Positions 1 through 64,000 of a stretch of DNA of 64,000 nucleotides are shown here, in pieces; the stretch's first letter is position 1, and each line of letters starts with the position of its first letter. Origin of the DNA: a plasmid. The stretch lies in the sequence record NZ_CP082221.1; one strand, written 5' to 3'. A program made the position numbers and the translations under genes. Below the pieces are notes generated by a model. That model did no database searches and was not told where the DNA came from. It saw only the letters and a program-made list of their open reading frames with translations.

Positions 1-6
1 TTTTTC

Positions 7-36
7 TTGCAAAAAAGTATGTTTTAGTAGTATAAT
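7..36 (+). promoter_or_regulatory. sigma70-like promoter of parA (-35 TTGCAA 7-12, -10 TATAAT 31-36)
   Basis: TTGCAA-18bp-TATAAT is read directly. The same 'agtatgttttagtagtataat' recurs at 63817-63839 upstream of the gene starting at 63871. Confidence 0.45.
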
Positions 37-43
37 TTATTCA

Positions 44-90
44 GAAATCGGATAGGCTGATTTCAAAATTGAGCAGAAATGCTTGGAGTA
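44..90 (+). promoter_or_regulatory. 5' leader module: stem-loop A (44-64, GAAATCGGATAGGCTGATTTC) plus hairpin-SD B (71-90, GAGCAGAAATGCTTGGAG) preceding parA
   Basis: Motif A recurs at 13239, 14100, 14937, 17399, 18388 and 18818. Motif B recurs about 30 times in the window. Both stems covary. Confidence 0.55.
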
Positions 91-97
91 AAGAACA

Positions 98-871
98 ATG
101 AAAAAAATCGTAATCACTAACGAAAAGGGTGGGATTGGCAAAACCTCTGTTGCTGTTCATTTGGCACATTACTGTTATGAGCGCGGTATGCGTGTTCTAT
201 TTGTAGACATGGATAAACAAGGTAATAGTGGTTTCTCACTTAGTAAAGTTGCGGTTGAGATTAAAGATACCCATAGTCTATTTGCGGATATCCAAAACTT
301 TGAAACTTTAGATAAATATTTTGTTCTTTTTAAAGGTAATAAGAGTTTAAAATCACTTTTTGATCCTACAGAACAAGAGTTTAAGCTAGATAAAGTTGAA
401 GAATACCAACGTAATTTCAAATCAAATATTGCTAAGGCTAACGAATTTTTTGATATCTGTATTTTTGATACACCTCCTACAGACGGCCCGTTTCAGCGAT
501 TACCTTTGTTAGTTTCTGAATTTGCTCTATCTCCTTTTTTATTGGATAAATATTCAATTCTAGGGCTAAGAGGTATTATTGATACCACACAAGAAATTAA
601 AGAAGTAAACCCAAAAATTCAGTTTCTAGGGCTGCTTCCAAATATGGTTAGTGCTAACTCTGTTACTCAAAAAACAACTTTAAATGAATTGCAGAAACAA
701 CTGAGTCATTTAATGCTTGATAAGACTGCTTTCATACCTAATCGATCTGCAATTGCTGATGCAAGTGAACAACAAGTTCCAGTATGGAAAATTGATAAAA
801 CGTCAGCAAAAGATGTAGGGCGAAAAATCAAAAAAATTAATCAATTAGTTTTAGAGAAAATGGGGGTTTAA
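98..871 (+). CDS. parA: ParA/Soj-family partition ATPase
   Basis: Deviant Walker A KGGIGKT near the N-terminus, about 257 aa. Immediately followed by parB. Confidence 0.9.
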   Translation: MKKIVITNEKGGIGKTSVAVHLAHYCYERGMRVLFVDMDKQGNSGFSLSKVAVEIKDTHSLFADIQNFETLDKYFVLFKGNKSLKSLFDPTEQEFKLDKVEEYQRNFKSNIAKANEFFDICIFDTPPTDGPFQRLPLLVSEFALSPFLLDKYSILGLRGIIDTTQEIKEVNPKIQFLGLLPNMVSANSVTQKTTLNELQKQLSHLMLDKTAFIPNRSAIADASEQQVPVWKIDKTSAKDVGRKIKKINQLVLEKMGV

Positions 872-874
872 GCT

Positions 875-2131
875 ATGTCTTCTTTATTAGGTGATTTAAA
901 CGCTGTTGATAGCTCATTAACTTCAGCAAACTTAAATGCTAACAATAACTCTGACCGCACAATTCTAAAATTGCCGCTTAATCGGGTTAAGTTGGATCCT
1001 CAGAATGTACGTCTTGAATATGATCAAGATTATGTAAAAGAACTGGCAAATACTATTTTGAGAGATGGTTTACTTCAGCCTATTTCAGTTAGAGCCGATT
1101 CTGATAATCCTGGTGAATATATTATTAATATGGGCCATTATCGTTATTTAGCTCATAAACATTTGAACTTGGATACTATCGAAGCAACGATTGATAACAA
1201 ACTTGGTTCACGCCGAGTAAAAATGTCAGAAAACTTATTTAGAAAAGACATGAGTTTGCTTGAAGTTGCTACGAATTTAAAATTGATGCTAGAAGAAGGC
1301 GTGGCAGAGAATCCAAAGTATAGTTATGACGATTTAGCTAATGAAATTAATAAGTCAAAGACATGGGTTTCTCGAAGATTACAATTGCTTGAATCAGATG
1401 ATTATCTAAAAAGCCTTATGGCTAATAAAATGGTAAATGATGCTGAAACTGGCACGATCATTAAAAACTTATTAGCTGAGTATCCAGAAGAAGTAAAAGC
1501 GTTAGTAGCAGATCATGAAGGTGCTATTTCATCAAAATTAGCCCGTGTATGGTCTAAAGAGCTGAAGGGTGAAATTATTACCTCAAGCACTTCAGAGGTA
1601 ACACAGTCATCTTTAGAACTTCAGAATTCGCCAAAGGCTGGTGAAAAAGATGAAGATAGTAAAGTGGACAATACTCAAGAGCTCATTACCGAAACTAAAG
1701 AGACTTTACAGCAACCTGCAAAAGTTCAAGAATCGGTTGAAAATACTGAAGCAGTGAAAGATGAAAAATCTTTTACGACTACTACTCAAAAGCAAACAAA
1801 AGAGATTGTAAAACAAGCAAATGAAAAGGCATTTTCAGAGCTTGAGACAGCTTATTTTAATGGTATTTTGGAAAGTTACGTCAGTATTTTAGATTTAACA
1901 GAAAGCGAAGATGAAGACTTAGTATCAGTAGCTTGTGGCTTTTTAAGAAGCTTTAATGATGAAAATACAGCTAATTTGTTTTCGTGGAAAAGCTTAATTC
2001 AATATCCAGTACTAGTTAATGAGTTGGCGACTATTTTAGATTCTATGGCGCAATTACATGTATTTGTTCCATCTTCTAATGTTGAAGACTCTCGTATGCA
2101 AGTTATTTTAAATCAACAAGACCTTATTTAA
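875..2131 (+). CDS. parB: ParB-family partition protein
   Basis: N-terminal ParB/Srx domain (LLQPISVR...GEYIINMGHYRYLA), an HTH region and an acidic C-terminal part. Sits downstream of parA. Confidence 0.85.
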   Translation: MSSLLGDLNAVDSSLTSANLNANNNSDRTILKLPLNRVKLDPQNVRLEYDQDYVKELANTILRDGLLQPISVRADSDNPGEYIINMGHYRYLAHKHLNLDTIEATIDNKLGSRRVKMSENLFRKDMSLLEVATNLKLMLEEGVAENPKYSYDDLANEINKSKTWVSRRLQLLESDDYLKSLMANKMVNDAETGTIIKNLLAEYPEEVKALVADHEGAISSKLARVWSKELKGEIITSSTSEVTQSSLELQNSPKAGEKDEDSKVDNTQELITETKETLQQPAKVQESVENTEAVKDEKSFTTTTQKQTKEIVKQANEKAFSELETAYFNGILESYVSILDLTESEDEDLVSVACGFLRSFNDENTANLFSWKSLIQYPVLVNELATILDSMAQLHVFVPSSNVEDSRMQVILNQQDLI

Positions 2132-2138
2132 AACAACT

Positions 2139-2170
2139 AACAAGGGGGGCGACCTCCTTGTTTATTTAAT
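2139..2170 (+). terminator. hairpin AACAAGGggggcgacCTCCTTGTT plus T-rich tail after parB
   Basis: 7-bp stem is read directly, followed by TATTTAAT. The T-run is weak. Confidence 0.4.
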
Positions 2171-2266
2171 AATTCAAAAAGCTATAGAGCTGAAGAGCTT
2201 AAGGAGAAACTATGAAATCGTTAGCTTGCAACATGTGTTTAATTACATTTAAAAGCGAGGATTAAA

Positions 2267-3496
2267 ATGAATATTAATTTTAATACTGAAGAATTCCTTG
2301 CTACAGCAAAACAGGCTACACACTCACCAGCTTTGTTCCATAAGAAGTCTATGCATAGTCCAATCTATGCAGAAATCCAATTTGATATACCGTTAAACTA
2401 TATAAGCTCTAAAACTGTAAGCTTGCGTAAAAATTGTTTTAAGGAATTAAATTGTGCAACGTTTAAGGGTATTCCTGATCTAGTTGATTCTAAAGTTAAG
2501 CAGGTTTCAATTCCACTTAAAGACTTAGGGCCGGTTGCAATCACACCGATGCCAGCAATTGGGATTTACTATGAGCTTAATAAGCGAAATAAAGACTATG
2601 GGAATGCACTTTTAGAAGTAACAGTTGAAGATCGAGAAAGATCCTTTTCTGATTACAATGAGTTAATTGAGATTTCACAGGGAAAAATTAATAGCTTTAA
2701 TACACCTGAAATTACTTTAAGACCTATTGAATTTAGTAAATCAAAACTACCTGATGATGAGTTTTGTTTAACTGTTTTTATTGATGATGCTAATTTAAGC
2801 AGTAATTTAATAGCAACAGGTTTACCAAGTGTCACATCTATTGCGAGCTTCTTTAATTATGTTGAATTAAAGACAGGCCAAAAAGTTGATTTTGCGATTG
2901 GAATTTCTGGTACTGAAAAAAATCAAAATGTCTCAGTGCGTGAGAAAGTAATTAAATATCCAAGAACACGTACAAACGTAGGTGTCGGCCAAGTTGATCA
3001 GAGCAATGGAAAATTAGCTCTACATTTAATTATTAGCTGTGAGAGTCCAAGTGCTGCCAATCAAGTACGAAATTATATACTTAATGAAGATATACGCATT
3101 GCAACTGGACTTGTTTATCAGAAATCAATTTGTGATTTTGTACCAGAAAATACCTATTGGTTATATGAGGCGGATCCAAAAACAGTAGATGACGATTTAA
3201 GAAACCGTTATGTATCCGGTTTTCCTGTATTTCAACCAGATACTTTAGATTATGCAATGCAATTGTATGGAACAAACATAGTTGATAGTAGACATAAATA
3301 TACCGTTACTTCAAACGGTTATGCACTATTAAATACACCTACATTCTCAGCTTATTCAAGAAGTGAAACAAAACTTCACTGCTATGCAGAAATACTTTAC
3401 GCAGTTTGTTATTTAAGTGAAGAGTACTTGCCGGACAACTTATTTTGGAAAAAGAAAGAAGTACCTGGGCAGTTGGTTTATTGGTCATCTTTATAA
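2267..3496 (+). CDS. hypothetical protein (409 aa)
   Basis: Long ORF with a GAGGA SD. Preceded by a motif-B hairpin and a 17-codon mini-ORF (2212-2265). Confidence 0.6.
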   Translation: MNINFNTEEFLATAKQATHSPALFHKKSMHSPIYAEIQFDIPLNYISSKTVSLRKNCFKELNCATFKGIPDLVDSKVKQVSIPLKDLGPVAITPMPAIGIYYELNKRNKDYGNALLEVTVEDRERSFSDYNELIEISQGKINSFNTPEITLRPIEFSKSKLPDDEFCLTVFIDDANLSSNLIATGLPSVTSIASFFNYVELKTGQKVDFAIGISGTEKNQNVSVREKVIKYPRTRTNVGVGQVDQSNGKLALHLIISCESPSAANQVRNYILNEDIRIATGLVYQKSICDFVPENTYWLYEADPKTVDDDLRNRYVSGFPVFQPDTLDYAMQLYGTNIVDSRHKYTVTSNGYALLNTPTFSAYSRSETKLHCYAEILYAVCYLSEEYLPDNLFWKKKEVPGQLVYWSSL

Positions 3497-3782
3497 GTAG
3501 TGATTAAAAAATGGTTAAATGGGTTAGTGCCTGGTTCTTGGTTATTAATATTTTCTCTCCGAATAAACATGCTGTTTATACGATACCGTTCCAATCAGAA
3601 CAAGAGTGTAAAAAAGAAGTACTTAAGCGTTTAAAACATGATGCTGGTAACGAAATTATTAGCGTTAAGTTTGGTTCAGAGGTAAAAGAGCGAAGATCCT
3701 ATAGCTGTGAAAAAGGACAATTACCCGTATATCCGGTTAAATAAAATATGTTGAAAGTAGAGCTGCAAAGCTTGAGGTGTTT

Positions 3783-4055
3783 ATGAAAAAACTTGCCAAA
3801 ATCCTTCGGTTCTCGATCGGAGTTTTAATCGTCCTACTTGCATACGCTGCTTTAATATTTTTCATTAGGTATATATGGGACGAAGTAGTATTTAGAAATA
3901 TTATTCTAATAATACTTAGCTTTGGACTTTATTTTATATCTTTGATTTATGGTGATGATGATGATAGTACAATCTCTTTGCTTCTTCTAATTTCTACCAT
4001 TGCAATGGTTCTCTTTACAACGTTTAATCTTTTTCTTCAGTTAATAAACTGGTGA
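3783..4055 (+). CDS. small membrane protein (about 90 aa, 2-3 TM)
   Basis: Motif B GAGCTGCAAAGCTTGAGGTG lies 6 nt upstream of ATG 3783. Hydrophobic. Confidence 0.5.
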   Translation: MKKLAKILRFSIGVLIVLLAYAALIFFIRYIWDEVVFRNIILIILSFGLYFISLIYGDDDDSTISLLLLISTIAMVLFTTFNLFLQLINW

Positions 4056-4090
4056 GTAATTGCGAGTCGTAAGACTTAAGGAGTTTTAAA

Positions 4091-5194
4091 ATGCTAAATA
4101 ATGAATTAACAACACAAGTATTTTCAATTGAAAATGAAATGGAAAAACTTGATCTTGATATTGATAGAAAAGATGAAGTTTTAGCAATAGTTGAAAACTT
4201 AGATCTAATTAAGAACCCACAAAAGGTACTTGAGTTGGGGGCTAATAACCGTGATTCGTTAGCTGATCTTTCTAACCAAATGCTGTCATTAGTTACTAAT
4301 GATCAGTTGGGAGTTATGGGAGAATTAATGACGGATATTACTGTAAAATTAAAAAGAACAGACTTTTCCATTGGTAGTGATAAATCAAATATACCGTTGA
4401 TAGGGGGGCTGTTAGCAAAAATTGGTAATTCAAAAGACAGGCTTATTACTAAATTTAAGACAGTAGAATCACAATTAAATGATAATTTATTGCAAGTAGC
4501 AGAAGCTCAAAAAGGGTTGCAATTAAATAATGATAGCTTGACGAAATTATTTGAGCATACAATTTCTGTTTATACTCAACTAGGTTTTGCTGTCATAGCT
4601 GGTCGATATAAAAAAAATGAGCTTATTGGCTTGATTGAGTCACTTAACAGTGAAGGTACAGATCTAGCAAAGCAAAGAGCAAATGCATATTCACAAATCT
4701 TAGAGCGTTTAGATAAGCGTATTACGGATCTAGAATTGTTGAGATTAAGTGCCTTACAAACGTTGCCTCAGATTACTTTTTTGCAGAACAATAATATTGC
4801 GTTAATTGAAAAGTTCCAAACTATATCTGGCTTAACTATTCCAGCCTGGCAAAGACAATTAATGTTGGCCTTGAATATTTTAGATCAAAAGAAATACTCA
4901 CAATTAGGTGAGGAAATTGATAATTTCACAAATGAAACACTTCTAGAAAGCGCGAAAGATTTTAAAGAAACTTCAATTCATATTGCAAAACAAAGCAACC
5001 GCCAAGTTATAGATATTGAGACACTTCAGAAGGTGCAGCTTGATACATTAACTGCTTTTGAAGAAGTTATGGCAATCAACAAAACTTCAGCTCAGAAGCG
5101 AAAAGAAACACAATTACAGGCACAACAATTAAATGATCAGCTCAAAAGCCTGGTCGTTGCGGATCCGCAACAATTAAAAATCAGTGCAGATTAA
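4091..5194 (+). CDS. coiled-coil protein, possibly TelA/KlaB-like (toxic-anion-resistance family)
   Basis: 367 aa and alpha-helical, preceded by a motif-B leader. The family assignment is from memory of TelA architecture and is not verified. Carries one palindrome site in frame (ADPQ) at the C-terminus. Confidence 0.5.
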   Translation: MLNNELTTQVFSIENEMEKLDLDIDRKDEVLAIVENLDLIKNPQKVLELGANNRDSLADLSNQMLSLVTNDQLGVMGELMTDITVKLKRTDFSIGSDKSNIPLIGGLLAKIGNSKDRLITKFKTVESQLNDNLLQVAEAQKGLQLNNDSLTKLFEHTISVYTQLGFAVIAGRYKKNELIGLIESLNSEGTDLAKQRANAYSQILERLDKRITDLELLRLSALQTLPQITFLQNNNIALIEKFQTISGLTIPAWQRQLMLALNILDQKKYSQLGEEIDNFTNETLLESAKDFKETSIHIAKQSNRQVIDIETLQKVQLDTLTAFEEVMAINKTSAQKRKETQLQAQQLNDQLKSLVVADPQQLKISAD

Positions 5195-5206
5195 CGGGGA
5201 AATGTT

Positions 5207-6487
5207 ATGAACACTAAGTACTTATCTGCATTAAAAACAAATTTCATTAATGAAAACGAACTAGACTCATTATTAAGTGAAATTCAGGATTTACCAGGTC
5301 ATCCGCAATCCCTTACGACCTTACAAGATTGCGGATATAAAATGGGTGTAATCCATGAAGATTACTTTAACGTAATGTCTTCATTCACATTTCAACAATT
5401 TGAAAAAAGTAAGAGATCTATTCTATACGTCTACGATAAAGAACTAGTTTATAAACATATACAAGCAATACAGAAAGCTAAATATGTACTACCTTTAATT
5501 CTTAAGCAGTATGAAAATACAGAGCGAAAACTTAAAGAACTTATCGAAGGTTGTATTGCTGAAAAACAAAAGTATCAAAGGAACTTTGAATTACGTCAAA
5601 GACTTAGAGAGGTCTTACAAAAGAAATTAAGTGAACTGACTTCTGATAATGAAGATGAGTATAAAAAGCTATCTAAGCTTAATGATTTAAATAGCCTGCA
5701 AATTGTGAACAATGACTTAAGCCTTAAGTCTTTCGATATGGCTATTAATCTTGCTAAAGATAAATTGGGTAACTTTGATATAGCGAAGACACACGGGGAT
5801 ATGTGGAACACCAATTATTCTATTAAAGCTTTACAGAGTGATAATAAGGCCCTGATAGAAATTTCTAAAGACCCTGAAAAATATGACAAATTCAATATCA
5901 GAGACTTATCTTTAGTAAATTATGTTTGCGTCATAATTTTTGTACTTGTTCTTCTTGTAGCGGGATTACTAACGTTAGGTGATAATAAAAGCGAAATTAA
6001 AGAACCAGTTCATTTTGCAGCACTTGATGTTTATAACATGGTGAATGGTTCAAATCCTTCTTCAACAATAGGAAAACATAACAAAGAATTCTTTCTAAAA
6101 AATTATGAAAGTACGGTTCAAACATATAATAAATCACAGGACGTTTTAGTAGAATATTTGAACGGTTCACGAACTTTGACACCACAGAATAGGGAGGCTA
6201 TTCAAAAAGGTTATACCATACTTTTGCAGTTAGCAGATTTAAAAAGGGATGATATTACTTTTTCTATTAATCCTGATATTAAGTATTCGTATGAGTATGC
6301 TTTAGGAATCACAAAAAAGAATGATAATTTTAGTGGCTTTTGGAACTTTTATTATAAAGCCGTAGTTTATTGGTTTTTATTTATTTTAATCCCTTTTGGC
6401 ATACTTAACGGTTTATCTGAATTAAGGCAATATGAACTGAGAAATAAAATTAGAAAAATGATTGAGCCATATTATAAGCATAATTAA
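5207..6487 (+). CDS. hypothetical membrane-anchored coiled-coil protein (426 aa)
   Basis: Long ORF with a GGGGA SD and two C-terminal hydrophobic segments. Confidence 0.6.
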   Translation: MNTKYLSALKTNFINENELDSLLSEIQDLPGHPQSLTTLQDCGYKMGVIHEDYFNVMSSFTFQQFEKSKRSILYVYDKELVYKHIQAIQKAKYVLPLILKQYENTERKLKELIEGCIAEKQKYQRNFELRQRLREVLQKKLSELTSDNEDEYKKLSKLNDLNSLQIVNNDLSLKSFDMAINLAKDKLGNFDIAKTHGDMWNTNYSIKALQSDNKALIEISKDPEKYDKFNIRDLSLVNYVCVIIFVLVLLVAGLLTLGDNKSEIKEPVHFAALDVYNMVNGSNPSSTIGKHNKEFFLKNYESTVQTYNKSQDVLVEYLNGSRTLTPQNREAIQKGYTILLQLADLKRDDITFSINPDIKYSYEYALGITKKNDNFSGFWNFYYKAVVYWFLFILIPFGILNGLSELRQYELRNKIRKMIEPYYKHN

Positions 6488-6591
6488 GGATTAATTTTTA
6501 AATAAAATGATTAAAATATAATCCGATATATTGTATTATTGGTACTGAAAGTATTAATAGATTGATGAGCTGAAAAGCTTAAGGTGTTCTC

Positions 6592-6849
6592 ATGAAAAGT
6601 GAACTACATTGCTTTGAAAATAAAATAGCTACTATTTTTATAATAGCTATTTTTCTCTTCTTTATATTTGTTTTCATTAAACATTTTGATCATATCCAAG
6701 CAGCTTTATGGCCTAAAGTTAGTGCTCAAGGTGAGCCATGCTTATATAAAACAGTAGGTTATATAACTTCTCCGAAAGACGGTACATCAACTGAAATAAA
6801 AGGTTGGGTATGCCCTTCAAATAATAGTCAAATTTTAAAAAAGAGGTAG
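6592..6849 (+). CDS. small membrane/secreted protein (85 aa)
   Basis: Motif B GAGCTGAAAAGCTTAAGGTG directly upstream. N-terminal TM. Contains Cys. Confidence 0.55.
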   Translation: MKSELHCFENKIATIFIIAIFLFFIFVFIKHFDHIQAALWPKVSAQGEPCLYKTVGYITSPKDGTSTEIKGWVCPSNNSQILKKR

Positions 6850-6853
6850 AAAT

Positions 6854-7426
6854 ATGGAAAATTTATTATTGAATTCTCCTACATCTAAAGATTTCTTCAA
6901 AATGAATTTTAAAGAATTGTTGAATAATTATTGGCTCGCAATATTGGTGTCAATAGTATTTTTAATATTCGCATTTAATCAGAATTTTTTTATAGATGAA
7001 GTCACATATACCTTGAAACTAGCTTCAATTGCTTTAGCTGGATTAACTTTTGCAACTTTTATGATAAAGATTAATAAAATTGAGGATCTTTCAAGAAAGC
7101 TAACGGATGATGGGGTTTTAACTCTAATAAACATATTATCTGTTTATCCAGAATATGTTGAGAATGTTAAGGCAAAATTGAGAAAGAGTAACAAGCTAAT
7201 AGTACATGATATTTTAATTATTAGATGGGATTTTAATAATCAAATTTCTGAAATTTTAAAAATGGGTAATTTTACTAGCGATAAAAATAAAACAGATGAA
7301 ATTTCAATAAGTAGTATCGAGGATTTACGAACAACAAAGAATAAATTGAGTTTGTTATTAGTTGACCTTGATATTTCGATTAAAGCTCAGGAGGCATTTA
7401 CATGGAAACAAAGCATCCAGAAGTAA
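6854..7426 (+). CDS. membrane protein (190 aa)
   Basis: Translationally coupled to the 6592 ORF. GAGGT SD. Two TM segments. Confidence 0.55.
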   Translation: MENLLLNSPTSKDFFKMNFKELLNNYWLAILVSIVFLIFAFNQNFFIDEVTYTLKLASIALAGLTFATFMIKINKIEDLSRKLTDDGVLTLINILSVYPEYVENVKAKLRKSNKLIVHDILIIRWDFNNQISEILKMGNFTSDKNKTDEISISSIEDLRTTKNKLSLLLVDLDISIKAQEAFTWKQSIQK

Positions 7427-7597
7427 AAAAGGAAGAAGACATATTGTCTTTAGGCTTAGGCGGGAATGTCAAAAAAATTCTCATTAAGGCAGAGAAGTAC
7501 CATTGTTCACTTTGTGATCAAATTTTAGATCCAAAAGTTGAAAACCCAATAGATCATTCAATGTTATGCACCGGGTATTAAGTTAAGAGGATTACCT

Positions 7598-8227
7598 ATG
7601 AAAATTAATTATTTTATTAAAGCTGTTGTAGTTGGTTTAAGTGTTTCAACATTAGTTTCTACCAGCTATGCTGCTTCTAGATCTAGTTACAGCTCTTCAT
7701 CAAGCAGAAGCTCGTATTCATCATCATCGAGTAGTAAATCATATTCTTCAAGCTCTCCGAGCTCCTATACTTCTCGACCAAGTAGTAGCATAAGTAAACC
7801 AAGCTACACACCTTCTAAACCTTCAGCAACCACCACATATAAACCAGTGGCTAATACCACCTCCAAATCTAATCCGACAACCAAAACAGTTAAACCGGTA
7901 GTGAAAAGTACTGAAGTAAAACAAGCTGTTCAAAAACCGTATCCGGTGCAAAATAATAGCCTAAGCAGCTATGATAGATTTAAACATGAACAACATCAAA
8001 AGTATAAATCTTCAAATGATTGGATGACTTGGATGTTGTTAGCTTGGATCGTGTCCGGCTCTTCAAATAGTCATGCATCAAACTCTTCAGTTGAAACAAA
8101 AGAAATCGTTGTCGATTGCAAAACCTGGTTAAAAGAGAATGGTCATAAGTCTAATGACATTGAAAACCTATCAAATAAAGACTTTGCAAAGATCAAAGCA
8201 TACTGTGAAAAAGTTGATAATAAATAA
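7598..8227 (+). CDS. secreted Ser/Thr/Pro-rich low-complexity protein
   Basis: Signal peptide followed by long SSYSSSSS repeats. AGAGGA SD. Confidence 0.55.
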   Translation: MKINYFIKAVVVGLSVSTLVSTSYAASRSSYSSSSSRSSYSSSSSSKSYSSSSPSSYTSRPSSSISKPSYTPSKPSATTTYKPVANTTSKSNPTTKTVKPVVKSTEVKQAVQKPYPVQNNSLSSYDRFKHEQHQKYKSSNDWMTWMLLAWIVSGSSNSHASNSSVETKEIVVDCKTWLKENGHKSNDIENLSNKDFAKIKAYCEKVDNK

Positions 8228-8266
8228 TTGAATTATTTAACGAGCCGAAGGGCTTATGGAGAGGTT

Positions 8267-8776
8267 ATGAATAAATCTAAATTTAGCTATGCTGTTGACT
8301 TCAATAATGAAATTGTTGGAACTTTATCTGCTAAAGAATACTTCAGTATTGTAAAGAAGGCTTATACGGATTTAGTTTTTTTAAAAAAACATGTTTGGCC
8401 ATTAGTGATGCATTTTCTGAATGCTTTTAGTAAATGCCTTGAACTCCTTCCTGCTTTTTTCATCATGGGTATTCTATGTTGCTCAATTATGATTCCCTTT
8501 GATGATATCCAGAAAATTGTTGGTGCGTTAGAAAGCGCATCAAATCATGAACGTTATGCTTATTTAGGGCAATTAGCGGAAATCACTTTTCAGATACTCT
8601 TTTTTGTTGCTGCAATTGACACTTTAAGATTCTTAACAACATCTGACGGGAATAATTATGTGAGAAGTTATTTTGGACTTGAGGCTTTAAAAGTATTGAA
8701 TATTTCCGAAAACATAATTGATAGATCCCAGGATACTTTGGCTCAAATTGTTATTAGGCCAAATAAAAAAATTTAA
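8267..8776 (+). CDS. membrane protein (169 aa)
   Basis: Motif B GAGCCGAAGGGCTTATGGAG ends 6 nt before ATG 8267. The track start 8228 lies inside the leader. Confidence 0.55.
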   Translation: MNKSKFSYAVDFNNEIVGTLSAKEYFSIVKKAYTDLVFLKKHVWPLVMHFLNAFSKCLELLPAFFIMGILCCSIMIPFDDIQKIVGALESASNHERYAYLGQLAEITFQILFFVAAIDTLRFLTTSDGNNYVRSYFGLEALKVLNISENIIDRSQDTLAQIVIRPNKKI

Positions 8777-8857
8777 TGTTCAGCTTTAAATAAGTCTTAT
8801 CAGTCTAGATAGGACTTAATTTTCATACTGGAGCTCTAAGGCTTAAGGTGTAGATAT

Positions 8858-9370
8858 ATGAAATCTAATTTTATGAGCATTCACAGTTTGATTCTTAAGA
8901 GCTCATTCTTAAGCTTTAGCTTATTACTTGTTGGATGCAACTTTCCGTTGGGCGCTAAGCCTTATGAACCTTTCGAGTATGTACTTGGTGAAAAAATTAT
9001 TAGGTCCTTAAAGGAATGTTCAACCGACATACAAAAGATTTTAAAAATTTGCAGCCCAGCAGCATCAAAGCAACAGATCAGTCAGGCCATTTCAAAATGC
9101 CCGGATGTGAAATTTGAGTTTGAAAAAATACTAACCCCTAGTGTTGTATTGAGAGAGGTTAAACCGGCTCAAGTTTTAACTGTTAATAAGCTAAACAGCT
9201 TATTAAACGAATGCATGAAAAAAGCAAAGCCTAATTTACCGGATGAAAAAGATAAGGTGATAGCTGCACAACTTAGCGTTATAGCTGAAGCAAAATACAA
9301 AGACATAATCCAAGACAAAAAGATTCATGGTGATGAAAATCTAATGTTTGAAGAAGATAATGCTGAATAA
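8858..9370 (+). CDS. lipoprotein (lipobox LLVGC)
   Basis: Motif B upstream. Signal peptide plus Cys at the lipobox position. Confidence 0.6.
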   Translation: MKSNFMSIHSLILKSSFLSFSLLLVGCNFPLGAKPYEPFEYVLGEKIIRSLKECSTDIQKILKICSPAASKQQISQAISKCPDVKFEFEKILTPSVVLREVKPAQVLTVNKLNSLLNECMKKAKPNLPDEKDKVIAAQLSVIAEAKYKDIIQDKKIHGDENLMFEEDNAE

Positions 9371-9425
9371 TTATCTATTTTTTAGTAAAGAAAATTGAAG
9401 AGCCGAAGGGCTTATGGAGTTAGCT

Positions 9426-9755
9426 ATGTTTGATGAAGATATTAGACCACTTATGATAGCGGTTTATGCACTTTTTATTATGTTTCTTCTATATTTAATG
9501 GCTGGTGTGGTTTTAACAGGCATTAATAATATCAAACCCAAAAAAGATCAGTACGGCCAGTCCTGTCATAAAGTAGGTATTTTCACAGATTGGACATGTC
9601 CTTCAGATACTGAGCAATATAAACAACTGAAAAAAGAAGGCTGTAAACTTGTCACTGTTATTGAGCCAAAAGAAACAGATTATATAAAACAGTATCGATA
9701 TATGTGTCGGGAAAATAAAGAATATATTCTAAATTTTGAATATAAAGGTTTGTAA
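9426..9755 (+). CDS. small membrane protein
   Basis: Motif B GAGCCGAAGGGCTTATGGAG. The real ATG is 9426 (track 9414 is the SD ATGGAG). Two conserved Cys pairs. Confidence 0.5.
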   Translation: MFDEDIRPLMIAVYALFIMFLLYLMAGVVLTGINNIKPKKDQYGQSCHKVGIFTDWTCPSDTEQYKQLKKEGCKLVTVIEPKETDYIKQYRYMCRENKEYILNFEYKGL

Positions 9756-9791
9756 GTTTTTTCAATGAGCTTAATAGCTTGAGGAGTTCAC

Positions 9792-10520
9792 ATGAATATC
9801 AAGACAAATTCAATGGCACCAGAAAATGATCAGAAGCCAAATACTGAAGATTTTTTTCTTCAGTATCAAAATTCAAAAATTGTTCAAGATGATAATTTTC
9901 TAAAGCAACGATATGCGGATTATGAACAATTATTCAATAACGCAGTTCAGTACACACCAATTTCAGAAAGTAATTTTCTTTTTTTGCAAAAGAGAATGCG
10001 GATTTATGGCTTAATTTTAATAGTCTGTATTGCATTAAATGCCATCATTACATTTTGTATTATTTATAAATTATTCTTTCAAGATTATTACACATCTATA
10101 GGTATGAGTGAGCAATTTAAGACTTTATTTGCTGGAACATTCAGTTGGGCTCTTGAGGTAGGCATTGTCTCATTTGTTTTGGCTATGCTATTTAAAGATA
10201 AACTTAGAACACTTTATTTAAAATATTCAATACGAAATGACTATTTAGAAGAAGTAGTTAACTACACATTTACACCAGTAATCCCGCAAGACTTTGAAAA
10301 AATCAAAGATTTTTCAACGTTAGACTCACAGTTAAAAGAAAAGATCCTTGAAGTAACTGAATATAGGAATGGGAAATTGCTTGATATTGATTTTAAAGAG
10401 TTAAATATTGAGTCAATTCTTAATTGTAGAGCTGAGATTAATCACGTTCTGAAAAATCATTTAGATTATGAGGAAAAAACTCAAAGCATCTTAGAAAGTA
10501 TTAAATCTGATAAGGTTTAA
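9792..10520 (+). CDS. membrane protein (242 aa)
   Basis: Motif B variant GAGCTTAATAGCTTGAGGAG upstream. Two TM. Confidence 0.55.
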   Translation: MNIKTNSMAPENDQKPNTEDFFLQYQNSKIVQDDNFLKQRYADYEQLFNNAVQYTPISESNFLFLQKRMRIYGLILIVCIALNAIITFCIIYKLFFQDYYTSIGMSEQFKTLFAGTFSWALEVGIVSFVLAMLFKDKLRTLYLKYSIRNDYLEEVVNYTFTPVIPQDFEKIKDFSTLDSQLKEKILEVTEYRNGKLLDIDFKELNIESILNCRAEINHVLKNHLDYEEKTQSILESIKSDKV

Positions 10521-10524
10521 GAGC

Positions 10525-10710
10525 ATGAATACTAATAAGATAATGTTTTGTATTTGTCTGTTCGTTCTTGGCCTAGTAACACTATTCTCCATTTGGCTAG
10601 GCTATACAATCGTAATCCAGGCATCAACAGGCGCGGTTCCTTATCCGGGAAGAATGGTAATTATATTAATTATCCTGGGCGCTATAACCATGTTCCTTTT
10701 AAAGGGTTAA
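10525..10710 (+). CDS. small 2-TM peptide (61 aa)
   Basis: Starts 5 nt after the 9792 gene stop. Hydrophobic. Confidence 0.45.
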   Translation: MNTNKIMFCICLFVLGLVTLFSIWLGYTIVIQASTGAVPYPGRMVIILIILGAITMFLLKG

Positions 10711-10754
10711 AGAAATACAAATTTTACTGAGCTGAAGAGCTTAAGGTGATACTG

Positions 10755-11308
10755 ATGAAAAATATCCCTCTAATATTTGCCCTGGTATTAGCTTTATCCG
10801 GGTGCATGAGTGACGAAGATTTTGCTTTTGCAAAAGAAGAAATTGTAGAAAAACTATCAATACGTACCTTCAAGATCAATATTCGATGATTGTAATAAGC
10901 GACATAAAAAATGTAACTCCATCGATATATAGTACTTGTAGTAAATATTTGAATATTAATAAAAGGATGATCAAGAAACAGAGGGTTAAATTATCTATCA
11001 GAAGTATCGAGTCTGAATATGTTTTAGATAAAGATGTGAATATTAATGATCTCAAATCATGTGTTGACGATTATTTGGTAAAAACCCCAATTTCAGAAGA
11101 GTCAATGAAAAATCTGAAAGAGGATACAAGAGTTGAGCAATTCAAAAATGATCCTGAAGTACGTTCGTTAATTGATAACGCTAAAGCTGATCATTTAATC
11201 AGCTATTATGAATACCAGACAATACTTGGACTAGTGTTGAAGAAACATTACGACCATGAAATTGATTTGGGTAAAGCTGCATACCAACATGACTTTCAAA
11301 GTCTTTAA
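10755..11308 (+). pseudogene. frameshifted lipoprotein gene, paralog of the 11358 gene (signal-peptide part 10755-10889, remainder 10886-11308)
   Basis: Motif-B leader then MKNIPLIFALVLALSGC. The reading frame switches (-1) at the A5 run around 10846-10852. Both halves align to the 11358 paralog (KEEIVEK / INTYLQDQYS ... LKSCVDDYL). Confidence 0.45.
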
Positions 11309-11357
11309 AAGTAGCTTATCAGAGCATTAAAGAGCTGAAGAGCTTTAGGAGAATTTG

Positions 11358-11894
11358 ATGAAAAAACTAGCTGTAATGATCGCCATTGCTTCGATATTAT
11401 CTGGTTGTATGACAAAAGATAGTCTTAATACCTTAAAAAAATTGGTTGTAGAAAAAGAAATAAAAGATTATGTAGCAAGCAATTATCCGATTGAGTCGCT
11501 AGAAATTGATCAATTAAGTTCAGAAATTTACGATAATTGCATGGATGTAATTAATATCAGTCAACTTTCGCTTGTTAAAATTGAATTAAATAAGGAAACA
11601 AGGTATGTCTTGAAATCAAGTGTAGATACACAACCATTAAAAAAATGTGTAGATAATTATTTAGCAAAAAAACCTGTCTCAAACGATGCAATGGAAGCTC
11701 TAATTTCGAATCCTTATTATGAAAAATACAAGAATGAACCTGACGTAAGAGAAATAATTAATAAAGCAAAGATAGACAATCTTATAACCTATCATGAGCA
11801 AAAGGAAATACTTGATTTAGTTAGAAATAAACGTCTCAATCAAGCTCTAGCCGAAAACAAAATTTGGTATCAGAAACAAATTCATGATCTTTAG
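11358..11894 (+). CDS. lipoprotein (ILSGC lipobox), intact paralog of 10755/10886
   Basis: Motif B GAGCTGAAGAGCTTTAGGAG upstream. Signal peptide plus lipobox. Confidence 0.6.
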   Translation: MKKLAVMIAIASILSGCMTKDSLNTLKKLVVEKEIKDYVASNYPIESLEIDQLSSEIYDNCMDVINISQLSLVKIELNKETRYVLKSSVDTQPLKKCVDNYLAKKPVSNDAMEALISNPYYEKYKNEPDVREIINKAKIDNLITYHEQKEILDLVRNKRLNQALAENKIWYQKQIHDL

Positions 11895-11951
11895 TGTGTG
11901 GTAATTAGCCAGGTGTCTTCACAATAATTTAATATCTGTTGGAAATATTTT

Positions 11952-12374
11952 GGCGTTCCCTACGGGCCGGGCTAGTTGGCTTCGCTCGAACTCCAAGCGA
12001 AAAAGAGGATCCATCGAGTTTAAAATCTAGTTTCATGCAAAGCCTGAACCTGATTTTAATACTCGATTCAAATCCTCTTTTTTTACGCTTGTATTTCGCC
12101 CCTTACGGGCAACATCCCTAACGCAGCATGATCGGATGCTGTTTATCTTTAAAATTGAATCTAGGGGCAATTAGAGCGATTTAGAGGGCTATTTGTCGCA
12201 ACCCTGCGGGATTGCTTTGTTATTACCGGATAAGGTCCAATGGGAGAAGTTTCACTTCTTCGGTCGTCTAGTCAAAATCACAGATTTTGACTGACTCGCT
12301 CGAAGTTTGAAACGGTAATCAAGGAGGGGGATGCTCGCAAATTTCATCAGTTCGCAACGTGGACACGTTGCTCT
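11952..12374. repeat. 423-bp GC-rich noncoding repeat element, copy 1
   Basis: Near-identical to 16890-17310, with a 3-bp indel. About 48% GC versus about 33% for the flanks. Multiple perfect hairpins (GTCAAAATCacagGATTTTGAC, GCAACGTGgaCACGTTGC). Confidence 0.8.
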
Positions 12375-12395
12375 ATGATAAACGTGCAAAACAAA

Positions 12396-12421
12396 AAGAG
12401 GTTGTGTTAACACAACCTCTT
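12396..12421. terminator. bidirectional palindromic terminator AAGAGGTTGTGttaaCACAACCTCTT
   Basis: Perfect 11-bp stem flanked by A/T runs on both strands. Sits just after the higA stop on the minus strand. Confidence 0.5.
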
Positions 12422-12430
12422 AGGTCTATC

Positions 12431-12730
12431 TTAAATAGATATAGCAACATGCTTTCCGTTAGGTAACTCAACATCTAACCTTACTTTGCCACCCATAGCT
12501 TCAACATATTCTTTTAATGATGAAATCTTAAGATCTTTACCTAATTTTTCACGTTTTGAAATAGCAGCTTGGCTTACACCTAGATTTTTTGCAATTTCAG
12601 CTTGAGATATTTTTAACTCTTCCCGTAGGTTCGATAGGTTAATATCCAATAGCATTTGATTTGCCATTTTCTTGATGCGTTGTTGGCTTTCAGGTGAGCG
12701 TTTTGAAATTATATCGTTTAATTTAGCCAT
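12431..12730 (-). CDS. higA: XRE-family HTH antitoxin (HigA-like)
   Basis: 99 aa with an HTH (LGVSQAAISKRE). Follows the toxin gene with a 1-nt overlap. Confidence 0.75.
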   Translation of the reverse strand: MAKLNDIISKRSPESQQRIKKMANQMLLDINLSNLREELKISQAEIAKNLGVSQAAISKREKLGKDLKISSLKEYVEAMGGKVRLDVELPNGKHVAISI

Positions 12731-13089
12731 TATTTATCTCCGTAATTATCACGTAAATATTGCTCATATTGTTCATCTGCAATCTTGATCATTTCTTTAT
12801 AAAAGGCTTTTTCATTTAGCCCTTTCTTATCTCCAGCACACAAAACAATGGCTTTACGTTCTGGATCAAATGCAAAGAAACCACGGATCGGATGACCTTT
12901 AACTTGCACACGTATCTCTTTCATGTTCGGATATTTTGATTCTTTAATAGTATCAACATGAGGCCGGCCTAGATTTGGCCCCAGTTCTGACAAAACAAGC
13001 AAAGACGCTAAGATTTTATCTTGAGCATTTTCATCTTGTTCTGCCAACCAAGAATCAAAAAGTTCTGTTGTTTCTACATCCCAAGCCAT
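12730..13089 (-). CDS. higB: RelE/HigB-family addiction-module toxin
   Basis: 119 aa. Toxin-first order is typical of higBA. The family call rests on overall resemblance. Confidence 0.65.
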   Translation of the reverse strand: MAWDVETTELFDSWLAEQDENAQDKILASLLVLSELGPNLGRPHVDTIKESKYPNMKEIRVQVKGHPIRGFFAFDPERKAIVLCAGDKKGLNEKAFYKEMIKIADEQYEQYLRDNYGDK

Positions 13090-13119
13090 TACAAATCATC
13101 ATAAAGTTGATACTTTATT

Positions 13120-13166
13120 TTATAACCTTTAGGTTATATTTGCAAGCATAACCTTTAGGTTATATT
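13120..13166 (-). promoter_or_regulatory. candidate higBA operator: two copies of ATAACCTTTAGGTTATATTT, each containing the palindrome TAACCtttAGGTTA
   Basis: Direct repeat with internal inverted repeat read at 13123-13136 and 13149-13162, just upstream of higB. Confidence 0.4.
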
Positions 13167-13289
13167 TATGTTTAAGTATTTGTTTATATTGCGTTAATAA
13201 ATTTGTAAGTGGTCGAGAATGTGTTATAATTTAAAGGTGAAATCGGATAGGCTGGTTTCAAATGAGCAGAAATGCTTAAGGTGAATATT

Positions 13290-13856
13290 ATGAAAAAAGC
13301 AACTCTTATAACTAACAATCTAGGCCATCTAGTTTGTTCAGACTCACTAATTTTCAAGTCCAAACTTACAGGCAAAACAATTTACTTATCACCCTCTCAT
13401 TTATCGGCACGAATTTTTGAAAAAAACTCAAAAAAGCTAAAATGGGAATATTTTAATTGCTGGTCTGATGGGCTGAATCTGGTAAAAGAAATATTTAATA
13501 AAGAGCTTATAGAAAAAGAGAAAACTACCGCATTCAAAGAAAAACTTATTCCAGGTTCAATTCTTGTTTCTAGCTGGGGATCAGAACAAACAAACGTAAG
13601 TTTTTATCAAGTAATTTCATCTACTGCAAAGACTGTAACACTTCGGGAGATTGAAAAATATCGTTTTGAAGAAGACATGAGAGGATGGGTTACTCCAAAA
13701 CCGAATGAATTTATAGGGCCAGCATTTAGAAAGAAAATAGAGTCTGAATATGTTCAGATTGGAAATCGTGAAATTGCTAGATTATTAAAATTTACGGTCA
13801 TAGATGAAACTGGAACAAAAGTTTATGAGCGTCAAAAATTCACTAGCTACGCTTAA
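13290..13856 (+). CDS. hypothetical protein (188 aa)
   Basis: Full cassette: -10 TATAAT 13225-13230, motif A 13239-13259, motif B 13265-13284, ATG 13290. Confidence 0.55.
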   Translation: MKKATLITNNLGHLVCSDSLIFKSKLTGKTIYLSPSHLSARIFEKNSKKLKWEYFNCWSDGLNLVKEIFNKELIEKEKTTAFKEKLIPGSILVSSWGSEQTNVSFYQVISSTAKTVTLREIEKYRFEEDMRGWVTPKPNEFIGPAFRKKIESEYVQIGNREIARLLKFTVIDETGTKVYERQKFTSYA

Positions 13857-13904
13857 GACATATATTTTAGCCGTTGCGGATCCGCAACGGCTACGGAGGT
13901 AAAT

Positions 13905-14087
13905 ATGGACCGCGAACACTTCATGGATTTTTTCAGAAATGATGAAAAACTTGAACAACTAACACCAGATGATCGGATAGAAATTTTTTTGAACGTTTTA
14001 CTAGGCAGTAGTGATATAGATGTAAAACTTCTAAATGAACTTTTAAACAATTATGATATTAGAAATATCGTAATTAGTGAAAAATAA
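13905..14087 (+). CDS. small hypothetical protein (60 aa)
   Basis: GGAGG SD 7 nt upstream. Preceded by the extended palindrome 13870-13891. Confidence 0.4.
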   Translation: MDREHFMDFFRNDEKLEQLTPDDRIEIFLNVLLGSSDIDVKLLNELLNNYDIRNIVISEK

Positions 14088-14153
14088 TCAAATATGAATG
14101 AATCGGATAGGCTGATTCTATTAATATTGAGCTGATAAGCTTAAGGTGAGTTA

Positions 14154-14852
14154 ATGAAATACTTTATAGCAAATTTATATTTTTATACCCGTAAAGAGCT
14201 TCTAGCAATTGCTGATGGAAAAGATGAGCTTGTTGATTTTCTAGATAGAATAAAAGGTTCTGAGTTAGAAAGCGCGAAACTTACAAGTGCAGAACGTGCA
14301 TTTTTGAATGTTTATCAATCTGCTGTGTCAAATACTTTGGAGATGATGAACATTGATGTATCTACATCTAGCTGGATGATTGGCAATGGTTTTTACGTCC
14401 CTTCTATGGTTGAAGATTATAACAAAACAAATATTTCTATTTTAGAAGTAGTACTGTTTTGTAATATCACAGCATTAAAAACATTGATCAAAACTGATAC
14501 TGCAATAATCGAAACAAGGTTTGTTGAGTTTCTAATTAAGTACGTTGAAAAAATAGAATCGGTACATTGCTCAGATGATAAAATTTTTAAATTAGAACTA
14601 GGAAATAAGTATGAGTTTGAGTTACATCAGGAAGGATACATTTTCGTAGAAAGAATTTCAGATGATGAAATTTTTAATGAACAATTTCTAGATTCAGAAA
14701 TTTTGATAAGTTTGCTGTATGCGAAAGAAAATGAGAATGAGATTATTCCAGTAGGTACTTTTCACAGTGTCTCAGGGGTATATGATGCACTTGATTTTAA
14801 AAGTGCTATTAAACCTCTTTTACCAGATATTGAGTTGCTGGCATCTTTCTAA
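14154..14852 (+). CDS. hypothetical protein (232 aa), paralog of the 15441 gene
   Basis: Motif A (14100-14118) and motif B upstream. Aligns with 15441 (GNGFYVPS.../NGFFFPVN...; ELGNKYEFELHQEGYIF/IGNKLEFDLQTEGYVF). Confidence 0.6.
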   Translation: MKYFIANLYFYTRKELLAIADGKDELVDFLDRIKGSELESAKLTSAERAFLNVYQSAVSNTLEMMNIDVSTSSWMIGNGFYVPSMVEDYNKTNISILEVVLFCNITALKTLIKTDTAIIETRFVEFLIKYVEKIESVHCSDDKIFKLELGNKYEFELHQEGYIFVERISDDEIFNEQFLDSEILISLLYAKENENEIIPVGTFHSVSGVYDALDFKSAIKPLLPDIELLASF

Positions 14853-14854
14853 AC

Positions 14855-14884
14855 AAACGGGCAATAATGCCCGTTTTTTTTTTA
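14855..14884 (+). terminator. rho-independent terminator AAACGGGCAataaTGCCCGTTT + T10
   Basis: Perfect stem plus a long T-run. Confidence 0.65.
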
Positions 14885-14990
14885 AATTAAATTTATATTA
14901 AAACAAAAATATGTTTTTGATGTATAATAATTAAAGGAAGTTGGATAGGCTAACTTCAAAATTTGAGCTGAAAAGCTTATGGTGATTAAT

Positions 14991-15374
14991 ATGAAAGACA
15001 ATAATCTAAAAGATTTATTCCAGTTCCTCTTAAACCATAAAAAACTCATCCAGTGTGGGATTACAGTTAGTCAGGGCAGCTACTCAATTACCGATCTTAA
15101 TGAAGGTGTTTGTGTTTTGGTTGAACGAAATGTTCCATTCAAAGAATATTTATCTTTTCTAGAAATTATGGATAAATGGCCTGAGAAAAATAATGATCAA
15201 GGTTATACAGTTAGAATTGAAGGCGAGGATCCCTCAGAGATATACCTTGACTATTATGAGAATAACAAAAACATGTATGGCAATTGTTCATATGGCAAGA
15301 AACGATGGGATCTGATTTTATTTGTCTATCAAGAACTATTGGAAGCAAAGGAAGTCAGCTATTTAGAGGCTTGA
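14991..15374 (+). CDS. hypothetical protein (127 aa)
   Basis: Cassette: TATAAT 14923-14928, covarying motif A GAAGTTGGATAGGCTAACTTC 14937-14957, motif B, ATG 14991. Confidence 0.55.
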   Translation: MKDNNLKDLFQFLLNHKKLIQCGITVSQGSYSITDLNEGVCVLVERNVPFKEYLSFLEIMDKWPEKNNDQGYTVRIEGEDPSEIYLDYYENNKNMYGNCSYGKKRWDLILFVYQELLEAKEVSYLEA

Positions 15375-15440
15375 ATAAAGCAAAAGCAAAACCCTTTTTG
15401 AAACTTTTTAACATGAGCTGAAGAGCTTAAGGTGGCATAA

Positions 15441-16199
15441 ATGAACTTACAAGACTTAATTAGCGAAAATGAATTTTTTATCAGGAATCTTAATGTAGCT
15501 CAGTATGACAGGCTGGATGAGTTGACAAATTTAGATGAATATAAATCTGAATTTTTGGACAAAATTAGAAAACTCAATTTTGGCAGTAATGAAAACAGAC
15601 TTTTGCAAATTTTAGCGCAAGACGTTTTTGAGGAAGTTTACGAATACTGTGTATATCAAACCTTTGTAGAATGTTGCATGAATACAAAATGGATGACTGC
15701 AAATGGTTTTTTCTTTCCAGTTAATTTTGATCTAAACGAAAAATATTATGAAGATCCAGAAGCGGGATATGTGATAAATACATTCGATGTGATCATTAGT
15801 GCAAATCTCCATGCAATATACCAAGTAAGACATAATGGAAAGGTATATTTTGATGAACATCAAGAAGAGATTCTACAGTTTTGGGCTGACTACCTTATCG
15901 ATATTTTACGTCGAAATAAGCGTCAGGCAGACAAGTTTATTATAGGTAATAAACTAGAATTTGATCTTCAAACTGAAGGGTATGTATTTCCGTTAGATAT
16001 GGATGAAGATACATTTTATCAAACATTTAACGAAGCAGAAATTAACTTCTATATCCTTCAGCAGAGTGGAAAAGACTACAAGATAGAGAAGTTTACTAAC
16101 ACGTACAATAACGGTGGAGCAGAAGAAAGTAAGATGGCTTTTGAATGTTTCTTAAAGTTCTATCCATACACAGACTTAACTTTAATAGCCAATTTTTAA
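15441..16199 (+). CDS. hypothetical protein (252 aa), paralog of 14154
   Basis: Motif B GAGCTGAAGAGCTTAAGGTG upstream. Confidence 0.6.
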   Translation: MNLQDLISENEFFIRNLNVAQYDRLDELTNLDEYKSEFLDKIRKLNFGSNENRLLQILAQDVFEEVYEYCVYQTFVECCMNTKWMTANGFFFPVNFDLNEKYYEDPEAGYVINTFDVIISANLHAIYQVRHNGKVYFDEHQEEILQFWADYLIDILRRNKRQADKFIIGNKLEFDLQTEGYVFPLDMDEDTFYQTFNEAEINFYILQQSGKDYKIEKFTNTYNNGGAEESKMAFECFLKFYPYTDLTLIANF

Positions 16200-16250
16200 A
16201 CTTAAGGGGCTTCCCAACGGAGGCCCTATTTATTTAACAAAGGTGAAAGT

Positions 16251-16586
16251 ATGAAAGACCTAAATGTACATGAAAATATTGACGAAATTGGTGTCAGAGC
16301 TGCTCAATTATCTTCGTTTATAGTTGTATTAACAGGAGCAGCAATAATCTGTATAAGCGCAACTAAAACGAAAGCTGGATTAAGTGTCGTTATGAAAGAT
16401 CTGTTCCCATCTAATATATATGTATTAGTTGCTTTAATGGTGATGAGCTTTATCTTATGTACTTTTTCATTATTGAAAAATAATAAAGATAAGCATGTTT
16501 CATTTATTAAAGAGTTCTTTCGGCACATTGGTATACAAAGTGGAGCAATAATTATCATATTTGGTTTACTTTCAAGAATTTTATAA
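16251..16586 (+). CDS. membrane protein (111 aa, 3 TM)
   Basis: AAGGTG SD. Hydrophobic. Confidence 0.5.
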   Translation: MKDLNVHENIDEIGVRAAQLSSFIVVLTGAAIICISATKTKAGLSVVMKDLFPSNIYVLVALMVMSFILCTFSLLKNNKDKHVSFIKEFFRHIGIQSGAIIIIFGLLSRIL

Positions 16587-16889
16587 AGATAAAATCTAAA
16601 AAAGGGTAACTATAACGTGATAAAAAATTTCAAATTTATAGCTGTAATTAGATCTAATGGTGCGGATCCGCAACCATGAGGATTTAGATATGAAAATTAC
16701 AAACAGAAGAAGAAGTGAGATTAGAAAAAATTTATGGAAATGGTGTTCTATTTGCATAATTTTTTTAAGTTTAATCATCATTTTTTTTAGTTTGAAAGTG
16801 GATATTTTCGGAGTTATTTAATGGATCTGATTATGATGTTTGTTGGGTTTTGTGCTTTTGTTTTATGGATTATTCATGGTGTAAAATAG

Positions 16890-17310
16890 GGCGTTCCCTA
16901 CGGGCCGGGCTAGTTGGCTTCGCTCGAACTCCAAGCGAAAAAGAGGATCCATCGAGTTTAAAATCTAGTTTCATGCAAAGCCTGAACCTGATTTTAATAC
17001 TCGATTCAAATCCTCTTTTTTTACGCTTGTATTTCGCCCCTTACGGGCAACATCCCTAACGCAGCATGATCGTGCTGTTTATCTTTAAAATTGAATCTAG
17101 GGGCAATTAGAGCGATTTAGAGGGCTATTTGTCGCAACCCTGCGGGATTGCTTTGTTATTACCGGATAAGGTCCAATGGGAGAAGTTTCACTTCTTCGGT
17201 CGTCTAGTCAAAATCACAGATTTTGACTGACTCGCTCGAAGTTTGAAACGGTAATCAAGGAGGGGGATGCTCGCAAATTTCATCAGTTCGCAACGTGGAC
17301 ACGTTGCTCT
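16890..17310. repeat. 423-bp GC-rich noncoding repeat element, copy 2
   Basis: See copy 1. Confidence 0.8.
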
Positions 17311-17450
17311 GCAAATGTATTTTATAATACGAAAAATTACACTAAATATATGTTTTTTCTTAATAAAAAGACATGAAAATGTAGTATAATTAAGGGGTGA
17401 AATCGGATAGGCTGGTTTCTATATATGAGCTGAAAAGCTTAAGGTGTACT

Positions 17451-17765
17451 ATGAAAATTTATACAAAAATTGCCCTTAATTACTTCAGAAATTTAATTTC
17501 TGCATGTGGAAAAGAACATGGGATATTTTTCTCAGAATCACCACAAAATCCAAAACATTTAGTAGCCAATGACGCTATTTATTTCATTACTCAAATTGAT
17601 GACTCAATTGTATTTATTGATTGTAAATATGGTCCAGTTTCAACTTATCGGATAGATGGAATTTTAGATTTTACATCTAATTCTATAGAGGATGCCGCTC
17701 AAATTGCTACTAATAATTTTCGTCTAATCTGTGAAAATCATTACACTATCTTGAATTGTGAATAA
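17451..17765 (+). CDS. hypothetical protein (104 aa)
   Basis: Cassette: TATAAT 17385-17390, motif A 17399-17419, motif B 17427-17446, ATG 17451. The track start 17397 lies in the leader. Confidence 0.5.
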   Translation: MKIYTKIALNYFRNLISACGKEHGIFFSESPQNPKHLVANDAIYFITQIDDSIVFIDCKYGPVSTYRIDGILDFTSNSIEDAAQIATNNFRLICENHYTILNCE

Positions 17766-17800
17766 TAAAAATTTGAGCTGTAAAGCTTATGGAGATCAAA

Positions 17801-18298
17801 ATGAAAAAATGGTTTAGTTCTGATGTAAACAACGTTGATGATTTAAAGAATGAATACCGAAAACTTTGCTTTAAACATCATCCAGACATGGGCGGCTCGA
17901 CTGAAGATATGCAAGCCATAAATTCAGAATATGAGCAGCTTTTAAAAGTTCTAATTAATACAAAGGCAGACAGTAACTATTCAGAGAAATCTACTTTTAA
18001 AAACCGAGATGAAGAAATTGATGCAGAAATTCGTTTGAGAGAAGTTCTAGAAAAGTTAGAAATCTTGGAAGGGTTAGAGATTGAGAGAATAGGACTATGG
18101 TTATATGTTTCAGGCAATACAAAAGCGCATAAGGAAGCATTAAAAGAGGCTGGTTTAAAATGGGCACATGCTAGAAAACTTTGGATATATGTTGGTACAG
18201 AATGCAGAGGACGAGGAAACAAAGATATGGACGAGCTTAGAGCAAAATACGGAAATGAAAAGGTAAAAACTAGAAGCAAAATTAAGAAAATTGCTTAA
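17801..18298 (+). CDS. J-domain (DnaJ-like) protein
   Basis: YRKLCFKHHPDMGG carries the HPD motif. No Zn-finger or C-terminal DnaJ domains. Motif B upstream. Confidence 0.7.
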   Translation: MKKWFSSDVNNVDDLKNEYRKLCFKHHPDMGGSTEDMQAINSEYEQLLKVLINTKADSNYSEKSTFKNRDEEIDAEIRLREVLEKLEILEGLEIERIGLWLYVSGNTKAHKEALKEAGLKWAHARKLWIYVGTECRGRGNKDMDELRAKYGNEKVKTRSKIKKIA

Positions 18299-18310
18299 CT
18301 ATTTTCTACA

Positions 18311-18341
18311 AAAAAAAGCCGACATAATCGGCTTTTTTTTA
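18311..18341 (+). terminator. rho-independent terminator (AAAAAAAAGCCGAcataaTCGGCTTTTTTTT)
   Basis: Perfect hairpin plus T-run. Confidence 0.65.
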
Positions 18342-18443
18342 CTTAAAATGTATAATTTCAACAACATAAATGATATAATTTATTTGTGAAATCGGATAGG
18401 CTGATTTCGAATTTTTGAGCTGAAAAGCTTATGGAGTTTTAAG

Positions 18444-18728
18444 ATGTATGCAATAGTTGATTCAAATATGAATGTCATTGATGCTTCGATTTGTAAAATT
18501 AAATTAGAATATAAATTGGCTGATAAATTGTTTTGGATAGCTCACAATTTTGGTCGTCAAGCTGAAGGAGTTAAGCAAGATGAATTTGAAATAGATGAAC
18601 TAAGTGATCCAGAAGTATGCAATGCTATTCACATGGCTTATCAAAATGCTTTTGACTATAAGAAGAATGAAATTAGTGATAGTTATAAAATCGTAAAATG
18701 GGATAGTAAACAGGCAATTTGGATTTAA
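18444..18728 (+). CDS. hypothetical protein (94 aa)
   Basis: Complete cassette: TATAAT 18374-18379, motif A 18388-18408, motif B, ATG 18444. Confidence 0.5.
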   Translation: MYAIVDSNMNVIDASICKIKLEYKLADKLFWIAHNFGRQAEGVKQDEFEIDELSDPEVCNAIHMAYQNAFDYKKNEISDSYKIVKWDSKQAIWI

Positions 18729-18740
18729 TTTTGAAACAAA

Positions 18741-18770
18741 AAAAAAGCCGTGAATAACGGCTTTTTTTTG
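18741..18770 (+). terminator. rho-independent terminator (GCCGTgaataACGGC + T8)
   Basis: Hairpin plus T-run. Confidence 0.65.
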
Positions 18771-18873
18771 TTTCAAAGTGATTGAATAAATTAAGGAAAA
18801 TGTTATAATTTAATCAAGAAATCGGATAGGCTGATTTCTATTTTTTGAGCTGAAAAGCTTATGGAGTTTACAA

Positions 18874-19206
18874 ATGATTAAATCAAATAATATGATCGAC
18901 ATTAAAAATCTTATCAATGAATTTCGCAATGAAACTTTATTGGAAAAAGAGAAAGTCTTTATTGATGGTAAAGACAAAAAAAGCGTTATTACTGGTTCTA
19001 AAATTTTAACTCTAGCACTTACTAAAGAGAATATTATTTATACTATTTATCATATAGAAGTATGCCGTGATGAGGAAGGCAAAACTGTCAAACGTTATAA
19101 AATCCATCAAAGAAAATCTTTAGGTTTTTCAATTCCACTTAGCTTTTTGGTAAAGCGTGAATTTGAAAAAGCTGCACCAGAAACTTTAATAAATGCTTTA
19201 ATTTGA
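18874..19206 (+). CDS. hypothetical protein (110 aa)
   Basis: Cassette: TATAAT 18804-18809, motif A 18818-18838, motif B, ATG 18874. Confidence 0.5.
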   Translation: MIKSNNMIDIKNLINEFRNETLLEKEKVFIDGKDKKSVITGSKILTLALTKENIIYTIYHIEVCRDEEGKTVKRYKIHQRKSLGFSIPLSFLVKREFEKAAPETLINALI

Positions 19207-19221
19207 TTAGGAGTAGATTCA

Positions 19222-19416
19222 ATGATTGCTCATCGAATTAATGATTCAACTGAAGAACTAAAACTTGAAGTTTTAAAAAGTGCAGCAGGTTTTTACATTG
19301 GAACTTTTGATTATGATTCTGATAATTATGGTCCTGTTAGCCGTGTATCGGAATACTTCAAGACCAGTGAGGAAGCAGAATATGCATTAAAGAATAATTG
19401 CTGGACACTACGTTAA
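19222..19416 (+). CDS. small hypothetical protein (64 aa)
   Basis: AGGAG SD. Coupled to the 18874 gene. Confidence 0.45.
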   Translation: MIAHRINDSTEELKLEVLKSAAGFYIGTFDYDSDNYGPVSRVSEYFKTSEEAEYALKNNCWTLR

Positions 19417-19448
19417 AAAAAAGCTGGCTTTAAGCCAGCTTTTTTTTA
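19415..19448. terminator. bidirectional terminator AAAAAAAAGCTGGCTttaAGCCAGCTTTTTTTT
   Basis: Perfect stem flanked by A8/T8. Lies between convergent genes. Confidence 0.65.
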
Positions 19449-19775
19449 TCCTAATAAAATCTTTTTAATATCGTCCATATGTTTTTTCCAAACTTTTGGA
19501 GATATTTCAAGAAGCTTATTTCTATCTAAAAGTTTAAACAAATCATCTTTTACTTTTAATTTTGCTTGTTCAACTTCTTGAGCAATTTGTTCATCAAGTA
19601 GTTCTAATTCCCTTTTCATTTGCTCTTTTCGTTGAGCTAATTTTTTGCCTTTCGGCGATAAATAATCTGCAATATTACCTGATTCATCTTTTGCTTTTGT
19701 TTCATTTGAATTTGTATTGGCTGCATCATTTTCAGCCTTAACAGATTCGTCATTTGTTTGAGCAACATTATTCAT
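19446..19775 (-). CDS. Lys/Glu-rich coiled-coil protein (109 aa)
   Basis: ORF with an acidic N-terminus and KR/E-rich helix, adjacent to the candidate oriT. Confidence 0.5.
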   Translation of the reverse strand: MNNVAQTNDESVKAENDAANTNSNETKAKDESGNIADYLSPKGKKLAQRKEQMKRELELLDEQIAQEVEQAKLKVKDDLFKLLDRNKLLEISPKVWKKHMDDIKKILLG

Positions 19776-19899
19776 ATTTACACCATCTCAAATTTTAACT
19801 AGCAAACAAAACTTCTTTGTTTGGGGACAACTACATACTAAATATTTTCACCAATCTAGCAACAGAATTTTTTTAAAAAACTTAAGATTGATTAAATGA

Positions 19900-19960
19900 T
19901 GCGGGACACCCCGCTCATTTTTTTTCTCACACACCACGCACCTAACGGTGCTTTTAGCTC
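19900..19960 (-). other. oriT: candidate oriT (nic region on minus strand)
   Basis: The minus strand reads ...GCACCgttaGGTGC GTGGTGTGTGAG... This is an inverted repeat followed by a GGTGCGTGGTGTG-like core, resembling R388/F nic regions. An upstream IR GCGGGacacCCCGC (19901-19914) is also present. It lies immediately beside the RHH/TraD/TrwC genes. Confidence 0.5.
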
Positions 19961-20271
19961 AAGCCTTTATGGTGCAAGGTTTTGAGTGGATAAAACACTA
20001 GGTAAATATGGTTAACTTTTATGATCTATAAACTGTTATATGTTATTAATATATAAAAAGAAATAGGTGTTAACTTTCATTTTATTTAAAGTTAACCAAT
20101 AAACCCATAAAAACAATGTAAGAACATGTTTTTAAATAATATATATGGAGTAACCGACTTTATTTTATAAAAACAGAAAGTTTTTGATTTATGTTATTGA
20201 AATATATGTAAAAACTATAGTTACACAACTATTTTGAACATAAAAATATAAATATTTCCAAAAGAACTAAA

Positions 20272-20823
20272 ATGAAATTTAAAAAAATGCATCAAAGTGC
20301 TACAATTTTTTCATCTTTTGTTTATCCACAGCTCTTGAGGAGTGTCAAACTCATGACCCAAAAGAAAGTTTCAATTGGAGGTAAGGTTAGCCCTGAAATT
20401 AAGAAATACTATGATGATATGGCTAATAGATTAGGAATCTCTACAAGTCAGTTACTTGAAAAAATCTTAATTGAAAACCTTACATTATCTAAAGTCCAAA
20501 TCTTAATTGATGACTTTGACAACAAAGTCAATTATATGGTCGAGCTTATCAATCAGAGTTTTACGAACCAATCTCATTTTATTGATGAAAAATTTGATAT
20601 CTCAAATTCTAGTTTAGCTAAGTTGATTTATGAAAACGGTTTGAATAAACAAACTGAAGAGTTCATTGCTACTTTAACTTTCTTGGAAGCTGCTAAATAT
20701 AAAAATCTGCCATTAGTTAAAGACTTTAATAAACGCGAAACCACTGGTGAAGCTCTCTTTTTACAAGCATCAAAAGAAGCTAGAGAGTCAGTTGCTAAAC
20801 GTCGTAATCAATCAGAGGCTTAA
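20272..20823 (+). CDS. putative ribbon-helix-helix relaxosome accessory protein
   Basis: N-terminal KKVSIGGKVSPEIKKYYDDMANRLGISTSQLL resembles TraY/TrwA-type RHH. Sits upstream of traD. Confidence 0.4.
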   Translation: MKFKKMHQSATIFSSFVYPQLLRSVKLMTQKKVSIGGKVSPEIKKYYDDMANRLGISTSQLLEKILIENLTLSKVQILIDDFDNKVNYMVELINQSFTNQSHFIDEKFDISNSSLAKLIYENGLNKQTEEFIATLTFLEAAKYKNLPLVKDFNKRETTGEALFLQASKEARESVAKRRNQSEA

Positions 20824-20827
20824 TTGA

Positions 20828-22987
20828 ATGAAAGCAAAGAATAACTCAAAAGCAATCGAATTTACGAGAGGTTCTGAAATATGGATTCATCAATTTCGAA
20901 TGTTTATTTCAAGCATGATGAATGTCATAGTTTTTGGCCTGATGATTACGATTGGCATTGTATGTGCATTTCTATACATTAAATTAAAGGATGTTCATTT
21001 TCTTGCTTTAAGTGTGCAATACGATATTTGGTTAAAGTCAGTATTTAATAATCCAGATGCGAGAGTAGCATTGAAGCTAAATGGTGTTGTACGTGATTAC
21101 ACTCTTGATCAAGCTCAGCACATTATTAATCCCTATTTTAACCAATTAAAGTTTTATGTTTTTCGAGCATTTATTTTAGGTATTCTTTTAAGCTCATTTC
21201 TAGTCGGTGGTCTTATTTATTACTGGTTTACTTATGGTAAGGAAGTAATGTCTGATGAACAAATTCGTGGTTCAGAACTAGTTTCTAATGACGCATTAAT
21301 TTATAAAATCCAAAGTACGAAAGGATTCAGTCCATATAAAATTTCTAACATACCTATGGTAAAAAATACAGAAGGTACGAATGTTGGTATTTTTGGTGCT
21401 CCTGGTTCTGGTAAGTCTCAAATTTTTAGAGATCATTTATCTCAGGTTAGAAGCAATAAAAGAAAAGCTATCGTTTATGATCCTTCAGGAGAATTCACTT
21501 CAGAATTTTATCGACCAGGTATAGATATTATTCTAAATCCATTTGATGAACGTATGCCGTATTGGTCACCATTTTTTGAAATTCGTCATGATGAGCATTT
21601 CGATAGTATTGCTAATGCTTTTGTTCCAGTTGAGGGTAAAGATCCTTATTTTGGCGAAGCTGGTAGAACAGTATTAGCTGAAGTCATGCGTGAATTACAT
21701 GCTAATGGTATACACTCAAATAAGACTCTCCATGACACAATTGCACATTTTACTATTGAAGAAATATCGTCTGTGCTTGAGGGAACGGCTGCTTCAAAGC
21801 ATGTTGATAAAAAAGCTGAAAAGACGGCACTGGCTGTTCTTACAACAGTACAAAATAAATTAAGAGCATTTCGCTATTTACCAGATTCCGGTACACAGTT
21901 TTCTATACGTGATTGGGTAAGTCGGCCTGAAGAAGACTCATGGATTTTCCTTTCGCTTAGAGAAGAACAGAAAACTACTATTGAACCACTTATTACGTTG
22001 TGGTTTTCAATATTCATTAAAGCCGTAATGAACTTAGAACCAATACATCGTGAACTATTATGGATGTATTGTGATGAGTTCCCAACTCTACCAAAAATGG
22101 ATGATTTACCTTTATCTCTTACAAATACTCGTAAATTCGGTTTATGTCATTTTTTAGGACTACAAGATATTCCTCAACTTGAAGAAAAGTACGGAGAAAA
22201 AATTGCTCGTTCAATAATTTCAGCTTTACAAACGAAAGTGTTCTATCGAGTTAATGAAAATGAAACTGCGAAAAGAATGTCTGAAATTCTTGGACAGATG
22301 GAAGTTGCTGAAAAAAATATGTCTAGAAGTATGGGGGTTAATGATTCAAGAGACGGTGATAGTTTTATTACTCAAAGGAGAGAACGCTTTATTGTTTTAC
22401 CATCTGAAATTATGAAGTTGCCAGATCTAACAGGATACTTAAGAGTTCCTGGTGATTATCCAGTTACGAAGATTACTCAGAAATATCATCCTCACTTAAA
22501 AAATGTTCCAGCATTTATAGAACGAGAAAATATGGGTTTCATTTCTGCGTTTGCGGTTGCTGAAGCTTTAGAATCCCAATCGAATTCTGATGGAAAAGAG
22601 CCATTAGTAGAACAACAAAATGAAGAAGGCAATTTCTTTGGGAATTCTACTGAGCCACTTGTTGGAAATAGTAGTTTCTTTGGGAAATCTAATACAACCT
22701 CTGAAATTATTTATGAAAATTCACCTTTAGATTTATTTCATTCTCAAACAGAAGATAGTGATTTATCACTTAATGAAAAAAACGGTATTCAACCAGATGA
22801 AATAATCCCGGACGAAGATGAAAAGCCTAAAGTTGTTAATAATGACAGACTACATACTTTTGCCAGCTATCTTGCCGCAACCGATGAATCAAGTGCTCAG
22901 AAAAATAATGACGTTACTCCTGACACTAATTCAAGTAATGATTCTAATGAATCTAGTTTTAAAGACTTGTTCAATAACAATGATTAG
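20828..22987 (+). CDS. traD: type IV coupling protein TraD (F-type)
   Basis: Walker A GAPGSGKS. Long collinear similarity to F TraD (IVYDPSGEF...ILNPFD; LPDLTGYLRVPGDYPVTKITQKY). Confidence 0.9.
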   Translation: MKAKNNSKAIEFTRGSEIWIHQFRMFISSMMNVIVFGLMITIGIVCAFLYIKLKDVHFLALSVQYDIWLKSVFNNPDARVALKLNGVVRDYTLDQAQHIINPYFNQLKFYVFRAFILGILLSSFLVGGLIYYWFTYGKEVMSDEQIRGSELVSNDALIYKIQSTKGFSPYKISNIPMVKNTEGTNVGIFGAPGSGKSQIFRDHLSQVRSNKRKAIVYDPSGEFTSEFYRPGIDIILNPFDERMPYWSPFFEIRHDEHFDSIANAFVPVEGKDPYFGEAGRTVLAEVMRELHANGIHSNKTLHDTIAHFTIEEISSVLEGTAASKHVDKKAEKTALAVLTTVQNKLRAFRYLPDSGTQFSIRDWVSRPEEDSWIFLSLREEQKTTIEPLITLWFSIFIKAVMNLEPIHRELLWMYCDEFPTLPKMDDLPLSLTNTRKFGLCHFLGLQDIPQLEEKYGEKIARSIISALQTKVFYRVNENETAKRMSEILGQMEVAEKNMSRSMGVNDSRDGDSFITQRRERFIVLPSEIMKLPDLTGYLRVPGDYPVTKITQKYHPHLKNVPAFIERENMGFISAFAVAEALESQSNSDGKEPLVEQQNEEGNFFGNSTEPLVGNSSFFGKSNTTSEIIYENSPLDLFHSQTEDSDLSLNEKNGIQPDEIIPDEDEKPKVVNNDRLHTFASYLAATDESSAQKNNDVTPDTNSSNDSNESSFKDLFNNND

Positions 22988-22998
22988 GTAGGTAGATA

Positions 22999-25900
22999 AT
23001 GCTAAGTGTTAACAATGTAGTTGAATCTGGAAAGGCTTTGTCTTACTACCAATTAGATAATTATTATACTAATGAGCAACAATCATTGGATCAAACTGAA
23101 TGGTATGGTCGTGGTGCTCAAGTATTAGGTATTAATGGTGAACAAATTGAGGCAAATACTTTTAAAGACTTGCTAGAAGGTAGAGTAGAAGATCAACAGT
23201 TGGGGCGAGTTAGGAAAGATGAAAATGGTCAAAGTTATATTGATCATAGAGCTGGTATAGATTTAACGTTTAGTGCTCCAAAATCTGTTTCGATAATGGC
23301 AGAGGTTTTTGAAAATCAAGATGTGCTACAAGCACATCTTGATGCTGTTAAAGATACTATTTCCGCTATTGAAGATCATTACACGCAAACTAGAATCAGT
23401 GTTGATGGCACAATTCAAAAATCAGAGAGTGATAATTTAGTTGTTGCTCTTTTTAATCACAATACTAGTAGAGCATTGGATCCGCAAACTCATACACATG
23501 CAGTTGTTATGAACATGACTTTAAATGATAAAGATTCATGGACGGCATTAAGTAACGAAGTAATTTATGATAATCAGGCAACCATAGGTTCGATATATAA
23601 TTCTAATCTCGCTCAAAATTTAAGAGCTATAGGTCTTGATGTAGAGGTAAAAGATAATCAGGGCAATTTTGAAATTGCCGGCTTTACTCCAGAAATGATA
23701 CAAGAGTTTTCTCAGCGAAGAACTCAGATTATTGAAAGTTTAAAAAGTAGAGGAATTGATATTGAAGATGCACCTGCTAGTTTGAGAGAACAAGCAGCTT
23801 TAAAAACACGGGAAAGGAAACAGGCATTTAATGAGGCTGAATTACGTCAAGTTTGGAAGGAACGTGCAAGTGAACTTGGCATTACACAAAGTTTTGTAGA
23901 TAAGCTAGAAGATAAAATTAAAACGAATCAGATGAATGCGGATCCGCAACCTTCAGAAAAAAACCAAAAAGACATATGGAAAACCGGATCCTCAAAAAAT
24001 GATCCGAATATATCATTTGAAGGGAAAACGGAAGTTTCTAGCGATAAATCTAATAACGCTGATAAAGAAGCACCAGATAAACGAATTGACAACTCTGAAA
24101 CGCAAAATCCGAGCGATAGCGCCATATCAAATGAAAAAGCTAGTCAAGTATCAGGAAAATCCCAAAAAGAGCCAGAAACGCAAAATATGGGCCAAGAAGC
24201 GCATATTCAAGATGAAGTTAGATTGGGTAAGAAACAAACTGAACCTAAAGCGAGTAACAATTCAAAAGACCAGACTGTACCTAGAGAACGACCTTATCAA
24301 AGAAAGAATCGTGAATCTCAACAAGTACTCATAAGCCAAAAAACAAAAGAAGCCGTTTACTACGCTATAGGGCATCACACCGAAAGAGAAATGATGATAC
24401 CTGAAACAAAGATACTAAATACGGCTATGAAATTTGACATACAAGAAGTAACTCATGAACAAGTACGAGCTGAGTTAAATAGACTAGAAAAAGAAAAAAT
24501 CATCGTCCGGGTAGATGGGAAGTTAACAACTCAGCGTTTGGCACATAGCGAAGTTTGGTCGTTACAACATATACAAAATGAACAAAAAAGCGTGAGTCCA
24601 ATAGTGGATGAATCTCAAGTTAAAACAAGACTCGATCAAGAGGAACAGTTGAGAGGGAGGAAGTTTACACCCGGACAAAGAGCAAGTCTTGAAACAATAT
24701 TTAGTTCTGAAAGTAGATATATAGGCGTAGACGGTTTAGCTGGTACGGGTAAAACTACAATGCTGCATACTTTGAATAAAGTAGCCTCAGAAAACGGTTT
24801 TATTGTTAAAGGTATGGCCGCCACTGGCGTAGCTGCTAAAAACTTAGAATTGGAAACTGGTATACCCTCAAAAACAATGGCCATGTTTCAGATTAAAGAA
24901 AATGAGCTTCAGAAAGAAATTGAAAAGAATGGGGGAGTAAACCGTAAAAATGAAATCTGGATAGTTGATGAATCTTCATTTGTAAGCCAGACAAACTTCA
25001 AAGACATTTTGACTTTGGCTAAGCAAGCTAATAGTCGTGTTGTTTTTTTAGGGGATAAATTGCAGCTTCAGTCAATTAGTGCAGGAAAACCATTTGAACT
25101 TGTACAAAATAGAGGTGTGCTAAAAACTTCACAAATGCATGACATTATCCGTCAAAAAAACCAGGAACTTAAAGACGTGGTTTCTGTTGTCGTTGCAAAA
25201 AACAAAGAAGGTAAAATTGATTTAAGTAACAACGATAAAGCTTTTGATTTACTTGATAAACAGCAAAGGATTCATGAAGTAGTTGTAGCTGCAAAGGGTA
25301 CACAACCAGCTCTACATGAGCAGCATGACTTATTTCAGGAAATTCATGAAGTACATCAAAAATTAGTTGGTGATTATATGAGGCTTAATAAGGAATCAAG
25401 AGATAATAGCCTTATCATTACTCCCTTTAACTCAGATAGAGTAATGCTGAACTCACTTGTAAGAAGCGAAATGAAAAAACTAAATGAATTAGATCATAAT
25501 GATCATAATTTTGAGATCTTAGTAAATACCAATTTCACTGAAGCGGAGCGTAAACATATTAATAATTATGAGCCTAATATGACGATACGTTTTGGGAAAT
25601 CATTTACAGATAAAGACACAGGAATCAAAATTGAAAAAGGTGACTATCTAAAAGTAATGATGAAAGACAAAGAAGGTAAATTGGTATTAATTGATAAGGA
25701 TAAAAATAAAATTAAATGGAACCCTAAAAAAGGAAGTGTAGAAGTATATAAATCAGAACAAAGAAAGATAGCTAAGGGAGATGTAATAAGAATTACCCGG
25801 ACAAAAGATGATGAACAGATCAAGAATGGTGAAAGATATAAAATCAAGGATATTCATGAAGATAAAGTAATAGTAGAAGGCCAGGATGGGAAAGAGAAAA

Positions 25901-26274
25901 GCCTATCAAGAAGTGGGTTTAAACATTTTGATTACGGCTATAGTAGTACTGTTTATTCCTCTCAGGGCTTAACACAGGGTAATGTATTTTTGTTACTAAA
26001 TAGCCAAAAATTAGCAAATGATCTGAAAAGTGATAAGGCTGCCACCAAAGTTTTAGGTAATACATTTGGAACAAGATCATTTTATGTTGCTGTAACGAGG
26101 GAAGAGCATAATTTGCAGATTTACACTGATAATAAACAAATGACACGAGAAGCAATTACGTTTAAACAAGATAAAACAAGTTATTTGGATACAGTTAAAG
26201 AAGTTGGTCAAAAAGTACCAGAACATATCATCGAAAATGAAAAAATTGGTGTAACTAATGAGCTAGAAAGATAG
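22999..26274 (+). CDS. traI: MobF relaxase-helicase (TrwC/TraI family)
   Basis: N-terminal relaxase motifs (DLTFSAPKSVS; HTHAVV 3-His). C-terminal helicase Walker A GLAGTGKTT and a TraI-like tail. Confidence 0.9.
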   Translation: MLSVNNVVESGKALSYYQLDNYYTNEQQSLDQTEWYGRGAQVLGINGEQIEANTFKDLLEGRVEDQQLGRVRKDENGQSYIDHRAGIDLTFSAPKSVSIMAEVFENQDVLQAHLDAVKDTISAIEDHYTQTRISVDGTIQKSESDNLVVALFNHNTSRALDPQTHTHAVVMNMTLNDKDSWTALSNEVIYDNQATIGSIYNSNLAQNLRAIGLDVEVKDNQGNFEIAGFTPEMIQEFSQRRTQIIESLKSRGIDIEDAPASLREQAALKTRERKQAFNEAELRQVWKERASELGITQSFVDKLEDKIKTNQMNADPQPSEKNQKDIWKTGSSKNDPNISFEGKTEVSSDKSNNADKEAPDKRIDNSETQNPSDSAISNEKASQVSGKSQKEPETQNMGQEAHIQDEVRLGKKQTEPKASNNSKDQTVPRERPYQRKNRESQQVLISQKTKEAVYYAIGHHTEREMMIPETKILNTAMKFDIQEVTHEQVRAELNRLEKEKIIVRVDGKLTTQRLAHSEVWSLQHIQNEQKSVSPIVDESQVKTRLDQEEQLRGRKFTPGQRASLETIFSSESRYIGVDGLAGTGKTTMLHTLNKVASENGFIVKGMAATGVAAKNLELETGIPSKTMAMFQIKENELQKEIEKNGGVNRKNEIWIVDESSFVSQTNFKDILTLAKQANSRVVFLGDKLQLQSISAGKPFELVQNRGVLKTSQMHDIIRQKNQELKDVVSVVVAKNKEGKIDLSNNDKAFDLLDKQQRIHEVVVAAKGTQPALHEQHDLFQEIHEVHQKLVGDYMRLNKESRDNSLIITPFNSDRVMLNSLVRSEMKKLNELDHNDHNFEILVNTNFTEAERKHINNYEPNMTIRFGKSFTDKDTGIKIEKGDYLKVMMKDKEGKLVLIDKDKNKIKWNPKKGSVEVYKSEQRKIAKGDVIRITRTKDDEQIKNGERYKIKDIHEDKVIVEGQDGKEKSLSRSGFKHFDYGYSSTVYSSQGLTQGNVFLLLNSQKLANDLKSDKAATKVLGNTFGTRSFYVAVTREEHNLQIYTDNKQMTREAITFKQDKTSYLDTVKEVGQKVPEHIIENEKIGVTNELER

Positions 26275-26364
26275 GAACAGAGTATTATGAAATTGTGGTA
26301 TATGGTTTATAAATGCTATATTAAATTAAGCCTAATGTAGTTATCGGTAAAGGTAAAGGGGATA

Positions 26365-26790
26365 ATGGTGGTAACGAGTAATGCAGTAATGCACAATGTT
26401 TCAAAACGTGTGTATGATGAAAGAGAACCATTTCAGGTCCTACTAAGCCCAACTTTGAAAATGATATTAGGTAACTATCAAAAGTTGAAAAAATTACCCT
26501 TTAATTACGTGCTTGGAAAGATCTTAGAGGATACAGTAAATAATGAGAAAATTACTGCTGAAGTTAGAAAATTACAACCAGCTTATAAGATGATTAAAGG
26601 CTCAAGAACTGTAATAAGAATTGAAGTAGAAATAGCTAAAAGAATCCGGGAAACAGCAGTACAGAAAAAGGGTGAAACACTATCGAGTTTTACTAATGCT
26701 GCGGTCTATTACTTCTTAAAGAATGGTGATTTTGAAACATTGCCAGAGCTTAAACAAAGCATTGATGAAATAGAGAATATTGAACTTTAA
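26365..26790 (+). CDS. hypothetical protein
   Basis: ORF of 141 aa. The start is uncertain (alternative Met at 26389). Confidence 0.45.
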   Translation: MVVTSNAVMHNVSKRVYDEREPFQVLLSPTLKMILGNYQKLKKLPFNYVLGKILEDTVNNEKITAEVRKLQPAYKMIKGSRTVIRIEVEIAKRIRETAVQKKGETLSSFTNAAVYYFLKNGDFETLPELKQSIDEIENIEL

Positions 26791-26816
26791 AAAAAGCCCA
26801 TAAGGGCTTTTTATTT
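26791..26816 (+). terminator. terminator AAAAAGCCCataaGGGCTTTTT
   Basis: Hairpin plus T-run. Confidence 0.55.
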
Positions 26817-26843
26817 ATTTCGGAAAGCTTACATAAAGAAAAA

Positions 26844-27170
26844 TTAAATTTTCCATAAATGCGAGGCTTCTTGGTCTACTTTGTCAATATCTAAATGGAA
26901 TTGCCACTCACCATACAATTGACGCCAGCAACAATAATTAAGAAAGCTATCATCGCGCTTAATCATCCATTCAGCCCATTGAACTTCAAGAATATCGAAA
27001 GAATAAGAGCCAAATGCAGAACCTATAGCTAAATCGCCCCAATGTGCTATCTCAGGATAAAGATATCTAAGAGTTGTAATGTCCTTTCGATCATCATCAT
27101 TCCACTCACCGGGATCAGAGCCGTGGCCTGGTGTCACAAAAGTTTCAGGGTTAAAAATAAAATTAGGCAT
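26844..27170 (-). CDS. hypothetical Trp-rich protein (108 aa)
   Basis: TGGAGA SD before ATG at 27170. The function cannot be assigned. Confidence 0.4.
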   Translation of the reverse strand: MPNFIFNPETFVTPGHGSDPGEWNDDDRKDITTLRYLYPEIAHWGDLAIGSAFGSYSFDILEVQWAEWMIKRDDSFLNYCCWRQLYGEWQFHLDIDKVDQEASHLWKI

Positions 27171-27207
27171 ATTAAATCTCCAAGCAATCAATTATTTGAA
27201 AGGAAAA

Positions 27208-27774
27208 TTAGAATAATCCCTTAACAAAATTGAGAACGAGCATACCTAAAGTTAATGAAGCGATACTGAAGACAAAATTGAAAATCCCTTTCTTTTTGTC
27301 ATCAACAACAATTGCATTATCAGCAGAACTATCGGTAATACTAATAAAAGAATACTCTCTGAAATACTTAAAAGTGTAAGGAGTTAGAATGAAATCAATC
27401 ATTAAAACTAAACAAAAAGTACCAAAAGCACTTTTAGTATTTTCAGAAGAAAAACTTAAATTAGAGAAGGAATAAGAAAAAAATAGGATAAGAAATATAA
27501 AAATAAGATTTATAATGATTACCCCTAGCTCTTTAAAAGGAAACTGATTAAGACCTTTGGAATATTTTAATAAACCAAAAAGATAAAAACTTTTTCCAAA
27601 AGACTGAGCGTTAAGGTAGCATAAGAAAAAGATTAAAACTTCTGGCTTGGGGATAAAATTTATATAATAAGCTAAAACAGCAAAGAAAATAAAAACCAAA
27701 TTTAAAATAAAAGGTTGTACTGCTCCAAATAAAGTTAAAAAAACTTTAGAGGTCGAATCAAGTTTAGTGTTCAT
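27208..27774 (-). CDS. polytopic membrane protein
   Basis: AAGGA SD 8 nt upstream of ATG 27774. 5-6 TM segments. Confidence 0.5.
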   Translation of the reverse strand: MNTKLDSTSKVFLTLFGAVQPFILNLVFIFFAVLAYYINFIPKPEVLIFFLCYLNAQSFGKSFYLFGLLKYSKGLNQFPFKELGVIIINLIFIFLILFFSYSFSNLSFSSENTKSAFGTFCLVLMIDFILTPYTFKYFREYSFISITDSSADNAIVVDDKKKGIFNFVFSIASLTLGMLVLNFVKGLF

Positions 27775-27806
27775 AGATAAATCCTTGTTAAATAGAGAAA
27801 TAGAAT

Positions 27807-27980
27807 TTAGGGCTTTAAAGCAAAAACAAAGCAATTTGTATTAAGGATAAGTCCAGTGAAAATAAATGCTTGACCAATACCAATATGTCGTCCTTTTCTT
27901 ATGATAAGGATTCCAAGAATTATAATCGCATTGGCGGCAATACATAAAACAGTTGTAAGTTCATTAAATCTAAGATGCAT
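27807..27980 (-). CDS. small 2-TM peptide (57 aa)
   Basis: Motif B GAGCTGAAGAGCTTAAGGTG (rc of 27990-28011) 6 nt upstream. Confidence 0.4.
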   Translation of the reverse strand: MHLRFNELTTVLCIAANAIIILGILIIRKGRHIGIGQAFIFTGLILNTNCFVFALKP

Positions 27981-28017
27981 ATAATTCACCTTAAGCTCTT
28001 CAGCTCGTATGTTGAAA

Positions 28018-28296
28018 CTATCCGTATTTTCTTTTTACAACAGAATTGTAAAAATTAATGAGGATATGGATTAAAGAAAAAATTGTAAATAGAATTAAAA
28101 ATATGATACTTGCTATTTTATTAATAGAAAGTGTGGTTGTAAAAAAAACTAATGAAGCTTTAATTCCTATTCCACACATTAAACTTAAACCAATTAAAGA
28201 AGTATCAAATTCTTCAAAGTCATCCTTAAAAAGAAAACTCAGTGATTGCAACAATAAAAAACTTGAAAGATATAGAGTAAGTGTAAAACTATCCAT
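28018..28296 (-). CDS. small 3-TM protein
   Basis: GAAGG SD. Hydrophobic. Confidence 0.45.
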   Translation of the reverse strand: MDSFTLTLYLSSFLLLQSLSFLFKDDFEEFDTSLIGLSLMCGIGIKASLVFFTTTLSINKIASIIFLILFTIFSLIHILINFYNSVVKRKYG

Positions 28297-28310
28297 TGTA
28301 ATAACCTTCT

Positions 28311-28760
28311 TTATTTACAAGAGTTTTTAATGGCAAATGATTTAATTACTTCTGATCTTTCGTTGTATTTTTTTGCGAGTGATCCATATTCTGATAGTGT
28401 ATAACTTCCTTTTACAAATACAGAATTCAGGATTGGATCATTTACAGTTCTAACTGTTGGTAAAGCAATATCTAAAGCCTGTTGATATGGTTTCATAGCA
28501 TTATTCAAATGATATGGAAATGATAAAAAGCCTATAGTAGTTCCTATAAAAAGAGATAAGGCAATTATATTAATATTTAAGTTTACAAATTTAAAAGTTA
28601 GCAATTTTAGTGCTATCAAACTAATGACTATCGACAATATCATATAACTAGCACAATTCATTGCTACATTAATAGATGTTGGATTCAAAAATGAAGTGTC
28701 TGTATTAGGAAGCGTAATAAGACAATTGTTAATTAAGTCTAGTGGTTGCAATAATTCCAT
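28311..28760 (-). CDS. membrane protein (149 aa)
   Basis: Motif B GAGCTGAAAAGCTTATGGAG (rc of 28773-28792). The real ATG is at 28760. Confidence 0.5.
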   Translation of the reverse strand: MELLQPLDLINNCLITLPNTDTSFLNPTSINVAMNCASYMILSIVISLIALKLLTFKFVNLNINIIALSLFIGTTIGFLSFPYHLNNAMKPYQQALDIALPTVRTVNDPILNSVFVKGSYTLSEYGSLAKKYNERSEVIKSFAIKNSCK

Positions 28761-28985
28761 GTTTAACTCCATAAGCTTTTCAGCTCTAAAATTTTGGTAT
28801 TGGTTAATTAATTTGTAATATTGAAGGCGGAAAATTGGATTGAATTAACATAAATGATAATGCTAACACCGCTGCAAGACATGGTGTCACATGATTATTA
28901 AATCTATGGATAAATAATATATGCCAGCCCATTAAAATTGAAATTCCTGTTAAATAGAATAATGGACCAATTTATTAACCCTCTC

Positions 28986-29183
28986 TTACTGATTAAATTT
29001 AATTGAAAAACCAATGCCATTTATACTCAGAAATAGACCGATAATTAAAGTCATATGGCCTACATTTTGAACCCATAAATCATTTTGATACTTTTTAGAT
29101 TTGTACCAATACAAACCTACCAAAATAAATAGTACACCTAATGCTGTAATAATTAGCGTAATTAAACTAAATTTAAACCCCAT
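28986..29183 (-). CDS. small 2-TM protein
   Basis: Motif B variant GAGCTCAATAGCTTAAGGAG upstream. Confidence 0.5.
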   Translation of the reverse strand: MGFKFSLITLIITALGVLFILVGLYWYKSKKYQNDLWVQNVGHMTLIIGLFLSINGIGFSIKFNQ

Positions 29184-29325
29184 AGTATATCTCCTTAAGC
29201 TATTGAGCTCATTCTTTAAAAATCTAGGTTAAGTATCTACAAAATTCAAGAAAAAGTAAATGTAATAATACCGAATTGTATTATTTATTTGATTCAATAA
29301 CATCTCTTGAACCATTTTTAATCTG

Positions 29326-29985
29326 TTACTCCTTTTTATCATTAGTGATATTGTTAGCTTCACCGATACGTTCTCTTGCTTCTAAGATCTTTGATTCCTG
29401 TATCGTCTCAAATTCCATATCTTTGAATCTTTTATAAAAATGTTCTATGAATAAAAATTCATAGTCAAAATAGGATATATACCCTCTTTCTTTCATGATC
29501 TTTTCGATTGGTTTTTTTAAAGGGAGATTATAATTATCTTTCAGATACAATACCTTTTTATACATATCTTCATTGATTTCCTTTTCAATGAGAGCTGAAC
29601 ATCGCTCATAATCTGAAAGTAATACTAAGTTAATATACATTGGTCTAGATAATTTAAATTCTTTTTCTTTTGAAGAATAAAAAACTTTTCTTAAAATTAT
29701 TTCTGTTATTTTTTTATTTAAATAGTAATTAATAATGATCGATACAAGTCCGCTAATTGCTATCATAAATGCAGTATCAACATTATTAGATTTTTCATGA
29801 CTAACTAAACCAACTAACCATAGGGAACCACCGATTAAAGCAATTATGGATAAAAATATGGCTATAATTGAGAAAGTATCCCATTTTTTCATGAGTCCTA
29901 GTTTGGATTTCTTAAGCAGATCGTCTTTTTGATAAACATCGAATATATCGATTACATCATGCATGTAGATATTTTCATGGATCAT
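29326..29985 (-). CDS. membrane-anchored protein (219 aa)
   Basis: Motif B GAGCTGAAAAGCTTATGGAG upstream. Two TM plus a cytoplasmic domain. Confidence 0.55.
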   Translation of the reverse strand: MIHENIYMHDVIDIFDVYQKDDLLKKSKLGLMKKWDTFSIIAIFLSIIALIGGSLWLVGLVSHEKSNNVDTAFMIAISGLVSIIINYYLNKKITEIILRKVFYSSKEKEFKLSRPMYINLVLLSDYERCSALIEKEINEDMYKKVLYLKDNYNLPLKKPIEKIMKERGYISYFDYEFLFIEHFYKRFKDMEFETIQESKILEARERIGEANNITNDKKE

Positions 29986-30241
29986 TTTTTGTACTCCATA
30001 AGCTTTTCAGCTCATTCATAAAGTTTTATGATGTTATATTGAATCAATATAATTTAATATGTATATTTGGTCAATATAACTCAGCAAGGTTGGCTAGGCC
30101 ATTTTAGATGCTTAAAATTCTATTTTAACCATATATAATTCTGAGGTCTTTTTAACTATACCCAAAAAAGCCATATTGATAGTAAATATGGCAATTATAG
30201 TTACCCATGATATTTGTTTATAAATGTAGGAGTCTGATCTG

Positions 30242-30880
30242 TTGAATAACGTAGCTCGTATTTACATGCGTGTCAGTACAGAGAAACAAGATCTTGAGCG
30301 ACAAGAGAAGGTGATAAATGATGCGCGAAATGCTGGTTATTATATTGCAGCAGTCTATAGGGAAAAAGCTTCAGGTATTACACCTGATCGTCCAGAACTT
30401 AATAGGATGATACATGACCTTCAAGCCGGTGAAGTAGTTATTGCAGAGCGAATTGACCGTATTAGTAGATTACCATTACCTGAAGCCGAGAAGTTAATTG
30501 TTGCAATTAAAGAAAAAGGTGCAAAACTTTCAATACCCGGTGTAATTGATTTATCTGAATTTTCAAAAGATGCTAGTGGAATTTCTAAAATTGTATTAGA
30601 TCAAGTACAAGACATGTTGCTAAAAATTGCATTGCAAATGGCACATGAAGATTATTTGTTAATTAAAAAAAGAAGGGAAGAGGGAATTGAACTTCGAAAA
30701 AATAAAGGTCTTTACAATGGTAGAAAAGCTGACAAAAAACTTCACGATAAAATTGTAGAGTTAAGAAAGCAGAATATTAGTATTTCAAAAACGGCATTAA
30801 TAGCAAATTGTAGTGTTTCTTTAGTTAAGCTAGTTTGGAAGAGATATAGCGAATCAAATTCATCTCAAGCTTTAAAGTAA
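30242..30880 (+). CDS. serine recombinase (resolvase/invertase family)
   Basis: N-terminal ARIYMRVSTEKQ with the catalytic Ser. C-terminal HTH. About 200 aa. Confidence 0.85.
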   Translation: MNNVARIYMRVSTEKQDLERQEKVINDARNAGYYIAAVYREKASGITPDRPELNRMIHDLQAGEVVIAERIDRISRLPLPEAEKLIVAIKEKGAKLSIPGVIDLSEFSKDASGISKIVLDQVQDMLLKIALQMAHEDYLLIKKRREEGIELRKNKGLYNGRKADKKLHDKIVELRKQNISISKTALIANCSVSLVKLVWKRYSESNSSQALK

Positions 30881-30908
30881 TTGTTGTTGCGGATCCGCAA
30901 CAACAATT
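30879..30908. terminator. 30-bp perfect palindrome AATTGTTGTTGCGGATCCGCAACAACAATT (extended copy of the scattered 16-bp motif)
   Basis: Read directly. Overlaps the resolvase stop codon. Confidence 0.45.
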
Positions 30909-30921
30909 GTTTGAGACTTTT

Positions 30922-31353
30922 TCATTCTTGTTTAGAAATAAAAGCTTTTATAAATTTTGAATTGCTAATGAACAACATAAATGCAAATAAAGTTATTAGG
31001 CTAATATTAAAATTATATAAGGGAATATTGTTCGTAATCACTTCAGGAGTTCGTGTAGCAACCATCCAAAAACTACCAGTTAAAAGAATTAAGAGATTTT
31101 GGAAAGGGGTGTCTGCAATTTTTTTTAATGAATTGAAAAAAAATTGCCCAACAAAAGTGAAGGTACACAGTAGGAGGGAGAGGTAAAAATTAACGGCAAG
31201 GGCTGTAAAAATAGATCCGATCTCTACGGCATTCATGTTTTTAAATAGCAATTTACCAAATACCATCCCAACAAAGTAACTCAGAATAAATATTCCTAAA
31301 CTTAATAAAGCTACCAGATAGTGTCTAAATATATGTTTGACAATACTTTGCAT
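30922..31353 (-). CDS. membrane protein (143 aa)
   Basis: Hydrophobic ORF. Confidence 0.45.
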   Translation of the reverse strand: MQSIVKHIFRHYLVALLSLGIFILSYFVGMVFGKLLFKNMNAVEIGSIFTALAVNFYLSLLLCTFTFVGQFFFNSLKKIADTPFQNLLILLTGSFWMVATRTPEVITNNIPLYNFNISLITLFAFMLFISNSKFIKAFISKQE

Positions 31354-31378
31354 CTTGCACTCCTTCTATTCTTATTGT

Positions 31379-31714
31379 TTAGAACAACACTTCATTGGGT
31401 GTCTTAACTTTTTCATTTTCAAATTTATTGCCACAGTCTTTACATTCCAGATCAATTTTTTTGAAAATCTTTGATGCTTCTGATTCCTTTAATTGAAAAC
31501 ATCCATTTTCAAAATGAATTACATCTGCTGTTTGGTATCTAACGCTGCATATGAGATTCCGACTTTTACATTTAGGACATTTTACTTCGGAATTTAATTC
31601 TAATGGTTTTAACGGAGTATTGAGAGCTGCTTCAACAGTTGATAACTTAACATTCATAATTTTTGACTCATAACTATTAATGAGATTTAAAGAATTTATG
31701 CCTTTTTTTGCCAT
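31379..31714 (-). CDS. zinc-ribbon protein (CPKC...CKDC)
   Basis: Two CxxC pairs. Divergent from the tra operon promoter. Confidence 0.5.
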   Translation of the reverse strand: MAKKGINSLNLINSYESKIMNVKLSTVEAALNTPLKPLELNSEVKCPKCKSRNLICSVRYQTADVIHFENGCFQLKESEASKIFKKIDLECKDCGNKFENEKVKTPNEVLF

Positions 31715-31891
31715 TTTTCTTAAGCTTGTATAAACAAAAAAACAACATTATGGCTTGGGGAGTGTTAAATATCGCTTATTTAACCTCAGCAAGTGTATGC
31801 CTATTGTAACAAATAATGTAAAAATATATTAATGAAATCTATAACATACTGAAATTTATAGATAAAAACAAGCAGTTTTATTTTTAAAAAA

Positions 31892-31921
31892 TTGCAGCAC
31901 TTTGATGTAATTTTTTAGTAT
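31892..31921 (+). promoter_or_regulatory. tra-operon promoter with conserved box TTGCAGCACTTTGATG ... TAGTAT
   Basis: -35-like TTGCAG, 18-bp spacer, TAGTAT. The same box occurs at 58729 and 60141. Confidence 0.5.
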
Positions 31922-31944
31922 GATAATAACATATTAATTCGTAC

Positions 31945-32571
31945 ATGATTGAAGCTATGCAAAGAGCTAAAACTTACAACATACATAACTCAATTATAAA
32001 ACTTTCAGCAATCGTATTTGGAGCTTGTGTTACATCAACAACATATGCTGTTTGTTGGGATGAAGCCGCAAGTATGTATGGTACGGATCCTATTTTATTA
32101 AAAGCAATTGGATGGAAAGAGAGTAGAGGCCATGTTGGTGCAGTTGGTTCTTTACTTAAAGATGGCAATAGAGCATTAGGACTAATGCAGATAAATACCA
32201 TTCATTTACCAGCTTTAAGAAAACAAGGAATTACTCGTAATGATTTATTCGATCCTTGTACTTCTCAAAAAATTGCTTCATGGGTTCTTGCTGATTGTTT
32301 AAAAAAATTTGGTGAAGTCTGGAGAGCAGTAGGGTGTTACTACGGAGGACCTGCTTCTAAAGCATATACGGCAATGAATCAATATTCTGCCGATGTTCGA
32401 AGATACTTTGAAGGCTATAAAAGAAAAGCGGGCTTACCAGCAGTTTATACCCCATTACAACCTCAAAGTATAAAAGCTCAGTCAGTTAATTATAACGAAG
32501 ATATTCCAAATTATTCTTCAGTGAATCAAACAATTAAGAAAACTTCAAATTTCCAAATAATTCGATTCTAA
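31945..32571 (+). CDS. lytic transglycosylase (Orf169/VirB1-like)
   Basis: SLT motifs (WKESRG...GLMQIN). First gene of the T4SS operon. Confidence 0.75.
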   Translation: MIEAMQRAKTYNIHNSIIKLSAIVFGACVTSTTYAVCWDEAASMYGTDPILLKAIGWKESRGHVGAVGSLLKDGNRALGLMQINTIHLPALRKQGITRNDLFDPCTSQKIASWVLADCLKKFGEVWRAVGCYYGGPASKAYTAMNQYSADVRRYFEGYKRKAGLPAVYTPLQPQSIKAQSVNYNEDIPNYSSVNQTIKKTSNFQIIRF

Positions 32572-32587
32572 CCACACGGAGTATGAA

Positions 32588-32824
32588 ATGAATAGATTTT
32601 TTTTGCTTCTACTATGTTGCGGATCCGCAACCTTAGCAGTAGCAAAAGAACAAAAAAATGAAACAAAACAGCAGAGTATGAATGAACCTAACCCTATCAC
32701 CCGATATGTGAATGTTCTTCAAAAGGGTGAAGGCAGAGAATCAAAATTTGTTCTATGTGATCCAGAAAATAAAAGTTGCGTTCAACAAGAGCGCAGTGAA
32801 AAGCATTTGGCAGTAGCCAAATAA
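32588..32824 (+). CDS. small secreted protein
   Basis: GGAG SD. Signal peptide. A palindrome site lies inside the signal-peptide coding region. Confidence 0.45.
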   Translation: MNRFFLLLLCCGSATLAVAKEQKNETKQQSMNEPNPITRYVNVLQKGEGRESKFVLCDPENKSCVQQERSEKHLAVAK

Positions 32825-32874
32825 ATAACCCCATTTAAGGGGGCAAAACCTAAAACCTTAAGAGGAATAAAAAT

Positions 32875-33228
32875 ATGGAATTAGTTGTTCCAGCTCAAAC
32901 ACATCAAATTTACTTTGATATCAAAAAACTAAAACGTCCAGTAACAATCGCCTTGATGGTTGTCACAGCAATGCTTATTTGGATGACTTTATCAACCGCA
33001 GGTACTGGTACAGGTGTTGGTTCTACATTTAACACTTGGGCGACAACAGTGGAAGGCTGGATTAAAGGCCCATACGGGAAATTAGCAATTCTTGCGAGTT
33101 TATTATTCGCAATTGGTGCATTCGCTTGGACTCGTGATCTTCGCGTTATTGTAATTCCAGCAGTTGCTGCCGTTGTAGTTGGAATTATTGTGTCGTTAGT
33201 AACAGGTTCGTTTACAGCCGTTATCTAA
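32875..33228 (+). CDS. traA: F-type propilin TraA
   Basis: About 117 aa with a long leader then two hydrophobic segments. Position before traL-E-K-B. Confidence 0.55.
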   Translation: MELVVPAQTHQIYFDIKKLKRPVTIALMVVTAMLIWMTLSTAGTGTGVGSTFNTWATTVEGWIKGPYGKLAILASLLFAIGAFAWTRDLRVIVIPAVAAVVVGIIVSLVTGSFTAVI

Positions 33229-33243
33229 TAACTTTTTAGTGGG

Positions 33244-33543
33244 GTGGGTATGTCTTCAGGTGTAGAACTTTCTCATTATGTTCCAACGTACATCGATGCT
33301 AAATCAAAGTTCTTAATGTTTGATCAAGATGTTGCTTTAGCTTCATTTCTGATCTTCATTCTGGGTTTTGTTTTTGGTCATCCCTTCTTGGGATTCTTTG
33401 TGGGATTCGCAATAGCTTATTACTTCAATAAAGCTAAAGCAGGTCTACATCCTGATTATATGCTCCACCTAACTTACTGGGTGGCTAACTCACCGAAATT
33501 AAAGGAGTTGCCTGAATCAAACAATCGCCACTTTTTCGGATGA
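33244..33543 (+). CDS. traL: TraL
   Basis: About 99 aa membrane protein in the F-operon position. Confidence 0.5.
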   Translation: MGMSSGVELSHYVPTYIDAKSKFLMFDQDVALASFLIFILGFVFGHPFLGFFVGFAIAYYFNKAKAGLHPDYMLHLTYWVANSPKLKELPESNNRHFFG

Positions 33544-33547
33544 CATT

Positions 33548-34126
33548 ATGGATTCAGAAGTTGGAATAGCATCAAATGAAAGCCTTAATTTAAGAAATAG
33601 ATCACAGACTTATGTGATCTTTTCTTTAATAGGCTTACTTACTTTATCAATAATTGCAAATATTGTACTTGCACTGAGTGGCAAAACAATAATTAAACCT
33701 TCGGATAATTCAGGCCCAACGTATATCTTAGGAAGTACTTCGGCAAATAAAGAATATTATTTAGATTTTTCAAACTATGTAATTAATTATCTATTCAATG
33801 TTACACCAATAAATGTATCCAAGAACTTTGAAAAAATTCTAGGCATTACATGTGAACCATCCTTCCCACAAATTCAAAAATATTTAAGTCAATCTGAAGC
33901 ACAAATTAAACGTGAGGGCCTTACCAGTGTGTGGTCATCTTCAGGTGCTTTCACTTTTCAAGAAGCAGATAAGGCCGTAACCATTGAAGGAACAAGGAAA
34001 ACCTATTTGGCAGATCGTTTAGTCTCTGAAAAATCACAAAAGATTCAAACTAAATTTGTGATGAGTAAGGGAACGATATGTCTTTATTCATTAAATGAGG
34101 TGAAAGATGAAATTGCAACTCAGTAA
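33548..34126 (+). CDS. traE: TraE
   Basis: 192 aa with an N-terminal TM. Order matches F. Confidence 0.55.
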   Translation: MDSEVGIASNESLNLRNRSQTYVIFSLIGLLTLSIIANIVLALSGKTIIKPSDNSGPTYILGSTSANKEYYLDFSNYVINYLFNVTPINVSKNFEKILGITCEPSFPQIQKYLSQSEAQIKREGLTSVWSSSGAFTFQEADKAVTIEGTRKTYLADRLVSEKSQKIQTKFVMSKGTICLYSLNEVKDEIATQ

Positions 34127-34829
34127 AATTGCATTGTTTATATCTTCTATCTTCCTGACTACATCTACATTTGCGGCTCAACATATTACTAAAGCTGATC
34201 AAGAAACTGTTCAAGTAACTGTGTCGAATACAGAGCCAAATGTGCTTGTTGTTGATGGAAGACGAATTGTTAATTTAGTGCCATCAGATGTAACAGCTTT
34301 GGATACCTTGCCAGATAAAGAGCAAGGGACTCTCTATTTTAAAATATCTCCATATTTCCAGAATACACCTATAACTCTATTTGTTACTGATGATGAAGGA
34401 ACCCGTTACAAGCTTGTATTGCAGCCACGTAGCGTTGGGGCCGAAGAGGTTGTATTAGTTCCGCCAAAACCAGGTGCGGGCACAAGCAAACGATCTCAAT
34501 CCTATTTACAGCAAATAAAAGAATTGATGTATGTCATGGGAGATGATGCCGAAAATCCTCAAGAGACACTTGCCGTAGACGGGATATCCCGTTCGTTCGT
34601 AAAAGCAGAAATCCCTTTGTGGAAAGAGTCTAAATTTGTTTTGTTGCGTCGTTACGATACCGACGGTATGTATGGCGAAATGTATCAACTAACTAATTTA
34701 ACAAATAAAACAATGAATTTGTTAGAGCAGGAATTTTATAGAAAAGGTGTAAGTGCTGTTTCTATTCAAAATTTAACACTAAGCCCTGGCAGATCGACAT
34801 TTGTTTATGTTGTTAGAGAAAATAATTAG
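34107..34829 (+). CDS. traK: TraK (secretin-like)
   Basis: 240 aa with a signal peptide. Order matches F. Confidence 0.5.
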   Translation: MKLQLSKIALFISSIFLTTSTFAAQHITKADQETVQVTVSNTEPNVLVVDGRRIVNLVPSDVTALDTLPDKEQGTLYFKISPYFQNTPITLFVTDDEGTRYKLVLQPRSVGAEEVVLVPPKPGAGTSKRSQSYLQQIKELMYVMGDDAENPQETLAVDGISRSFVKAEIPLWKESKFVLLRRYDTDGMYGEMYQLTNLTNKTMNLLEQEFYRKGVSAVSIQNLTLSPGRSTFVYVVRENN

Positions 34830-34838
34830 GAGATATAA

Positions 34839-36155
34839 ATGAGTAACGATATCGATTTAGAAAATCCTAATGACAAACTCAAGAAAAAACAAATTAAATG
34901 GTTGGCCATATTAGGCACAATATTATTCATTATTGTTGCTATTTTCTTGTTTTCTGGAAGTCCACCAGAAGAAACGAATAAAACTCAAGCACCTGAAAAT
35001 GCGGTAAATGTGGAAAAACCGGGTGATGCTGAAGAGCAAGATAAATGGAGACAAACGGCCGCAATTGATCAAGAAGCTCAAAAAAAGCAAATTGATGATT
35101 TAACTCAAACCGTTAACTCTCAAGTTGCTCAAAATGATGCGTTAAAGTCAGAACTATCAATAATGAACGAGCGTATTAGTCAAATTGCTAATCGTTCCGA
35201 ATCAAGAGTGGTAGCACAACCAACAAATACAAATCCACCAAATCTTGGGGGAATAGCTGGTACATCTTCAGCTTATCCAAATAAACAAGGATTGCATGGA
35301 CAAAGTATTCTATCAGATCCAAATGGAACTGGTATCGATCCTCAGACAGGCGAGCGAATACCTTTACCAAATAATATAGCTCCAGTTAAAACCTTTGGCA
35401 TTATTGACATGAATAAGTCAATTGATGAACAAGGAAATACAACATCTACTTCAGTTAAAAGCCAACGACCTGAGAAAACAACATTTATCCCGGATGGGAG
35501 TTTTGTTCGTGTCGTAATGATTAATGGCGTAGATGCACCAACTGGTGGACAAGCACAGTCGGACCCAATTCCAGTTGTATTCCAAACAGTTGGGAAATTC
35601 GATATGCCAAATAATTATAAAATGAACATCAAAGGATGTCGTTTTGTAGGAGCCGCTTGGGGTGAATTATCGAGTGAACGTGTTAAAGCAACAATTCAAA
35701 GTGGTAACTGCATTATTAATGGTCAAACAGTACCAATTCAAATTAAAGGTCAAGTCGTTGGAGAAGACGGCAAAACTGGTATTCGTGGCCGTGTAGTAAG
35801 TAAACAAGGTCAAATTCTTGCTAAAGCTGCATTAGCATCCGCAATGGAGGCTATAGGTGGACTGTACGGTAGTACAGTTGGTACAGCAAGCCAATCGGCG
35901 CTAGGTACTGTTAGAACGATTTCAGGAAGTGAACTGAAGCAAGCCGCAGTAGGTGGTGCGATTTCAGGTGGAGCAGAAAAACTTTCTGATTTCTATATGC
36001 AACGGGCAAATGACTTATTTCCTGTTATTGAAGTTAGTGCAGGGCGAACTTTAGAGATTGTTGTTCAACAAGGTGGCACAGTAGCGAATCAATTTTTGAT
36101 AACTAAAAGTGCAACTCCAATGAATCAACAAAAACGCATTTTAATGGATGACTAA
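34839..36155 (+). CDS. traB: TraB (VirB10-like)
   Basis: 438 aa with an N-terminal TM, a Pro/Gln-rich linker and a C-terminal beta domain. Confidence 0.55.
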   Translation: MSNDIDLENPNDKLKKKQIKWLAILGTILFIIVAIFLFSGSPPEETNKTQAPENAVNVEKPGDAEEQDKWRQTAAIDQEAQKKQIDDLTQTVNSQVAQNDALKSELSIMNERISQIANRSESRVVAQPTNTNPPNLGGIAGTSSAYPNKQGLHGQSILSDPNGTGIDPQTGERIPLPNNIAPVKTFGIIDMNKSIDEQGNTTSTSVKSQRPEKTTFIPDGSFVRVVMINGVDAPTGGQAQSDPIPVVFQTVGKFDMPNNYKMNIKGCRFVGAAWGELSSERVKATIQSGNCIINGQTVPIQIKGQVVGEDGKTGIRGRVVSKQGQILAKAALASAMEAIGGLYGSTVGTASQSALGTVRTISGSELKQAAVGGAISGGAEKLSDFYMQRANDLFPVIEVSAGRTLEIVVQQGGTVANQFLITKSATPMNQQKRILMDD

Positions 36156-36879
36156 TATGAAAAAATTTTTATTAACTTTTGCCGTAGCAATTAGTTCCTA
36201 TTCAATAGCATATGCAGATGTAGCAGAAGATATTAAGTCTAATATCCAAAAAAACTATCCGGCAACTACTGTTACTCAAGTGAATAAAACTCCTTTAACC
36301 GGCATATATGAAGTCGTAATGGGTAGAAATGTGGCATATACCGATAAAGATGGTAGATACTTCATTTTTGGAAATTTGTTTGATATGAAAACACAAACAG
36401 ATTTAACAACGACTCCAACAAGTTCAAACAAAGTTGAAGTTGGTTTCCCGAATGCTGATCGTTTAAAAGATGCAATTAAAACAGTTAAAGGCAATGGGAA
36501 AAGAAAGCTCGTAGTATTTAGCGATCCTGATTGCCCATATTGCCAACAATTAGAACGTAATTTGCAATCGATTGATAATGTAACGATTTATACATTCCTT
36601 TATCCGTTAGAGAGTATTCACCCAACTGCTAAAACAACAGCAGTATCAATTTGGTGTTCTAAGAATCCTGGTAAAGCATTTCAAGATTACATGATTGAAA
36701 ATATTAAGCCTTCATCCAAAAATTGCGCTCACCCAATAGATCGTAATATTGAATTTGCATCAAGTATGAATATTCAAGGTACACCTTCATTAATATTTGA
36801 AGACGGTTCAATGGTGCCTGGAGCAGTGGGTGTTTCTGAACTAGAACGACTTCTCAATTCATCTCAGAAATCAAAATAA
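36148..36879 (+). CDS. DsbC-like thiol:disulfide interchange protein
   Basis: Signal peptide plus a CPYC thioredoxin motif. Also found in SXT/IncH-type MPF-F operons. Confidence 0.65.
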   Translation: MTNMKKFLLTFAVAISSYSIAYADVAEDIKSNIQKNYPATTVTQVNKTPLTGIYEVVMGRNVAYTDKDGRYFIFGNLFDMKTQTDLTTTPTSSNKVEVGFPNADRLKDAIKTVKGNGKRKLVVFSDPDCPYCQQLERNLQSIDNVTIYTFLYPLESIHPTAKTTAVSIWCSKNPGKAFQDYMIENIKPSSKNCAHPIDRNIEFASSMNIQGTPSLIFEDGSMVPGAVGVSELERLLNSSQKSK

Positions 36880-36921
36880 AGATAGCTAAAGATAGTGAGC
36901 CTCACGGCTTCAGGAGAGTCA

Positions 36922-37182
36922 ATGAAATATTTAATTATTTGTCCATTCATTCTTTTACTTTCAGGATGCAGTGCTCTAGCAACGAGCCCTTATCAAGAAA
37001 AGTGTTTAACAGTCAATAACTCAAAAAATGTTAATCAAGTAATTTCTAAGCTTGAGGTACATCTTCGTCCACCTGTTAAGACAACTAAGAAGCCGAATGA
37101 AGAAACTAAATTCAATGAATCAATTTTGGCTTTCCAAAATGAAAAAGCCGTTGATTCACATACAGCATTGGAGAATTTATAA
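36922..37182 (+). CDS. small lipoprotein
   Basis: Motif B GAGCCTCACGGCTTCAGGAG upstream. LLSGC lipobox. Confidence 0.45.
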   Translation: MKYLIICPFILLLSGCSALATSPYQEKCLTVNNSKNVNQVISKLEVHLRPPVKTTKKPNEETKFNESILAFQNEKAVDSHTALENL

Positions 37183-37827
37183 ATGAAAAGAAAAGGTATT
37201 TTACTTTGCTTGGCAATCAATCTAAGTGGATGTGCAGCATTTAACGGAGGGTTCGACGGTTTAAATGGTCAAAGCTCATTTTCATGCAAAGCGCCAGATG
37301 GAATTTTGTGTGACTCAATGTCAGGTGTAATGGCGAATTTGAATGCAAACAATTTGCCGTCACAGCAGGTTAAACATGGCAATAGTAAAGAAGTAATTGC
37401 AAATACATATATGCAGCGTACACGTGCGACTAAAGATAATGCAATGCCAGTAGCTCCATACGCAGATGAACCATTACTACGCCAACCGAAAACTCTCAGA
37501 ATTTGGGTAGCTCCGTGGGAATCTTCGGATAGAACTTTATTCGATCAACAATATTTCTATCTAGTAATCGACAATTGGAAGTGGATGATTGAACACAATT
37601 CTCGACGTCTACAAGATGCATACGCACCAATTGGAGCCCCAATTTCAAACTATTCAAGTCCAGCCATTACAGTTGCGGATCCGCAATCTACTAAAACAGG
37701 TTCAGATGGTCCTATACCAGTAAATGCTTCAGTTAATAGCCAGCCAAATAGTAAAGAAATTTTGAATGGAATAAATACTGAAATAAAAGACTTGAATGTC
37801 GATATCTCTAAGTTTACTAGACAGTGA
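37183..37827 (+). CDS. traV: TraV lipoprotein
   Basis: NLSGC lipobox with Cys residues. Position before traC. Confidence 0.5.
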   Translation: MKRKGILLCLAINLSGCAAFNGGFDGLNGQSSFSCKAPDGILCDSMSGVMANLNANNLPSQQVKHGNSKEVIANTYMQRTRATKDNAMPVAPYADEPLLRQPKTLRIWVAPWESSDRTLFDQQYFYLVIDNWKWMIEHNSRRLQDAYAPIGAPISNYSSPAITVADPQSTKTGSDGPIPVNASVNSQPNSKEILNGINTEIKDLNVDISKFTRQ

Positions 37828-37836
37828 GATTAACTT

Positions 37837-40563
37837 ATGACTGGAAATAACAAACTAATCAATTTTAGAGCCATGCTCGCAAACTGGTTTAAGGTCCACG
37901 TATTAGGTGATGATCCGACAGGTAAAAAATTCTCAACTGTAGATTTAACGAATAAGATTCTTGAAAGCTACGGCATGTATCAGATATTTAAATACAACAT
38001 GTTTAATGTGAAAAGAAGTCTTTATTATAATGATGGCCCTTCCGTAAGCTTTGCTCTAGAAATCATACCGCAGACAGGATCAAATGAGGACTTCGTTTCT
38101 CGCATAGTATCTATTATTTCAAGTTTCCCTGCGGAAACAGGTATTCAGATATTAAACTTCGGTAATACAATTTTTGAAGATGATCTTCAAGAGTACTTGG
38201 ATTTACGTGTGGCGGAATATCAGAATGGTAAAGTGTCTGATTTCGCAATAGAATTTGCAAAGAATCGAATCAAACATATCCAGTCTCGTAAAGGACGGCC
38301 ACAGTTCGGAAGAGACTCATATTACGTTATTAAAAAACCAAAAATTATTCTATCAGTTACACGTTCGGGTAGTTATAAAGACCCACAACTAATTAAGCAA
38401 ATGGAAGAGTTGTTGCATCAGACAAGTGCTCAACTACAACAAGCTAAATTACCTAATATTGTTTTAACACCAATGTTACTGCTTAAAATAATTAAGCCAA
38501 TGCTTGACCCTGAGAGTTTATTTAGAACCGTTCCACCAGAACATGAATTCCAAGTTTCTCGCTCATACTACAGTGAAGATTATAATCGTCTAGAATCAAT
38601 AAAAAGTCAGTTAACACCACGTGGTCATTCAGCAACAGTTGGTGTGTCTGAAATAGTATTTGGTCAACCTATAATTGATAAAACTAAGGGAACTAATAGA
38701 TCAGTAAGAGTCTATGATTCTGAATGGATTGAAGAAGATGACGATGAAGATCTAGAAGAAGACAATCGAATTGCATTTCGTGGTTTTGGAGTTATGAGGT
38801 ATCCAAAATTCAAACATCTTTATGAAATGGGAAATGTAATTGGCGATTTTTTTGAAAATTCCCTTCAGTATCCATGCCCTTACATAATTTCGATGGGTAT
38901 TCATATCTTAGATAAAACATCTTCTGAAACCAAAGCAAGAATAAAGCAAGCTCGTTCAACACAGAATGCTGAAAGTAAAATGGCAAAATGGCAGCCTGAG
39001 TATGCTGAAATTGCTAGAGATTGGAATGCGATCACATATCACCTACATAAAGGTGGAGGGATGTGCGAGCTCTATCATACAATCGGGATATTCGCTCCAA
39101 GATCACAACTAGATAGTTATTCTGCAAACGTTGACAATTTATGGAAGTCAAACGGCTTTAGCGTAATGCCGTTATCTTGCTTACAACTGCCACTTCTTTA
39201 TTCATCAATGCCTATGATTTTGACAAAAAAGGCAAGAGATGATTTGAAGAAATTAAAGCTGATTACGACTAAAACAACTATTAATGCCGTAGATATGATG
39301 CCAATTTTGTCAGAATGGCAAGGTTTCGGTAAACCGGTAATTATGGTATTTGGCCGCAGAGGAACACCTTGTTTTTTTGATTTATTTTCAAATAAACAGG
39401 GGAACTATAATTTTTATATTTGTGGTACGTCAGGCGCTGGTAAATCTGTTTTCTCTCTTGAAATTTTGGCAGCTTACAAAAGCTTGGGCTTCAAAATATA
39501 TATTATTGACGTAGGACGCTCATTTAAAAACTTCGTAGCGCTCGGTAAAGGACAAGCAATTGATTTCGCAAAGCGCGAAAAGATTTGTATGAATCCTTTC
39601 ACATGGCTAGAGGTAATTGAAGATGAGGAACTTTCGGAAAAAGAAGGAACCTTAAATACATTTGCCCAAGAGATGAAAATGCTCTTGCCTATGTATGCAA
39701 AAATGGCTTCACCATCCAAACCATTAGACGATTACGATAAAGCTCTCCTTTCAAGAGCTATTAGAGAGACATGGTTAAAATTCCGCAATAACAATGGCGT
39801 AGACCAAATCTCTGACTTCTTGAAAGAAATTAGAGATCAAAACGGAAATATTGATGCACGAGGTTGGGCTCTTGGTACTCAGTTAGAAAATTTCAAAACA
39901 AACGGGATGTATGGAAGTTACTTTAATGGTAAAGCCAACATCGATATGAATAACGAGATGATATATCTCGAACTGGAAGAACTAAAAGACTCACCTGAAT
40001 TAAAAACGGTTGTGCTTTTCGGTGTTATGAACCGAATCATGCGAGATATGTATTTATCGCGATCTCAAGGGAAAATCGTGTTTGTAGATGAAGCATGGCA
40101 ACTACTTGATGATACAGAAGAAACAGCAGCTTTTATTGAAGAAGGTTATCGTAGAGCACGTAAATACTTTGGTTCATTTGGCATGGGTACTCAAGGTATT
40201 GATGACGCATTTGCGAATGATGCTGCTAGAGCTGCATATAATTCTTCAGACTGGAAATTCTTCTTACGCCAAGATGAACAAAGCTTTGAAAAGTTACTTC
40301 AAGAGAAAAAAGCGAACTTTTCTGAAGCTGTCATTAAACAAATTAAGTCAATTGAAAGTATCCACGGTTGGTATTCAGAAATTATGGTTACTTCACCAAA
40401 CGGTCAGCACATCGTAAGACATGTTGCGGATCCGTTTTCTTTAGCTATGGCATCAACAAACAAAGACGACTACAACTTCATTGAAGAATGCACGAATAAA
40501 GGCATGAGTATGACAGAAGCAACATACGCTTTAATGCGTAAAAAAGAGGCTGAAGAAGTATGA
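37837..40563 (+). CDS. traC: TraC (VirB4-family ATPase)
   Basis: 908 aa. Walker A GTSGAGKS, and Walker B around FVDEAW. Confidence 0.9.
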   Translation: MTGNNKLINFRAMLANWFKVHVLGDDPTGKKFSTVDLTNKILESYGMYQIFKYNMFNVKRSLYYNDGPSVSFALEIIPQTGSNEDFVSRIVSIISSFPAETGIQILNFGNTIFEDDLQEYLDLRVAEYQNGKVSDFAIEFAKNRIKHIQSRKGRPQFGRDSYYVIKKPKIILSVTRSGSYKDPQLIKQMEELLHQTSAQLQQAKLPNIVLTPMLLLKIIKPMLDPESLFRTVPPEHEFQVSRSYYSEDYNRLESIKSQLTPRGHSATVGVSEIVFGQPIIDKTKGTNRSVRVYDSEWIEEDDDEDLEEDNRIAFRGFGVMRYPKFKHLYEMGNVIGDFFENSLQYPCPYIISMGIHILDKTSSETKARIKQARSTQNAESKMAKWQPEYAEIARDWNAITYHLHKGGGMCELYHTIGIFAPRSQLDSYSANVDNLWKSNGFSVMPLSCLQLPLLYSSMPMILTKKARDDLKKLKLITTKTTINAVDMMPILSEWQGFGKPVIMVFGRRGTPCFFDLFSNKQGNYNFYICGTSGAGKSVFSLEILAAYKSLGFKIYIIDVGRSFKNFVALGKGQAIDFAKREKICMNPFTWLEVIEDEELSEKEGTLNTFAQEMKMLLPMYAKMASPSKPLDDYDKALLSRAIRETWLKFRNNNGVDQISDFLKEIRDQNGNIDARGWALGTQLENFKTNGMYGSYFNGKANIDMNNEMIYLELEELKDSPELKTVVLFGVMNRIMRDMYLSRSQGKIVFVDEAWQLLDDTEETAAFIEEGYRRARKYFGSFGMGTQGIDDAFANDAARAAYNSSDWKFFLRQDEQSFEKLLQEKKANFSEAVIKQIKSIESIHGWYSEIMVTSPNGQHIVRHVADPFSLAMASTNKDDYNFIEECTNKGMSMTEATYALMRKKEAEEV

Positions 40564-40955
40564 AACTTTCAACTATGCAAAAAATGACTCAAGGTTTAGT
40601 TTTAACAATCATCGTAATAGTTATTGCGGGAGCTATGGATTATTACAATGATATGAAACGTCCAAAGATAGCTACGATCGATATTCTGACACTGGTAAAA
40701 GAACATGAGAAAAAGCTAACAGACTTGTTATATCAAGGCGTTAAAAATCTTGATTCAGCAAATGTTGATTTAGCTCAACAATCAAAAATAGCAGATATCG
40801 AAAATCAAAAATTTACTAAGCAACTTAATAGTGCAGTTCAAAAAATCAGTGATGAATGCAAATGTATTTTGGTTAATAAAGCAGCGCTTTTAAGTGATAC
40901 TAATCGTGTAAAAGATTACACACAACAGGTTAGAGAAACAATCTATCAAAAATAA
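40560..40955 (+). CDS. TrbI-like small membrane protein
   Basis: 131 aa with an N-terminal TM, downstream of traC as in F. Confidence 0.35.
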   Translation: MKLSTMQKMTQGLVLTIIVIVIAGAMDYYNDMKRPKIATIDILTLVKEHEKKLTDLLYQGVKNLDSANVDLAQQSKIADIENQKFTKQLNSAVQKISDECKCILVNKAALLSDTNRVKDYTQQVRETIYQK

Positions 40956-41002
40956 TTAGACAGATTTTTTGATTAAGGAGCCTGACGGCTTAGGGTGTAT
41001 TC

Positions 41003-41503
41003 ATGAATAATGAAGTTAAAAGGTTTAAGGTTGTAAACGTCTTACTAGTGACATTTGTTTTGATGTTGATTGTCAGTGTAGGGCTAATGTTATGCCAAAA
41101 ATGGTTTATCTATACGGTCAATCACACAACAAGCTTGAGTGGGAAAGTATATGTAATTAAAAAAGGTGAGCCTGTACAAAAGGGTGATTTAGTTGGTTTT
41201 TTATGGCAAGGCCAGATCAAATATCCTAAAGACGTTATTTTTGTAAAAATTGTATCAGGTGTTGAAGGTGATCGTATCGTTGTTAAAGATCGAGACGTCT
41301 TTATAAATGATAAATACATTGGTAGAGCAAAAAAACAAAGTGCAGATGGAAAGCTTCAGCTCGAAGTTATCTCATCACAAGTAATTCCTAAAAATGAAAT
41401 ATTTGTAAGCACTCCTCATAAAGACTCGCTTGATAGTCGTTACGCAAAGGTCGGAACAATTAACAAGCAATATATTTTGGGGAAAGCTTATGAAATTTTC
41501 TAA
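41003..41503 (+). CDS. signal-peptidase-like TraF/TrhF (S26 family)
   Basis: Motif-B leader. LepB-like segments (GDLVGF..., GVEGDRIVVKDRDVFINDKYIG). Confidence 0.5.
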   Translation: MNNEVKRFKVVNVLLVTFVLMLIVSVGLMLCQKWFIYTVNHTTSLSGKVYVIKKGEPVQKGDLVGFLWQGQIKYPKDVIFVKIVSGVEGDRIVVKDRDVFINDKYIGRAKKQSADGKLQLEVISSQVIPKNEIFVSTPHKDSLDSRYAKVGTINKQYILGKAYEIF

Positions 41504-42128
41504 ATATCTTTTTTTATTACCAATTTTAGCGATTTCATTTAACTCTAATTCCAAAGATTTAGGGGTTAATGGAGCTGTATATAAAATTCAAGAGCCGGAT
41601 GCATTAGAGCAAATTTATACGAAATTAAAGGCTCTTGAGAAAACCGGTGAGTTAAAGCGGAAACAGCAAGAAGCTGTTTCACGTGCCATGAACTCTGCTA
41701 AAAACCCAAAACCAGTTGAAAATATTTCTACTGTTACAGTAAAGAAGGTCAGGTTATTTGACCCAACCATGCACTTATCTAATGACATAAAAACTGATGA
41801 AGGGGTTGTGGTTGCTAGAGCAGGAACAAGTGTAAATCCATTGGATACCGTGACCATGACTAAAACACTAGTTCTTTTTAAAGGCTCAGATCCAGAACAA
41901 GTACAAGCGGTAAAAAAATTAACTGAATTGTATAAAAATCGAATTACTCCAATTTTAGTAGATGGCTCTTGGTTCGATTTGACTAGAGCTTGGAAACGTC
42001 AAGTCTACTTTGACCAGTACGGTTATATCTCAAAGCGATTACAAATTACATCTGTACCATCGATTGTTAGACAAAATGGAAAAATGCTTGAGATTAGTGA
42101 AGTCCCAGCTAAGGAGTTAGTGAAATGA
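41497..42128 (+). CDS. traW: TraW
   Basis: About 210 aa with a signal peptide, between the peptidase and traU. Confidence 0.5.
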
Positions 42129-43168
42129 AGAAATTTTTTACTATTTTATTCCTTTTAATTTTCACTAATTTAAGCTTCGCCGCTGACTCTGGATCAAATA
42201 ATAATGGATCTAAAAGCTTACGTTGCCCAGGCGAATTTGCTAATCCAATTAGCGATATCTGTTGGTCTTGCATTTTTCCTATCAGCATGGGAGGAATGCC
42301 ATTGTGGAAAGGTGGACAAGAAGATAATAGTAATCCATCGCAATTGTTCTGTAGTTGTGCGATCCCAAGAATCTATCTAGGAATTCAAACAGGTTTTTGG
42401 GAGCCAGTAAGACGAGTAGATGTAACTCGTACTCCTTATTGTATGGTTTCATTAGGAACTGAATTGGACGTAGGTGTAGAAGCACCGGAAGGTGAAGTAC
42501 GTTTGCATGATGACAACAATAGGCACTCATTTTATCAAGCGCACTGGTATACAGATCCAATCATGATGTGGTTAGAAGTGATCTATGAGCATCCATGTAC
42601 TGAAACTGGATACTTTGATATCGGATATATGACTGAGTTGGATCCGATGTGGAATGATGATGAGTTGTCTGCAATTTTATCTCCAGAAGCAGCCTTATTC
42701 ACAAACCCACTTACACAAGCTGCATGTGCAGGGGATTGCGTATTAGCATCAGCAGGTTTTGGTTCAAATGGTCTGTTCTGGTGTGCTGGATGTAATGGTT
42801 CAATTTATCCATTAAATGGGAACGTTGGCGCACATGTTAGTCATATTCAAGCTTCATCACTAATTGCACAACGATTAGCAGCAAAAATGCATCGTCAGTT
42901 CCTAACTTGGGGAACCAATGGAGAAGCTGGATTGTGTGGCGTTTATCCGCAACCAATTATGGATAAAACAGCATATAAATATCAGATGCTCTATCCAGTG
43001 GCACAAACTAAAAAAATTAATGGTAAATGCTGCCAGCCATTCGGCAGAACGACAAGTGTATGGGGTGCCGGGAAATCATGGCCGGTAACTGGCGAACATT
43101 TCTCCTATGAATTATTCAGAAAGAAAAATTGCTGTTTGGGCCCTATTTCACCGTTCTATGTGTATTAA
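42125..43168 (+). CDS. traU: TraU
   Basis: 347 aa, Cys/Trp-rich, with a signal peptide. Confidence 0.6.
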   Translation: MKKFFTILFLLIFTNLSFAADSGSNNNGSKSLRCPGEFANPISDICWSCIFPISMGGMPLWKGGQEDNSNPSQLFCSCAIPRIYLGIQTGFWEPVRRVDVTRTPYCMVSLGTELDVGVEAPEGEVRLHDDNNRHSFYQAHWYTDPIMMWLEVIYEHPCTETGYFDIGYMTELDPMWNDDELSAILSPEAALFTNPLTQAACAGDCVLASAGFGSNGLFWCAGCNGSIYPLNGNVGAHVSHIQASSLIAQRLAAKMHRQFLTWGTNGEAGLCGVYPQPIMDKTAYKYQMLYPVAQTKKINGKCCQPFGRTTSVWGAGKSWPVTGEHFSYELFRKKNCCLGPISPFYVY

Positions 43169-43182
43169 AAGGAGTAACTAGA

Positions 43183-43890
43183 ATGAAAAAATTAATCCTA
43201 GCATCAATTTGTTTGTTGTCTTGCAATGTACACAGTGCAGATTTTCCTAGCGAACAAGAAATTAAAAAGGAAATGGATAAAGTAAAAAATCAGACTTTCA
43301 AAAAGTCTGATTGGGAAATGGCTCAAGAAAAAGCAAGAAAGCAAATTGAAATTTTAAAAAGTGTTGAGGCACGTCCTAACAACTTTCCAAATATTAATGT
43401 TCAAAAACCAAATGGTATAAATCTTGATGACATTGCAGCAAGATATAAACGTAAAGCAGAAAATAAGAAAAATGTTGATGGTATTTTAGCTTTTGCAAGC
43501 TTATCTATGCCCAAAGATGCTTTAAACAAACTAGTGACAGATGTTACTAAGGCTGGTGGCGTAGTTGTCTTTAGAGGTTTTAAAGACGGTAACTACATGG
43601 AAATGGCGAAAGCCATATCCCAGATAGGCGTTAAATCAGCCAATATTCAAATTAACCCTAACGCGTTTAAACAATACCGGGTTGATTCAGTACCGGCTAT
43701 AGTTTTAGTAAAACCACGGGCAGAAGAAAATCTAGATGAAGAAGGCTGTGTATTACCCGAAAATCATAGCAAAATTACGGGTGATATAAGTCTTGAATAT
43801 GCCTTAGAACAAATGGAGAAAAAAGAAACGGCTGAACTGAGTCACATCGCAAAGAGATATCTGACCTTTTTAAAAGGAGCTAATCAATGA
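43183..43890 (+). CDS. trbC: TrbC
   Basis: About 235 aa with a signal peptide. Position matches. Confidence 0.45.
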   Translation: MKKLILASICLLSCNVHSADFPSEQEIKKEMDKVKNQTFKKSDWEMAQEKARKQIEILKSVEARPNNFPNINVQKPNGINLDDIAARYKRKAENKKNVDGILAFASLSMPKDALNKLVTDVTKAGGVVVFRGFKDGNYMEMAKAISQIGVKSANIQINPNAFKQYRVDSVPAIVLVKPRAEENLDEEGCVLPENHSKITGDISLEYALEQMEKKETAELSHIAKRYLTFLKGANQ

Positions 43891-45944
43891 TTAAGAAACA
43901 TCATGTATTAGCAACAATATTGAGTTTTGCATGTATGTCAAGCGTCATACATGCAAAAACAGCAGAAGAGGAAGGGAGAGATTTTGGCCAAAATTCTATT
44001 GAGTCCACATCCTCTTTAGTAAATTCTCAAAATGGTCAGAATACAGTACCTAATTTTTCAACTAACGCACCTGAATCCGCCTATTATCAAAATGGAATGG
44101 GAAACGTTAATAGTATTGGAAACCAGAAAGTTACGAACTGCCAAAACCAAAATATGAGTGGAAGCAATCAACTTAACTTGGAATGTGAGGCTATTAATTT
44201 AGTTAATAAAAGTGCTACATCTAGACCAATTTATGAAATTGATCCAAAAAAAGATCCCCTAGTAAAAGACTCTAAGGAAACGATAAAGGTATCTGGTGAA
44301 AGTGCTACACAAGCAAGCATTGAAGGTTCTACAAATCAGTTTTGCTTCAATAAAGAATTCGATGTTAAACCAGTTTTTGAAAATAAACAGTGCTCAGTAT
44401 TTTCAACTAGTTCTACAGAAAGCTGCATAAACAAAATTCTCTTTACTGATTGTATTTCTCCAATAAAAGACATGATTTGTGGAGAAGATGGAAGCGGAAT
44501 TGATCATACTACTTTAAAAGTGACTAAGCCATTTCATAATTCAACAATCACAATGGAAAATGGCTTTTTAAAAATTGGCCTATTTGGAACTGATGGTTCT
44601 ACTGGAGTACATGCTGCCGAATATAGTTTTGAAGTTAAGAATCTGGAATCTTTGGCTGAATTTCGCCTCACTGATTTTATGAATAACGACGGTTCAAGAC
44701 TTTATATCAATGGTAAAGAAGCATGGAGTTTTAATTGGGGGGGCGCTCATTGTTGCTCAGGAACAACGAATGTGGATCTAAAACCATTCCTCAAAGAAGG
44801 CATTAATACAGTTAGACTTGAAAACTGGAATGCACGCACAGATTGGTGGACAAGTGTAAATATTAAAACAAGAATTGCGTGCGCATGTAAAAAACAGAAG
44901 GTTAATGGTTGTTATGATAAATACAACCCGACTATTAAACCATGCAAAGAGATAAAATCAGAATGCAAAAAAACAATCGATGGCGAATGTGTTTATGAAG
45001 AAAAACAATTCATGTGTGCGGAAAAAACTAATGTATCTGATTGTCAAAACTTAATAGATGCTGGTTGTTCTCAAATTAAAAGTGTTTGTTCATCCAAAGA
45101 CTCAGCAGGTAATTGCTTAACTTATAGTCAAACATATCAATGCAAAACTTCAGAAGCACGAAAAGAAAATCGAAGAGTATGTGTAGAGGCTAAATGTACT
45201 GACGGTAAATGCTATCAAGAATCTTCAGAACCGGATAAAGATTTTGGTCAAGCAATTGCAATGATGGAAGCTACGCGAGAAGCGGGCGTGTATGGCGAAA
45301 AAGATTCTACAGGTTCCTTGAGAGTATTCAATGGAGAAGGGGGAACATGTACTGTAAAGCTATTAGCTGGTCATAACATCATGAGCTGTTGTAAAGAAAT
45401 AAAAGTTGACGTTTCTAAAGCTTCAAACAATGCAACTGGAAGTAAGCAAACTCAAGCTATGGGTAATAACCCGGAACAAGCAGCTCAGCAAACAGAAGGC
45501 TCAACTTATCAATATGATGATTTATATAACGATGATTCAATGATGAAAAACCTTCAGGGAGATCTGACTGGTGGATGGCTTCAATGTAACGAAGAAGAAC
45601 GGGACTTGGCCGTAAAACGTGGCGGTAGTTTATGTACTCATGCGCGGACATGGTGCTCATCAAAAACCATTTTTGGTTGTACTGAAGAGAGTCGTTCCTA
45701 TTGCTGTTTCAAAAGTATCTTGGCAAAGATAATTAACCGAGAGGGCAGAAAACAGCTTGGTCTTTCATTAGAAACTTGTGAAGGAATTACTGTTGAGCAA
45801 TTGCAAAAATTAGATTTCTCTAAAATTGATATGACTGAATTTCAAAACTCAGTAGTGCCAAAAAACGTTGATTTGGGAGATAAAGCAGAAAAGATTAGAG
45901 AACGGGTAAATAAGCAAGCCGTCGGAGGTTATTACAGTGAATAA
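43887..45944 (+). CDS. traN: TraN (Cys-rich outer-membrane mating-pair stabilisation protein)
   Basis: 685 aa with more than 30 Cys. Confidence 0.6.
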   Translation: MIKKHHVLATILSFACMSSVIHAKTAEEEGRDFGQNSIESTSSLVNSQNGQNTVPNFSTNAPESAYYQNGMGNVNSIGNQKVTNCQNQNMSGSNQLNLECEAINLVNKSATSRPIYEIDPKKDPLVKDSKETIKVSGESATQASIEGSTNQFCFNKEFDVKPVFENKQCSVFSTSSTESCINKILFTDCISPIKDMICGEDGSGIDHTTLKVTKPFHNSTITMENGFLKIGLFGTDGSTGVHAAEYSFEVKNLESLAEFRLTDFMNNDGSRLYINGKEAWSFNWGGAHCCSGTTNVDLKPFLKEGINTVRLENWNARTDWWTSVNIKTRIACACKKQKVNGCYDKYNPTIKPCKEIKSECKKTIDGECVYEEKQFMCAEKTNVSDCQNLIDAGCSQIKSVCSSKDSAGNCLTYSQTYQCKTSEARKENRRVCVEAKCTDGKCYQESSEPDKDFGQAIAMMEATREAGVYGEKDSTGSLRVFNGEGGTCTVKLLAGHNIMSCCKEIKVDVSKASNNATGSKQTQAMGNNPEQAAQQTEGSTYQYDDLYNDDSMMKNLQGDLTGGWLQCNEEERDLAVKRGGSLCTHARTWCSSKTIFGCTEESRSYCCFKSILAKIINREGRKQLGLSLETCEGITVEQLQKLDFSKIDMTEFQNSVVPKNVDLGDKAEKIRERVNKQAVGGYYSE

Positions 45945-46749
45945 ATTAATCTTAGCTTCAATGGTTGTATTTAGTGGGCTAACTCAGCTAACAAAAGCCA
46001 ATAATGTATTGGATTATGACTCTGTTTGGAATTGTGATCGAACTAAAGTCAACTGGTATTGTAATAAGCCAAAAGAAGAAACGCCGGTTCAGGAAGTAAA
46101 AAAGGAAACTCCTAAACAAGCTCCTTTATTTGATCCTATTACTGATTTAAATAAATTAAAGACTGCGACTGAACTTCGAGCTGAGTTAAAAAAACGAGAA
46201 GATATAGCAGTCATGTATCCGACAGAACAGAACATCAAAAATTATCTTGATGCATGGCATCTTGTACAAAACAAAGCAACTGTATTTACAGACCAATGGA
46301 GACGAGTAGTTTATCAGAATCCAGACTATGATTATTCATTAAGAAACCCATCTAATAATGCAGCGATTAAAGTTCAAGCACAGGCAAAGCAAACGCAAAT
46401 TGATGGATATCTTAAGAACTTAAGTAAAGAACAAGGATTGATATTCTTCTTCAGATCAGATTGTCCGTACTGTCATCAAATGGCTCCAATACTTAAACAA
46501 TTATCACAAATGTATGGTTTTGAAGTGCTTGGCGTTAGTGTTGATGGAGCTGGATTACCTGACTTTCCAAATCCTGTAGATGGCCGTGCAGTGGTACAAA
46601 AATGGGGTATTGAAAAAGTACCCGCTACCTTTATTGCATCTAAAAAAACTAAAGATCACGCACCGATCGGATTTGGTGTAATGTCTTTAAATGAAGTCAT
46701 AGAAAGAATTTGGGTACTTACAAATACCCAACCAGGTCAAGATTTTTAA
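45937..46749 (+). CDS. traF: TraF/TrbB-like thioredoxin-fold protein
   Basis: 270 aa with a signal peptide and a CPYC motif. Confidence 0.55.
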   Translation: MNKLILASMVVFSGLTQLTKANNVLDYDSVWNCDRTKVNWYCNKPKEETPVQEVKKETPKQAPLFDPITDLNKLKTATELRAELKKREDIAVMYPTEQNIKNYLDAWHLVQNKATVFTDQWRRVVYQNPDYDYSLRNPSNNAAIKVQAQAKQTQIDGYLKNLSKEQGLIFFFRSDCPYCHQMAPILKQLSQMYGFEVLGVSVDGAGLPDFPNPVDGRAVVQKWGIEKVPATFIASKKTKDHAPIGFGVMSLNEVIERIWVLTNTQPGQDF

Positions 46750-46783
46750 ACTTAATTAGAGCCGAAGGGCTTATGGTGTCTCT

Positions 46784-47113
46784 ATGAAAGCAAAATTAAT
46801 AGTAATTTCCTTATCTTTGATTTGTTCTGGCCCTATGTTCGCTGGCTCAAACTCAATGCAAGATGTTTTTTTGAAGATTAATAGTGAAAGAGAAACAGCT
46901 CATTCACTTCAGAAAAATAGATTAATCAAAGTTGAATCTGGCCGTTTTTGTAATGAACATAAAGAATTAACATCTAGTAAAACTAAGATTGCGGATCCGC
47001 AACATTTACATTCTAGTTCATTAAACGAAAGGAGCAGAAAACTTAAAAAACCAGAATTAAGTGGTACTAAAACCTCTGATGAGAATTGCGATAAACCAAT
47101 TCAAGTATCTTAA
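46784..47113 (+). CDS. small lipoprotein resembling the TraH N-terminus
   Basis: Motif B leader. GSNSMQDVFLKIN parallels TraH DPASMQEVFDQIN. Carries a palindrome site in frame. Confidence 0.45.
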   Translation: MKAKLIVISLSLICSGPMFAGSNSMQDVFLKINSERETAHSLQKNRLIKVESGRFCNEHKELTSSKTKIADPQHLHSSSLNERSRKLKKPELSGTKTSDENCDKPIQVS

Positions 47114-47146
47114 TAATAAAGGAGCCTCACGGCTTAAGGTGATGTT

Positions 47147-48574
47147 ATGAAAATTAAAGCATTAATTATAGGTGTTCTATTTGGTATTACGGTTTCTGCA
47201 AATGCCGATCCAGCCTCAATGCAAGAAGTTTTTGACCAAATAAATGCGCGTGGAAATGTTACTCAGCCAACCGCAATCCAGGGCCAGACTATGAATTATA
47301 TGACAGGTGGGAGTTTGTTTATGCGAACTCCCAACACCACATATAATCTAGCTGCTATTACCCCTCCTTCAGCTAATGCTGGTTGTGGCGGCATTGACTT
47401 GTATATGGGTGGCTTCAGCTTTGTAAATAAAGAACAATTTGTAGCCATGCTAAAAAATATCGGCTCAAATGCATTGGGATATGGCTTTAAATTAGCTTTA
47501 CAAAATTTATGTCCGACTTGCGATAACGTTCTGCAAGCTCTTCAATCTGCCTCTCAACAAATTAATAGAATGAACATTGATTCGTGTGAGGCAGCGAAAG
47601 GGATTGTTAATGCAGCAACTTCTACTGTTGCATTGCGTGGACGCGAACAATCTTCAATGAATTTTGGAACAATAAAAAATATCTTCAGTGATATGACAGA
47701 AGCATGGACCAAGAATAAGGGAAATTCACAACAAACAAATCAAACTTTAGATAATTTATCTAATCAAGATCCAAATATGAAAAATCATATACCGGATGGT
47801 AACTTGACTTGGAAAGCATTATCAAAAATTTCAGCATTACCTACAGACCAAAAATACTTAATCATGGCAATGGTGGGTACAGTAGTTATAACTGAAGATC
47901 CAACCAATGGAACGCCTAAAATAGTCGCTTATCCGCGAAGAATCGATAATATTTCTACACTCATTGGTACTAGTGCAAGTTCACAAGCACAATTTCCAGT
48001 TTGGCGTTGTGTCGATGGTACACGTGAAGATGAATGTACATCTCTTGTTCAAGACAACTTAACAACTAATGAAACATTCTATTCGCTAGTAGATGAAAAG
48101 ATGAGATTACTAGCGGATGCTATTTCGCAACGTCGCCCAATTACTGATGCTGGTGGAATCATTCAATTCATCAATTTAACAGATATTCCGATCTATAAAA
48201 TCATAGCACTGAATACTCGATATGGTGGTGATAGTACTGCTGCAATGATGGCCTTAGACCAGTACAAAGAACTGATAGCAGCAAAATATGCTCTTGCGTA
48301 CTTTGAAATAACTTCAAAGATGGTTGAAGCTGCTTTAGGCAATATTATTGCTGGAACGGCTGATGCTGTAACTGCTCAAGAAGTTACTAAGATTAGAGAA
48401 ACCTTAGATAAAACAAGAGCAGACTTGAACCAAAGCACGCAAGTTGCTTACGCACGTTCCAATGTCTCATTTAATATCGCCCAGGAAGTTCAGCATATGG
48501 AGCGAACTTTACATTCAAATTTAGCTCCAGCTTTAAGACAGTCAATTGTCTTCGCTAACACATTAGATAAATAA
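47147..48574 (+). CDS. traH: TraH
   Basis: 475 aa with a signal peptide and a motif-B leader. Confidence 0.6.
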   Translation: MKIKALIIGVLFGITVSANADPASMQEVFDQINARGNVTQPTAIQGQTMNYMTGGSLFMRTPNTTYNLAAITPPSANAGCGGIDLYMGGFSFVNKEQFVAMLKNIGSNALGYGFKLALQNLCPTCDNVLQALQSASQQINRMNIDSCEAAKGIVNAATSTVALRGREQSSMNFGTIKNIFSDMTEAWTKNKGNSQQTNQTLDNLSNQDPNMKNHIPDGNLTWKALSKISALPTDQKYLIMAMVGTVVITEDPTNGTPKIVAYPRRIDNISTLIGTSASSQAQFPVWRCVDGTREDECTSLVQDNLTTNETFYSLVDEKMRLLADAISQRRPITDAGGIIQFINLTDIPIYKIIALNTRYGGDSTAAMMALDQYKELIAAKYALAYFEITSKMVEAALGNIIAGTADAVTAQEVTKIRETLDKTRADLNQSTQVAYARSNVSFNIAQEVQHMERTLHSNLAPALRQSIVFANTLDK

Positions 48575-48589
48575 GTAGGGATAATAATT

Positions 48590-51500
48590 ATGGACTTTAC
48601 AATTGAAACGTACTGGAACGTTGAAAGTACCTACTTAATCCTTAATGCTGTTGCATCTCTCATGGGAAGTAGCGACTGGGTAGGGGCTTTAAAATTCATC
48701 TTTTTAACTGCGATCATGGCTTCGCTTTTTGTATTTGCTTTAGATAGAGATTTAGGAAAGTTTGTTAGAAATTTTGGTTGGGCTTACTTTATTGTAGTAA
48801 TCATTATGGCGCCGGTTAGTTCAGTGGCCGTAGTTGATAAACTTAAGCAAGAGCCTCCAAAAATTGTGGGTAATGTTCCCTGGCTGTTAGCAATGGGAGC
48901 ATTCACAACAAATTTCACAACGGGATGGATAACTAAAGAATATGAAACACTTACTTCCGTACCTAGCAGCCTAAGTTTAACAGGAACTGGTGATATGGGC
49001 TTTGGTCAAGCCCTAATAAGAAACACAAATAAAATGAGTATCACTAGTCCTAGTTTGCGTGCTGATATTATGCAATATATCAAAGAATGTTCAATTTACG
49101 ACATGCAAGATGGGGTATTGAATGCTGAAGATTTGATGCAGAAAACAGATAGTTGGAACAAGCTATTTTCCAATACAAATCCAGCGCGATTTGTAACTCT
49201 GGGTATTTTGAAAGGTGCACCTGAAACCGTCACATGTGTCGAAGGAGCAACAAGATTAAAGCAACAAGTTAACGATGGTATTGCAGCAGCAATGCGCTAT
49301 TACGGAAAAAATGCATTTATAGATTTTAATGAAGCGACTGCTTTATCTATGTATACAAATGCTGTTGGAACAAGTTATAGCTGGATACTTGGAGCTAATC
49401 AAAGTGCTTCTGATGCTGTTAAACAAAGTATGTTTAATAACATTATGAAAGATGCAAATACTGAATTACCGGCACTTATTAATGATCAAACTCGTATACA
49501 AGAATTAATGGCATCGGCAGGTGCAGCAGCAGCTTCAGAACAAATGAAAGGTGCAGCCGCAGTTTTATCAAAATTAGCATTTGAAGTCATTCCGATAGTG
49601 AGAAATTGGCTAGAAGTTGTTCTATATGCAACATTCCCAATAGCGGTCATGTTAATAGTTTTAAAACCGAGTACGGCAGTAAATATTTTATCCGGTTACT
49701 TTACAAGCTTTTTAACGCTTGGCCTTTTTCCTCTAATTTTCGCATTAATTAATCATGCTTCAATGCTATATCTAAGACGGAAAGCAGAAGCTCTAGATTT
49801 TAGTGAGGGCATTCCCTTTACTAAAATGGGGGTATTAGACTCCACAGTCGTTGATATTCAAACTGTTATTGGATTATTTGTAATTCTAACTATACCTCTA
49901 GCTGCATGGATAGCACGAGGATTTTATGGTGATATAGCTGCAATTGGAAATCAAATAGTTGGGCGCTTTACATCAGCAGGTTCGTCGATCGGCAGTTCAA
50001 TGGCAATGGGTAATATGACATTGGGTGAAACTAATATTGATTCATCTTCAGTCAACAACACTTCAATGAACAAATATGATAGCAATCTTTCACAAAGCCG
50101 AGGTTTAACAACTTTAACAAATGAGTATGGAACTAGCCATACACTAACCCCATCTGGAGTTATGAATACTCAAAAGCTTGAAGATACAACAGCGCAATCT
50201 CTTCATACAGGCCAATCAATAAGCAGAAGCAACGAAAACCGATATGGACAGAGTACAGATTCTGTATATGGCGTTGGTGCGACATATGACAAAGCAACCG
50301 GTTCAACGAATACAAACTCATATAACAGATCTGAAACATATGGCTTAACGGATGAGAGAGGTGTATCTAATTCTTCATTAACAGGAGTTGGAAATTCGAA
50401 AGGGTATACGACTGGAACGAACCAAAACGAATCAGATACTACACATACGGGTGTTTCATTAAGTAAGACAGATTATACGGCCATGTCTGCCGGAGCAAAC
50501 GGAAATTTAGGCTTAGGTGGTGGTGCCGGAAGTGGTGGTGGAGGCTCTGAAGAAAAACGTGTTGCTGGCTCTCCAACTAATCCAGGGAATGTTCAACCTG
50601 TATCTAAAGGAGAAGGTGGTAAAGGTGGTAAAGGTGGTAAAGCTGGAGTTGGTATTCAAGCTGGTGTTGGAGTCTATGCACAAGGTCAGAAAGGTATTAA
50701 CTGGAGTGGTACACAAGATGAAGGTCAAAACAGAACTTCAGCAGTTGATGAGTATCGCGGTGTATCTACCGGAGTTAATTATCGTAATGATCTAGAACAT
50801 AACAAACATGAAAGTCAAAATGAAACTCACACCTCATCAAATGGTCATGAACGTTCGGCCAGCCTTTATGAAAATAATAGTTATGCAGAAAATAGAAATG
50901 CACAATTAAGTTCAAGAAATGAAGAAGCACGTAGTACTTCTTTTGCAAGCTCTCATTCAATGGAAAGTGGTTATAACTTTGCACAAGATCCTAAGTTTAA
51001 AAAAGAAGTTGCTCAACATTTTGGCCTAGACCAGATTCAATTTAGTAATTTAAGTCCGCAGCAACAAACCCAATACATGCAAGATTATTTAGCTAATGAA
51101 ACTGCACGAATTAAAGAGACTCCAAGCACATATGCTGACGGAAAGCCAATTGAATTTAATTTGCCAAGTGACTTTAGATCAAATAAAGGCAATGTGGGAA
51201 GCCGAAGTGGGATCAGTGCGGATTTTGCTAAAAATTCTAGCAATATTGGTACTGGAATTAAACAAGTGTCAGTGAATACGGGGCCATCTTCAGCAATTAG
51301 TGGTGTGAAAAATAGTCTGGATGATATTGAAGGTAATATGTCAGTTATTCAGCAGAATCAACATAATAAAACTGAGCACACAAAAGATAGAAACTTTGAG
51401 CTTGAAGAAAAAGTAGGAGAATGGAAACGTAAAGATATTAAGGACACGATTGATTTTGATCCTATTGGTCATGCGAAAGAAGCATTTACCGAGTTGAAAG

Positions 51501-51592
51501 AAAAGGTTATGCCAAAAAATGAAACCCATATAAACAGTAATGGTGCTTCATTTGGCCAGTGGAACAGAAGAGATATTGACCCAAAAAAGTAA
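48590..51592 (+). CDS. traG: TraG (N-terminal polytopic membrane domain plus large periplasmic C-terminus)
   Basis: 1000 aa, last gene of the operon. Contains a GKGGKGGKAG 9-bp tandem repeat at 50618-50650. Confidence 0.65.
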   Translation: MDFTIETYWNVESTYLILNAVASLMGSSDWVGALKFIFLTAIMASLFVFALDRDLGKFVRNFGWAYFIVVIIMAPVSSVAVVDKLKQEPPKIVGNVPWLLAMGAFTTNFTTGWITKEYETLTSVPSSLSLTGTGDMGFGQALIRNTNKMSITSPSLRADIMQYIKECSIYDMQDGVLNAEDLMQKTDSWNKLFSNTNPARFVTLGILKGAPETVTCVEGATRLKQQVNDGIAAAMRYYGKNAFIDFNEATALSMYTNAVGTSYSWILGANQSASDAVKQSMFNNIMKDANTELPALINDQTRIQELMASAGAAAASEQMKGAAAVLSKLAFEVIPIVRNWLEVVLYATFPIAVMLIVLKPSTAVNILSGYFTSFLTLGLFPLIFALINHASMLYLRRKAEALDFSEGIPFTKMGVLDSTVVDIQTVIGLFVILTIPLAAWIARGFYGDIAAIGNQIVGRFTSAGSSIGSSMAMGNMTLGETNIDSSSVNNTSMNKYDSNLSQSRGLTTLTNEYGTSHTLTPSGVMNTQKLEDTTAQSLHTGQSISRSNENRYGQSTDSVYGVGATYDKATGSTNTNSYNRSETYGLTDERGVSNSSLTGVGNSKGYTTGTNQNESDTTHTGVSLSKTDYTAMSAGANGNLGLGGGAGSGGGGSEEKRVAGSPTNPGNVQPVSKGEGGKGGKGGKAGVGIQAGVGVYAQGQKGINWSGTQDEGQNRTSAVDEYRGVSTGVNYRNDLEHNKHESQNETHTSSNGHERSASLYENNSYAENRNAQLSSRNEEARSTSFASSHSMESGYNFAQDPKFKKEVAQHFGLDQIQFSNLSPQQQTQYMQDYLANETARIKETPSTYADGKPIEFNLPSDFRSNKGNVGSRSGISADFAKNSSNIGTGIKQVSVNTGPSSAISGVKNSLDDIEGNMSVIQQNQHNKTEHTKDRNFELEEKVGEWKRKDIKDTIDFDPIGHAKEAFTELKEKVMPKNETHINSNGASFGQWNRRDIDPKK

Positions 51593-51657
51593 AGGACCCC
51601 CAACTCTATAGGCAGTATGAAAAAACAGGAGGATTTCTAATTCAAGCTGCTAGGGAA

Positions 51658-52182
51658 GTGGGGGTGGACCCTCAGAAAGTTATTTTAATTTCGGGTTTAG
51701 AGAGCTCGTTCAAAGAAGATGCTGTATCAGCAACTAAAGCAACCGGCTTAGGCCAATTTGTAGCTGGAACGTTTGCTGAACGAATTGCTAAATCGAGACA
51801 TCCTGAACTGCGAGCACTAAGAGGTTTATCTAGAGAAGAGCTACTTGAAAAAAGGAAGGATCCAAGAATTGGAGCACTAGCTTTAGCTGAACATATTAAA
51901 GATGCAGAAGACCGTGTTAAATCTGCTTTTAAAGCCAATGGTATAAGAGATAACGTAACACTTGCAGATATTTATACAGTCCATAACATTGGTAATCCAA
52001 GCATGGCTGTAGCAGCAAGACAAGGTAAAATGGCTTTAGCCGGTGTATCTGTGAAGGCTATGAGAAACAATGCACAACTTTACGAAAATGGAATTAATAC
52101 GACGGCAAAACAGTATATGGAAACGGTCGATCGAAAGTTTGTTGTTATCGATGCTAAGTTAAGGAACGGAAAGAGAAATTAA
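51658..52182 (+). CDS. second lytic-transglycosylase-domain protein
   Basis: ESSF...TGLGQF motif. Confidence 0.5.
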   Translation: MGVDPQKVILISGLESSFKEDAVSATKATGLGQFVAGTFAERIAKSRHPELRALRGLSREELLEKRKDPRIGALALAEHIKDAEDRVKSAFKANGIRDNVTLADIYTVHNIGNPSMAVAARQGKMALAGVSVKAMRNNAQLYENGINTTAKQYMETVDRKFVVIDAKLRNGKRN

Positions 52183-52187
52183 ATAAA

Positions 52188-52215
52188 ATGCCCTCAAAAT
52201 TGAGGGCATTTTTTT
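52188..52215. terminator. bidirectional terminator ATGCCCTCAaaatTGAGGGCAT + T7
   Basis: Perfect stem. Lies between convergent genes. Confidence 0.6.
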
Positions 52216-53272
52216 AAGAAATTCTACATTTAGCAGTTCGTCTTATTTCATCTGACCATTCAAACAATTTCTCTTCAGATAAAGGAATTTTGCTATTCAT
52301 AGCAGCCTTGATAAAACACATTGTTCCATGCTCAGGATCATCGGAACTTCTTTCAGCTCTATAGTTATATAGTGAATTTACTAAGGAATTATAATTATTG
52401 TGATCAGCTTTTATTTTCCAGTATCCGATAGCAAAAATATCAGAGACGGCTTCACGCCAGAGTTGTGTTTGTTCAGATCTCTCATTAAGCAAATATGATT
52501 GCAGATCAGTAACTTTATTAGCTTGGTCGGGAGCGATGGACAGAGTGGACAATGGGTTCAAAGAGTTTTTGTTAGGTAAATCTCTTGACCTATCAAGACA
52601 ATGAGCAAATTCATGCATCATGATTCCTTGAACCCACAAGTCCTTATCGACTAAAGAAGGTGCAGTATTTAAGACATTTTGGGGTGATAGATTTAAAATG
52701 CAATAACCCGATGCTGCTTGCATAGAAGCCGGAGAAGCATTAGGGATATTAAGTGTTGTTAATGCCCAACTATCATTTATGTCGCCAAGCTCAACCACAG
52801 TTTTATAATTTTTAAAAGCGTAATCTTTTAAGATTTTAAACCCGGTTGCAGAACTTAGAAATTCTTGCCTTTGATCATCAAATTGCTTTTGCGAATAGAG
52901 TTTTAATGAATTACCTACTATAACGGCTATCAATGCAATCAACAGCGTAAAACTTGCAGAAAGAGAACCTGAAATTATGAATTGTTTTAATTTACTAGTA
53001 ACCGGATGAGGACCCTTTTTAATTTGACTATTTAATAAAAAAAATAAGGGAGTCATCGTCATCAAAGAAAGTATAGTTAAACCGATTACCGGGTAATGCA
53101 ACGGAATTATGAAGCCCAACAGAGGCCATATCATGATAGAAATCACAAATAGAATGAAAAGGACGGGGATAGTCAAATCATTCAAGTTAATTTTGTGATT
53201 AGACATTTTTATATCCTGGTAATTAGTTTCAAGCGTTGCGGATCCGCAAATAATTATTATAACTAACGACAA
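52214..53272 (-). CDS. membrane-anchored HExxH putative zinc metalloprotease
   Basis: N-terminal TM helices. MMHEFAHCLD motif. Paralog of the 55489 gene. Confidence 0.6.
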   Translation of the reverse strand: MSLVIIIICGSATLETNYQDIKMSNHKINLNDLTIPVLFILFVISIMIWPLLGFIIPLHYPVIGLTILSLMTMTPLFFLLNSQIKKGPHPVTSKLKQFIISGSLSASFTLLIALIAVIVGNSLKLYSQKQFDDQRQEFLSSATGFKILKDYAFKNYKTVVELGDINDSWALTTLNIPNASPASMQAASGYCILNLSPQNVLNTAPSLVDKDLWVQGIMMHEFAHCLDRSRDLPNKNSLNPLSTLSIAPDQANKVTDLQSYLLNERSEQTQLWREAVSDIFAIGYWKIKADHNNYNSLVNSLYNYRAERSSDDPEHGTMCFIKAAMNSKIPLSEEKLFEWSDEIRRTAKCRIS

Positions 53273-53371
53273 TCAATGTCGTTGTAATGATTTTAAAGAA
53301 TTTTTTTAATTTGCTTTTTTTAAGACTCAGCTCTACCATTTATTTTGAATTTGTAACATTTTCAAGATAGC

Positions 53372-54664
53372 ATGAAAGAGCATGTCTTCGCCCTAATCGA
53401 TATTAATAACTGCTATGCTAGTATTGAGCGGTTTTTTAATCCACAACTTATTGATAAACCAGTTATTGTCTTGTCAAATGGGGATGCCACGGTAGTAGCC
53501 CGTTCAAATGAGGCGAAATTGCTTGGAATTCAGATGGGCGTTCCGCTCTTTAAGATAAAAGATATTATTAAGCGTAATAACGTTGTGATGTTGTCTAGTA
53601 ATTATACAGTTTATGGTGAAATGAGTAGACGCTTTCATTCTATTATAAATCAATTTGTTACTGATCAAGAAATGGAAGTCTATAGTATAGATGAAGCTTG
53701 GCTCTTACTAACTAATTACGAGAGTTTATTTGATCTAACTGAATATGCACATACTATAAAAAAAGAAATCTTTCGATTAATTGGTTTGCCCGTCTCAGTT
53801 GGATTGGGTAGATCAAAAACAGAGGCTAAATTAGGTAATTTTCTAGCAAAAAAGATGAAACATTTCAATGGAGTATGCGATTTAGTTAACATGGATCCAC
53901 TCATAAAAGAAGACATTTTTCAGGATATTCCCTTGAATGAAGTGTGGGGAGTTGGAAGGCGAATAGCAAAGCAATTAAATAATTTTGGGTTTTCTTCAGT
54001 TTATGACTTAGCTGTTGCTAATCCAGTATGGATAAAAAAACAATTTAGTGTGGTATTAGCAAGAACAGTAATGGAGCTGCGAGGAATCCCATGTATTGAG
54101 ATTGAGCATAGTCCACCAAGTCAAAAGCAAATAATATCATCAAAATCTTTTGGTCAGCGTGTCACAGCATTGGAAGACTTACAAGAAGCAATTTCTCGAT
54201 ATACTCAAGATGCGTTTAGAAGGCTTAGAAAAGCTAATTTGCTTTGTGGTTGTATCATTGTATTCGCACACTCTAATCCATTTGATAATAAAAGAAAGTA
54301 CTACTATAAGAGCTCTACAAGTGGTTTTGTTATTCCTACTGATAATGTTTTAACTTTGGTTGAAGCTGCGGTAAAGCTAATCGAGAAAGTGTATACAGAA
54401 GGGATAGAATATAAAAAGTGCGGGCTTATATTAACCGGGCTGGAACCAAAGTCACTTTTCACATATGACTTATTAACAGATATGGATGATATAGCAAAAC
54501 AAGAAAATCTCATGTTAGCGTTCGAGTCGATCACTAATAAATTTGGTAAAAAAAAGCTTGCAGTTGGTACATGTATGTTCCCGGATCGGAAATGGACCAT
54601 GTGCCGTAATAGCCTAAGCCAAAATTATTTTTCATGGGATGGGCTATTAAAAATTAACAATTAA
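53372..54664 (+). CDS. umuC: Y-family DNA polymerase V catalytic subunit UmuC
   Basis: N-terminal FALIDINNCYASIER, about 430 aa. No umuD upstream. Confidence 0.85.
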   Translation: MKEHVFALIDINNCYASIERFFNPQLIDKPVIVLSNGDATVVARSNEAKLLGIQMGVPLFKIKDIIKRNNVVMLSSNYTVYGEMSRRFHSIINQFVTDQEMEVYSIDEAWLLLTNYESLFDLTEYAHTIKKEIFRLIGLPVSVGLGRSKTEAKLGNFLAKKMKHFNGVCDLVNMDPLIKEDIFQDIPLNEVWGVGRRIAKQLNNFGFSSVYDLAVANPVWIKKQFSVVLARTVMELRGIPCIEIEHSPPSQKQIISSKSFGQRVTALEDLQEAISRYTQDAFRRLRKANLLCGCIIVFAHSNPFDNKRKYYYKSSTSGFVIPTDNVLTLVEAAVKLIEKVYTEGIEYKKCGLILTGLEPKSLFTYDLLTDMDDIAKQENLMLAFESITNKFGKKKLAVGTCMFPDRKWTMCRNSLSQNYFSWDGLLKINN

Positions 54665-54678
54665 AAGTCGAAATTTAA

Positions 54679-54963
54679 TTATTCTGGACTCGTAAACAGG
54701 AAATCAATAGAAATTTTTGGAGCTTCCTCAATATAAACAGGAATAGTATTTAAACCAAGTGCTAGCGCTGCCCTAAATCGGTTTTCCCCAAGATTAACAA
54801 TGAATTCTCCTGTTTTATCGGGATTCATTCGCACGCTGATAGGGAGTAAAAAGCCATCTTTCTTTATGCTCAATACAAGAGCTTCAATATTTTCGTATAC
54901 ATCATCTTTTTTACTTGATGAGATCAATTTCAGTGGCATTTGGATAATTTCTTTGGTTTTCAT
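54679..54963 (-). CDS. small ParB/Srx-domain protein (94 aa)
   Basis: LLPISVRMNPDKTGEFIVNLGENRFRAALALGL matches the ParB N-domain core. Confidence 0.5.
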   Translation of the reverse strand: MKTKEIIQMPLKLISSSKKDDVYENIEALVLSIKKDGFLLPISVRMNPDKTGEFIVNLGENRFRAALALGLNTIPVYIEEAPKISIDFLFTSPE

Positions 54964-54988
54964 ACTTTTTCCAATTAGCTACGATGGT

Positions 54989-55216
54989 TTACTTTATTAC
55001 GAATATAGCCGAGTCCATTTTCCTTTGGAATCGCTCAGAATCGGATAATTTGATGAAGCAAAACTTACCAGTTGGAACCATAGATTTAATAACACATTGA
55101 TGCATATTTGCTAATTTTTCATTTATAGATTGTTGCCATTGATCTAAAGTTAGACCAGCTTCATTAGCCCTTTTCATTTGTAAATCAAGTGGCATATTTA
55201 AAAGATTTTTCTTCAC
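54989..55216 (-). CDS. small hypothetical protein (GTG start)
   Basis: AGAGG SD. Upstream partner of the ParB-like gene. Confidence 0.4.
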   Translation of the reverse strand: MKKNLLNMPLDLQMKRANEAGLTLDQWQQSINEKLANMHQCVIKSMVPTGKFCFIKLSDSERFQRKMDSAIFVIK

Positions 55217-55488
55217 TAGGAACCTCTTTTTTTAGGAGTTCAGCAAACTAATATAAAAAATACCCTCTAGATTGCGTTCATTTACTGTTTAAGCCCTAAC
55301 TTAAGATTAAGACCTATGTTCATACAGATCAATTAAAATGCTCATATACGCGAATCTATGAAGTAAAGGCGCGGTGAAAATACAGGAATTTAAAAATATA
55401 AGTTGATTTTTTACCTTATAAGCACAATATATTGTGATTTTAGTATCATCTCTCCTAAACATACACAAGATATACGGTTCAAACAACA

Positions 55489-56514
55489 ATGAAGTCAATT
55501 TCGCATATGATCCTGCTATTTCTAGCACAAATTGGATTAGTAATATCATCAATATTTATTGTCATTCTGAATTTTTATATACAACCTAATAATAATTTTT
55601 TGGGGTTAAATGTTTGTATAGCCATAATATCAGTAGCTTATATATTGTATTTTATTTGGAAAAATTTTTCAGAAGTATTGAAAGGATGGGATATAAAACT
55701 TGTATATGGTGCTCTATCATTGATTTTTTTAGTTATTGTAGGCACTTCAGGAACATTTCTTCATTTGTACTCAATTAGAGATCAGCAAAAGTTTACAAAA
55801 ACAAATGAACAAGATGCTAAGAGTAAAGAATTCGGAATTATTCAAAAGCTTGGTCATGAAAATGATGTATATATTAAACTTGGAAATACAAGGACAAGTT
55901 GGGCTCTAACAAGATTAGTAGTTGTACCAGATGCATCAGGCGCATCAATGTATTTAATGAACGGATATTGTGCATTAAATTATTCTGATGTTTCGAGCCA
56001 AGATATGAAGCAAGAAATGATAAAAAATATATCAAAAGATAAGCTTGCAAAGGAAAGACTTGATATTCCAAAGATGGCAATAATGATGCATGAGTTTGCA
56101 CATTGTATTGATATTAAGAGAGATTATTTAACATTCAATATAAATGCAGCAAATTCAGATAAGACAACAATTTTAGGTACAAACGCTATAGCACCAAAAT
56201 TTAGATCCCACGTAAAAGATCTAATGAGTTACCAAGAGCTTGGTAGCGCCTCTACATTGTGGAAAGAAGTTTTTGCGGATCTTTATATGGCGGGTTATCT
56301 GTATGTAAATCATCCTAGCATTGCAGACCAAGCTGTTAATAATTGGAGTAAATTAAGAGCAAAAAATACAAAAGACGATGAAGGGCATTCAACAAGTTGT
56401 TGGTTGAATATTGCTCAGACATTGCCAAAACCAAGATCGAATAACGAATTAATAAATTGGGCAGATAATATTAGGTCGACCAGTAAATGCAAAAGTGATT
56501 TTTATAAGTCTTAG
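55489..56514 (+). CDS. membrane-anchored HExxH putative zinc metalloprotease (paralog of 52214)
   Basis: MMHEFAHCID motif. Shares WALT...ASGASM...GYC blocks with the 52214 protein. Confidence 0.6.
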   Translation: MKSISHMILLFLAQIGLVISSIFIVILNFYIQPNNNFLGLNVCIAIISVAYILYFIWKNFSEVLKGWDIKLVYGALSLIFLVIVGTSGTFLHLYSIRDQQKFTKTNEQDAKSKEFGIIQKLGHENDVYIKLGNTRTSWALTRLVVVPDASGASMYLMNGYCALNYSDVSSQDMKQEMIKNISKDKLAKERLDIPKMAIMMHEFAHCIDIKRDYLTFNINAANSDKTTILGTNAIAPKFRSHVKDLMSYQELGSASTLWKEVFADLYMAGYLYVNHPSIADQAVNNWSKLRAKNTKDDEGHSTSCWLNIAQTLPKPRSNNELINWADNIRSTSKCKSDFYKS

Positions 56515-56554
56515 AAAAAATCTAAAGCTAAACTTCTTATATTTTTGTAATAAA

Positions 56555-56594
56555 ATGCCAAGAGAGTTTTAATAACTATTCTTGGCATTTTTTT
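56555..56594 (+). terminator. terminator ATGCCAAGA...TCTTGGCAT + T7
   Basis: 9-bp stem plus T-run. Confidence 0.55.
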
Positions 56595-56675
56595 ATAAAA
56601 CAAAAGGTTATGACATTTAATTACTTTTATCCAGGAGCTGCTGAAGGAGAATGGCCATGGAATATTTTGCAACTT

Positions 56676-57179
56676 TTATCTAGGTTCATTTTCTGTGATT
56701 TCTTTAACTTTTATTACATTAAATTCTTCAATAAATTTACACAGCTCTAAACTAGTATCGATGTTTAAGACACTCTTAGGTTGAACTTTAAAAGCTTCAG
56801 TTTTATCAAGATGTTTTTGCATGTCAGTTTTATAAGAATCTAAAGCATAGTGATAATCAAACCCTCTAATATAACCTTTATTTGGATACATACATGGCAC
56901 TAGAATACGATTTACAAGACCGTTAGACCCAACACCGGCTTTTGCTTGTTGAATTAAAAGAGTTTTAATATTTTCCTGTAATGCAAAGGGTAGTGGTGCT
57001 GCATTTATGCTCAACCAAGCAATTAAAGTAAGAAAGAATGATAAGCTGAATGAATTATAGAAAATTGGACGTTTTTTTAATGCAAAGAAAATTAAACTAG
57101 CTAGCATTAACATCAAGAAAAATATAAACACAAGGGAATAAAAATCTCCTAGATAAAGGAGCTCAAGCAAATTAATCAT
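56676..57179 (-). CDS. membrane-anchored protein
   Basis: N-terminal TM helices. Confidence 0.45.
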   Translation of the reverse strand: MINLLELLYLGDFYSLVFIFFLMLMLASLIFFALKKRPIFYNSFSLSFFLTLIAWLSINAAPLPFALQENIKTLLIQQAKAGVGSNGLVNRILVPCMYPNKGYIRGFDYHYALDSYKTDMQKHLDKTEAFKVQPKSVLNIDTSLELCKFIEEFNVIKVKEITENEPR

Positions 57180-57216
57180 TTATTAACCCGAAAAAATGAA
57201 GGACCGTGTTTAGAGG

Positions 57217-57882
57217 TTATTGTTTGAAGTCATATTTAATTTGTAAAAAATCATCGAACGTTATACGGATATTATTCCAATATTCATTAATTTCTTGGTT
57301 TTCAATGTTTTCCAGAAAATACTCAACTCGATCAAGAAATACTTCAGTATCTTTCTGTATTGTTTTGAAAATAGTAATAACTCGAATAGTATCAGACTTA
57401 TACTTCATCAATTCAAAGTAGCAATGTATTAAATCGCTTATAAATCTGTCATTTAGAGATTTTAACTGAATTATGGAGCTATTTTTTTGCGCTTTAAGGT
57501 TATGTTCTGATATCAATGATTTGATTTTAGATAAATCTTTCAATTGATTCGGATCTATGGATTTAAGAAAGTCTGTTATTGCATTAATTGGCCGCTTCCA
57601 AAAATAAAAATTCTTTCTTTGTCTTGCAGCGATCACAAAAAGTTCTTTTATGGTTGACGGAATATTATCATTTGAAAGTAATTCCATTGCGCCCGGGATA
57701 AATCTTAATGCACTGGGCTTCCGTAATTCTTCAAAATAAAGTCTTTGGTAAGTGTCATCAATTTGATAAAAGAACTCATTCTTTATTGGTCCTTCAATAT
57801 AGGACAATAATGTATAAGAAGAGGTAGCATTTAGATGAACAACTTCACGGATATAACTTTCAACTCTATCTGAGATTTGCAT
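57217..57882 (-). CDS. hypothetical protein (221 aa)
   Basis: Motif B GAGCCTCACGGCTTCAGGAG (rc of 57892-57911) upstream. Confidence 0.5.
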   Translation of the reverse strand: MQISDRVESYIREVVHLNATSSYTLLSYIEGPIKNEFFYQIDDTYQRLYFEELRKPSALRFIPGAMELLSNDNIPSTIKELFVIAARQRKNFYFWKRPINAITDFLKSIDPNQLKDLSKIKSLISEHNLKAQKNSSIIQLKSLNDRFISDLIHCYFELMKYKSDTIRVITIFKTIQKDTEVFLDRVEYFLENIENQEINEYWNNIRITFDDFLQIKYDFKQ

Positions 57883-57923
57883 TATTGACTCCTGAAGCCG
57901 TGAGGCTCAAAAATGTGTTTTGG

Positions 57924-58223
57924 TTATTTGCTTGAAGTAAAAAATGGAGGCGCAAAAGGAGCATATTTGTATGATGTACTAGGATCGCACGGAACAAAAT
58001 ACACTTCTCTTTCTAGAAATTTATGAGCTCTTAAAGCTGGATCCTTAACAATTAATCCATAAATAACAAGTAAAATAATTAAAGGAATTATATTGTTAAT
58101 CATGTAGCTAAGTGTGGAGCCCATAATTGCAAATAAAAGAAATAACAAAAATTTCATAAACTTATTTTCAATCATTTTATTCTCCAATAGGTACAACACA
58201 TACATGAAGTACCGTGTTGGCAA
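57924..58223 (-). CDS. small membrane protein
   Basis: Hydrophobic ORF. Confidence 0.4.
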   Translation of the reverse strand: MPTRYFMYVLYLLENKMIENKFMKFLLFLLFAIMGSTLSYMINNIIPLIILLVIYGLIVKDPALRAHKFLEREVYFVPCDPSTSYKYAPFAPPFFTSSK

Positions 58224-58242
58224 AGTCTAAACAATTATCAAA

Positions 58243-58476
58243 TTATTGTTGCTCGATGATAATTGATCTACCTGTTTGTGTTCCAAAGTAACCTACTACT
58301 TTCCATCCCAAATCATAAATTTGTTGGATAGTTAAACGATCTTTTTGGCTAATGGCAGGGCACATATATGTTGAGTTATCACGGGAATAACATTCGCCTC
58401 CTTTTTTTTGAGCAAAAGCAGCATTTGAAGCAGCAAGTGTTAAACCCAAAGTTAAAGATAAAAAGATTTTTTTCAT
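58243..58476 (-). CDS. small secreted protein (signal peptide)
   Basis: Signal peptide AASNAAFA. AAGGAAACC SD. Confidence 0.45.
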   Translation of the reverse strand: MKKIFLSLTLGLTLAASNAAFAQKKGGECYSRDNSTYMCPAISQKDRLTIQQIYDLGWKVVGYFGTQTGRSIIIEQQ

Positions 58477-58728
58477 AATGGTTTCCTTGTAATGAGTGGG
58501 ATTTTTTAAATCAAGTGTATGTTTAGATCATATGATAACCATATACAAAAAAAAAGTTAAGTTTAAAAATTCAACATTTTTAGTGAATGATTTATTTAAA
58601 GATGAATACGCAGAGTGATGCACTAGAATAAGGTTACTAAGGCTAGAGTTGAAAAATGTAATTTGTGATAAAAAATAAATTTAAAATTGTGGATAACTAA
58701 AATATTTTGTGCTATAAAATACGAAAAG

Positions 58729-58760
58729 TTGTAGCACTTTGATGATTTTTTTTGATTAGA
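58729..58760 (+). promoter_or_regulatory. rep promoter with conserved box TTGTAGCACTTTGATG
   Basis: Second copy of the box. A DnaA-box TGTGGATAA sits at 58691-58699. A 10-bp stem hairpin lies at 58786-58811. Confidence 0.45.
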
Positions 58761-58946
58761 AAAATGCTATGCTTAAAAAGACGAAAGACTGAACGCGCCA
58801 ACGTTCAGTCTCTCTGGTTGTTGTCAAGATCCTTCGCAGGGCATACTTAACAACGGTTATTTGTATAACGTAGATTCATAGTACATCTACTTCATATCTT
58901 TTGCAACCCTTTTATATGCGAAAGATCATTATAATAACCAAGAAAA

Positions 58947-60140
58947 GTGTGTCCAAATTGTACAATGGGCATACTTATGACTGTAAACTTTGTTAATTTA
59001 AATTCTAAAAAAGACTTTATAATCAATAGATTATATGAAAACCTACCAAAAAAACCTTACTGTACCAGTGACTTCTTCGGATTAAAGATTCGTGACAAGA
59101 AACAAGCTATACGTCACTCACATATACAAATTAATCATCCGAATTTTAAAAGATATATAGTTATTGATGCTGATTATCCAGGCGCAGCAACAGCTTGGCG
59201 GTATGATTTTGATGACAATATTCCAGTACCAAATTTAATTGTAGTTAATCCAGAAAATACTCATTGCCATTTTTACTATGAACTTGAAGCTCCAGTAAGT
59301 TTTACTGAAAGTTCCAGCAAGAGAGCTCAAGAATTTTATAATTCAGTTTCTAAAAAGCTCACTGAAGTATTAAAAGGTGACAGCAAGTACGTGGGACTAA
59401 TAGCAAAGAATCCTGCACATGAAAAATGGATTGTAGAAGTACCACGATTAGAAAAGTATTCATTGCATGAACTTGTTGAACATTTAGAACTTAAGCCACA
59501 TGAATACAGAAATATAAATTCAGAAAAACCCGGTATAGAGAAATTTGTAATTAACGGCCGTAATGATCATCTATTTAACGAAATACGGCATCAAGCATAT
59601 ATCGACATTAGAAGTTATAGAAGTAAAACATTTGTTGAGTGGTTTGATCATGTAAAAAGCTTATTAATAAATGCAAATAAGAATTTTAGCGTTCCGCTAC
59701 CATATTCAGAAGTTTGTGCTACAGCAAAATCAATCGCAAAATATTGTTGGAAAAAAGATAGCTACTGCTTTCAAGAGTTTTGTGAAAGGCAACATATTAA
59801 AGCAAAGAAAGGTGGACGTGCAAAATCCGATAAATATGTTGAAATGAGGCGCACGGCTGCGCGTTTATTGCGTTCTGGTAAAACTAAAACCTATATATCA
59901 GAATTACTTCAAGTATCGTACAGAAGCGTTCTCCGTTGGCTTCAAGGCATAAAAGTACAAGCTGCAATAATGCATTTATCAGAATTAAAAAAGTTATGTG
60001 ACAATGCCCAAAATCAGATATTAGCCTGCTTCATTGCTTCTTTAATCGTTATTATTTTAGATGAGCACATTTATGATTTTAATGAATCTGAAGAATTAAA
60101 AATTACCATCAAATTCAAATTAAAAGTTCCAATTCAATAA
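58947..60140 (+). CDS. rep: plasmid replication initiator (replicase/primase-type, not Rep_3)
   Basis: Similarity from memory to the Replicase family (IAKNPAHEKW; HCHFYYEL). The exact start Met is uncertain. Confidence 0.5.
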   Translation: MCPNCTMGILMTVNFVNLNSKKDFIINRLYENLPKKPYCTSDFFGLKIRDKKQAIRHSHIQINHPNFKRYIVIDADYPGAATAWRYDFDDNIPVPNLIVVNPENTHCHFYYELEAPVSFTESSSKRAQEFYNSVSKKLTEVLKGDSKYVGLIAKNPAHEKWIVEVPRLEKYSLHELVEHLELKPHEYRNINSEKPGIEKFVINGRNDHLFNEIRHQAYIDIRSYRSKTFVEWFDHVKSLLINANKNFSVPLPYSEVCATAKSIAKYCWKKDSYCFQEFCERQHIKAKKGGRAKSDKYVEMRRTAARLLRSGKTKTYISELLQVSYRSVLRWLQGIKVQAAIMHLSELKKLCDNAQNQILACFIASLIVIILDEHIYDFNESEELKITIKFKLKVPIQ

Positions 60141-60177
60141 TTGCAGCACTTTGATTGATTTTTTTTAGTATAGTATG
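60141..60177 (+). promoter_or_regulatory. promoter with conserved box TTGCAGCACTTTGATTG ... TAGTAT
   Basis: Third copy of the box. Confidence 0.45.
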
Positions 60178-60211
60178 TTCATTGCTTACGATGTTTTACG
60201 GTGAACTATAG

Positions 60212-60451
60212 ATGGAAAATCTTTATTTTTTTAACGAGAGAAATAAATATCTTAAAGATATCAAATATTTAATATTTTTACTTCTACAAAATTCTATTGA
60301 AGATGCCTCTATTGAGCATCAAAAATTGATATCTATGTCAGTAAGGATATTAAATAACGGTGTCCTATATAAGATGGACTTTTCTAGTCTAATTTCTTTT
60401 AAAAATGAACTTATAAATCTAAATAAGGAACTCAATAATGGTAACAAATAA
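60212..60451 (+). CDS. small protein (79 aa), possible antitoxin partner
   Basis: Overlaps the next gene by 14 nt. Confidence 0.4.
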   Translation: MENLYFFNERNKYLKDIKYLIFLLLQNSIEDASIEHQKLISMSVRILNNGVLYKMDFSSLISFKNELINLNKELNNGNK

Positions 60452-61520
60452 TTTTGAAAATTCTCTAAATTCTAGTTTGAATTCGGAAGAAAGCATTAAT
60501 CAACAATTTACTCAATTTGTAGATAAGTATTTTAGTTTTTCTAAAGCTTTAGCTGTTAGTCAAGAAACTCCAACAGCTATATTAACTGTGGGTACTCATG
60601 ATTCAGGTAAAGACGTAATCGTTGCACAAGCACAAGATGAATTAAATAAAAAAGGTGGTTCAATTTTAATTGACCAATCAATTTTTAAAGTTGCGGATCC
60701 GCAACAAGATAAAGACCATTCAATTCATCAATTGATTTCTACTATTAGTAATGAAAAATATAATTTGCTTTTAAATCATGAATTTAAAAATGAAAATGTT
60801 TTAAATGATATTACTGAATCGCTTAAGAGTAAAAATTATACGATTGAAATCAGAGCAGTATCTTCATTCCCCCCTAATGAAAACTCTTTAGATAAAAATA
60901 CACATCCTGAAACTTTAAGAGCAATAGAAGAATTAGAAAATTCAAAAGTTGTGGATAGTTTTAAAGTTTATGATCGTGTTGGTAAAGAAATTTACTCAAA
61001 CATGCGTAATGATGAAGGGGTATGGAACCAAAAAAAAGCTGGTTTAAATATCTATAATCAAGAAACGAATAAAACTTTATCTAAAACGGAGGCTGATTAT
61101 AATTTGCTGACGCAACAACAATTAAAAGAAATTGAAAATGCTCATCTAACAATTAATCCACGTGAAAACCAAAATAAAAATATAAACGGGAAATCAGAAA
61201 AGAACTTAGAAATAAATTTAGACCCACCAAAGATTATTAAAGATCCTGGTTCATTTAGAGATGTAGTACATGGTATCGTGACGGATGAGTCTGAAAGGGA
61301 TTTTACACTCAAAATCAATAACTTGGTTGGAATAAAATACAGTAAAGATCAATTAAAGGATCAACTCGAAAAAGACAATAACTTTTATCGTGGACGAGAG
61401 TTATTTATTAATCATGCTGGGGATATACCGCAATTAATGAATGAAAAGGAAATACAAGATTTTCATATTACTCAAGAACAAAGCTTACAACATGATGTTG
61501 GCGTAGAACTAGACAGATAA
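60438..61520 (+). CDS. zeta-toxin-like P-loop-fold protein with degenerate Walker A plus C-terminal extension
   Basis: LTVGTHDSGKD, IDQSIFKVADPQ, YNLLLNHEFKN and KNYTIEIRAVSS parallel zeta/PezT blocks (GGQPGAGKT, IDGDTFR..HP, YNLVIEGTGRT, KGYETKMYVMAV). Confidence 0.5.
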   Translation: MVTNNFENSLNSSLNSEESINQQFTQFVDKYFSFSKALAVSQETPTAILTVGTHDSGKDVIVAQAQDELNKKGGSILIDQSIFKVADPQQDKDHSIHQLISTISNEKYNLLLNHEFKNENVLNDITESLKSKNYTIEIRAVSSFPPNENSLDKNTHPETLRAIEELENSKVVDSFKVYDRVGKEIYSNMRNDEGVWNQKKAGLNIYNQETNKTLSKTEADYNLLTQQQLKEIENAHLTINPRENQNKNINGKSEKNLEINLDPPKIIKDPGSFRDVVHGIVTDESERDFTLKINNLVGIKYSKDQLKDQLEKDNNFYRGRELFINHAGDIPQLMNEKEIQDFHITQEQSLQHDVGVELDR

Positions 61521-61535
61521 TTTGGAGTTACTAAT

Positions 61536-62801
61536 ATGAAACTATTATTTGGTGAAGATGTAATTAGTAGTGATTTTGAAGGACTACAATCATTATTAAA
61601 ACAATACTATGAGAAGCGGAAACGTCCACTTTGTTTATGTACTAATAATGGTGTTGAAATGTACATAGCAAAAATAAATGAAAGTTATATTCTAAAAAGA
61701 ATGCCTAAAACAGGTGGAAGACATTCACCAGTCTGTTTAAGTTTTGAGCCTCCTGAAGAACTTTCCGGGCTTGGAGAGGTACAAGGACAGGCAATACAAG
61801 AAAATCCTGAAGATGGTACTACAAATTTAAAATTAGATTTCAGTTTAACTAAAATGCCAGGTAAAGCTCCGCCAGCCCCTTCTGGAGCAGATAGTGACTC
61901 GGTAAGAACTGATGGAAAAAAACTTACATTACGTGGATTACTTCATTATCTTTTTGAAGAAGCTAAGTTAAATTATTTCAATCCAGACATTCCGAAGAGA
62001 AATTGGTATACAGTAAGAAAAGCACTGCTTAATGCTAGTGATTCTAAAATCGCCAAAAGAGCTTCATTAACCGATAATCTCTATATTCCTGAAACATATA
62101 ATGATCAGAAGAAAAAAGAAATAATAGCAAGAAGAAATGAAAAAATGGCCCATATGAATACGGGCAAAGCATCACAAAACCTCATGATTTTAATAGGAAT
62201 AGTTAAAGAAATTTCAGAAGCCAGATACGATTTCAAAATGGTTATAAAGCATTGTCCAGATTTCCATTTTTTTATGAATAAGGATCTACATAAAAGAATA
62301 TTTAAACGGTTCCAAGAGGACTTAGAGCTTTGGGGTGCTCACGAAAACTCTCAATTAATTACTATCTCAACTTTTACTAGAGGAATTTCTGGTGTAGCTA
62401 ATTTAGAAGAAGTTAGTTTAATTGTTGTAAATGAACAGTGGATTCCTTATGAGAATATGTATGAATATGATCTTATAAATGAAATGATCAGAGAAAATAG
62501 ACCTTTTATTAAAGGGTTGCGTTACAATCTGGATAGAAAAAAACCGTTGTCGAGTTTAGTGGCTCTTGATACTTTGCCTGTTCCTACGGCAATGTATATC
62601 ATTCCGGCAGCACAATCTCACACGTATAAAGAAAGTGTAGTTAATTTGATTGAAGCTAGTGAATATGAAGGTTGGATATGGGAGGCTGAAATGGCGATGC
62701 CTGATCTTCCAAAACTTGGATTATTAACTACAGATTCAGAAATTTTAGAGGACAATTTAAAACCAAATGAGCAGTTATTCGATACAAATCGGACAAGTTA
62801 A
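61536..62801 (+). CDS. hypothetical protein (421 aa)
   Basis: Long ORF with a GGAG SD. Confidence 0.55.
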   Translation: MKLLFGEDVISSDFEGLQSLLKQYYEKRKRPLCLCTNNGVEMYIAKINESYILKRMPKTGGRHSPVCLSFEPPEELSGLGEVQGQAIQENPEDGTTNLKLDFSLTKMPGKAPPAPSGADSDSVRTDGKKLTLRGLLHYLFEEAKLNYFNPDIPKRNWYTVRKALLNASDSKIAKRASLTDNLYIPETYNDQKKKEIIARRNEKMAHMNTGKASQNLMILIGIVKEISEARYDFKMVIKHCPDFHFFMNKDLHKRIFKRFQEDLELWGAHENSQLITISTFTRGISGVANLEEVSLIVVNEQWIPYENMYEYDLINEMIRENRPFIKGLRYNLDRKKPLSSLVALDTLPVPTAMYIIPAAQSHTYKESVVNLIEASEYEGWIWEAEMAMPDLPKLGLLTTDSEILEDNLKPNEQLFDTNRTS

Positions 62802-63291
62802 GGGTTTATATGATGTATTTCTCGAAACTTGTGTACCAAAAAATTCTCCCCAATATCCAGAGCTTCAGAAAATCGGTGATGATTTTCTAAATAAAGTCGT
62901 GATGGAGGACCCTGATTATCATAATAGTCAGGTCTTCACTATTTTGAGTCAAGTAGCTGTTCCCGAAATTCAAAATAGACTTAAACGTCTTGAGTCCAAA
63001 GCAAAAAATAAAGATTTTGAAAAAAATTATTTTGATTGGAATTATATTGAGAGAGGGGTTGTTCAAGAAAGAAAGGACTTTATTAATGCTATCCATCTAA
63101 AGCAAATATATGAAAAAACAAAAAAACTTTATGAAGCTCAGAATGGTGAAGAGCTTACAAGTAGTATATATGCAGATCTCTTGAACGCGAATCCTCAAAA
63201 TCTCAGAAGAATGCTTACACATAAAAGAGAAATTGATACTCGTCTATTAGAAGAGGCAAAAAAGTGTCTTGAAAAACTTTCTACTAAATAA
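62767..63291 (+). CDS. hypothetical protein
   Basis: Overlaps the upstream gene by 35 nt. The start is uncertain. Confidence 0.45.
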   Translation: MSSYSIQIGQVKGLYDVFLETCVPKNSPQYPELQKIGDDFLNKVVMEDPDYHNSQVFTILSQVAVPEIQNRLKRLESKAKNKDFEKNYFDWNYIERGVVQERKDFINAIHLKQIYEKTKKLYEAQNGEELTSSIYADLLNANPQNLRRMLTHKREIDTRLLEEAKKCLEKLSTK

Positions 63292-63336
63292 TTTTTTTTG
63301 GTATGATTTACTCGTATGATTTAGATTAGAAATATC

Positions 63337-63717
63337 ATGGTTGATGAAACTCGTTATATTCCGGTTAAAGTTTTAAGACAGGGCAATATTTATTATTTAA
63401 ATTGCGAAGCGTTTGATATTGTAGAAAAATCAAGCAATTTACTACATTGTATTGAACAAATGAAAAACAGGATTATCGAAAAAGTGGTCGCTCTGCACCA
63501 TGCTGGAGAAAAATTACCAGTATTTGATCTTTACAAAAGTTTAAAAAGTGGCGGGATTTTATTAGAAATTCCGAGTAGTTGCTTTGATGATACATTAGAA
63601 AGAGTTACTTTAACTTTACCTAAGAGTGTTATTACTGGAATTGATGCCGTTTCTCCAAATAGAAGCGCAAAGTTTACACAATTGGCTAAAGAATTTATTG
63701 ACGGAGATAATAAGTAA
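63337..63717 (+). CDS. hypothetical protein (126 aa)
   Basis: ORF followed by the palindrome-terminator. Confidence 0.45.
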   Translation: MVDETRYIPVKVLRQGNIYYLNCEAFDIVEKSSNLLHCIEQMKNRIIEKVVALHHAGEKLPVFDLYKSLKSGGILLEIPSSCFDDTLERVTLTLPKSVITGIDAVSPNRSAKFTQLAKEFIDGDNK

Positions 63718-63719
63718 AA

Positions 63720-63752
63720 GTAGCTGTTGCGGATCCGCAACAGTTATTTTTT
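63720..63752 (+). terminator. CTGTTGCGGATCCGCAACAG hairpin + T8 (scattered palindrome doubling as terminator)
   Basis: 20-bp perfect palindrome followed by TTATTTTTTTTG. Confidence 0.5.
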
Positions 63753-63870
63753 TTGTTTAAATATACAGAACCGTCTGTTAGTATAGCTAAATAATAAACA
63801 GTTTGTTTTAAGTATGTTTTAGTAGTATAATCTACGCAATTAATGAGCAGAAATGCTTAAGGAGTTCAAG

Positions 63871-64000
63871 ATGGTAGAAACCATTCAATTTCTAGCTTTC
63901 CCAGATAATATCCTAAATTTTAAAAGTCACTTAGACTTTGAAACCCTCATTCTTAATTTGCCTGAAAAAATAGTTCAGGACTTAGATCAGAGTATTGCGA
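63871..64000 (+). CDS. 5' part of a gene running off the window
   Basis: parA-like promoter (63817-63839) plus motif B GAGCAGAAATGCTTAAGGAG, then ATG 63871. Confidence 0.4.
   Translation, partial: MVETIQFLAFPDNILNFKSHLDFETLILNLPEKIVQDLDQSIA

Follow-up and report, generated by a model that had tools for sequence, protein, structure and literature searches.

Several described systems share single features with the element reported here. The gp43 operator of phage T4 combines a hairpin with an adjacent Shine-Dalgarno sequence (SD), is a single autoregulatory site and is recognized through its loop, and the T4 RegA regulon covers about 30 early mRNAs through RegA sites that are unstructured. The mRNA stabilizer in the ompA 5' UTR has one hairpin at the 5' terminus and another beside the ribosome-binding site, with an A/U-rich segment between them. 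The IncP-1 KorA/KorB regulon uses double-stranded DNA palindromes as operators acting on transcription, one short motif coordinating the partition, transfer and establishment genes of a conjugative plasmid. Lambdoid boxB/nut has a conserved pentaloop read by the N protein, a partner boxA, and one or two sites per genome. In T4-type phages, PeSL cassettes are repeated units in which a sigma-70-type promoter is combined with a stem-loop and an SD; they precede small ORFs without known function in variable regions and are similar enough to recombine (PMC2839356, PMC4122927).

The window analyzed in this study, which is the whole 64-kb stretch of DNA, is a RepAci6-type Acinetobacter baumannii conjugative plasmid of the same family of resistance plasmids as pACICU2, pA85-3 and p1AB5075. 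A 20-nt unit, G-A-G-C-Y-[4-nt loop]-R-G-C-U-U-A-W-G-G-W-G, is present in it in 29 copies and is called hairpin B; it has a 5-bp stem and a 4-nt loop at zero distance to the SD. The core GAGCN6GCTT was found 29 times against 1.46 expected, the largest count in shuffled sequence being 5, and 28 of the 29 matches adjoin an SD and an ATG. The match at 4619 is intragenic and was set aside as a chance match, and the TelA variant GAGTCGTAAGACTT at 4064 restores the total to 29. A covariance model run on the window returned precisely these 29 sites, all at 18.9 bits or more, with the next match at 12.9 bits. This clean gap in scores and the excess over expectation establish as real the hairpin of about 30 copies abutting the SD that had been claimed in the original prediction. 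All 29 sites lie on the coding strand (24 plus, 5 minus) and are followed by an ATG start 3–8 nt downstream of the SD hexamer. About one third of the cistrons of the plasmid family are headed by hairpin B and its SD, both at transcript 5' ends and within operons.

The coordinates given here rest on the core-motif search, the covariance model and the strand and ATG check, and each span includes the SD. On the plus strand, the site at 71..90 (GAGCAGAAATGCTT GGAGTA; 18.9 bits) heads parA (98-871), and that at 2187..2206 heads a 17-codon uORF (2212-2265) coupled to orf409 (2267-3496). These are followed by 3760..3779 (loop GCAA) before orf90 (3783-4055) and by the variant at 4064..4083 (pair 4:11 = U:A, compensated; 28.3 bits) before the TelA gene (4091-5194). 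Further sites precede orf85 (6567..6586; gene 6592-6849), orf169 (8242..8261, pair 5:10 = C:G; 8267-8776), orf170 (8831..8850, 5:10 = U·G wobble; 8858-9370), orf109 (9400..9419; 9426-9755), orf242 (9767..9786, loop UAAU; 9792-10520), a 44-codon lipoprotein-like ORF that is probably a frameshifted gene (10729..10748; 10755-10889) and orf178 (11332..11351; 11358-11894). The next group heads orf188 (13264..13283, 5:10 = A:U, with a promoter upstream; 13290-13856), orf232 (14129..14148; 14154-14852), orf127 (14965..14984; 14991-15374), orf252 (15415..15434; 15441-16199), orf104 (17427..17446; 17451-17765), a J-domain protein gene (17775..17794, loop GUAA; 17801-18298), orf94 (18417..18436; 18444-18728) and orf110 (18847..18866; 18874-19206). 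The minus-strand sites are 27987..28006 (orf57, 27807-27980), 28767..28786 (orf149, 28311-28760), 29191..29210 (loop CAAU; orf65, 28986-29183), 29994..30013 (orf219, 29326-29985) and 57889..57908 (orf221, 57217-57882). The remaining plus-strand sites head a gene for an 86-aa lipoprotein within the tra operon (36897..36916, loop UCAC; 36922-37182), the S26 signal-peptidase (TraF-peptidase-like) gene (40978..40997; 41003-41503), a second orf109 (46759..46778; 46784-47113) with the traF stop codon 9 nt upstream, traH (47122..47141; 47147-48574), and a conserved ORF that leaves the window (63845..63864; 63871-), where hairpin A (see below) is missing and a copy of the parA-promoter -10 box lies 13 nt upstream. 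In p2BJAB0868, the ortholog of the S26 peptidase site reads AAGCUGAAAAGCUU, and traH also has hairpin B.

The coordinates given earlier were within 0–5 nt, with 8246 now corrected to 8242, 9395 to 9400 and 36895 to 36897; the numbers given for the minus strand mark where the ATG of each gene lies. The genes listed as headed by the motif, namely parA (71), TelA (4064), the S26 peptidase (40978), traH (47122) and the 86-aa lipoprotein (36897), were all right, as was the claim of a plasmid-wide spread. The latter includes sites within the tra operon in intergenic gaps of 33–47 nt, which leave no room for a promoter.

A second leader hairpin, hairpin A, was overlooked in the original prediction and was found with promoter-proximal copies of hairpin B. 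Seven copies were tabulated, all on the plus strand and each upstream of a B site: 44..64 before parA (GAAAUC-GGAUAGGCU-GAUUUC, with the parA promoter -10 box 7 nt upstream), 13239..13259 before orf188 (3' arm GGUUUC with a U·G wobble), 14100..14118 before orf232 (5-bp outer stem GAAUC/GAUUC), 14937..14957 before orf127 (compensated stem GAAGUU/AACUUC), 17399..17419 before orf104, 18388..18408 before orf94 and 18818..18838 before orf110. The loop of hairpin A is invariant and its stem covaries, which shows that the RNA of these leaders is read in a sequence-specific manner. With the transcript start as predicted, hairpin A lies at the 5' terminus and hairpin B beside the SD, separated by an A/U spacer of 5–10 nt.

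The pairing data bear on whether hairpin B acts as RNA or as DNA. Over 51 distinct family variants, 98.8% of the stem cells are paired, compared with 7–59% in controls with one arm slid, and base pairing is under selection. Pair 5:10 is U:A in 22 variants, C:G in 21, U·G in 5 and A:U in 3; single compensated changes are found at pairs 3:12 and 4:11, position 1 shows a change from G·U to A-U, and two-sided changes separate the lineages at no fewer than six orthologous sites. The compensation previously claimed at 4/11 and 5/10 occurs at both, although in the window it is seen only once at 4:11, and nearly all covariation falls on the single pair 5:10. The GNRA loop, described as very frequent, is present at 13 of the 29 sites, with GAAG at another 8, so that the wording was too strong, and position 1, given as G, is also A or U in the sister lineage. 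The G·U pairs exist on the mRNA strand only, since the opposite strand would carry A·C. The predicted stability is -2.8 to -6.4 kcal/mol, with a mean in-context folding probability of 0.85.

Because of this covariation and the mRNA-strand-only G·U pairs, hairpin B is read as an RNA hairpin and not as a DNA operator, and we hold with high confidence that it is a selected RNA secondary structure at the initiation site; the wobbles, the gene orientation at 29 of 29 sites and the zero distance to the SD uphold the same claim in the original prediction. In plasmids, inverted repeats that recur ahead of many genes are usually operators for a repressor, and this plasmid encodes a ParB with a KorB domain (Pfam) and a ParA of which IncC is a look-alike, which would suit the double-stranded DNA operator of a KorA/KorB-type global repressor. 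This explanation is nevertheless extremely unlikely, as C5 together with A10 was never seen against about 15 cases expected for independent half-sites, which rules out two independent degenerate half-sites, and motif B is asymmetric, oriented with the gene at every site, and located at the SD rather than at promoters, including in the short intra-operon gaps. Moreover, the perfect palindrome TGCGGATCCGCA, with 11 copies against none expected, at both intergenic and intragenic positions, is the obvious candidate for the site of the KorB-like ParB, and a better one than hairpin B.

The constraint on hairpin B extends beyond pairing. Its lower stem (AGC/GCU) is nearly fixed, as is the SD in its unusual GGWG form, whereas the top pair and the loop vary, a constraint on lower stem and SD hexamer that the earlier description had missed. 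A scan blind to stem sequence found 72 SD-adjoining hairpins against 9.3 in shuffles, and about 64 of them have the AGC/GCU lower stem. The SD register is fixed as AWGGWG, 46% of B genes have GGUG, compared with 12% of the genes without hairpin B on the same plasmid, and G is almost absent at position 21. Such a sequence-constrained lower stem and SD hexamer points to a specific reader. It also argues against an RNA polymerase pause hairpin, which would form in the RNA exit channel with the polymerase paused near the start codon (the GG of the SD at about -10/-11 and the UG of AUG at -1/+1), giving the ribosome loading time and protecting AT-rich genes from Rho. Hairpin-stabilized pauses have 5-bp stems about 11–12 nt from the RNA 3' end, and start codons are enriched for consensus pauses. 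The geometry is close, as hairpin B ends 13–16 nt before the U of AUG, but the spacing is slightly long and variable, and pause hairpins work irrespective of stem sequence, leaving the fixed lower stem unexplained; we regard pausing as very improbable.

The original prediction had named a ribosome standby or translation enhancer, an RNase site and a regulator target as candidate roles. Our tentative preference, held at a little under even odds, is that the hairpin B module may serve as a translational operator with a dedicated factor as its reader. Hairpin B with its constrained SD (UU-A-W-G-G-W-G) would be the standard 20-nt translation-initiation module of the plasmid family, and a trans-acting reader with sequence specificity, for which a family-encoded RNA-binding protein of an unrecognized type is the most plausible candidate, would attach to the lower stem and the SD tail and thereby set ribosome access jointly at all B-tagged cistrons. 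By analogy with known operators, this reader might be expected to damp strong initiation sites after plasmid establishment. If this is true, the plasmid controls the translation of about one third of its genes together. The existence and identity of the reader and the direction of its control are what we infer. A Pfam search of about 70 plasmid ORFs revealed no RNA-binding domain, and a PDB search with four conserved basic ORFs gave no relative.

The main rival, to which we give a lesser but real chance of well below one half, is that hairpin B acts purely in cis and marks a robust initiation site, with no dedicated factor. RNase E might cut the upstream A/U-rich stretch, leaving hairpin B as a protective 5'-terminal stem-loop according to the ompA logic; alternatively, the hairpin might stack on the SD/anti-SD helix or limit interference by upstream sequence and upstream ribosomes. 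Every hairpin B does have an A/U-rich stretch upstream, the A-bearing leaders share the two-hairpin layout of the ompA 5' UTR, and the Pfam search of the plasmid ORFs yielded no candidate factor. Hairpin B is also the usual start for uncoupled cistrons, since among genes 30–150 nt past a same-strand upstream gene 21 have it and 11 do not, and most genes lacking it overlap or closely adjoin the upstream gene. Together with the ATG at all sites, AAA second codons (46% against 15%) and an SD of normal strength make the B genes look tuned for efficient initiation, which a purely cis-acting strong initiation site would fit as well. On the other hand, disrupting one arm of the hairpin leaves predicted SD accessibility unchanged (0.40 intact, 0.42 disrupted, p = 0.67), so the folding models give no support to an SD-exposing role, and stacking suits the GGAG register only, at about 45% of sites. 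A structure-only role leaves the near-fixed AGC/GCU and AWGGWG register unexplained when the top pair and loop are free to vary, and the element is not used by host chromosomes, by phages or by other plasmids.

The distribution of hairpin B is narrow. It extends to related plasmids, as had been anticipated, and an 81-nt stretch with the promoter -10 box and hairpins A and B was found in 230 of 72,556 plasmids, all of this group. Two unrelated conjugative plasmids of Acinetobacter lack hairpin B, as does the imported resistance island of p1AB5075, and it was not found in viral contigs or in species-representative genomes beyond mis-binned plasmid contigs. No Rfam family matches it and no description was found in the literature searched, in agreement with the original statement that no such described element was known; hairpin B and its SD are an undescribed signal specific to this plasmid family. 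In two plasmid lineages it heads non-homologous, lineage-specific genes, and it is kept between them ahead of the parA, traH and S26 peptidase genes, whose proteins are 67–84% identical.

The leaders are 77–83% identical to each other across 64–135 nt, whole leaders recur identically in a metagenome-assembled relative, and lineage-specific consensus copies of hairpin B exist (GAGCUGAAAAGCUU in this plasmid, GAGCCGAAAGGCUU in that relative). These repeats show copy-and-paste or concerted evolution, which could explain part of the sequence uniformity without a reader. The repeats might be mainly DNA, the leader cassettes (promoter, A, B and SD) being short homology patches by which small accessory genes are gained, lost and swapped by recombination, as PeSL cassettes are in T4-type phages, with the hairpin incidental or a recombination target. 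Consistent with this, the leaders flank lineage-specific ORFs with no assigned function, an extra ORF with its own hairpin B separates traF from traH in this lineage alone, and PeSLs likewise consist of promoter, stem-loop and SD (PMC2839356). Nonetheless, we consider this explanation quite unlikely: 22 of the 29 sites lack both hairpin A and detectable flanking homology, 20 nucleotides are too short for RecA-dependent exchange, the two rearrangements that tell the window from p1AB5075 end away from B sites, the same backbone genes keep the hairpin in both lineages, and the selection on pairing with sense-strand G·U indicates RNA. These data show that hairpin B is real, selected, carried by the RNA sense strand, tied to the SD and family-specific.

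Compared with the known systems, the A and B leaders resemble PeSLs as repeated promoter, stem-loop and SD units before small ORFs, but the stem-loops of PeSLs are terminators, G/C-rich and situated in or ahead of the promoter, whereas hairpins A and B lie in the 5' UTR downstream of it, and hairpin B is joined to the SD and mostly has no promoter at all. Like the Kor regulon, one short motif is reused across a conjugative plasmid that here has an IncC-like ParA and a KorB-domain ParB; unlike Kor operators, hairpin B is an RNA hairpin, specific to one strand and placed at the SD, and the separate palindrome fits the Kor role. It shares with boxB a 5-bp stem in leader RNA with a G-A-A-A-type loop and differs in its variable tetraloop, the lack of a boxA and its 29 sites, each tied to an SD. 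The A-bearing leaders repeat the ompA order of a predicted 5'-terminal hairpin, an A/U spacer, a second hairpin and the SD, although the ompA element is one gene-specific leader with no sequence family, while hairpin B also stands alone in operons and is conserved across unrelated genes. As in the gp43 operator, a short hairpin sits immediately 5' of the SD and the two make up a single recognition unit, and as in the RegA regulon, many cistrons of one replicon have a common initiation-site signal through which joint post-transcriptional control is possible; in hairpin B, by contrast, the lower stem is what is conserved, approximately 29 sites share it, and the reader is a putative one.

In the window, the pattern GAGCN6GCTT occurred 29 times, against 1.46 expected and a maximum of 5 in dinucleotide-preserving shuffles, and 28 of these matches directly precede an SD-like (Shine-Dalgarno) hexamer and an ATG. 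The remaining match (4619) is intragenic and a chance occurrence, and a variant at 4064, upstream of the TelA gene, restores to 29 the total for hairpin B, a stem-loop of five base pairs and a 4-nt loop (positions 1-14) joined without a gap to the SD hexamer (positions 15-20). A covariance model built from 51 distinct family variants returned exactly these 29 sites at 18.9-33.7 bits, the next match scoring 12.9 bits. Every copy lies on the strand of its downstream gene (24 plus, 5 minus) and is followed by an ATG 3-8 nt, mostly 5-7 nt, beyond the hexamer. These data support the original prediction that a hairpin abuts the SD of about 30 genes; its coordinates were right to within 5 nt, and its gene names were correct.

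The pairing of the stem is strongly constrained. Among 51 distinct 20-mers, standard pairs fill 98.8% of stem cells, whereas sliding the 3' arm by one to three columns left only 7-59% paired, and none of 500 shuffles attained either the observed pairing or the observed covariation score. Pair 5:10 is U:A in 22 variants, C:G in 21, U·G in five and A:U in three; in 74 instances with distinct flanks, C5 was never found with A10, against about 15 cases expected if the positions were independent. One compensated change at 4:11 is the TelA site of the window, and one at 3:12 is GAACUGAAAGGUUU in p2BJAB0868, a plasmid of a sister lineage, where the parA and signal-peptidase sites also have A-U in place of G·U at position 1. 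Orthologous sites upstream of parA, the J-domain gene, orf104, the S26 peptidase gene and the ORF at 63871 differ on both sides of 5:10, as do those of the methylase gene in the sister lineages. As a caveat, the first search pattern fixed the outer stem; the search was rerun with no stem sequence requirement, accepting any 4-nt-loop hairpin of four or more contiguous pairs directly followed by NNGGWG and a start codon, and it yielded 72 hairpins against 9.3 in shuffles, about 64 of the 72 belonging to the B family.

G·U pairs are found at G1·U14 in most copies and at U5·G10 in five variants, and the opposite strand would carry A·C mismatches at these positions. As the G·U pairs are confined to the sense strand and the hairpin follows gene orientation on both DNA strands, the evidence favors mRNA over DNA, whether double-stranded or single-stranded during transfer. 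Promoters or hairpins of single-stranded DNA were set aside on the same tracking of gene orientation. The hairpin has a predicted stability of -2.8 to -6.4 kcal/mol, and it forms with a mean probability of 0.85 when folded with 60 nt 5' of its start and 60 nt from its start onwards. The element was originally regarded as a selected RNA structure rather than a DNA palindrome, and this view has held: the stem stayed paired as more homologs were aligned, positions 5 and 10 are correlated, and gene orientation and sense-strand G·U pairs agree with it. We consider it very probable that B is an RNA hairpin acting at the initiation site, and a hairpin at which RNA polymerase pauses is highly improbable.

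A double-stranded DNA operator is hardly credible, and a KorB/KorA-type operator was rejected because B is always gene-oriented, contains G·U pairs, is tied to the SD and shows correlated positions 5 and 10. The window contains another candidate for such an operator, the 12-nt perfect palindrome TGCGGATCCGCA, core of GTTGCGGATCCGCAAC, at 5158, 13875, 16661, 23937, 30888, 32618, 37674, 46990, 53237, 60692 and 63728. These 11 copies, against none expected, lie both within and between genes. Based on the KorB domain of ParB (875-2131) and the IncC-like ParA, TGCGGATCCGCA is probably the plasmid's KorB-type operator or parS set, the natural partner of such a ParB. In p2BJAB0868, several copies of TGCGGATCCGCA are located just upstream of B hairpins.

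The position of B relative to neighboring genes is also regular. A same-strand upstream gene precedes 23 B-headed genes, 13 of which start only 33-47 nt beyond it; as the hairpin, SD and spacer take up most of this gap, a promoter would not fit there. Genes that lack B mostly overlap or adjoin their upstream gene. Based on these two features, B is the usual initiation site of this plasmid family for cistrons without translational coupling, including four sites within the tra operon. Its use is plasmid-wide, as had been proposed, extending to parA, TelA, the S26 peptidase gene and traH.

Two very short ORFs are headed by B. The site at 2187 precedes a 17-codon upstream ORF (MKSLACNMCLITFKSED, 2212-2265), which terminates 1 nt short of the start codon (ATG) of the conserved orf409 (2267-3496); in sister lineages, B lies directly upstream of the orf409 orthologue with no intervening ORF. 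The site at 10729 precedes a 44-codon ORF with a lipoprotein signal (LSGC; 10755-10889), which is apparently frameshifted relative to the following ORF (10886-11308) and, judging from the reading frames, is probably a broken gene.

The constraints on B go beyond pairing. The lower stem is AGC/GCU in nearly all hairpins from the stem-sequence-free search, and the hexamer is kept in register as A-W-G-G-W-G, with A at position 15 in 68 of 74 instances and G almost never at position 21. Inversely, the top pair changes freely between variants, and the loop takes 20 different sequences. GAAA is indeed the commonest loop, but the original description of loops as very often GNRA was too strong, since only 13 of the 29 in the window are GNRA and eight are GAAG. 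The SD core is GGUG in 46% of B genes versus 12% of the plasmid's other genes, and the second codon is AAA in 46% versus 15%. The predicted SD/anti-SD pairing energies, -7.4 kcal/mol for B genes versus -6.9 kcal/mol for the others, do not differ significantly, and B was accordingly rejected as compensation for a weak SD.

Seven B copies belong to full leaders, in which a strong sigma-70-type promoter is followed by hairpin A, a companion leader hairpin, an A/U spacer of 5-10 nt and then B. Hairpin A (44-64, 13239-13259, 14100-14118, 14937-14957, 17399-17419, 18388-18408 and 18818-18838) has the form GAAAUC-GGAUAGGCU-GAUUUC with nine invariant central nucleotides. Pairing in the stem reaches 99.2%; three pairs show compensated changes, and six variable cells are G·U in addition to an invariant G·U pair. 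No Rfam family matches hairpin A. It always starts 7-8 nt past the -10 box and is always followed by B, and the predicted transcript start would place it at the mRNA 5' terminus. Some A copies with the U-rich spacer after them resemble weak terminators and are flagged by a terminator scan. The parA promoter sequence (GTATGTTTTAGTAGTATAAT, 17-36) has a second copy at 63812-63831 that precedes B without A, which makes A look like an insertable leader module.

Six of the seven A leaders lie at 13.2-19.4 kb. The small genes behind A + B leaders (13290-19416, plus strand) all point to the gap that precedes the genes for the relaxosome, the coupling protein and the relaxase (19775-20353), an orientation that would be expected of a conjugative leading region, and they may be early establishment or anti-defence genes. 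A 423-bp direct repeat (11952-12374 and 16890-17310, 99.5% identical) flanks a 4.5-kb segment with a RelE/HTH toxin-antitoxin pair and four B-headed genes.

The seven promoter + A + B leaders are repeated units of 64-135 nt located upstream of lineage-specific ORFs. These repeats and the lineage-specific consensus of their copies indicate that the leader cassettes evolve in concert. Both features also fit cassette shuffling as the main function, and the leaders resemble the PeSL cassettes of T4-type phages, which are promoter, stem-loop and SD units likewise repeated around variable ORFs and recombining. However, cassette shuffling leaves unexplained the 22 isolated B sites without a promoter and the RNA-type covariation of B, and two rearrangements relative to p1AB5075, a relative in the same plasmid family, do not end at B sites. 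For example, p1AB5075 lacks a 2.2-kb stretch (window 8442-10687) with four B-headed genes, and this deletion ends inside ORFs. Shuffling is thus very unlikely to be the main function, but it may be a real side-effect.

The layout of the leaders bears on the main alternative, in which B is a purely cis-acting initiation or stability element that either protects the 5' end in an ompA-like manner after cleavage in the upstream A/U-rich stretch or stacks on the SD helix. The ompA-type stabiliser combines a stem-loop near the mRNA 5' end with a hairpin beside the ribosome-binding site and slows RNase E decay, and the predicted transcript starts of the A + B leaders would fit this layout. The simplest version, in which B acts as an insulator exposing the SD, gains no support from folding models, which predict an SD accessibility of 0.40 with the hairpin and 0.42 with one arm disrupted. 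On the whole, we regard a purely cis-acting element as less likely than a translational operator but as its main rival.

The window plasmid is a member of the RepAci6 group, to which pA85-3 (NC_025109) also belongs. Its nearest PLSDB record is CP099785.1, which is typed MOBF/MPF_F with replicon cluster 734. The first 12 kb of the window has matches in 211 PLSDB plasmids, 210 of them from Acinetobacter and nearly all conjugative, and p1AB5075, from the model strain AB5075, shares its replicon type and gene order. The window has a G+C content of 33.5% and encodes, in addition to parA and parB, a coupling protein, a MOBF relaxase, an F-type tra operon, rep, a zeta-toxin module and about 50 small ORFs with no Pfam match. 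Plasmids of this group carry OXA-23 carbapenem and aminoglycoside resistance between clinical Acinetobacter baumannii, and to our knowledge, neither their regulation nor about two-thirds of their genes have been characterised.

Hairpin B extends to related plasmids. There are 29 sites in p2BJAB0868, whose TraC is 71% identical and whose other backbone proteins are 26-89% identical, and at least 20 in p1AB5075 (20 within its first 50 kb), whose 13.5-kb integron and transposon resistance island (25730-39232) contains none. The B-headed small genes are mostly non-homologous between lineages, and the B sites upstream of parA, traH and the S26 peptidase gene are conserved. A small J-domain protein (17801-18298) is 85% identical between the two plasmid lineages, and its neighbours are 26-47% identical. 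The same A + B leaders occur with parAB on contigs (CAZNMO0100...) of an "uncultured Clostridiaceae" metagenome-assembled genome. Since these contigs have 30-33% G+C and about 70% identity to Acinetobacter plasmids, they look like mis-binned plasmid DNA, and the Clostridiaceae label probably reflects faulty binning of a public genome. Seven metagenome contigs carry the same leaders.

Beyond this family, the searches returned little. Two Acinetobacter conjugative plasmids unrelated to the family (100 kb together) gave no covariance-model match above 15.7 bits, nor were SD-abutting hairpins (loops of 3-6 nt, offsets of 0-3 nt) in excess, which argues against a general habit of Acinetobacter plasmids. 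The viral contigs searched gave no B match, and a strict B sub-pattern, run against one genome for each of 185,579 species, matched the mis-binned contigs and otherwise just six singletons, taken here as chance matches. An 81-nt stretch comprising the -10 box, A and B was present in 230 of 72,556 plasmids, of which 229 were from Acinetobacter and 229 were conjugative. Rfam release 15 gave zero matches in the whole window at gathering thresholds, and in a permissive E-value search of 13200-19300 nothing overlapped A or B, the weak matches sitting on terminators. Literature searches by sequence, plasmid name and concept retrieved no description of the motif. As a cis-regulatory RNA module, B is real, has solid statistical support and has apparently not been described before.

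Concerning its function, B would be a translational operator read by a sequence-specific factor, as a regulon. An operator that is read would be expected to keep its lower stem and SD tail fixed while its loop and top pair vary, to stand at zero spacing, to be restricted to one plasmid family and to recur at unrelated genes; B shows this pattern, and the invariant loop of hairpin A suggests that sequence-specific reading occurs in these leaders. We put the chance that B forms such a regulon at a little short of even. As the tagged sites otherwise look strong, control would be expected to be repressive, although this direction is a guess. More specifically, and more tentatively, the RepAci6/p2BJAB0868 family may encode an RNA-binding regulator of a new kind that recognises B by its lower stem and SD tail and might also read the invariant loop of A, so that about 29 operators would control the translation of partition, transfer, leading-region and accessory genes.

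Candidates for this factor were sought among the plasmid's own proteins. Pfam searches covering about 70 ORFs, some of them from the plasmid beyond the window, found nothing RNA-binding, and PDB sequence searches with four conserved basic ORFs found nothing. For the conserved basic orf110, a homologue search and AlphaFold (pLDDT 44) were uninformative. The J-domain protein was rejected as the reader, since a small DnaJ-like protein is also encoded by a control plasmid that is unrelated and lacks B; in the unrelated Acinetobacter plasmid p6411-66.409kb, a gene for such a protein is close to the rep and par genes.

A single 20-nt RNA module at one-third of the genes offers a handle on how the plasmid expresses its functions in establishment, partition and transfer. 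Should there be a dedicated reader, this would be a rare case of plasmid-wide translational control and a possible point of attack on plasmid maintenance; a new RNA-binding regulator would make the system a post-transcriptional equivalent of the IncP kor regulon, present in AB5075. The mechanism is directly testable in this widely used strain, whose p1AB5075 carries the hairpin, and of which a p1AB5075-free derivative exists (PMC13405486). The hairpin-SD unit may also serve as a compact, portable initiation module for Acinetobacter engineering.

Known classes of element were compared with B. A CsrA/RsmA site is excluded because no B loop contains GGA, the SD is GGUG without GGA in about half of the sites and no CsrA gene was found; in hairpin A, a GGA does occur at the 5' margin of the conserved segment, where RNAfold pairs its bases. 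An intrinsic terminator does not fit, as AWGGWG and never a U run follows B, and none of the 29 sites was returned by the terminator scan. RNA thermometers (fourU/ROSE) and SD sequestration are excluded by an SD outside the stem and by the bases 5' of B, which have no selected complementarity to the SD, C lying opposite G17 or G18 in only 2-3 of 74 instances. A trans-acting antisense RNA was rejected, as the window contains no separate sequence that could pair with the A loop or with the 3' arm and SD of B, the search giving only one-mismatch matches in coding regions. Sequence misfit disposed of boxA/boxB antitermination, a sigma-54 promoter, RNase P and RNase III substrates, the MqsR GCU site and integron attC.

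The lambdoid boxB/nut system has a conserved GNRA-like pentaloop, an adjacent boxA and an N-type protein, whereas B has a variable tetraloop of 20 sequences with no boxA, and no N-like protein was found. REP/BIME elements occur in both orientations, mostly 3' of genes and with a RAYT transposase; in contrast, all 29 B copies lie on the sense strand 5' of a start codon, and Pfam scans detected no RAYT-type transposase. The architecture and sequence constraints of B would fit those of protein-bound translational operators of the T4 gp43/RegA type.

Follow-up and report, generated by a model that had tools for sequence, protein, structure and literature searches.

A dispersed 16-bp palindrome in a RepAci6-type Acinetobacter baumannii plasmid, a likely site of the plasmid's own KorB-like ParB

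Why does a conjugative plasmid carry one and the same short palindrome all along its backbone, inside genes as well as between them, and which protein would read it? The DNA analysed here (hereafter the window, 64,000 nt in full) comes from a RepAci6-type Acinetobacter baumannii conjugative plasmid, in which a sequence-only reading had reported 11 copies of a scattered 16-bp palindrome, presumed to be under strong selection and likened to KorB operators.

Distribution of the palindrome in the plasmid

Exact searching of the window confirmed the 11 copies, all sharing the 12-mer core TGCGGATCCGCA, and the positions first given for them were correct to within 1-2 bases. The perfect 16-mer GTTGCGGATCCGCAAC accounts for 6 of the 11 sites, and a perfect 14-mer is found at 9 (these six plus sites 7, 8 and 9); the remaining two, sites 3 and 4, keep the 12-mer core only (Table 1). 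Shuffled versions of the window give 0.00 copies of the 16-mer and 0.08 of the 14-mer with up to 2 mismatches, so that the motif is extremely over-represented (11 sites against about none expected). The GTTGCGGATCCGCAAC family is the only GC-containing palindrome over-represented in the window, where no second over-represented palindrome that might represent another operator family was found. As had been noticed, a BamHI site (GGATCC) is present in all copies, because GGATCC is the centre of the motif. Two half sites, previously placed at 23477-23490 and 40423-40434, were recovered, the first of them at slightly narrower limits. Over the whole plasmid, the sites number 13, namely the 11 of the window and 2 lying just outside it.

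Table 1. Coordinates of the palindrome copies, half sites and parAB features in the window
Feature	Position	Strand	Sequence or match	Context
parA promoter	7..35	+	-35 TTGCAA, 18-nt spacer, -10 TATAAT	conserved in other lineages
parA	98..871	+		Walker-type partition ATPase, ParB partner
parB	875..2131	+		418 aa, KorB-like ParB, proposed binder
Site 1	5156..5171	.	perfect 16-mer	last 39 bp of telA-like gene; read V-A-D-P-Q; next start codon 36 bp downstream
Site 2	13873..13888	.	perfect 16-mer	intergenic; core of an extended perfect palindrome; small RefSeq gene begins 16 bp downstream in close relative
Site 3	16659..16674	.	GGTGCGGATCCGCAAC, 1 mismatch	intergenic; 43-aa ORF with SD-like GAGGA begins 15 bp downstream
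Half site	23478..23487	.	GGATCCGCAA	possibly decayed copy
Site 4	23935..23950	.	AATGCGGATCCGCAAC	MobF relaxase gene, about aa 313, variable linker; read N-A-D-P-Q
Site 5	30886..30901	.	perfect 16-mer	intergenic, between convergent resolvase gene and minus-strand gene; core of an extended perfect palindrome with terminator-like score
Site 6	32616..32631	.	perfect 16-mer	signal peptide (CCGSAT) of 78-aa ORF, head of tra (mating-pair) operon
Site 7	37672..37687	.	GTTGCGGATCCGCAAT	traV, variable linker; read V-A-D-P-Q
Half site	40423..40434	.	GTTGCGGATCCG	traC 3' end; possibly decayed copy
Site 8	46988..47003	.	ATTGCGGATCCGCAAC	109-aa ORF between traF and traH; read I-A-D-P-Q
Site 9	53235..53250	.	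GTTGCGGATCCGCAAA	divergent region between minus-strand gene and Y-family polymerase gene (53372)
Site 10	60690..60705	.	perfect 16-mer	zeta-toxin-family gene, variable segment; read V-A-D-P-Q
Site 11	63726..63741	.	perfect 16-mer	intergenic, 9 bp past stop of gene 63337-63717; T-run follows, terminator-like

Sites are enriched between genes: 7 of the 13 on the whole plasmid are intergenic where intergenic DNA makes up 13% (P = 6e-4), as are 12 of 18 where it makes up 15% (P = 8e-7). Site 9 would be intergenic if the minus-strand gene annotated at 52214-53272 began at its RefSeq start, which corresponds to 53206. Six to seven of the 11 window copies nevertheless lie within ORFs, in frame and at positions conserved between lineages. 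The five firmly intragenic ones (telA-like, MobF relaxase, traV, 109-aa ORF and zeta genes) are all read x-A-D-P-Q, and the two in signal-peptide-like N-termini are both read C-G-S-A-T, in agreement with the frames noted beforehand. Where a copy is coding, the segment concerned is a signal peptide or a variable linker, and the encoded peptide tracks the DNA centre across lineages (CCGSAT, CCVTAT, NCVIAI), as is the case at site 6, whose position is kept in 5 of 5 lineages. This fits the earlier proposal that the DNA motif is what is selected, the proteins merely tolerating it: genic copies occupy tolerant segments and the peptide follows the motif.

There is about one site per 5 kb round the backbone, including inside the long tra operon, and the sites of the Acinetobacter plasmids are more evenly spaced than chance would have it (CV 0.38-0.46; P ~0.0005-0.003). 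In contrast, the 11 OB sites of IncP-1 R906, the one control plasmid analysed by the same method, are not evenly spaced, either on the whole plasmid (CV 0.97; P = 0.69) or on the backbone alone (CV 0.73; P = 0.23). This hints at a coverage requirement which, if so, would be new for the KorB/ParB protein class.

Conservation across plasmid lineages

Related Acinetobacter plasmids, in which the sequence-only reading had proposed to count the motif, carry it too. In sister lineages, whose DNA is 65-76% and whose ParB is 60-66% identical to those of the window, the exact 16-mer is kept; one of them has 18 copies, and the 16-mer typically brackets parAB. When the window was compared with the sister NZ_CP082222.1, the motif was 94-100% identical within 60-bp flanks that were only 22-63% identical; this lineage has a site at the equivalent place for sites 4, 7, 10 and 11, as well as one upstream of its polymerase gene, like site 9 of the window. 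The exact 16-mer is also kept in a third lineage (L058/L059) and in contigs L125, L126 and L128. In more distant Acinetobacter plasmids with the same backbone, whose ParB is 23-29% identical, the arms recur in 9, 13 and 14 dispersed copies around another centre, as either GTTGCG-N4-CGCAAC or TTGCGATATCGCAA. Across five plasmid lineages, the arms (G)TTGCG...CGCAA(C) and the ParB recognition helix (K/E)(T/S)W(V/I)SR(R/H)L are kept together, and the 4-bp centre is lineage-specific (GATC, ATAT or variable). A ParB homologue accompanied by altered arms was looked for and not found, which leaves the set without true specificity-switch covariation.

Some 230 PLSDB records carry the window ParB. The motif is absent from transposons and other accessory insertions in these plasmids. 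Among the 120 16-mer matches listed from 185,579 species genomes, none is on an Acinetobacter chromosome, and the sole multi-copy contig is a plasmid of the window's family. A 'Clostridiaceae' MAG contains one mis-binned copy.

The parAB locus and the candidate binder

The locus has the layout of a Type I ParABS system, with a Walker-type ParA followed by a helix-turn-helix (HTH) ParB and palindromes adjoining the operon. The ParB protein matches ParB_N (PF02195, E = 2e-11) and the KorB domain (PF08535, 39.7 bits against a cutoff of 22.3) in Pfam; its best PDB sequence match is RK2 KorB (8qa8, E = 1e-13), and its best fold matches are RK2 KorB 8qa8/8qa9. The HTH recognition helix region, KSKTWVSRRLQLL, occupies residues 150-170. 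KorB residues R117 and N146 are among those binding CTP (PMC11790492), and their equivalents, R90 and N120, are invariant. The P-motif reads GHYRYL throughout the window lineage, as opposed to GxRRxR, and CTP binding or hydrolysis may be altered as a result. No Pfam match to KorB_C, the SH3-like dimerisation domain, was obtained for this ParB, whose C-terminal domain is predicted by AlphaFold2 to be all-helical (pLDDT ~55-84).

All lineages examined have a site upstream of the parA promoter. On the circular plasmid, the 16-mer falls just beyond the edge of the window, ~45 bp upstream of the -35 box (NZ_CP096719.1 positions 70739-70754); lineages A, B, L126 and L128 have a copy ~45-100 bp before the promoter, and pKBN10P02143, pCZH-5-2 and pBDT201-3 have copies 77-120 bp before parA. 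A further copy directly follows the parB terminator hairpin in lineages B, L125 and L126, and has been lost downstream of parB in the window's own lineage. At most sites, consensus promoter scans revealed no clear promoters.

Two ParB-like proteins had been put forward as candidate binders. The full-length ParB is upheld by its KorB domain, the positions of the sites and co-conservation; the 94-aa protein encoded at 54679-54963 finds no support, as it consists of a ParB N-terminal domain only and has no HTH. Likewise, the KorB-like operator interpretation gains support from the KorB domain and fold, the parA-upstream sites and the joint conservation of arms and helix. From position, homology and co-conservation, we infer that ParB is linked to the sites, and consider it likely that the palindrome is the specific DNA site, parS and operator in one, of the plasmid's own KorB-like ParB.

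A ParB dimer would recognise two 8-bp half-sites, GTTGCGGA each, through its HTH and KorB-type DNA-binding domain, and would most likely close as a CTP-dependent clamp and slide onto the adjoining DNA. With sites every ~5 kb round the whole backbone, hardly any promoter would be beyond the reach of ParB. The protein would mark the plasmid for partition jointly with ParA, autoregulate parAB through the site in front of the parA promoter, and dampen expression of transfer and maintenance genes; its use of CTP, and silencing plus partition as the outcome, are likewise predicted.

A bolder and rather doubtful extension is that the sites, more than operators and a centromere, form a deliberately even array (~5 kb steps, with no backbone gap above ~9-10 kb) from which sliding ParB clamps would coat the entire plasmid. 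Inside the tightly packed tra operon, too, the array would be kept up, the motif being written into signal peptides and linkers. Coating of the whole replicon, if true, would set this mode of plasmid control apart, and could silence genes globally, or shield and compact plasmid DNA, whether incoming or resident; the 4-bp centre (GATC, ATAT or degenerate) would then be a discriminator preventing cross-talk between related co-resident plasmids.

Alternative binders, known systems and significance

We regard it as unlikely that the sites are bound by some other specific protein (a plasmid regulator, a resolvase or a host transcription factor), ParB using another centromere. Room for such a protein exists, as the assignment to ParB is a prediction, about half of the plasmid genes are hypothetical, and DUF1173, a resolvase, H-NS and several small ORFs are, besides ParB, conserved in all lineages; moreover, a second palindrome family, ATAACCTAGGTTAT, present in 4 and 9 copies in related plasmids, shows that the backbone has further regulators. 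However, the window has no other over-represented palindrome able to serve as parS, parAB is bracketed by sites in several lineages, and two 8-bp arms in 16 bp correspond to the geometry of a ParB centromere (PMC5450999). ParB is also the only conserved protein of the set with a recognisable HTH of the dispersed-palindrome family, and a host factor is improbable since plasmids in the same host species differ in their centres, which argues for a plasmid-encoded binder.

Far less probable is an action in single-stranded form, as terminator or RNA-stabilising hairpins or as hairpins in conjugative ssDNA. Three to four intergenic copies are indeed extended to palindromes of 20-30 bp, among them the perfect ones at 13868-13893 (26 bp, slightly longer than first described), 30879-30908 (30 bp) and 63724-63743 (20 bp), and T-runs follow the copy at 63726 and several sister-lineage copies. 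In a terminator scan of two regions covering four sites, only 30875-30912 qualified as an intrinsic terminator. Most copies, on the other hand, lack a T-run, and seven are in or at the start of coding sequences, where termination would be harmful. Terminators do not need an identical 16-mer; the asymmetric centre found in the pKBN10P02143 and pCZH-5-2 lineages (GTAA versus TTAC, etc.) is not consistently oriented to the transcribed strand, which speaks against a loop in RNA; and the arm sequence is conserved, not pairing alone, which points to sequence-specific recognition. Least credible of all is that the motif would be a selfish or REP-like element, or would serve in DNA uptake or restriction (BamHI/GATC). 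Such readings could appeal to its being short, palindromic and dispersed, to the GGATCC and GATC within it, and to the orphan methylases of related plasmids. Its in-frame genic copies, however, are, unlike inserted REPs, kept in position over deep divergence, inserted DNA is free of it as described above, no Acinetobacter chromosome is among the 120 listed matches, its 16-bp specificity far exceeds that of any type II restriction-modification site, and the centres of relatives contain neither GATC nor GGATCC, which makes the restriction site incidental.

Returning to ParB as the probable binder, the closest parallels are with RK2, for which dispersed OB sites of KorB are established (PMC11790492), and with IncC, whose ParB, which combines ParB and KorB domains, was shown by EMSA to bind 16 inverted repeats dispersed on the plasmid (PMC10954446). 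As in IncP-1 RK2/RP4, a protein with a ParB/Srx CTPase-type N-terminal domain and a KorB-type DNA-binding domain is encoded beside ParA, and a single short perfect palindrome recurs about a dozen times, in promoter regions as well as in other intergenic DNA and within transfer genes, with one copy upstream of the protein's own operon. The systems differ in the site (16-bp GTTGCGGATCCGCAAC versus the 13-bp OB TTTAGCSGCTAAA), in the P-motif (GHYRYL versus GARRYR in KorB) and in the C-terminus, predicted to be helical here and an SH3-like KorB_C in KorB. The IncP-1 parA (incC) has KorA nested within it, whereas parA and parB here contain no nested plus-strand ORF of at least 40 aa that could be a KorA-like gene, and no TrbA/KorA operator family was seen in the window; the present backbone is MOB_F/MPF_F and its hosts are Acinetobacter.

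The IncC (IncA/C) ParB, ~31% identical to residues 54-230 of the window ParB, likewise has repeats scattered over the backbone, and the parA promoter region is among their locations (PMC10954446); these are 22-bp inverted repeats (AAAC-TTTCACATGTGAAA-GTTT) in another plasmid family with other hosts, and their binding has been demonstrated by experiment, that proposed here being predicted. Chromosomal or Bsr-type parS (TGTTTCACGTGAAACA) is also a 16-bp perfect palindrome of two contiguous 8-bp arms bound by an HTH ParB dimer, with outer GTT...AAC and several copies per replicon (PMC5450999), but has another inner sequence and is clustered near the origin, not spread evenly over the whole replicon. 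Overall, the system is most likely a member of the KorB/OB and IncC ParB/parS kind that had not been described before, its principle being known from RK2 and IncC plasmids.

RepAci6-type plasmids (pACICU2, pAb-G7-2 and relatives) are among the principal conjugative vehicles of OXA-23 carbapenem resistance and of aphA6 in Acinetobacter baumannii, and no description of their partition site or regulatory circuitry was found in the searchable literature. With the site defined, ChIP-seq, reporter studies and plasmid curing through incompatibility gain a concrete target, and the motif is a sequence signature by which the RepAci6-type backbone can be recognised in assemblies. Finally, the five lineages, sharing the same arms around different centres, form a natural series for studying how the specificity of ParB/KorB proteins diverges.

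Dispersed palindromic sites on the plasmid and its relatives

About 230-270 Acinetobacter plasmids, most of them conjugative (MOB_F, MPF_F), match the window at 98-100% identity; its start practically coincides with that of NZ_CP096719.1 (p5741_2, 70.8 kb). Its backbone is RepAci6-type, with parA-parB, a small accessory gene block, T4CP-MobF, an F-type tra operon, a Y-family polymerase gene, rep and zeta-DUF1173; an H-NS gene and an N6-methylase gene follow beyond its downstream end. Exact and mismatch searches bore out the sequence-only reading that a palindrome, GTTGCGGATCCGCAAC, is dispersed 11 times in the window: 6 sites are perfect 16-mers, 3 further ones perfect 14-mers and 2 further ones perfect 12-mer cores, for a chance level in shuffles of 0.00 (16-mer) and 0.08 (14-mer with at most 2 mismatches). 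The motif was also the sole over-represented GC-containing palindrome in a de novo census of the window. The two half sites described earlier were found again, and the claim on reading frames held, 5 intragenic copies being read as x-ADPQ and 2 N-terminal copies as CGSAT. The complete plasmid carries 13 sites, two of them beyond the window (see table). Sites are enriched between genes, both on this plasmid (7/13 sites vs 13% intergenic sequence; P = 6e-4) and on the 18-site plasmid NZ_CP082222.1 (12/18 sites vs 15%; P = 8e-7).

The motif was counted in related Acinetobacter plasmids, a check suggested in the sequence-only reading, and copies were present in all lineages compared. In the sister plasmid NZ_CP082222.1, whose rep cluster differs and whose ParB is only 60% identical to that of the window, 14 of the 18 sites are perfect 16-mers; at positions shared with the window the motif is 94-100% identical, as against 22-63% for the ungapped 60-bp flanks. 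A genome scan for the 16-mer led to a third lineage, CAZNMO010000021.1 (34.8 kb; GC 32-34%; 72-76% identical to NZ_CP082222.1), with 4 exact 16-mers and 1 variant with 2 mismatches; this record, filed under an 'uncultured Clostridiaceae' MAG, is a plasmid of this Acinetobacter family, likely misbinned. In three contigs encoding ParBs 61-66% identical (L125, L126 and L128), an exact 16-mer precedes parA and/or follows immediately on the parB terminator hairpin. When window positions 2131-2267 were compared with these contigs and with the sister plasmid (L003, 2110-2215), other lineages had the site directly 3' of this hairpin, and the window's lineage had kept the hairpin, the palindrome after it being gone; in L128 and L131 the palindrome at this position is degenerate (ATTGCGATTCCGCAAT). 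At the three sites of variant AGTGCGGATCCGCAAC on NZ_CP082222.1, 15 bp or more of the left flank are the same (GCGCTTATGCTTTCT), and two of the three also have the right flank in common; these copies are therefore part of a longer repeated unit.

Three deeper Acinetobacter relatives, pKBN10P02143, pCZH-5-2 and pBDT201-3, have a backbone architecture in common with the window and a ParB only 23-29% identical. They carry the same arms around other centres, and in each of them one copy precedes parA by 77-120 bp. The small ORF heading the tra operon has a site in its signal peptide in all five lineages; further intragenic positions (TraW signal peptide, traF, N-terminal part of mobF) recur in several. 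The peptide at these conserved coding copies tracks the DNA centre of the lineage (CCGSAT, CCVTAT, NCVIAI), and the ADPQ copies fall within variable linkers, stretches not conserved in the other lineages; therefore, selection acts on the DNA motif and not on the peptide. The variable centres GTAA and GTGA might suggest RNA tetraloops; this was rejected, as their orientation is independent of the coding strand. Related plasmids also harbor a second family of dispersed palindromes, absent from the window, which may be operators of further regulators.

Gaps between sites had a coefficient of variation (CV) of 0.38-0.46 in five plasmids treated as circular, more even than random placement (simulation P 0.0005-0.003, for lineages that share ancestry and are not independent replicates). 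The figure for the sister plasmid was obtained with its OXA-23 transposon taken out (CV 0.57 with the transposon in), and the largest gaps lie where accessory DNA has inserted. With the same method, the 11 KorB operators (OB) of the control IncP-1 plasmid R906 were not evenly spaced, either on the whole plasmid (CV 0.97; P = 0.69) or on the backbone alone (CV 0.73; P = 0.23).

Hairpins in 5' untranslated regions

Alongside the palindromes, the window contains 22 copies, against 0.07 expected, of an 18-nt cassette, GAGC-N-GAAR-N'-GCTT and then A(A/T)GG. Each copy precedes the start codon of a gene by 7-11 nt, and nearly all of the 22 genes are accessory or maintenance genes. The cassette folds into a hairpin directly adjoining the Shine-Dalgarno (SD) sequence, with a stem of 5 bp and a tetraloop that is GAAA or GAAG. 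Covariation of the closing pair (T-A, A-T, C-G) points to an element controlling translation at the RNA level; an Rfam search of the whole window gave no family at or above the gathering threshold, and none matches the cassette. A second hairpin, AAATCGG-ATAGG-CTGATTT with GGA in the loop, lies downstream of a TATAAT -10 box and upstream of the cassette, with a compensatory variant near 14940. Together they form a conserved two-hairpin 5' UTR, also found upstream of parA and kept in other lineages, whose architecture resembles two-site CsrA/RsmA targets (GGA hairpin plus SD).

Positions and copy numbers of sites, related palindromes and UTR hairpins
Feature	Replicon	Copies	Position or form
Extra-window site A	complete plasmid		~30 bp upstream of H-NS gene
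Extra-window site B	complete plasmid		between methylase gene and parA
Site variant AGTGCGGATCCGCAAC	NZ_CP082222.1	3	17768, 59699, 75206
Same arms, other centre	pKBN10P02143	9	GTTGCG-N4-CGCAAC
Same arms, other centre	pCZH-5-2	13	TTGCG-N4-CGCAA; all except one full GTTGCG-N4-CGCAAC
Same arms, other centre	pBDT201-3	14	(A/G/C)TTGCG(A/T)TA(T/A)CGCAA(T/C/A), mostly ATAT-centred
Second palindrome TATAACCTAGGTTATA	pKBN10P02143	4	L132: 32540, 34499, 36016, 45366
Second palindrome, core ATAACCTAGGTTAT	pCZH-5-2	9	L133: between 20424 and 34202
Second palindrome ATAGATGCATCTAT	NZ_CP082222.1	3	
18-nt cassette, + strand	window		2187, 3760, 6567, 8242, 8831, 9400, 10729, 11332, 13264, 14129, 14965, 15415, 17427, 17775, 18417, 18847, 46759, 63845
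18-nt cassette, - strand	window		27989-28006, 28769-28786, 29193-29210, 29996-30013
Second hairpin, + strand	window		46-62, 13241-13257, 14101-14117, 17401-17417, 18390-18406, 18820-18836

ParB as candidate binder

ParB (875-2131, + strand; 418 aa) carries ParB_N and KorB (PF08535) domains. Among solved structures, RK2 KorB matches it best in sequence (E = 1e-13) and also in fold, using an AlphaFold2 model that is moderate overall (mean pLDDT 58) and in which the N-terminal and DNA-binding domains are well modelled. An alignment spanning every lineage shows that ParB keeps its recognition-helix region, (K/E)(T/S)W(V/I)SR(R/H)L, and the residues corresponding to KorB R117 and N146 (residues according to PMC11790492), and that the linker is hypervariable; conservation of the helix parallels that of the motif arms. 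The phosphate-binding motif (residues 87-94) reads GHYRYLAH, invariant in the window's lineage, vs GxRRxR, and GARRVLA, GSRRLKA or GSSRIRA in more distant ParBs; only the second of the GxRRxR arginines, corresponding to KorB R117, is kept. Among the homologues retrieved (8 clusters in 5.8 billion proteins, and 2 metagenome loci), none was found with changed arms, that is, a specificity switch; the family is very narrow, and a 44%-identical homologue is encoded on a contig of 1.6 kb without flanks. That some other protein binds the sites is unlikely. A single host species can harbor plasmids whose centres differ, and this speaks for a binder encoded by the plasmid. As a binder, the 94-aa protein (54679-54963, - strand), proposed earlier as a second candidate, was rejected, since it comprises the ParB N-terminal domain only and has no HTH. 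It is a paralogue of the N-domain of ParB, 42-45% identical to that of the sister and distant lineages, and is found in the window and third lineages; in the sister plasmid and pKBN10P02143 its sole tblastn match is parB itself. It could heterodimerise with ParB or modulate it.

Sites as putative parS/operators of a KorB-like system

The best-supported reading is that the sites are parS/operator sites of the KorB-like ParB. The KorB-like operator proposal made from the sequence alone is supported by (i) the KorB domain of ParB, (ii) its matches to RK2 KorB and (iii) the co-conservation of helix and arms. The principle of dispersed KorB operators has been established experimentally in RK2 (PMC11790492), and the KorB-domain ParB of IncC plasmids has 16 dispersed inverted repeats, with binding shown by EMSA (PMC10954446). 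The window motif also has the 16-bp geometry of ParB centromeres, with two 8-bp arms and outer GTT...AAC (PMC5450999). Two promoter scans at the sites gave no excess of promoter-like matches over shuffles of this AT-rich DNA. Only the parA promoter (sigma-70, TTGCAA-18 nt-TATAAT; window 7-35) stands out, both on inspection and through its conservation; ~45 bp further upstream lies a site, which would fit short-distance autoregulation.

The extended palindromes around some copies, previously described as terminator-like, are real. That the sites act as single-strand or terminator hairpins is very improbable. Least probable of all are REP-like, uptake or restriction signals. The matches listed for the 16-mer in genome contigs (at least 120 stretches) were nearly all lone chance occurrences in GC-rich genomes (median GC 65%).

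Compared with KorB, the window ParB has GHYRYL as its phosphate-binding motif and is devoid of the SH3-like C-terminal domain, no nested korA-like gene was found, there is no second operator set in the window, the site sequence differs from OB, and the spacing is even. The system is therefore classed as one working like KorB/OB, a new member and not an IncP KorB orthologue. ParB bound at the sites would, by analogy with known systems, serve partition, autoregulation and global silencing. In the searchable literature we found no occurrence of the 16-mer, 12-mer matches appearing incidental in papers on unrelated topics, and no description of parS or operators of this plasmid family. Overall, the principle is already known from RK2 KorB and IncC ParB; the finding is real, and it is useful for this plasmid family, which is clinically important.

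Follow-up and report, generated by a model that had tools for sequence, protein, structure and literature searches.

Rolling-circle plasmids need a single-strand origin (SSO), and the IncQ plasmids carry paired sites, ssiA and ssiB, that are used in vegetative replication as well as after transfer. The SSOs that have been described (ssoA, ssoU, ssoT, ssoW, ssoL) are noncoding, run to ~130-180 nt and pair extensively within the strand. Within rolling-circle plasmids of the Rep_1 type they occupy noncoding DNA, in a fixed orientation with the active form on the displaced strand, and they are exchangeable between replicons as cassettes. SSOs function in one orientation only (PMC5703833). The Frpo/ssi units of IncF and IncI plasmids are repeated, hairpin-rich, noncoding stretches of ~300-400 bp that belong to the leading region; the transferred strand bears them and is the template for downstream establishment and anti-defence genes; Frpo primes DNA synthesis and also drives transcription (Masai & Arai 1997; PMC11541004). 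The ssi of the IncQ plasmid RSF1010, and those of the G4 and phiX174 types on Gram-negative plasmids, join a hairpin to a conserved single-stranded sequence.

The noncoding element of Acinetobacter plasmids that is the subject of this analysis has something of all of these. With the SSOs it shares its size and intrastrand pairing, its place in the noncoding region of Rep_1 plasmids, its fixed orientation there (the proposed active form being on the displaced strand) and its nature as a cassette that passes between replicons; its sequence is unrelated to that of any SSO type, its host genus is Gram-negative and, unlike the SSOs, it also occurs on theta and conjugative plasmids, there in multiple copies. 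With Frpo/ssi it shares the repetition, the hairpins and the placement on what is predicted to be the transferred strand, template for genes of the same kinds; it differs from them in sequence, in its presence on non-conjugative rolling-circle plasmids and in taking both orientations in MOBQ plasmids. It resembles the IncQ ssi in its combination of hairpin and conserved single-stranded sequence and, in Rep_3 plasmids, in having its copies paired across the two strands close to the replication module, but a dedicated plasmid primase is not evident and the copies are kilobases apart rather than adjacent within oriV. On balance, we regard the conserved right-hand ~180 nt of this element as probably a single-strand initiation signal whose sequence class is new, of the SSO/ssi and Frpo-like kind. 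Its putative priming activity, the enzyme, the start point and any promoter role are read from context and orientation.

A repeat pair on a RepAci6-type plasmid

The DNA analysed, referred to here as the window, is a stretch of 64,000 nucleotides from plasmid record NZ_CP082221.1 and belongs to a RepAci6-type conjugative plasmid of A. baumannii. An earlier note, made from the letters of the window alone, had pointed to two near-identical direct copies of a GC-rich, hairpin-dense repeat, and they are there: copy 1 at 11952..12374 (423 bp) and copy 2 at 16890..17310 (421 bp), each assigned to the minus strand, the proposed functional and transferred one. They match at 100% on either side of a single indel, which lies in a hairpin loop and is of 2 bp (GA at 12135-12136) rather than the 3 bp first given. 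The GC content also needs correction, from 48% to 45.4% in both copies, which is still above that of the flanks (30.7-31.8%) and of the window (33.5%). The hairpins that had been named are present, the first of them with a 3-nt loop (GTCAAAATC aca GATTTTGAC). It is likewise correct that the element lacks both terminal inverted repeats and target duplications and that it is noncoding: its AAGGAGG tract is followed by no conserved ATG. Both strands of the repeat fold far better than shuffled sequence (z -5.5 to -7). A covariance-model search with filters off turned up no credible further copy in the window beyond the two 137-bit matches.

The segment between the copies (12375..16889, plus strand, 4.5 kb), which holds higBA on the minus strand and then five or six small plus-strand ORFs, is missing from pACICU2-type plasmids, where one copy alone is left. 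The repeats themselves have been in the literature since 2014, without an assigned function: in descriptions of the repAci6 backbone they are called 'repeated sequences 1-3' (Hamidian et al. 2014, PMC3956371; PMC6751817), copy 1 answering to 'repeated sequence 2/3'. The repAci6 papers describe 423/424-bp copies around a 4.7-kb segment, together with a 229-bp partial copy, and treat them as mapping landmarks; structure, wider distribution and function are not given there (PMC3956371; PMC6751817). What is new is the wide conservation limited to the right ~180 nt, the covarying fold, the lack of an Rfam match and a divergence in step with that of the syntenic neighbouring genes; orientation gives the best clue to function. 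That the repeats might be a recombination hotspot, as the note had also suggested, agrees with their being a known substrate of homologous recombination: pACICU2 retains a single copy and has lost the 4.7 kb in between (PMC3956371). Four copies of the conserved right-hand part are present in pTG22182_1 (L001), a plasmid of the same type as the host, with partial copies at L001 5777-6141 and 8211-8436, in 9 kb that lie outside the window.

The conserved right-hand unit

Broad conservation is confined to element positions ~241-423 (237/241-423 in BLAST alignments with other plasmid families), that is, to minus-strand units at 12192..12374 in copy 1 and 17128..17310 in copy 2, to which the covariance model matches over 12247-12375 (136.9 bits) and 17183-17311 (137.4 bits), respectively. 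The unit is made up of a hairpin, GCAACCCtgcGGGATTGC, a long irregular hairpin with an invariant apex, AATCACAGATT, a single-stranded tract that does not vary, CGGTAATCAAGGAGGG, a small hairpin that does, a further invariant sequence, TCAGTTCGC, and a terminal hairpin, after which it ends sharply at GCTCT. This right end is common to conserved lengths of 423, 229, 183, 178 and 125 nt; the left end varies.

The fold of the conserved unit is real. Across 24 distinct homologues, 96.8% of the cells of a 32-pair structure are paired, compared with 80.8% in shuffles, and compensatory changes are seen in 20 of the 32 pairs (slid controls, 37-49%). The structural constraint that the GC content had been taken to hint at is thereby backed by covariation. 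Folded as DNA, the 191-nt unit has a z of -4.3. Wobble counts give no strand preference (~6 cells are G-U and ~6 are C-A). In a single small helix, however, formed by columns 16-18 and 52-54, there are invariant G-U pairs, and the sense strand alone can make these.

Additional copies elsewhere, which the note had proposed to look for by BLAST, are plentiful: blastn with a word size of 11 against 72,556 plasmids finds the conserved unit in 364 plasmid records, 354 of them from Acinetobacter. The element is restricted to plasmids, across replicon types, and has no phage match. We refer to the reverse complement of the sequence recorded in the earlier note as the F form. In Rep_3 plasmids, two inverted, outward-pointing copies flank the rep module, with one F form on each strand, and inverted pairs also flank modules in pNDM plasmids.

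Orientation in rolling-circle plasmids

All six of the complete Acinetobacter Rep_1 plasmids that were fetched (pTS236, p4ABAYE and four others) have the element, and so do three metagenomic Rep_1 plasmids (L125, L126 and L131). In 9/9 it occupies the main noncoding region on the strand opposite to rep and all other genes, which puts the F form on the rep-sense strand; these nine plasmids are interrelated and therefore do not represent nine independent events. A pC194-type dso motif, TTTTTTCTTT..CTTGATACTATT (CTTGATA; PMC10378824), sits just upstream of rep, on rep's own strand, in 8/9, implying that the strand that is nicked and displaced carries the F form.

The signature sequences of the known SSOs are another matter. 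CS-6 (TAGCG[AT]) is absent, whichever strand is read, from the window copy and from six rolling-circle versions, AGCGA alone being found, in the internal loop of long-hairpin variants, and an ssoA-type RSB is not recognisable in the element.

Conjugative and mobilizable plasmids

A predicted oriT nic region of R388-like architecture is located at 19929..19951 on the minus strand (GCACCGTTAGGTGCGTGGTGTGT|G). It and the R388 nic site (GCACCGAAAGGTGCGTATTGTCT|A; the site and its required features are described in PMC4176350) are alike in having a 5-bp hairpin with a 4-nt loop, then 9 nt, then a purine. The nic region is an 82% conserved island common to the window and p2014BJAB1, and lies upstream of an accessory gene, the T4 coupling protein (T4CP) gene (20828-22987, plus strand) and the MobF operon with its relaxase gene (22999-26274, plus strand). 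On this reading of oriT, the two annotated genes would be the last into the recipient. Since the R388-like nic is on the minus strand, that strand is predicted to be the one transferred, with entry towards lower coordinates.

The copies are 2.6 and 7.6 kb from the predicted nic, and the genes downstream of them are on the plus strand. The F form is on the predicted transferred strand in both window copies, in 4/4 copies in pTG22182_1 and in 2/2 in p2014BJAB1. The copies in the window would then have the placement that marks Frpo/ssi, in the leading region and with the transferred strand as template for the genes downstream. In the large plasmids, the products encoded downstream of copies include ArdC, a J-domain protein, an orphan N6 methylase and a PAPS reductase, which are leading-region types. 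Synteny with p2014BJAB1 extends over the element and the genes downstream of it, and they have diverged from that plasmid equally (71-72%, as for the T4CP and relaxase genes).

Two MOBQ contexts break a simple strand rule. One is copy A of the pNDM-BJ01-type plasmids, 1.1 kb from an RSF1010-like nic; the other is the only copy on small plasmids (pTG29392_3, for example), at a distance of 0.7 kb from nic. In both, the strand predicted to be transferred has the sense form. An extra assumption is therefore required for them: either priming on the strand retained by the donor or a role in vegetative replication.

A candidate single-strand initiation signal and its rivals

A function as single-stranded DNA was not among the candidates of the earlier note (a PATE/MITE, a regulatory ncRNA or a recombination hotspot), yet it fits best. 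The F form would be active once single-stranded, folding into hairpins set apart by invariant unpaired tracts. A host enzyme, perhaps RNA polymerase, by analogy with ssoA and Frpo, or else DnaG primase, by analogy with ssi of the G4 type, would read the fold and make an RNA primer, which DNA polymerase would extend towards the 5' end of the template. Sites of this kind on the transferred minus strand would number four, of which the window includes two, each entering the recipient after the stretch that is to be made duplex. Synthesis, and any run-on transcript, would head towards the downstream establishment-type genes, so that the same sites could double as Frpo-like early promoters. A more ambitious version is that the element constitutes a previously unrecognised, genus-wide SSO class in a Gram-negative host, a portable cassette of rolling-circle, theta and conjugative plasmids, whose several leading-region copies in conjugative Acinetobacter plasmids, the clinically dominant RepAci6 and pNDM-BJ01 types among them, are both programmed start sites for the complementary strand and single-stranded promoters by which anti-defence genes are expressed early. 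We offer this version tentatively, as a possibility that we would not bet on.

Might a promoter be all there is? The T-strand fold would then mimic a duplex promoter, dedicated to letting host RNA polymerase transcribe establishment and anti-defence genes ahead of the complementary strand, with priming not its purpose. The MOBF-plasmid copies speak for this: every one of them is part of the leading region, and the genes downstream (among them those for ArdC, methylase, PAPS reductase and J-domain protein) have the T-strand as their template. Frpo, too, is present repeatedly, upstream of ssb, psiB and ardA (PMC11541004), and element-plus-gene modules are kept between plasmid families. An instance of the last is the ~190-aa gene after copy 1 (ORF 13272-13856), which by reading, unaligned, resembles the gene after pNDM copy B. 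Nevertheless, we think a dedicated promoter unlikely. The element is kept in non-conjugative rolling-circle plasmids of 2-3 kb, where it points away from every gene, so that downstream expression cannot be the common function. Reading of the homologue alignments reveals no conserved -35/-10 hexamers in the stems: the window F form does have TTGACT and AAACTT, with a 17-nt spacer, in the 3' arm of the long hairpin, but because the stems covary these are not conserved in homologues. The genes downstream each have their own duplex promoter. Matches among the 72,556 plasmids are almost all from Acinetobacter, with none in IncF or IncI at word size 11, and there is accordingly no homology to the Frpo/ssi of F and ColIb-P9, by which PMC11541004 identifies such elements. 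If the plus strand were the source of a structured RNA (an sRNA, an operon leader, a processive antiterminator or a 3'-UTR element for stability or processing), this would account for the strong covariation, for the G-U pairs that only the sense strand can form, for the conserved purine tract, which is Shine-Dalgarno-like, and for co-orientation with the flanking gene arrays in RepAci6, p2014BJAB1, Rep_3 plasmids and pNDM copy B. This form of the earlier ncRNA suggestion is disfavoured, and we hold it to be improbable: the element is antisense to every gene in the nine rolling-circle plasmids and in the pTG29392_3 type, its left boundary is variable, a conserved promoter is absent and the right end has no terminator. 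In the window, the duplex promoter of the next operon is downstream of the element, which is thus outside that operon's 5' UTR, and an Rfam scan gave no match anywhere in the window at gathering threshold and only chance-level ones in 11800-12500 at E<=10.

Both orientations relative to the T-strand in MOBQ plasmids, together with the module-flanking inverted pairs of Rep_3 and pNDM plasmids, would be easier to understand if the element acted as a duplex or cruciform site for a plasmid or host protein (in partition, silencing, multimer resolution or other recombination), orientation being minor and the repeats mainly recombination substrates. The invariant unpaired tracts do look like protein-recognition sequence, and deletion between direct copies is documented (PMC3956371). 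Dimeric duplex sites do not have covarying stems that are nested and long-range, their arms separated by as much as ~60 nt, however, and orientation is strictly fixed in the rolling-circle plasmids, 9/9. Nor is an XerC/XerD-type core recognisable in the element on reading it against the pdif consensus, and a site of this kind seems to us quite unlikely. The element's presence on small relaxase-less (rolling-circle) plasmids, a layout of hairpin plus conserved tail as in nic regions, its position adjoining the relaxase operon in pTG29392_3 and a 10-nt match, GTAGACACTT, near the pNDM oriT could suggest an orphan oriT mimic, mobilised by a relaxase acting in trans. We find that very doubtful: true oriTs are recognisable elsewhere, apart from the element, at 19929-19951 in the window and, RSF1010-like, at ~6938-6975 in L003 and 8227-8292 in L158; a nic site present in as many as four direct copies, or in two inverted ones, would destabilise a plasmid; and the element does not resemble the nic cores of MOBF, MOBQ or MOBP. 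The non-autonomous IS200/IS605-type element (PATE/MITE) of the earlier note was prompted by subterminal hairpins, the lack of terminal inverted repeats, several copies and GC above the surroundings, and it deserves next to no credence, because the element is syntenic with p2014BJAB1 and as diverged from it as the neighbouring genes. Only its right end is fixed, no pairs of empty and filled sites were seen, no TnpA/TnpB is annotated in 40 kb of reference plasmid around the copies, and the distribution is plasmid-only, in functionally consistent positions.

The left module

The left ~240 nt of the element are a lineage-specific structured add-on to the conserved unit. They include an imperfect hairpin of ~112 nt, assigned to neither strand, at 11987..12098 in copy 1 (self reverse-complement match, folds and alignment) and 16925..17036 in copy 2 (self reverse-complement match). 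Relative to p2014BJAB1, its basal stem has changed in a compensatory manner (GAGGAT/ATCCTC vs CGTTGGT/ACCAACG), and the apical part is conserved in sequence.

The repeats and their earlier record

The element is present in the window as two direct repeats, at 11952-12374 (423 bp) and 16890-17310 (421 bp), whose sole difference is a 2-bp indel (GA at 12135-12136) within a hairpin loop. The earlier note had placed both near-identical copies correctly and all the hairpins that it named are there; its 3-bp indel was slightly off, as was its 48% GC, the measured value being 45.4% in each copy against 30.7-31.8% in the flanks. Each copy holds an imperfect hairpin of ~112 nt (11987-12098 and 16925-17036), and either strand takes up a much more stable fold than shuffled controls do (z -5.5 to -7). 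The copies match 204 plasmid records with at least 99% identity, all of them conjugative plasmids of the RepAci6 type with a MOBF relaxase and an F-type mating apparatus, most of them from A. baumannii. Published descriptions of these plasmids record 'two copies of a 423/424 bp segment' around a 4.7-kb segment that pACICU2 lacks, as well as a 229-bp partial copy, and give no function for them (PMC3956371; PMC6751817). Both the repeat and its use as a homologous-deletion substrate were thus already known; what is new here is a proposed functional assignment for a widespread Acinetobacter plasmid element that is unannotated, the stretches that hold it being at present annotated as empty.

Four copies of the right-hand part occur in the reference plasmid pTG22182_1, all oriented alike, and two of them fall in the 9 kb that the window leaves uncovered. 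With filters off, a covariance-model search found the two copies in the window and no other (a match of 18.6 bits at 9126-9207 falls within an ORF and was rejected as a third copy), and a phage database search with the element gave no match. A 1.9-kb stretch of the window (8851-10724), holding four small plus-strand ORFs with signal-peptide or membrane-like products, is missing from the otherwise 99.6-99.98% identical pTG22182_1. A higBA-type toxin-antitoxin pair (12431-13089, minus strand; terminator at 12396-12421) separates copy 1 from the plus-strand gene at 13272-13856. Since a gene resembling that plus-strand gene by eye directly follows the element in pNDM-BJ01-type plasmids, higBA seems to have been inserted later into a unit made up of element and gene.

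A modular element with a selected fold

Only positions ~241-423 of the element (window 12192-12374 in copy 1, 17128-17310 in copy 2) are conserved outside the RepAci6 and p2014BJAB1 lineages, and the left ~240 nt are present in those two types only; the element is modular. Read from left to right, the conserved unit has two small hairpins, the first being GCAACCCtgcGGGATTGC, and then a long irregular hairpin whose apex, AATCACAGATT, is invariant. Next come an unpaired tract that is likewise invariant, CGGTAATCA(A/G)GGAGGG, a small hairpin that varies, and TCAGTTCGC, again invariant. The unit closes with a terminal hairpin, its loop commonly GTAGACAC, and a sharp right end, GCTCT. When 24-25 distinct homologues taken from plasmid, genome and metagenome sequences are aligned, standard pairing holds in 96.8% of cells (80.8% after column shuffling), compensatory changes occur in 20 of the 32 pairs, and sliding the partner columns by 1-3 brings pairing down to 37-49%. 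These three properties together argue that the fold is selected in a single-stranded nucleic acid, so that the structural constraint suspected in the earlier note is borne out. Counts of wobble pairs favour neither strand clearly.

Comparison of the RepAci6 lineage with that of p2014BJAB1 reveals compensatory changes in the long hairpin of the left module too. A terminator-like hairpin with a T-rich tail (12123-12142 and 17061-17078, plus strand) separates left module and conserved unit, and its loop is the site of the indel. That hairpin is not conserved in p2014BJAB1, and a reading of the left module as an sRNA was rejected. So was a small-ORF reading: the aligned homologues share no start codon downstream of the purine tract, an ATG following AAGGAGG in the window lineage only, and the 60-69-aa ORFs are not conserved. 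Rfam has no family at gathering threshold for the whole window, nor at E<=10 around copy 1, and no tRNA or tmRNA was found. A pattern scan of genomes with ATCACAGAT..CGGTAATCA gave mostly chance matches in one apparently conserved gene, which by eye looks like that of an lptB-like ABC-transporter ATPase; only six Acinetobacter loci are true. Viral contigs yielded one match, by chance, in the pattern scan and none when scanned with Rep_1 protein.

Rolling-circle plasmids

Small plasmids of the Rep_1 group (pC194/pUB110 family) carry the element too. The full conserved unit is present in three contigs from metagenomes: L125 with a Pfam-confirmed Rep_1 gene, L131 with two ORFs that closely resemble the Rep of L125 (HUH motif by eye), and L126 with an HUH-type Rep-like ORF and a relaxase-like ORF, both by eye. 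A shorter version that lacks the long hairpin (GTAATCAGGGAGGG ... TCAGTTCG, then a hairpin, then CTCTG) is present in all six complete Acinetobacter Rep_1 plasmids fetched (pTS236, p4ABAYE and four others), with E-values of 1e-6 to 8e-3 in a 17-kb search space. In all nine rolling-circle plasmids the element lies within the main noncoding stretch, opposite in strand to rep and to every other gene.

Every rolling-circle plasmid requires a single-strand origin (SSO), and nicking at the rolling-circle origin (dso) marks the strand that becomes displaced in single-stranded form. Eight of the nine plasmids have the dso nick motif TTTTTTCTTT..CTTGATACTATT, in its published form (PMC10378824), a short distance upstream of rep and on the same strand as that gene. 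The displaced strand therefore carries the reverse complement of the element as recorded in the window (the F form, as opposed to the sense form). SSOs function in one orientation only (PMC5703833). For plasmids of the pTS236/p4ABAYE type, it has been proposed from a CS-6-like hexamer that the SSO adjoins the dso (PMC10378824). In these plasmids and their relatives (L159-L164) the conserved structured element occupies another place, the gap that separates rep from the ORF after it, and is perhaps the true SSO.

The predicted transferred strand of the window plasmid

An operon at 20272-26274 encodes a small accessory protein, the coupling protein and the MobF relaxase. Upstream of it, at 19951-19929 on the minus strand, is a predicted oriT nic site, GCACCGTTAGGTGCGTGGTGTGT/G (the slash marking the cut), with the architecture of the R388 (TrwC) site, GCACCGAAAGGTGCGTATTGTCT/A, in which a 5-bp hairpin with a 4-nt loop is followed by nine single-stranded bases, the cut and a purine (PMC4176350). 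The nic region is an 82% conserved island between RepAci6 plasmids and p2014BJAB1; no description of oriT was found in two papers on RepAci6 plasmids (PMC3956371, PMC6751817). An R388-like nic on the minus strand implies that the minus strand is transferred, entering towards lower coordinates. On this predicted transferred strand both copies present the F form, at distances from the nick of 2.6 kb (copy 2) and 7.6 kb (copy 1); for the two copies outside the window the distances are about 19.6 and 22 kb. The polarity is that of the rolling-circle plasmids. DNA or RNA synthesis that starts on the F form would head for the nick, co-directional with the plus-strand genes.

Other plasmids, including exceptions

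Rep_3 plasmids (L156, L055, L060, L141, L146) have an inverted pair of copies around the rep module, pointing outward and so placing one F form on each strand. In large plasmids the genes downstream of copies include those for ArdC, an orphan N6 methylase, PAPS reductase and a J-domain protein, typical leading-region cargo (PMC11541004). The pNDM-BJ01-type plasmids have two identical, inverted copies. These plasmids and small MOBQ Acinetobacter plasmids share an RSF1010-like oriT (GTTTCTC gga GAGAAAC, 8 nt, GTGC) immediately upstream of a TraA-type relaxase gene. It lies at ~6938-6975 of L003, the pNDM-BJ01-type plasmid, where repeat and nick region read GTTTCTCGGAGAGAAAC GCGGAAGC GTGC, and at 8227-8292 of L158. 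In pTG29392_3 this sequence likewise precedes the relaxase gene, whose product is 67% identical to that of the pNDM-BJ01 type. The strand predicted to be transferred from this nick carries the F form of pNDM copy B, and the sense form of pNDM copy A (1.1 kb from the nick) and of the single copy in pTG29392_3 (0.7 kb). The MOBQ plasmids thus provide exceptions to the orientation rule rather than support, and we count them as evidence against it. They fit if one adds the assumption that these copies act on the retained donor strand or in vegetative replication. The 10-mer GTAGACACTT of the element's terminal hairpin loop recurs at L003 7209, some 240 nt away from the nic region of the pNDM type, which may reflect chance (roughly 0.001-0.03) or a protein-recognition motif common to both sites.

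What the element may be

The earlier note had named a PATE/MITE among its candidates. Copy 2 and the genes that follow align to p2014BJAB1 as one block (window 16889-18447, L002 12000-13586, 71% identity), with a divergence equal to that of the genes for the coupling protein and the relaxase (67-71%). The element has a fixed right end and a left boundary that differs between copies (423, 229, 183, 178 or 125 nt), and no transposase is annotated in 40 kb of pTG22182_1 around the copies. On these grounds the PATE/MITE reading is rejected. A cis-acting RNA that serves the genes of the rolling-circle plasmids is hard to square with an element lying antisense to every one of them. The most economical reading of a folded element confined to plasmids of several replicon types, and somewhat the better bet in our estimation, is a single-strand initiation signal of a new sequence class (SSO/ssi), which in leading regions may also be Frpo-like, that is, akin to their single-stranded promoters. 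What the analysis shows is the fold, the confinement to plasmids across replicon types, the constant orientation in rolling-circle plasmids, the predicted nick with the strand polarity that it gives in the window, and a divergence in step with the neighbouring genes. Priming itself, the enzyme that would perform it (RNA polymerase or DnaG), where it would start and any promoter role are inferred.

Where membership of known classes can be tested, the element falls outside them: the CS-6 hexamer of ssoA is absent, no similarity to Frpo was found, and no -35/-10 pair is conserved. It would act as ssoA and Frpo do, yet is a member of neither. Sigma-70 hexamers do occur in the stems in the window and are not conserved in homologues; XerC/XerD (pdif), DnaA-box hairpin and integron attC readings were set aside, their defining cores being absent by eye.

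RepAci6 and pNDM-BJ01-type plasmids are involved in the spread of OXA-23, NDM-1 and aphA6 in hospital strains. If our reading is right, this would be the first SSO/ssi class for Acinetobacter plasmids, a single portable DNA signal tying together three replication lifestyles. A cis-element needed for establishment in the recipient would give an experimental handle on duplex conversion and the switching on of early genes, and the covariance model could serve to annotate leading regions and lagging-strand origins in Acinetobacter plasmids.

Motifs in the neighbourhood

An 18-nt motif, GAGCWGNNNNGCTTWWGG, occurs 22 times in the window (0.1 expected), for example at 2187, 6567, 10729, 11332, 13264, 14129, 14965, 15415, 17427, 17775, 18417 and 18847 on the plus strand, and on the minus strand in 27989-30013. 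Its stem of 4-5 bp comes in compensatory variants (AGCT/AGCT, AGCC/GGCT, AGCA/TGCT), its loop has four bases (GAAG, GAAA, GATA, GTAA or GCAA), and at most of the small ORFs of the leading region it continues directly into the Shine-Dalgarno sequence; it looks like an RNA hairpin for translation initiation that these ORFs share. A 19-nt motif, AATCGGATAGGCTGRTTYC, occurs six times (0 expected; 46, 13241, 14101, 17401, 18390 and 18820, plus strand), each time following closely on a TATAAT-type -10 box, which in some cases has a TG upstream, and preceding the GAGCTG hairpin by a few bases, the three forming a repeated putative promoter/5'-UTR cassette ahead of several operons. One such cassette (17375-17444) directly follows repeat copy 2. 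Terminator-like palindromes, AAAAAAAAGCCG...CGGCTTTTTTTT, at 18308-18340 and 18739-18771 separate consecutive small operons, each inside a 137-nt direct repeat of 74% identity (18310-18446 and 18740-18876).
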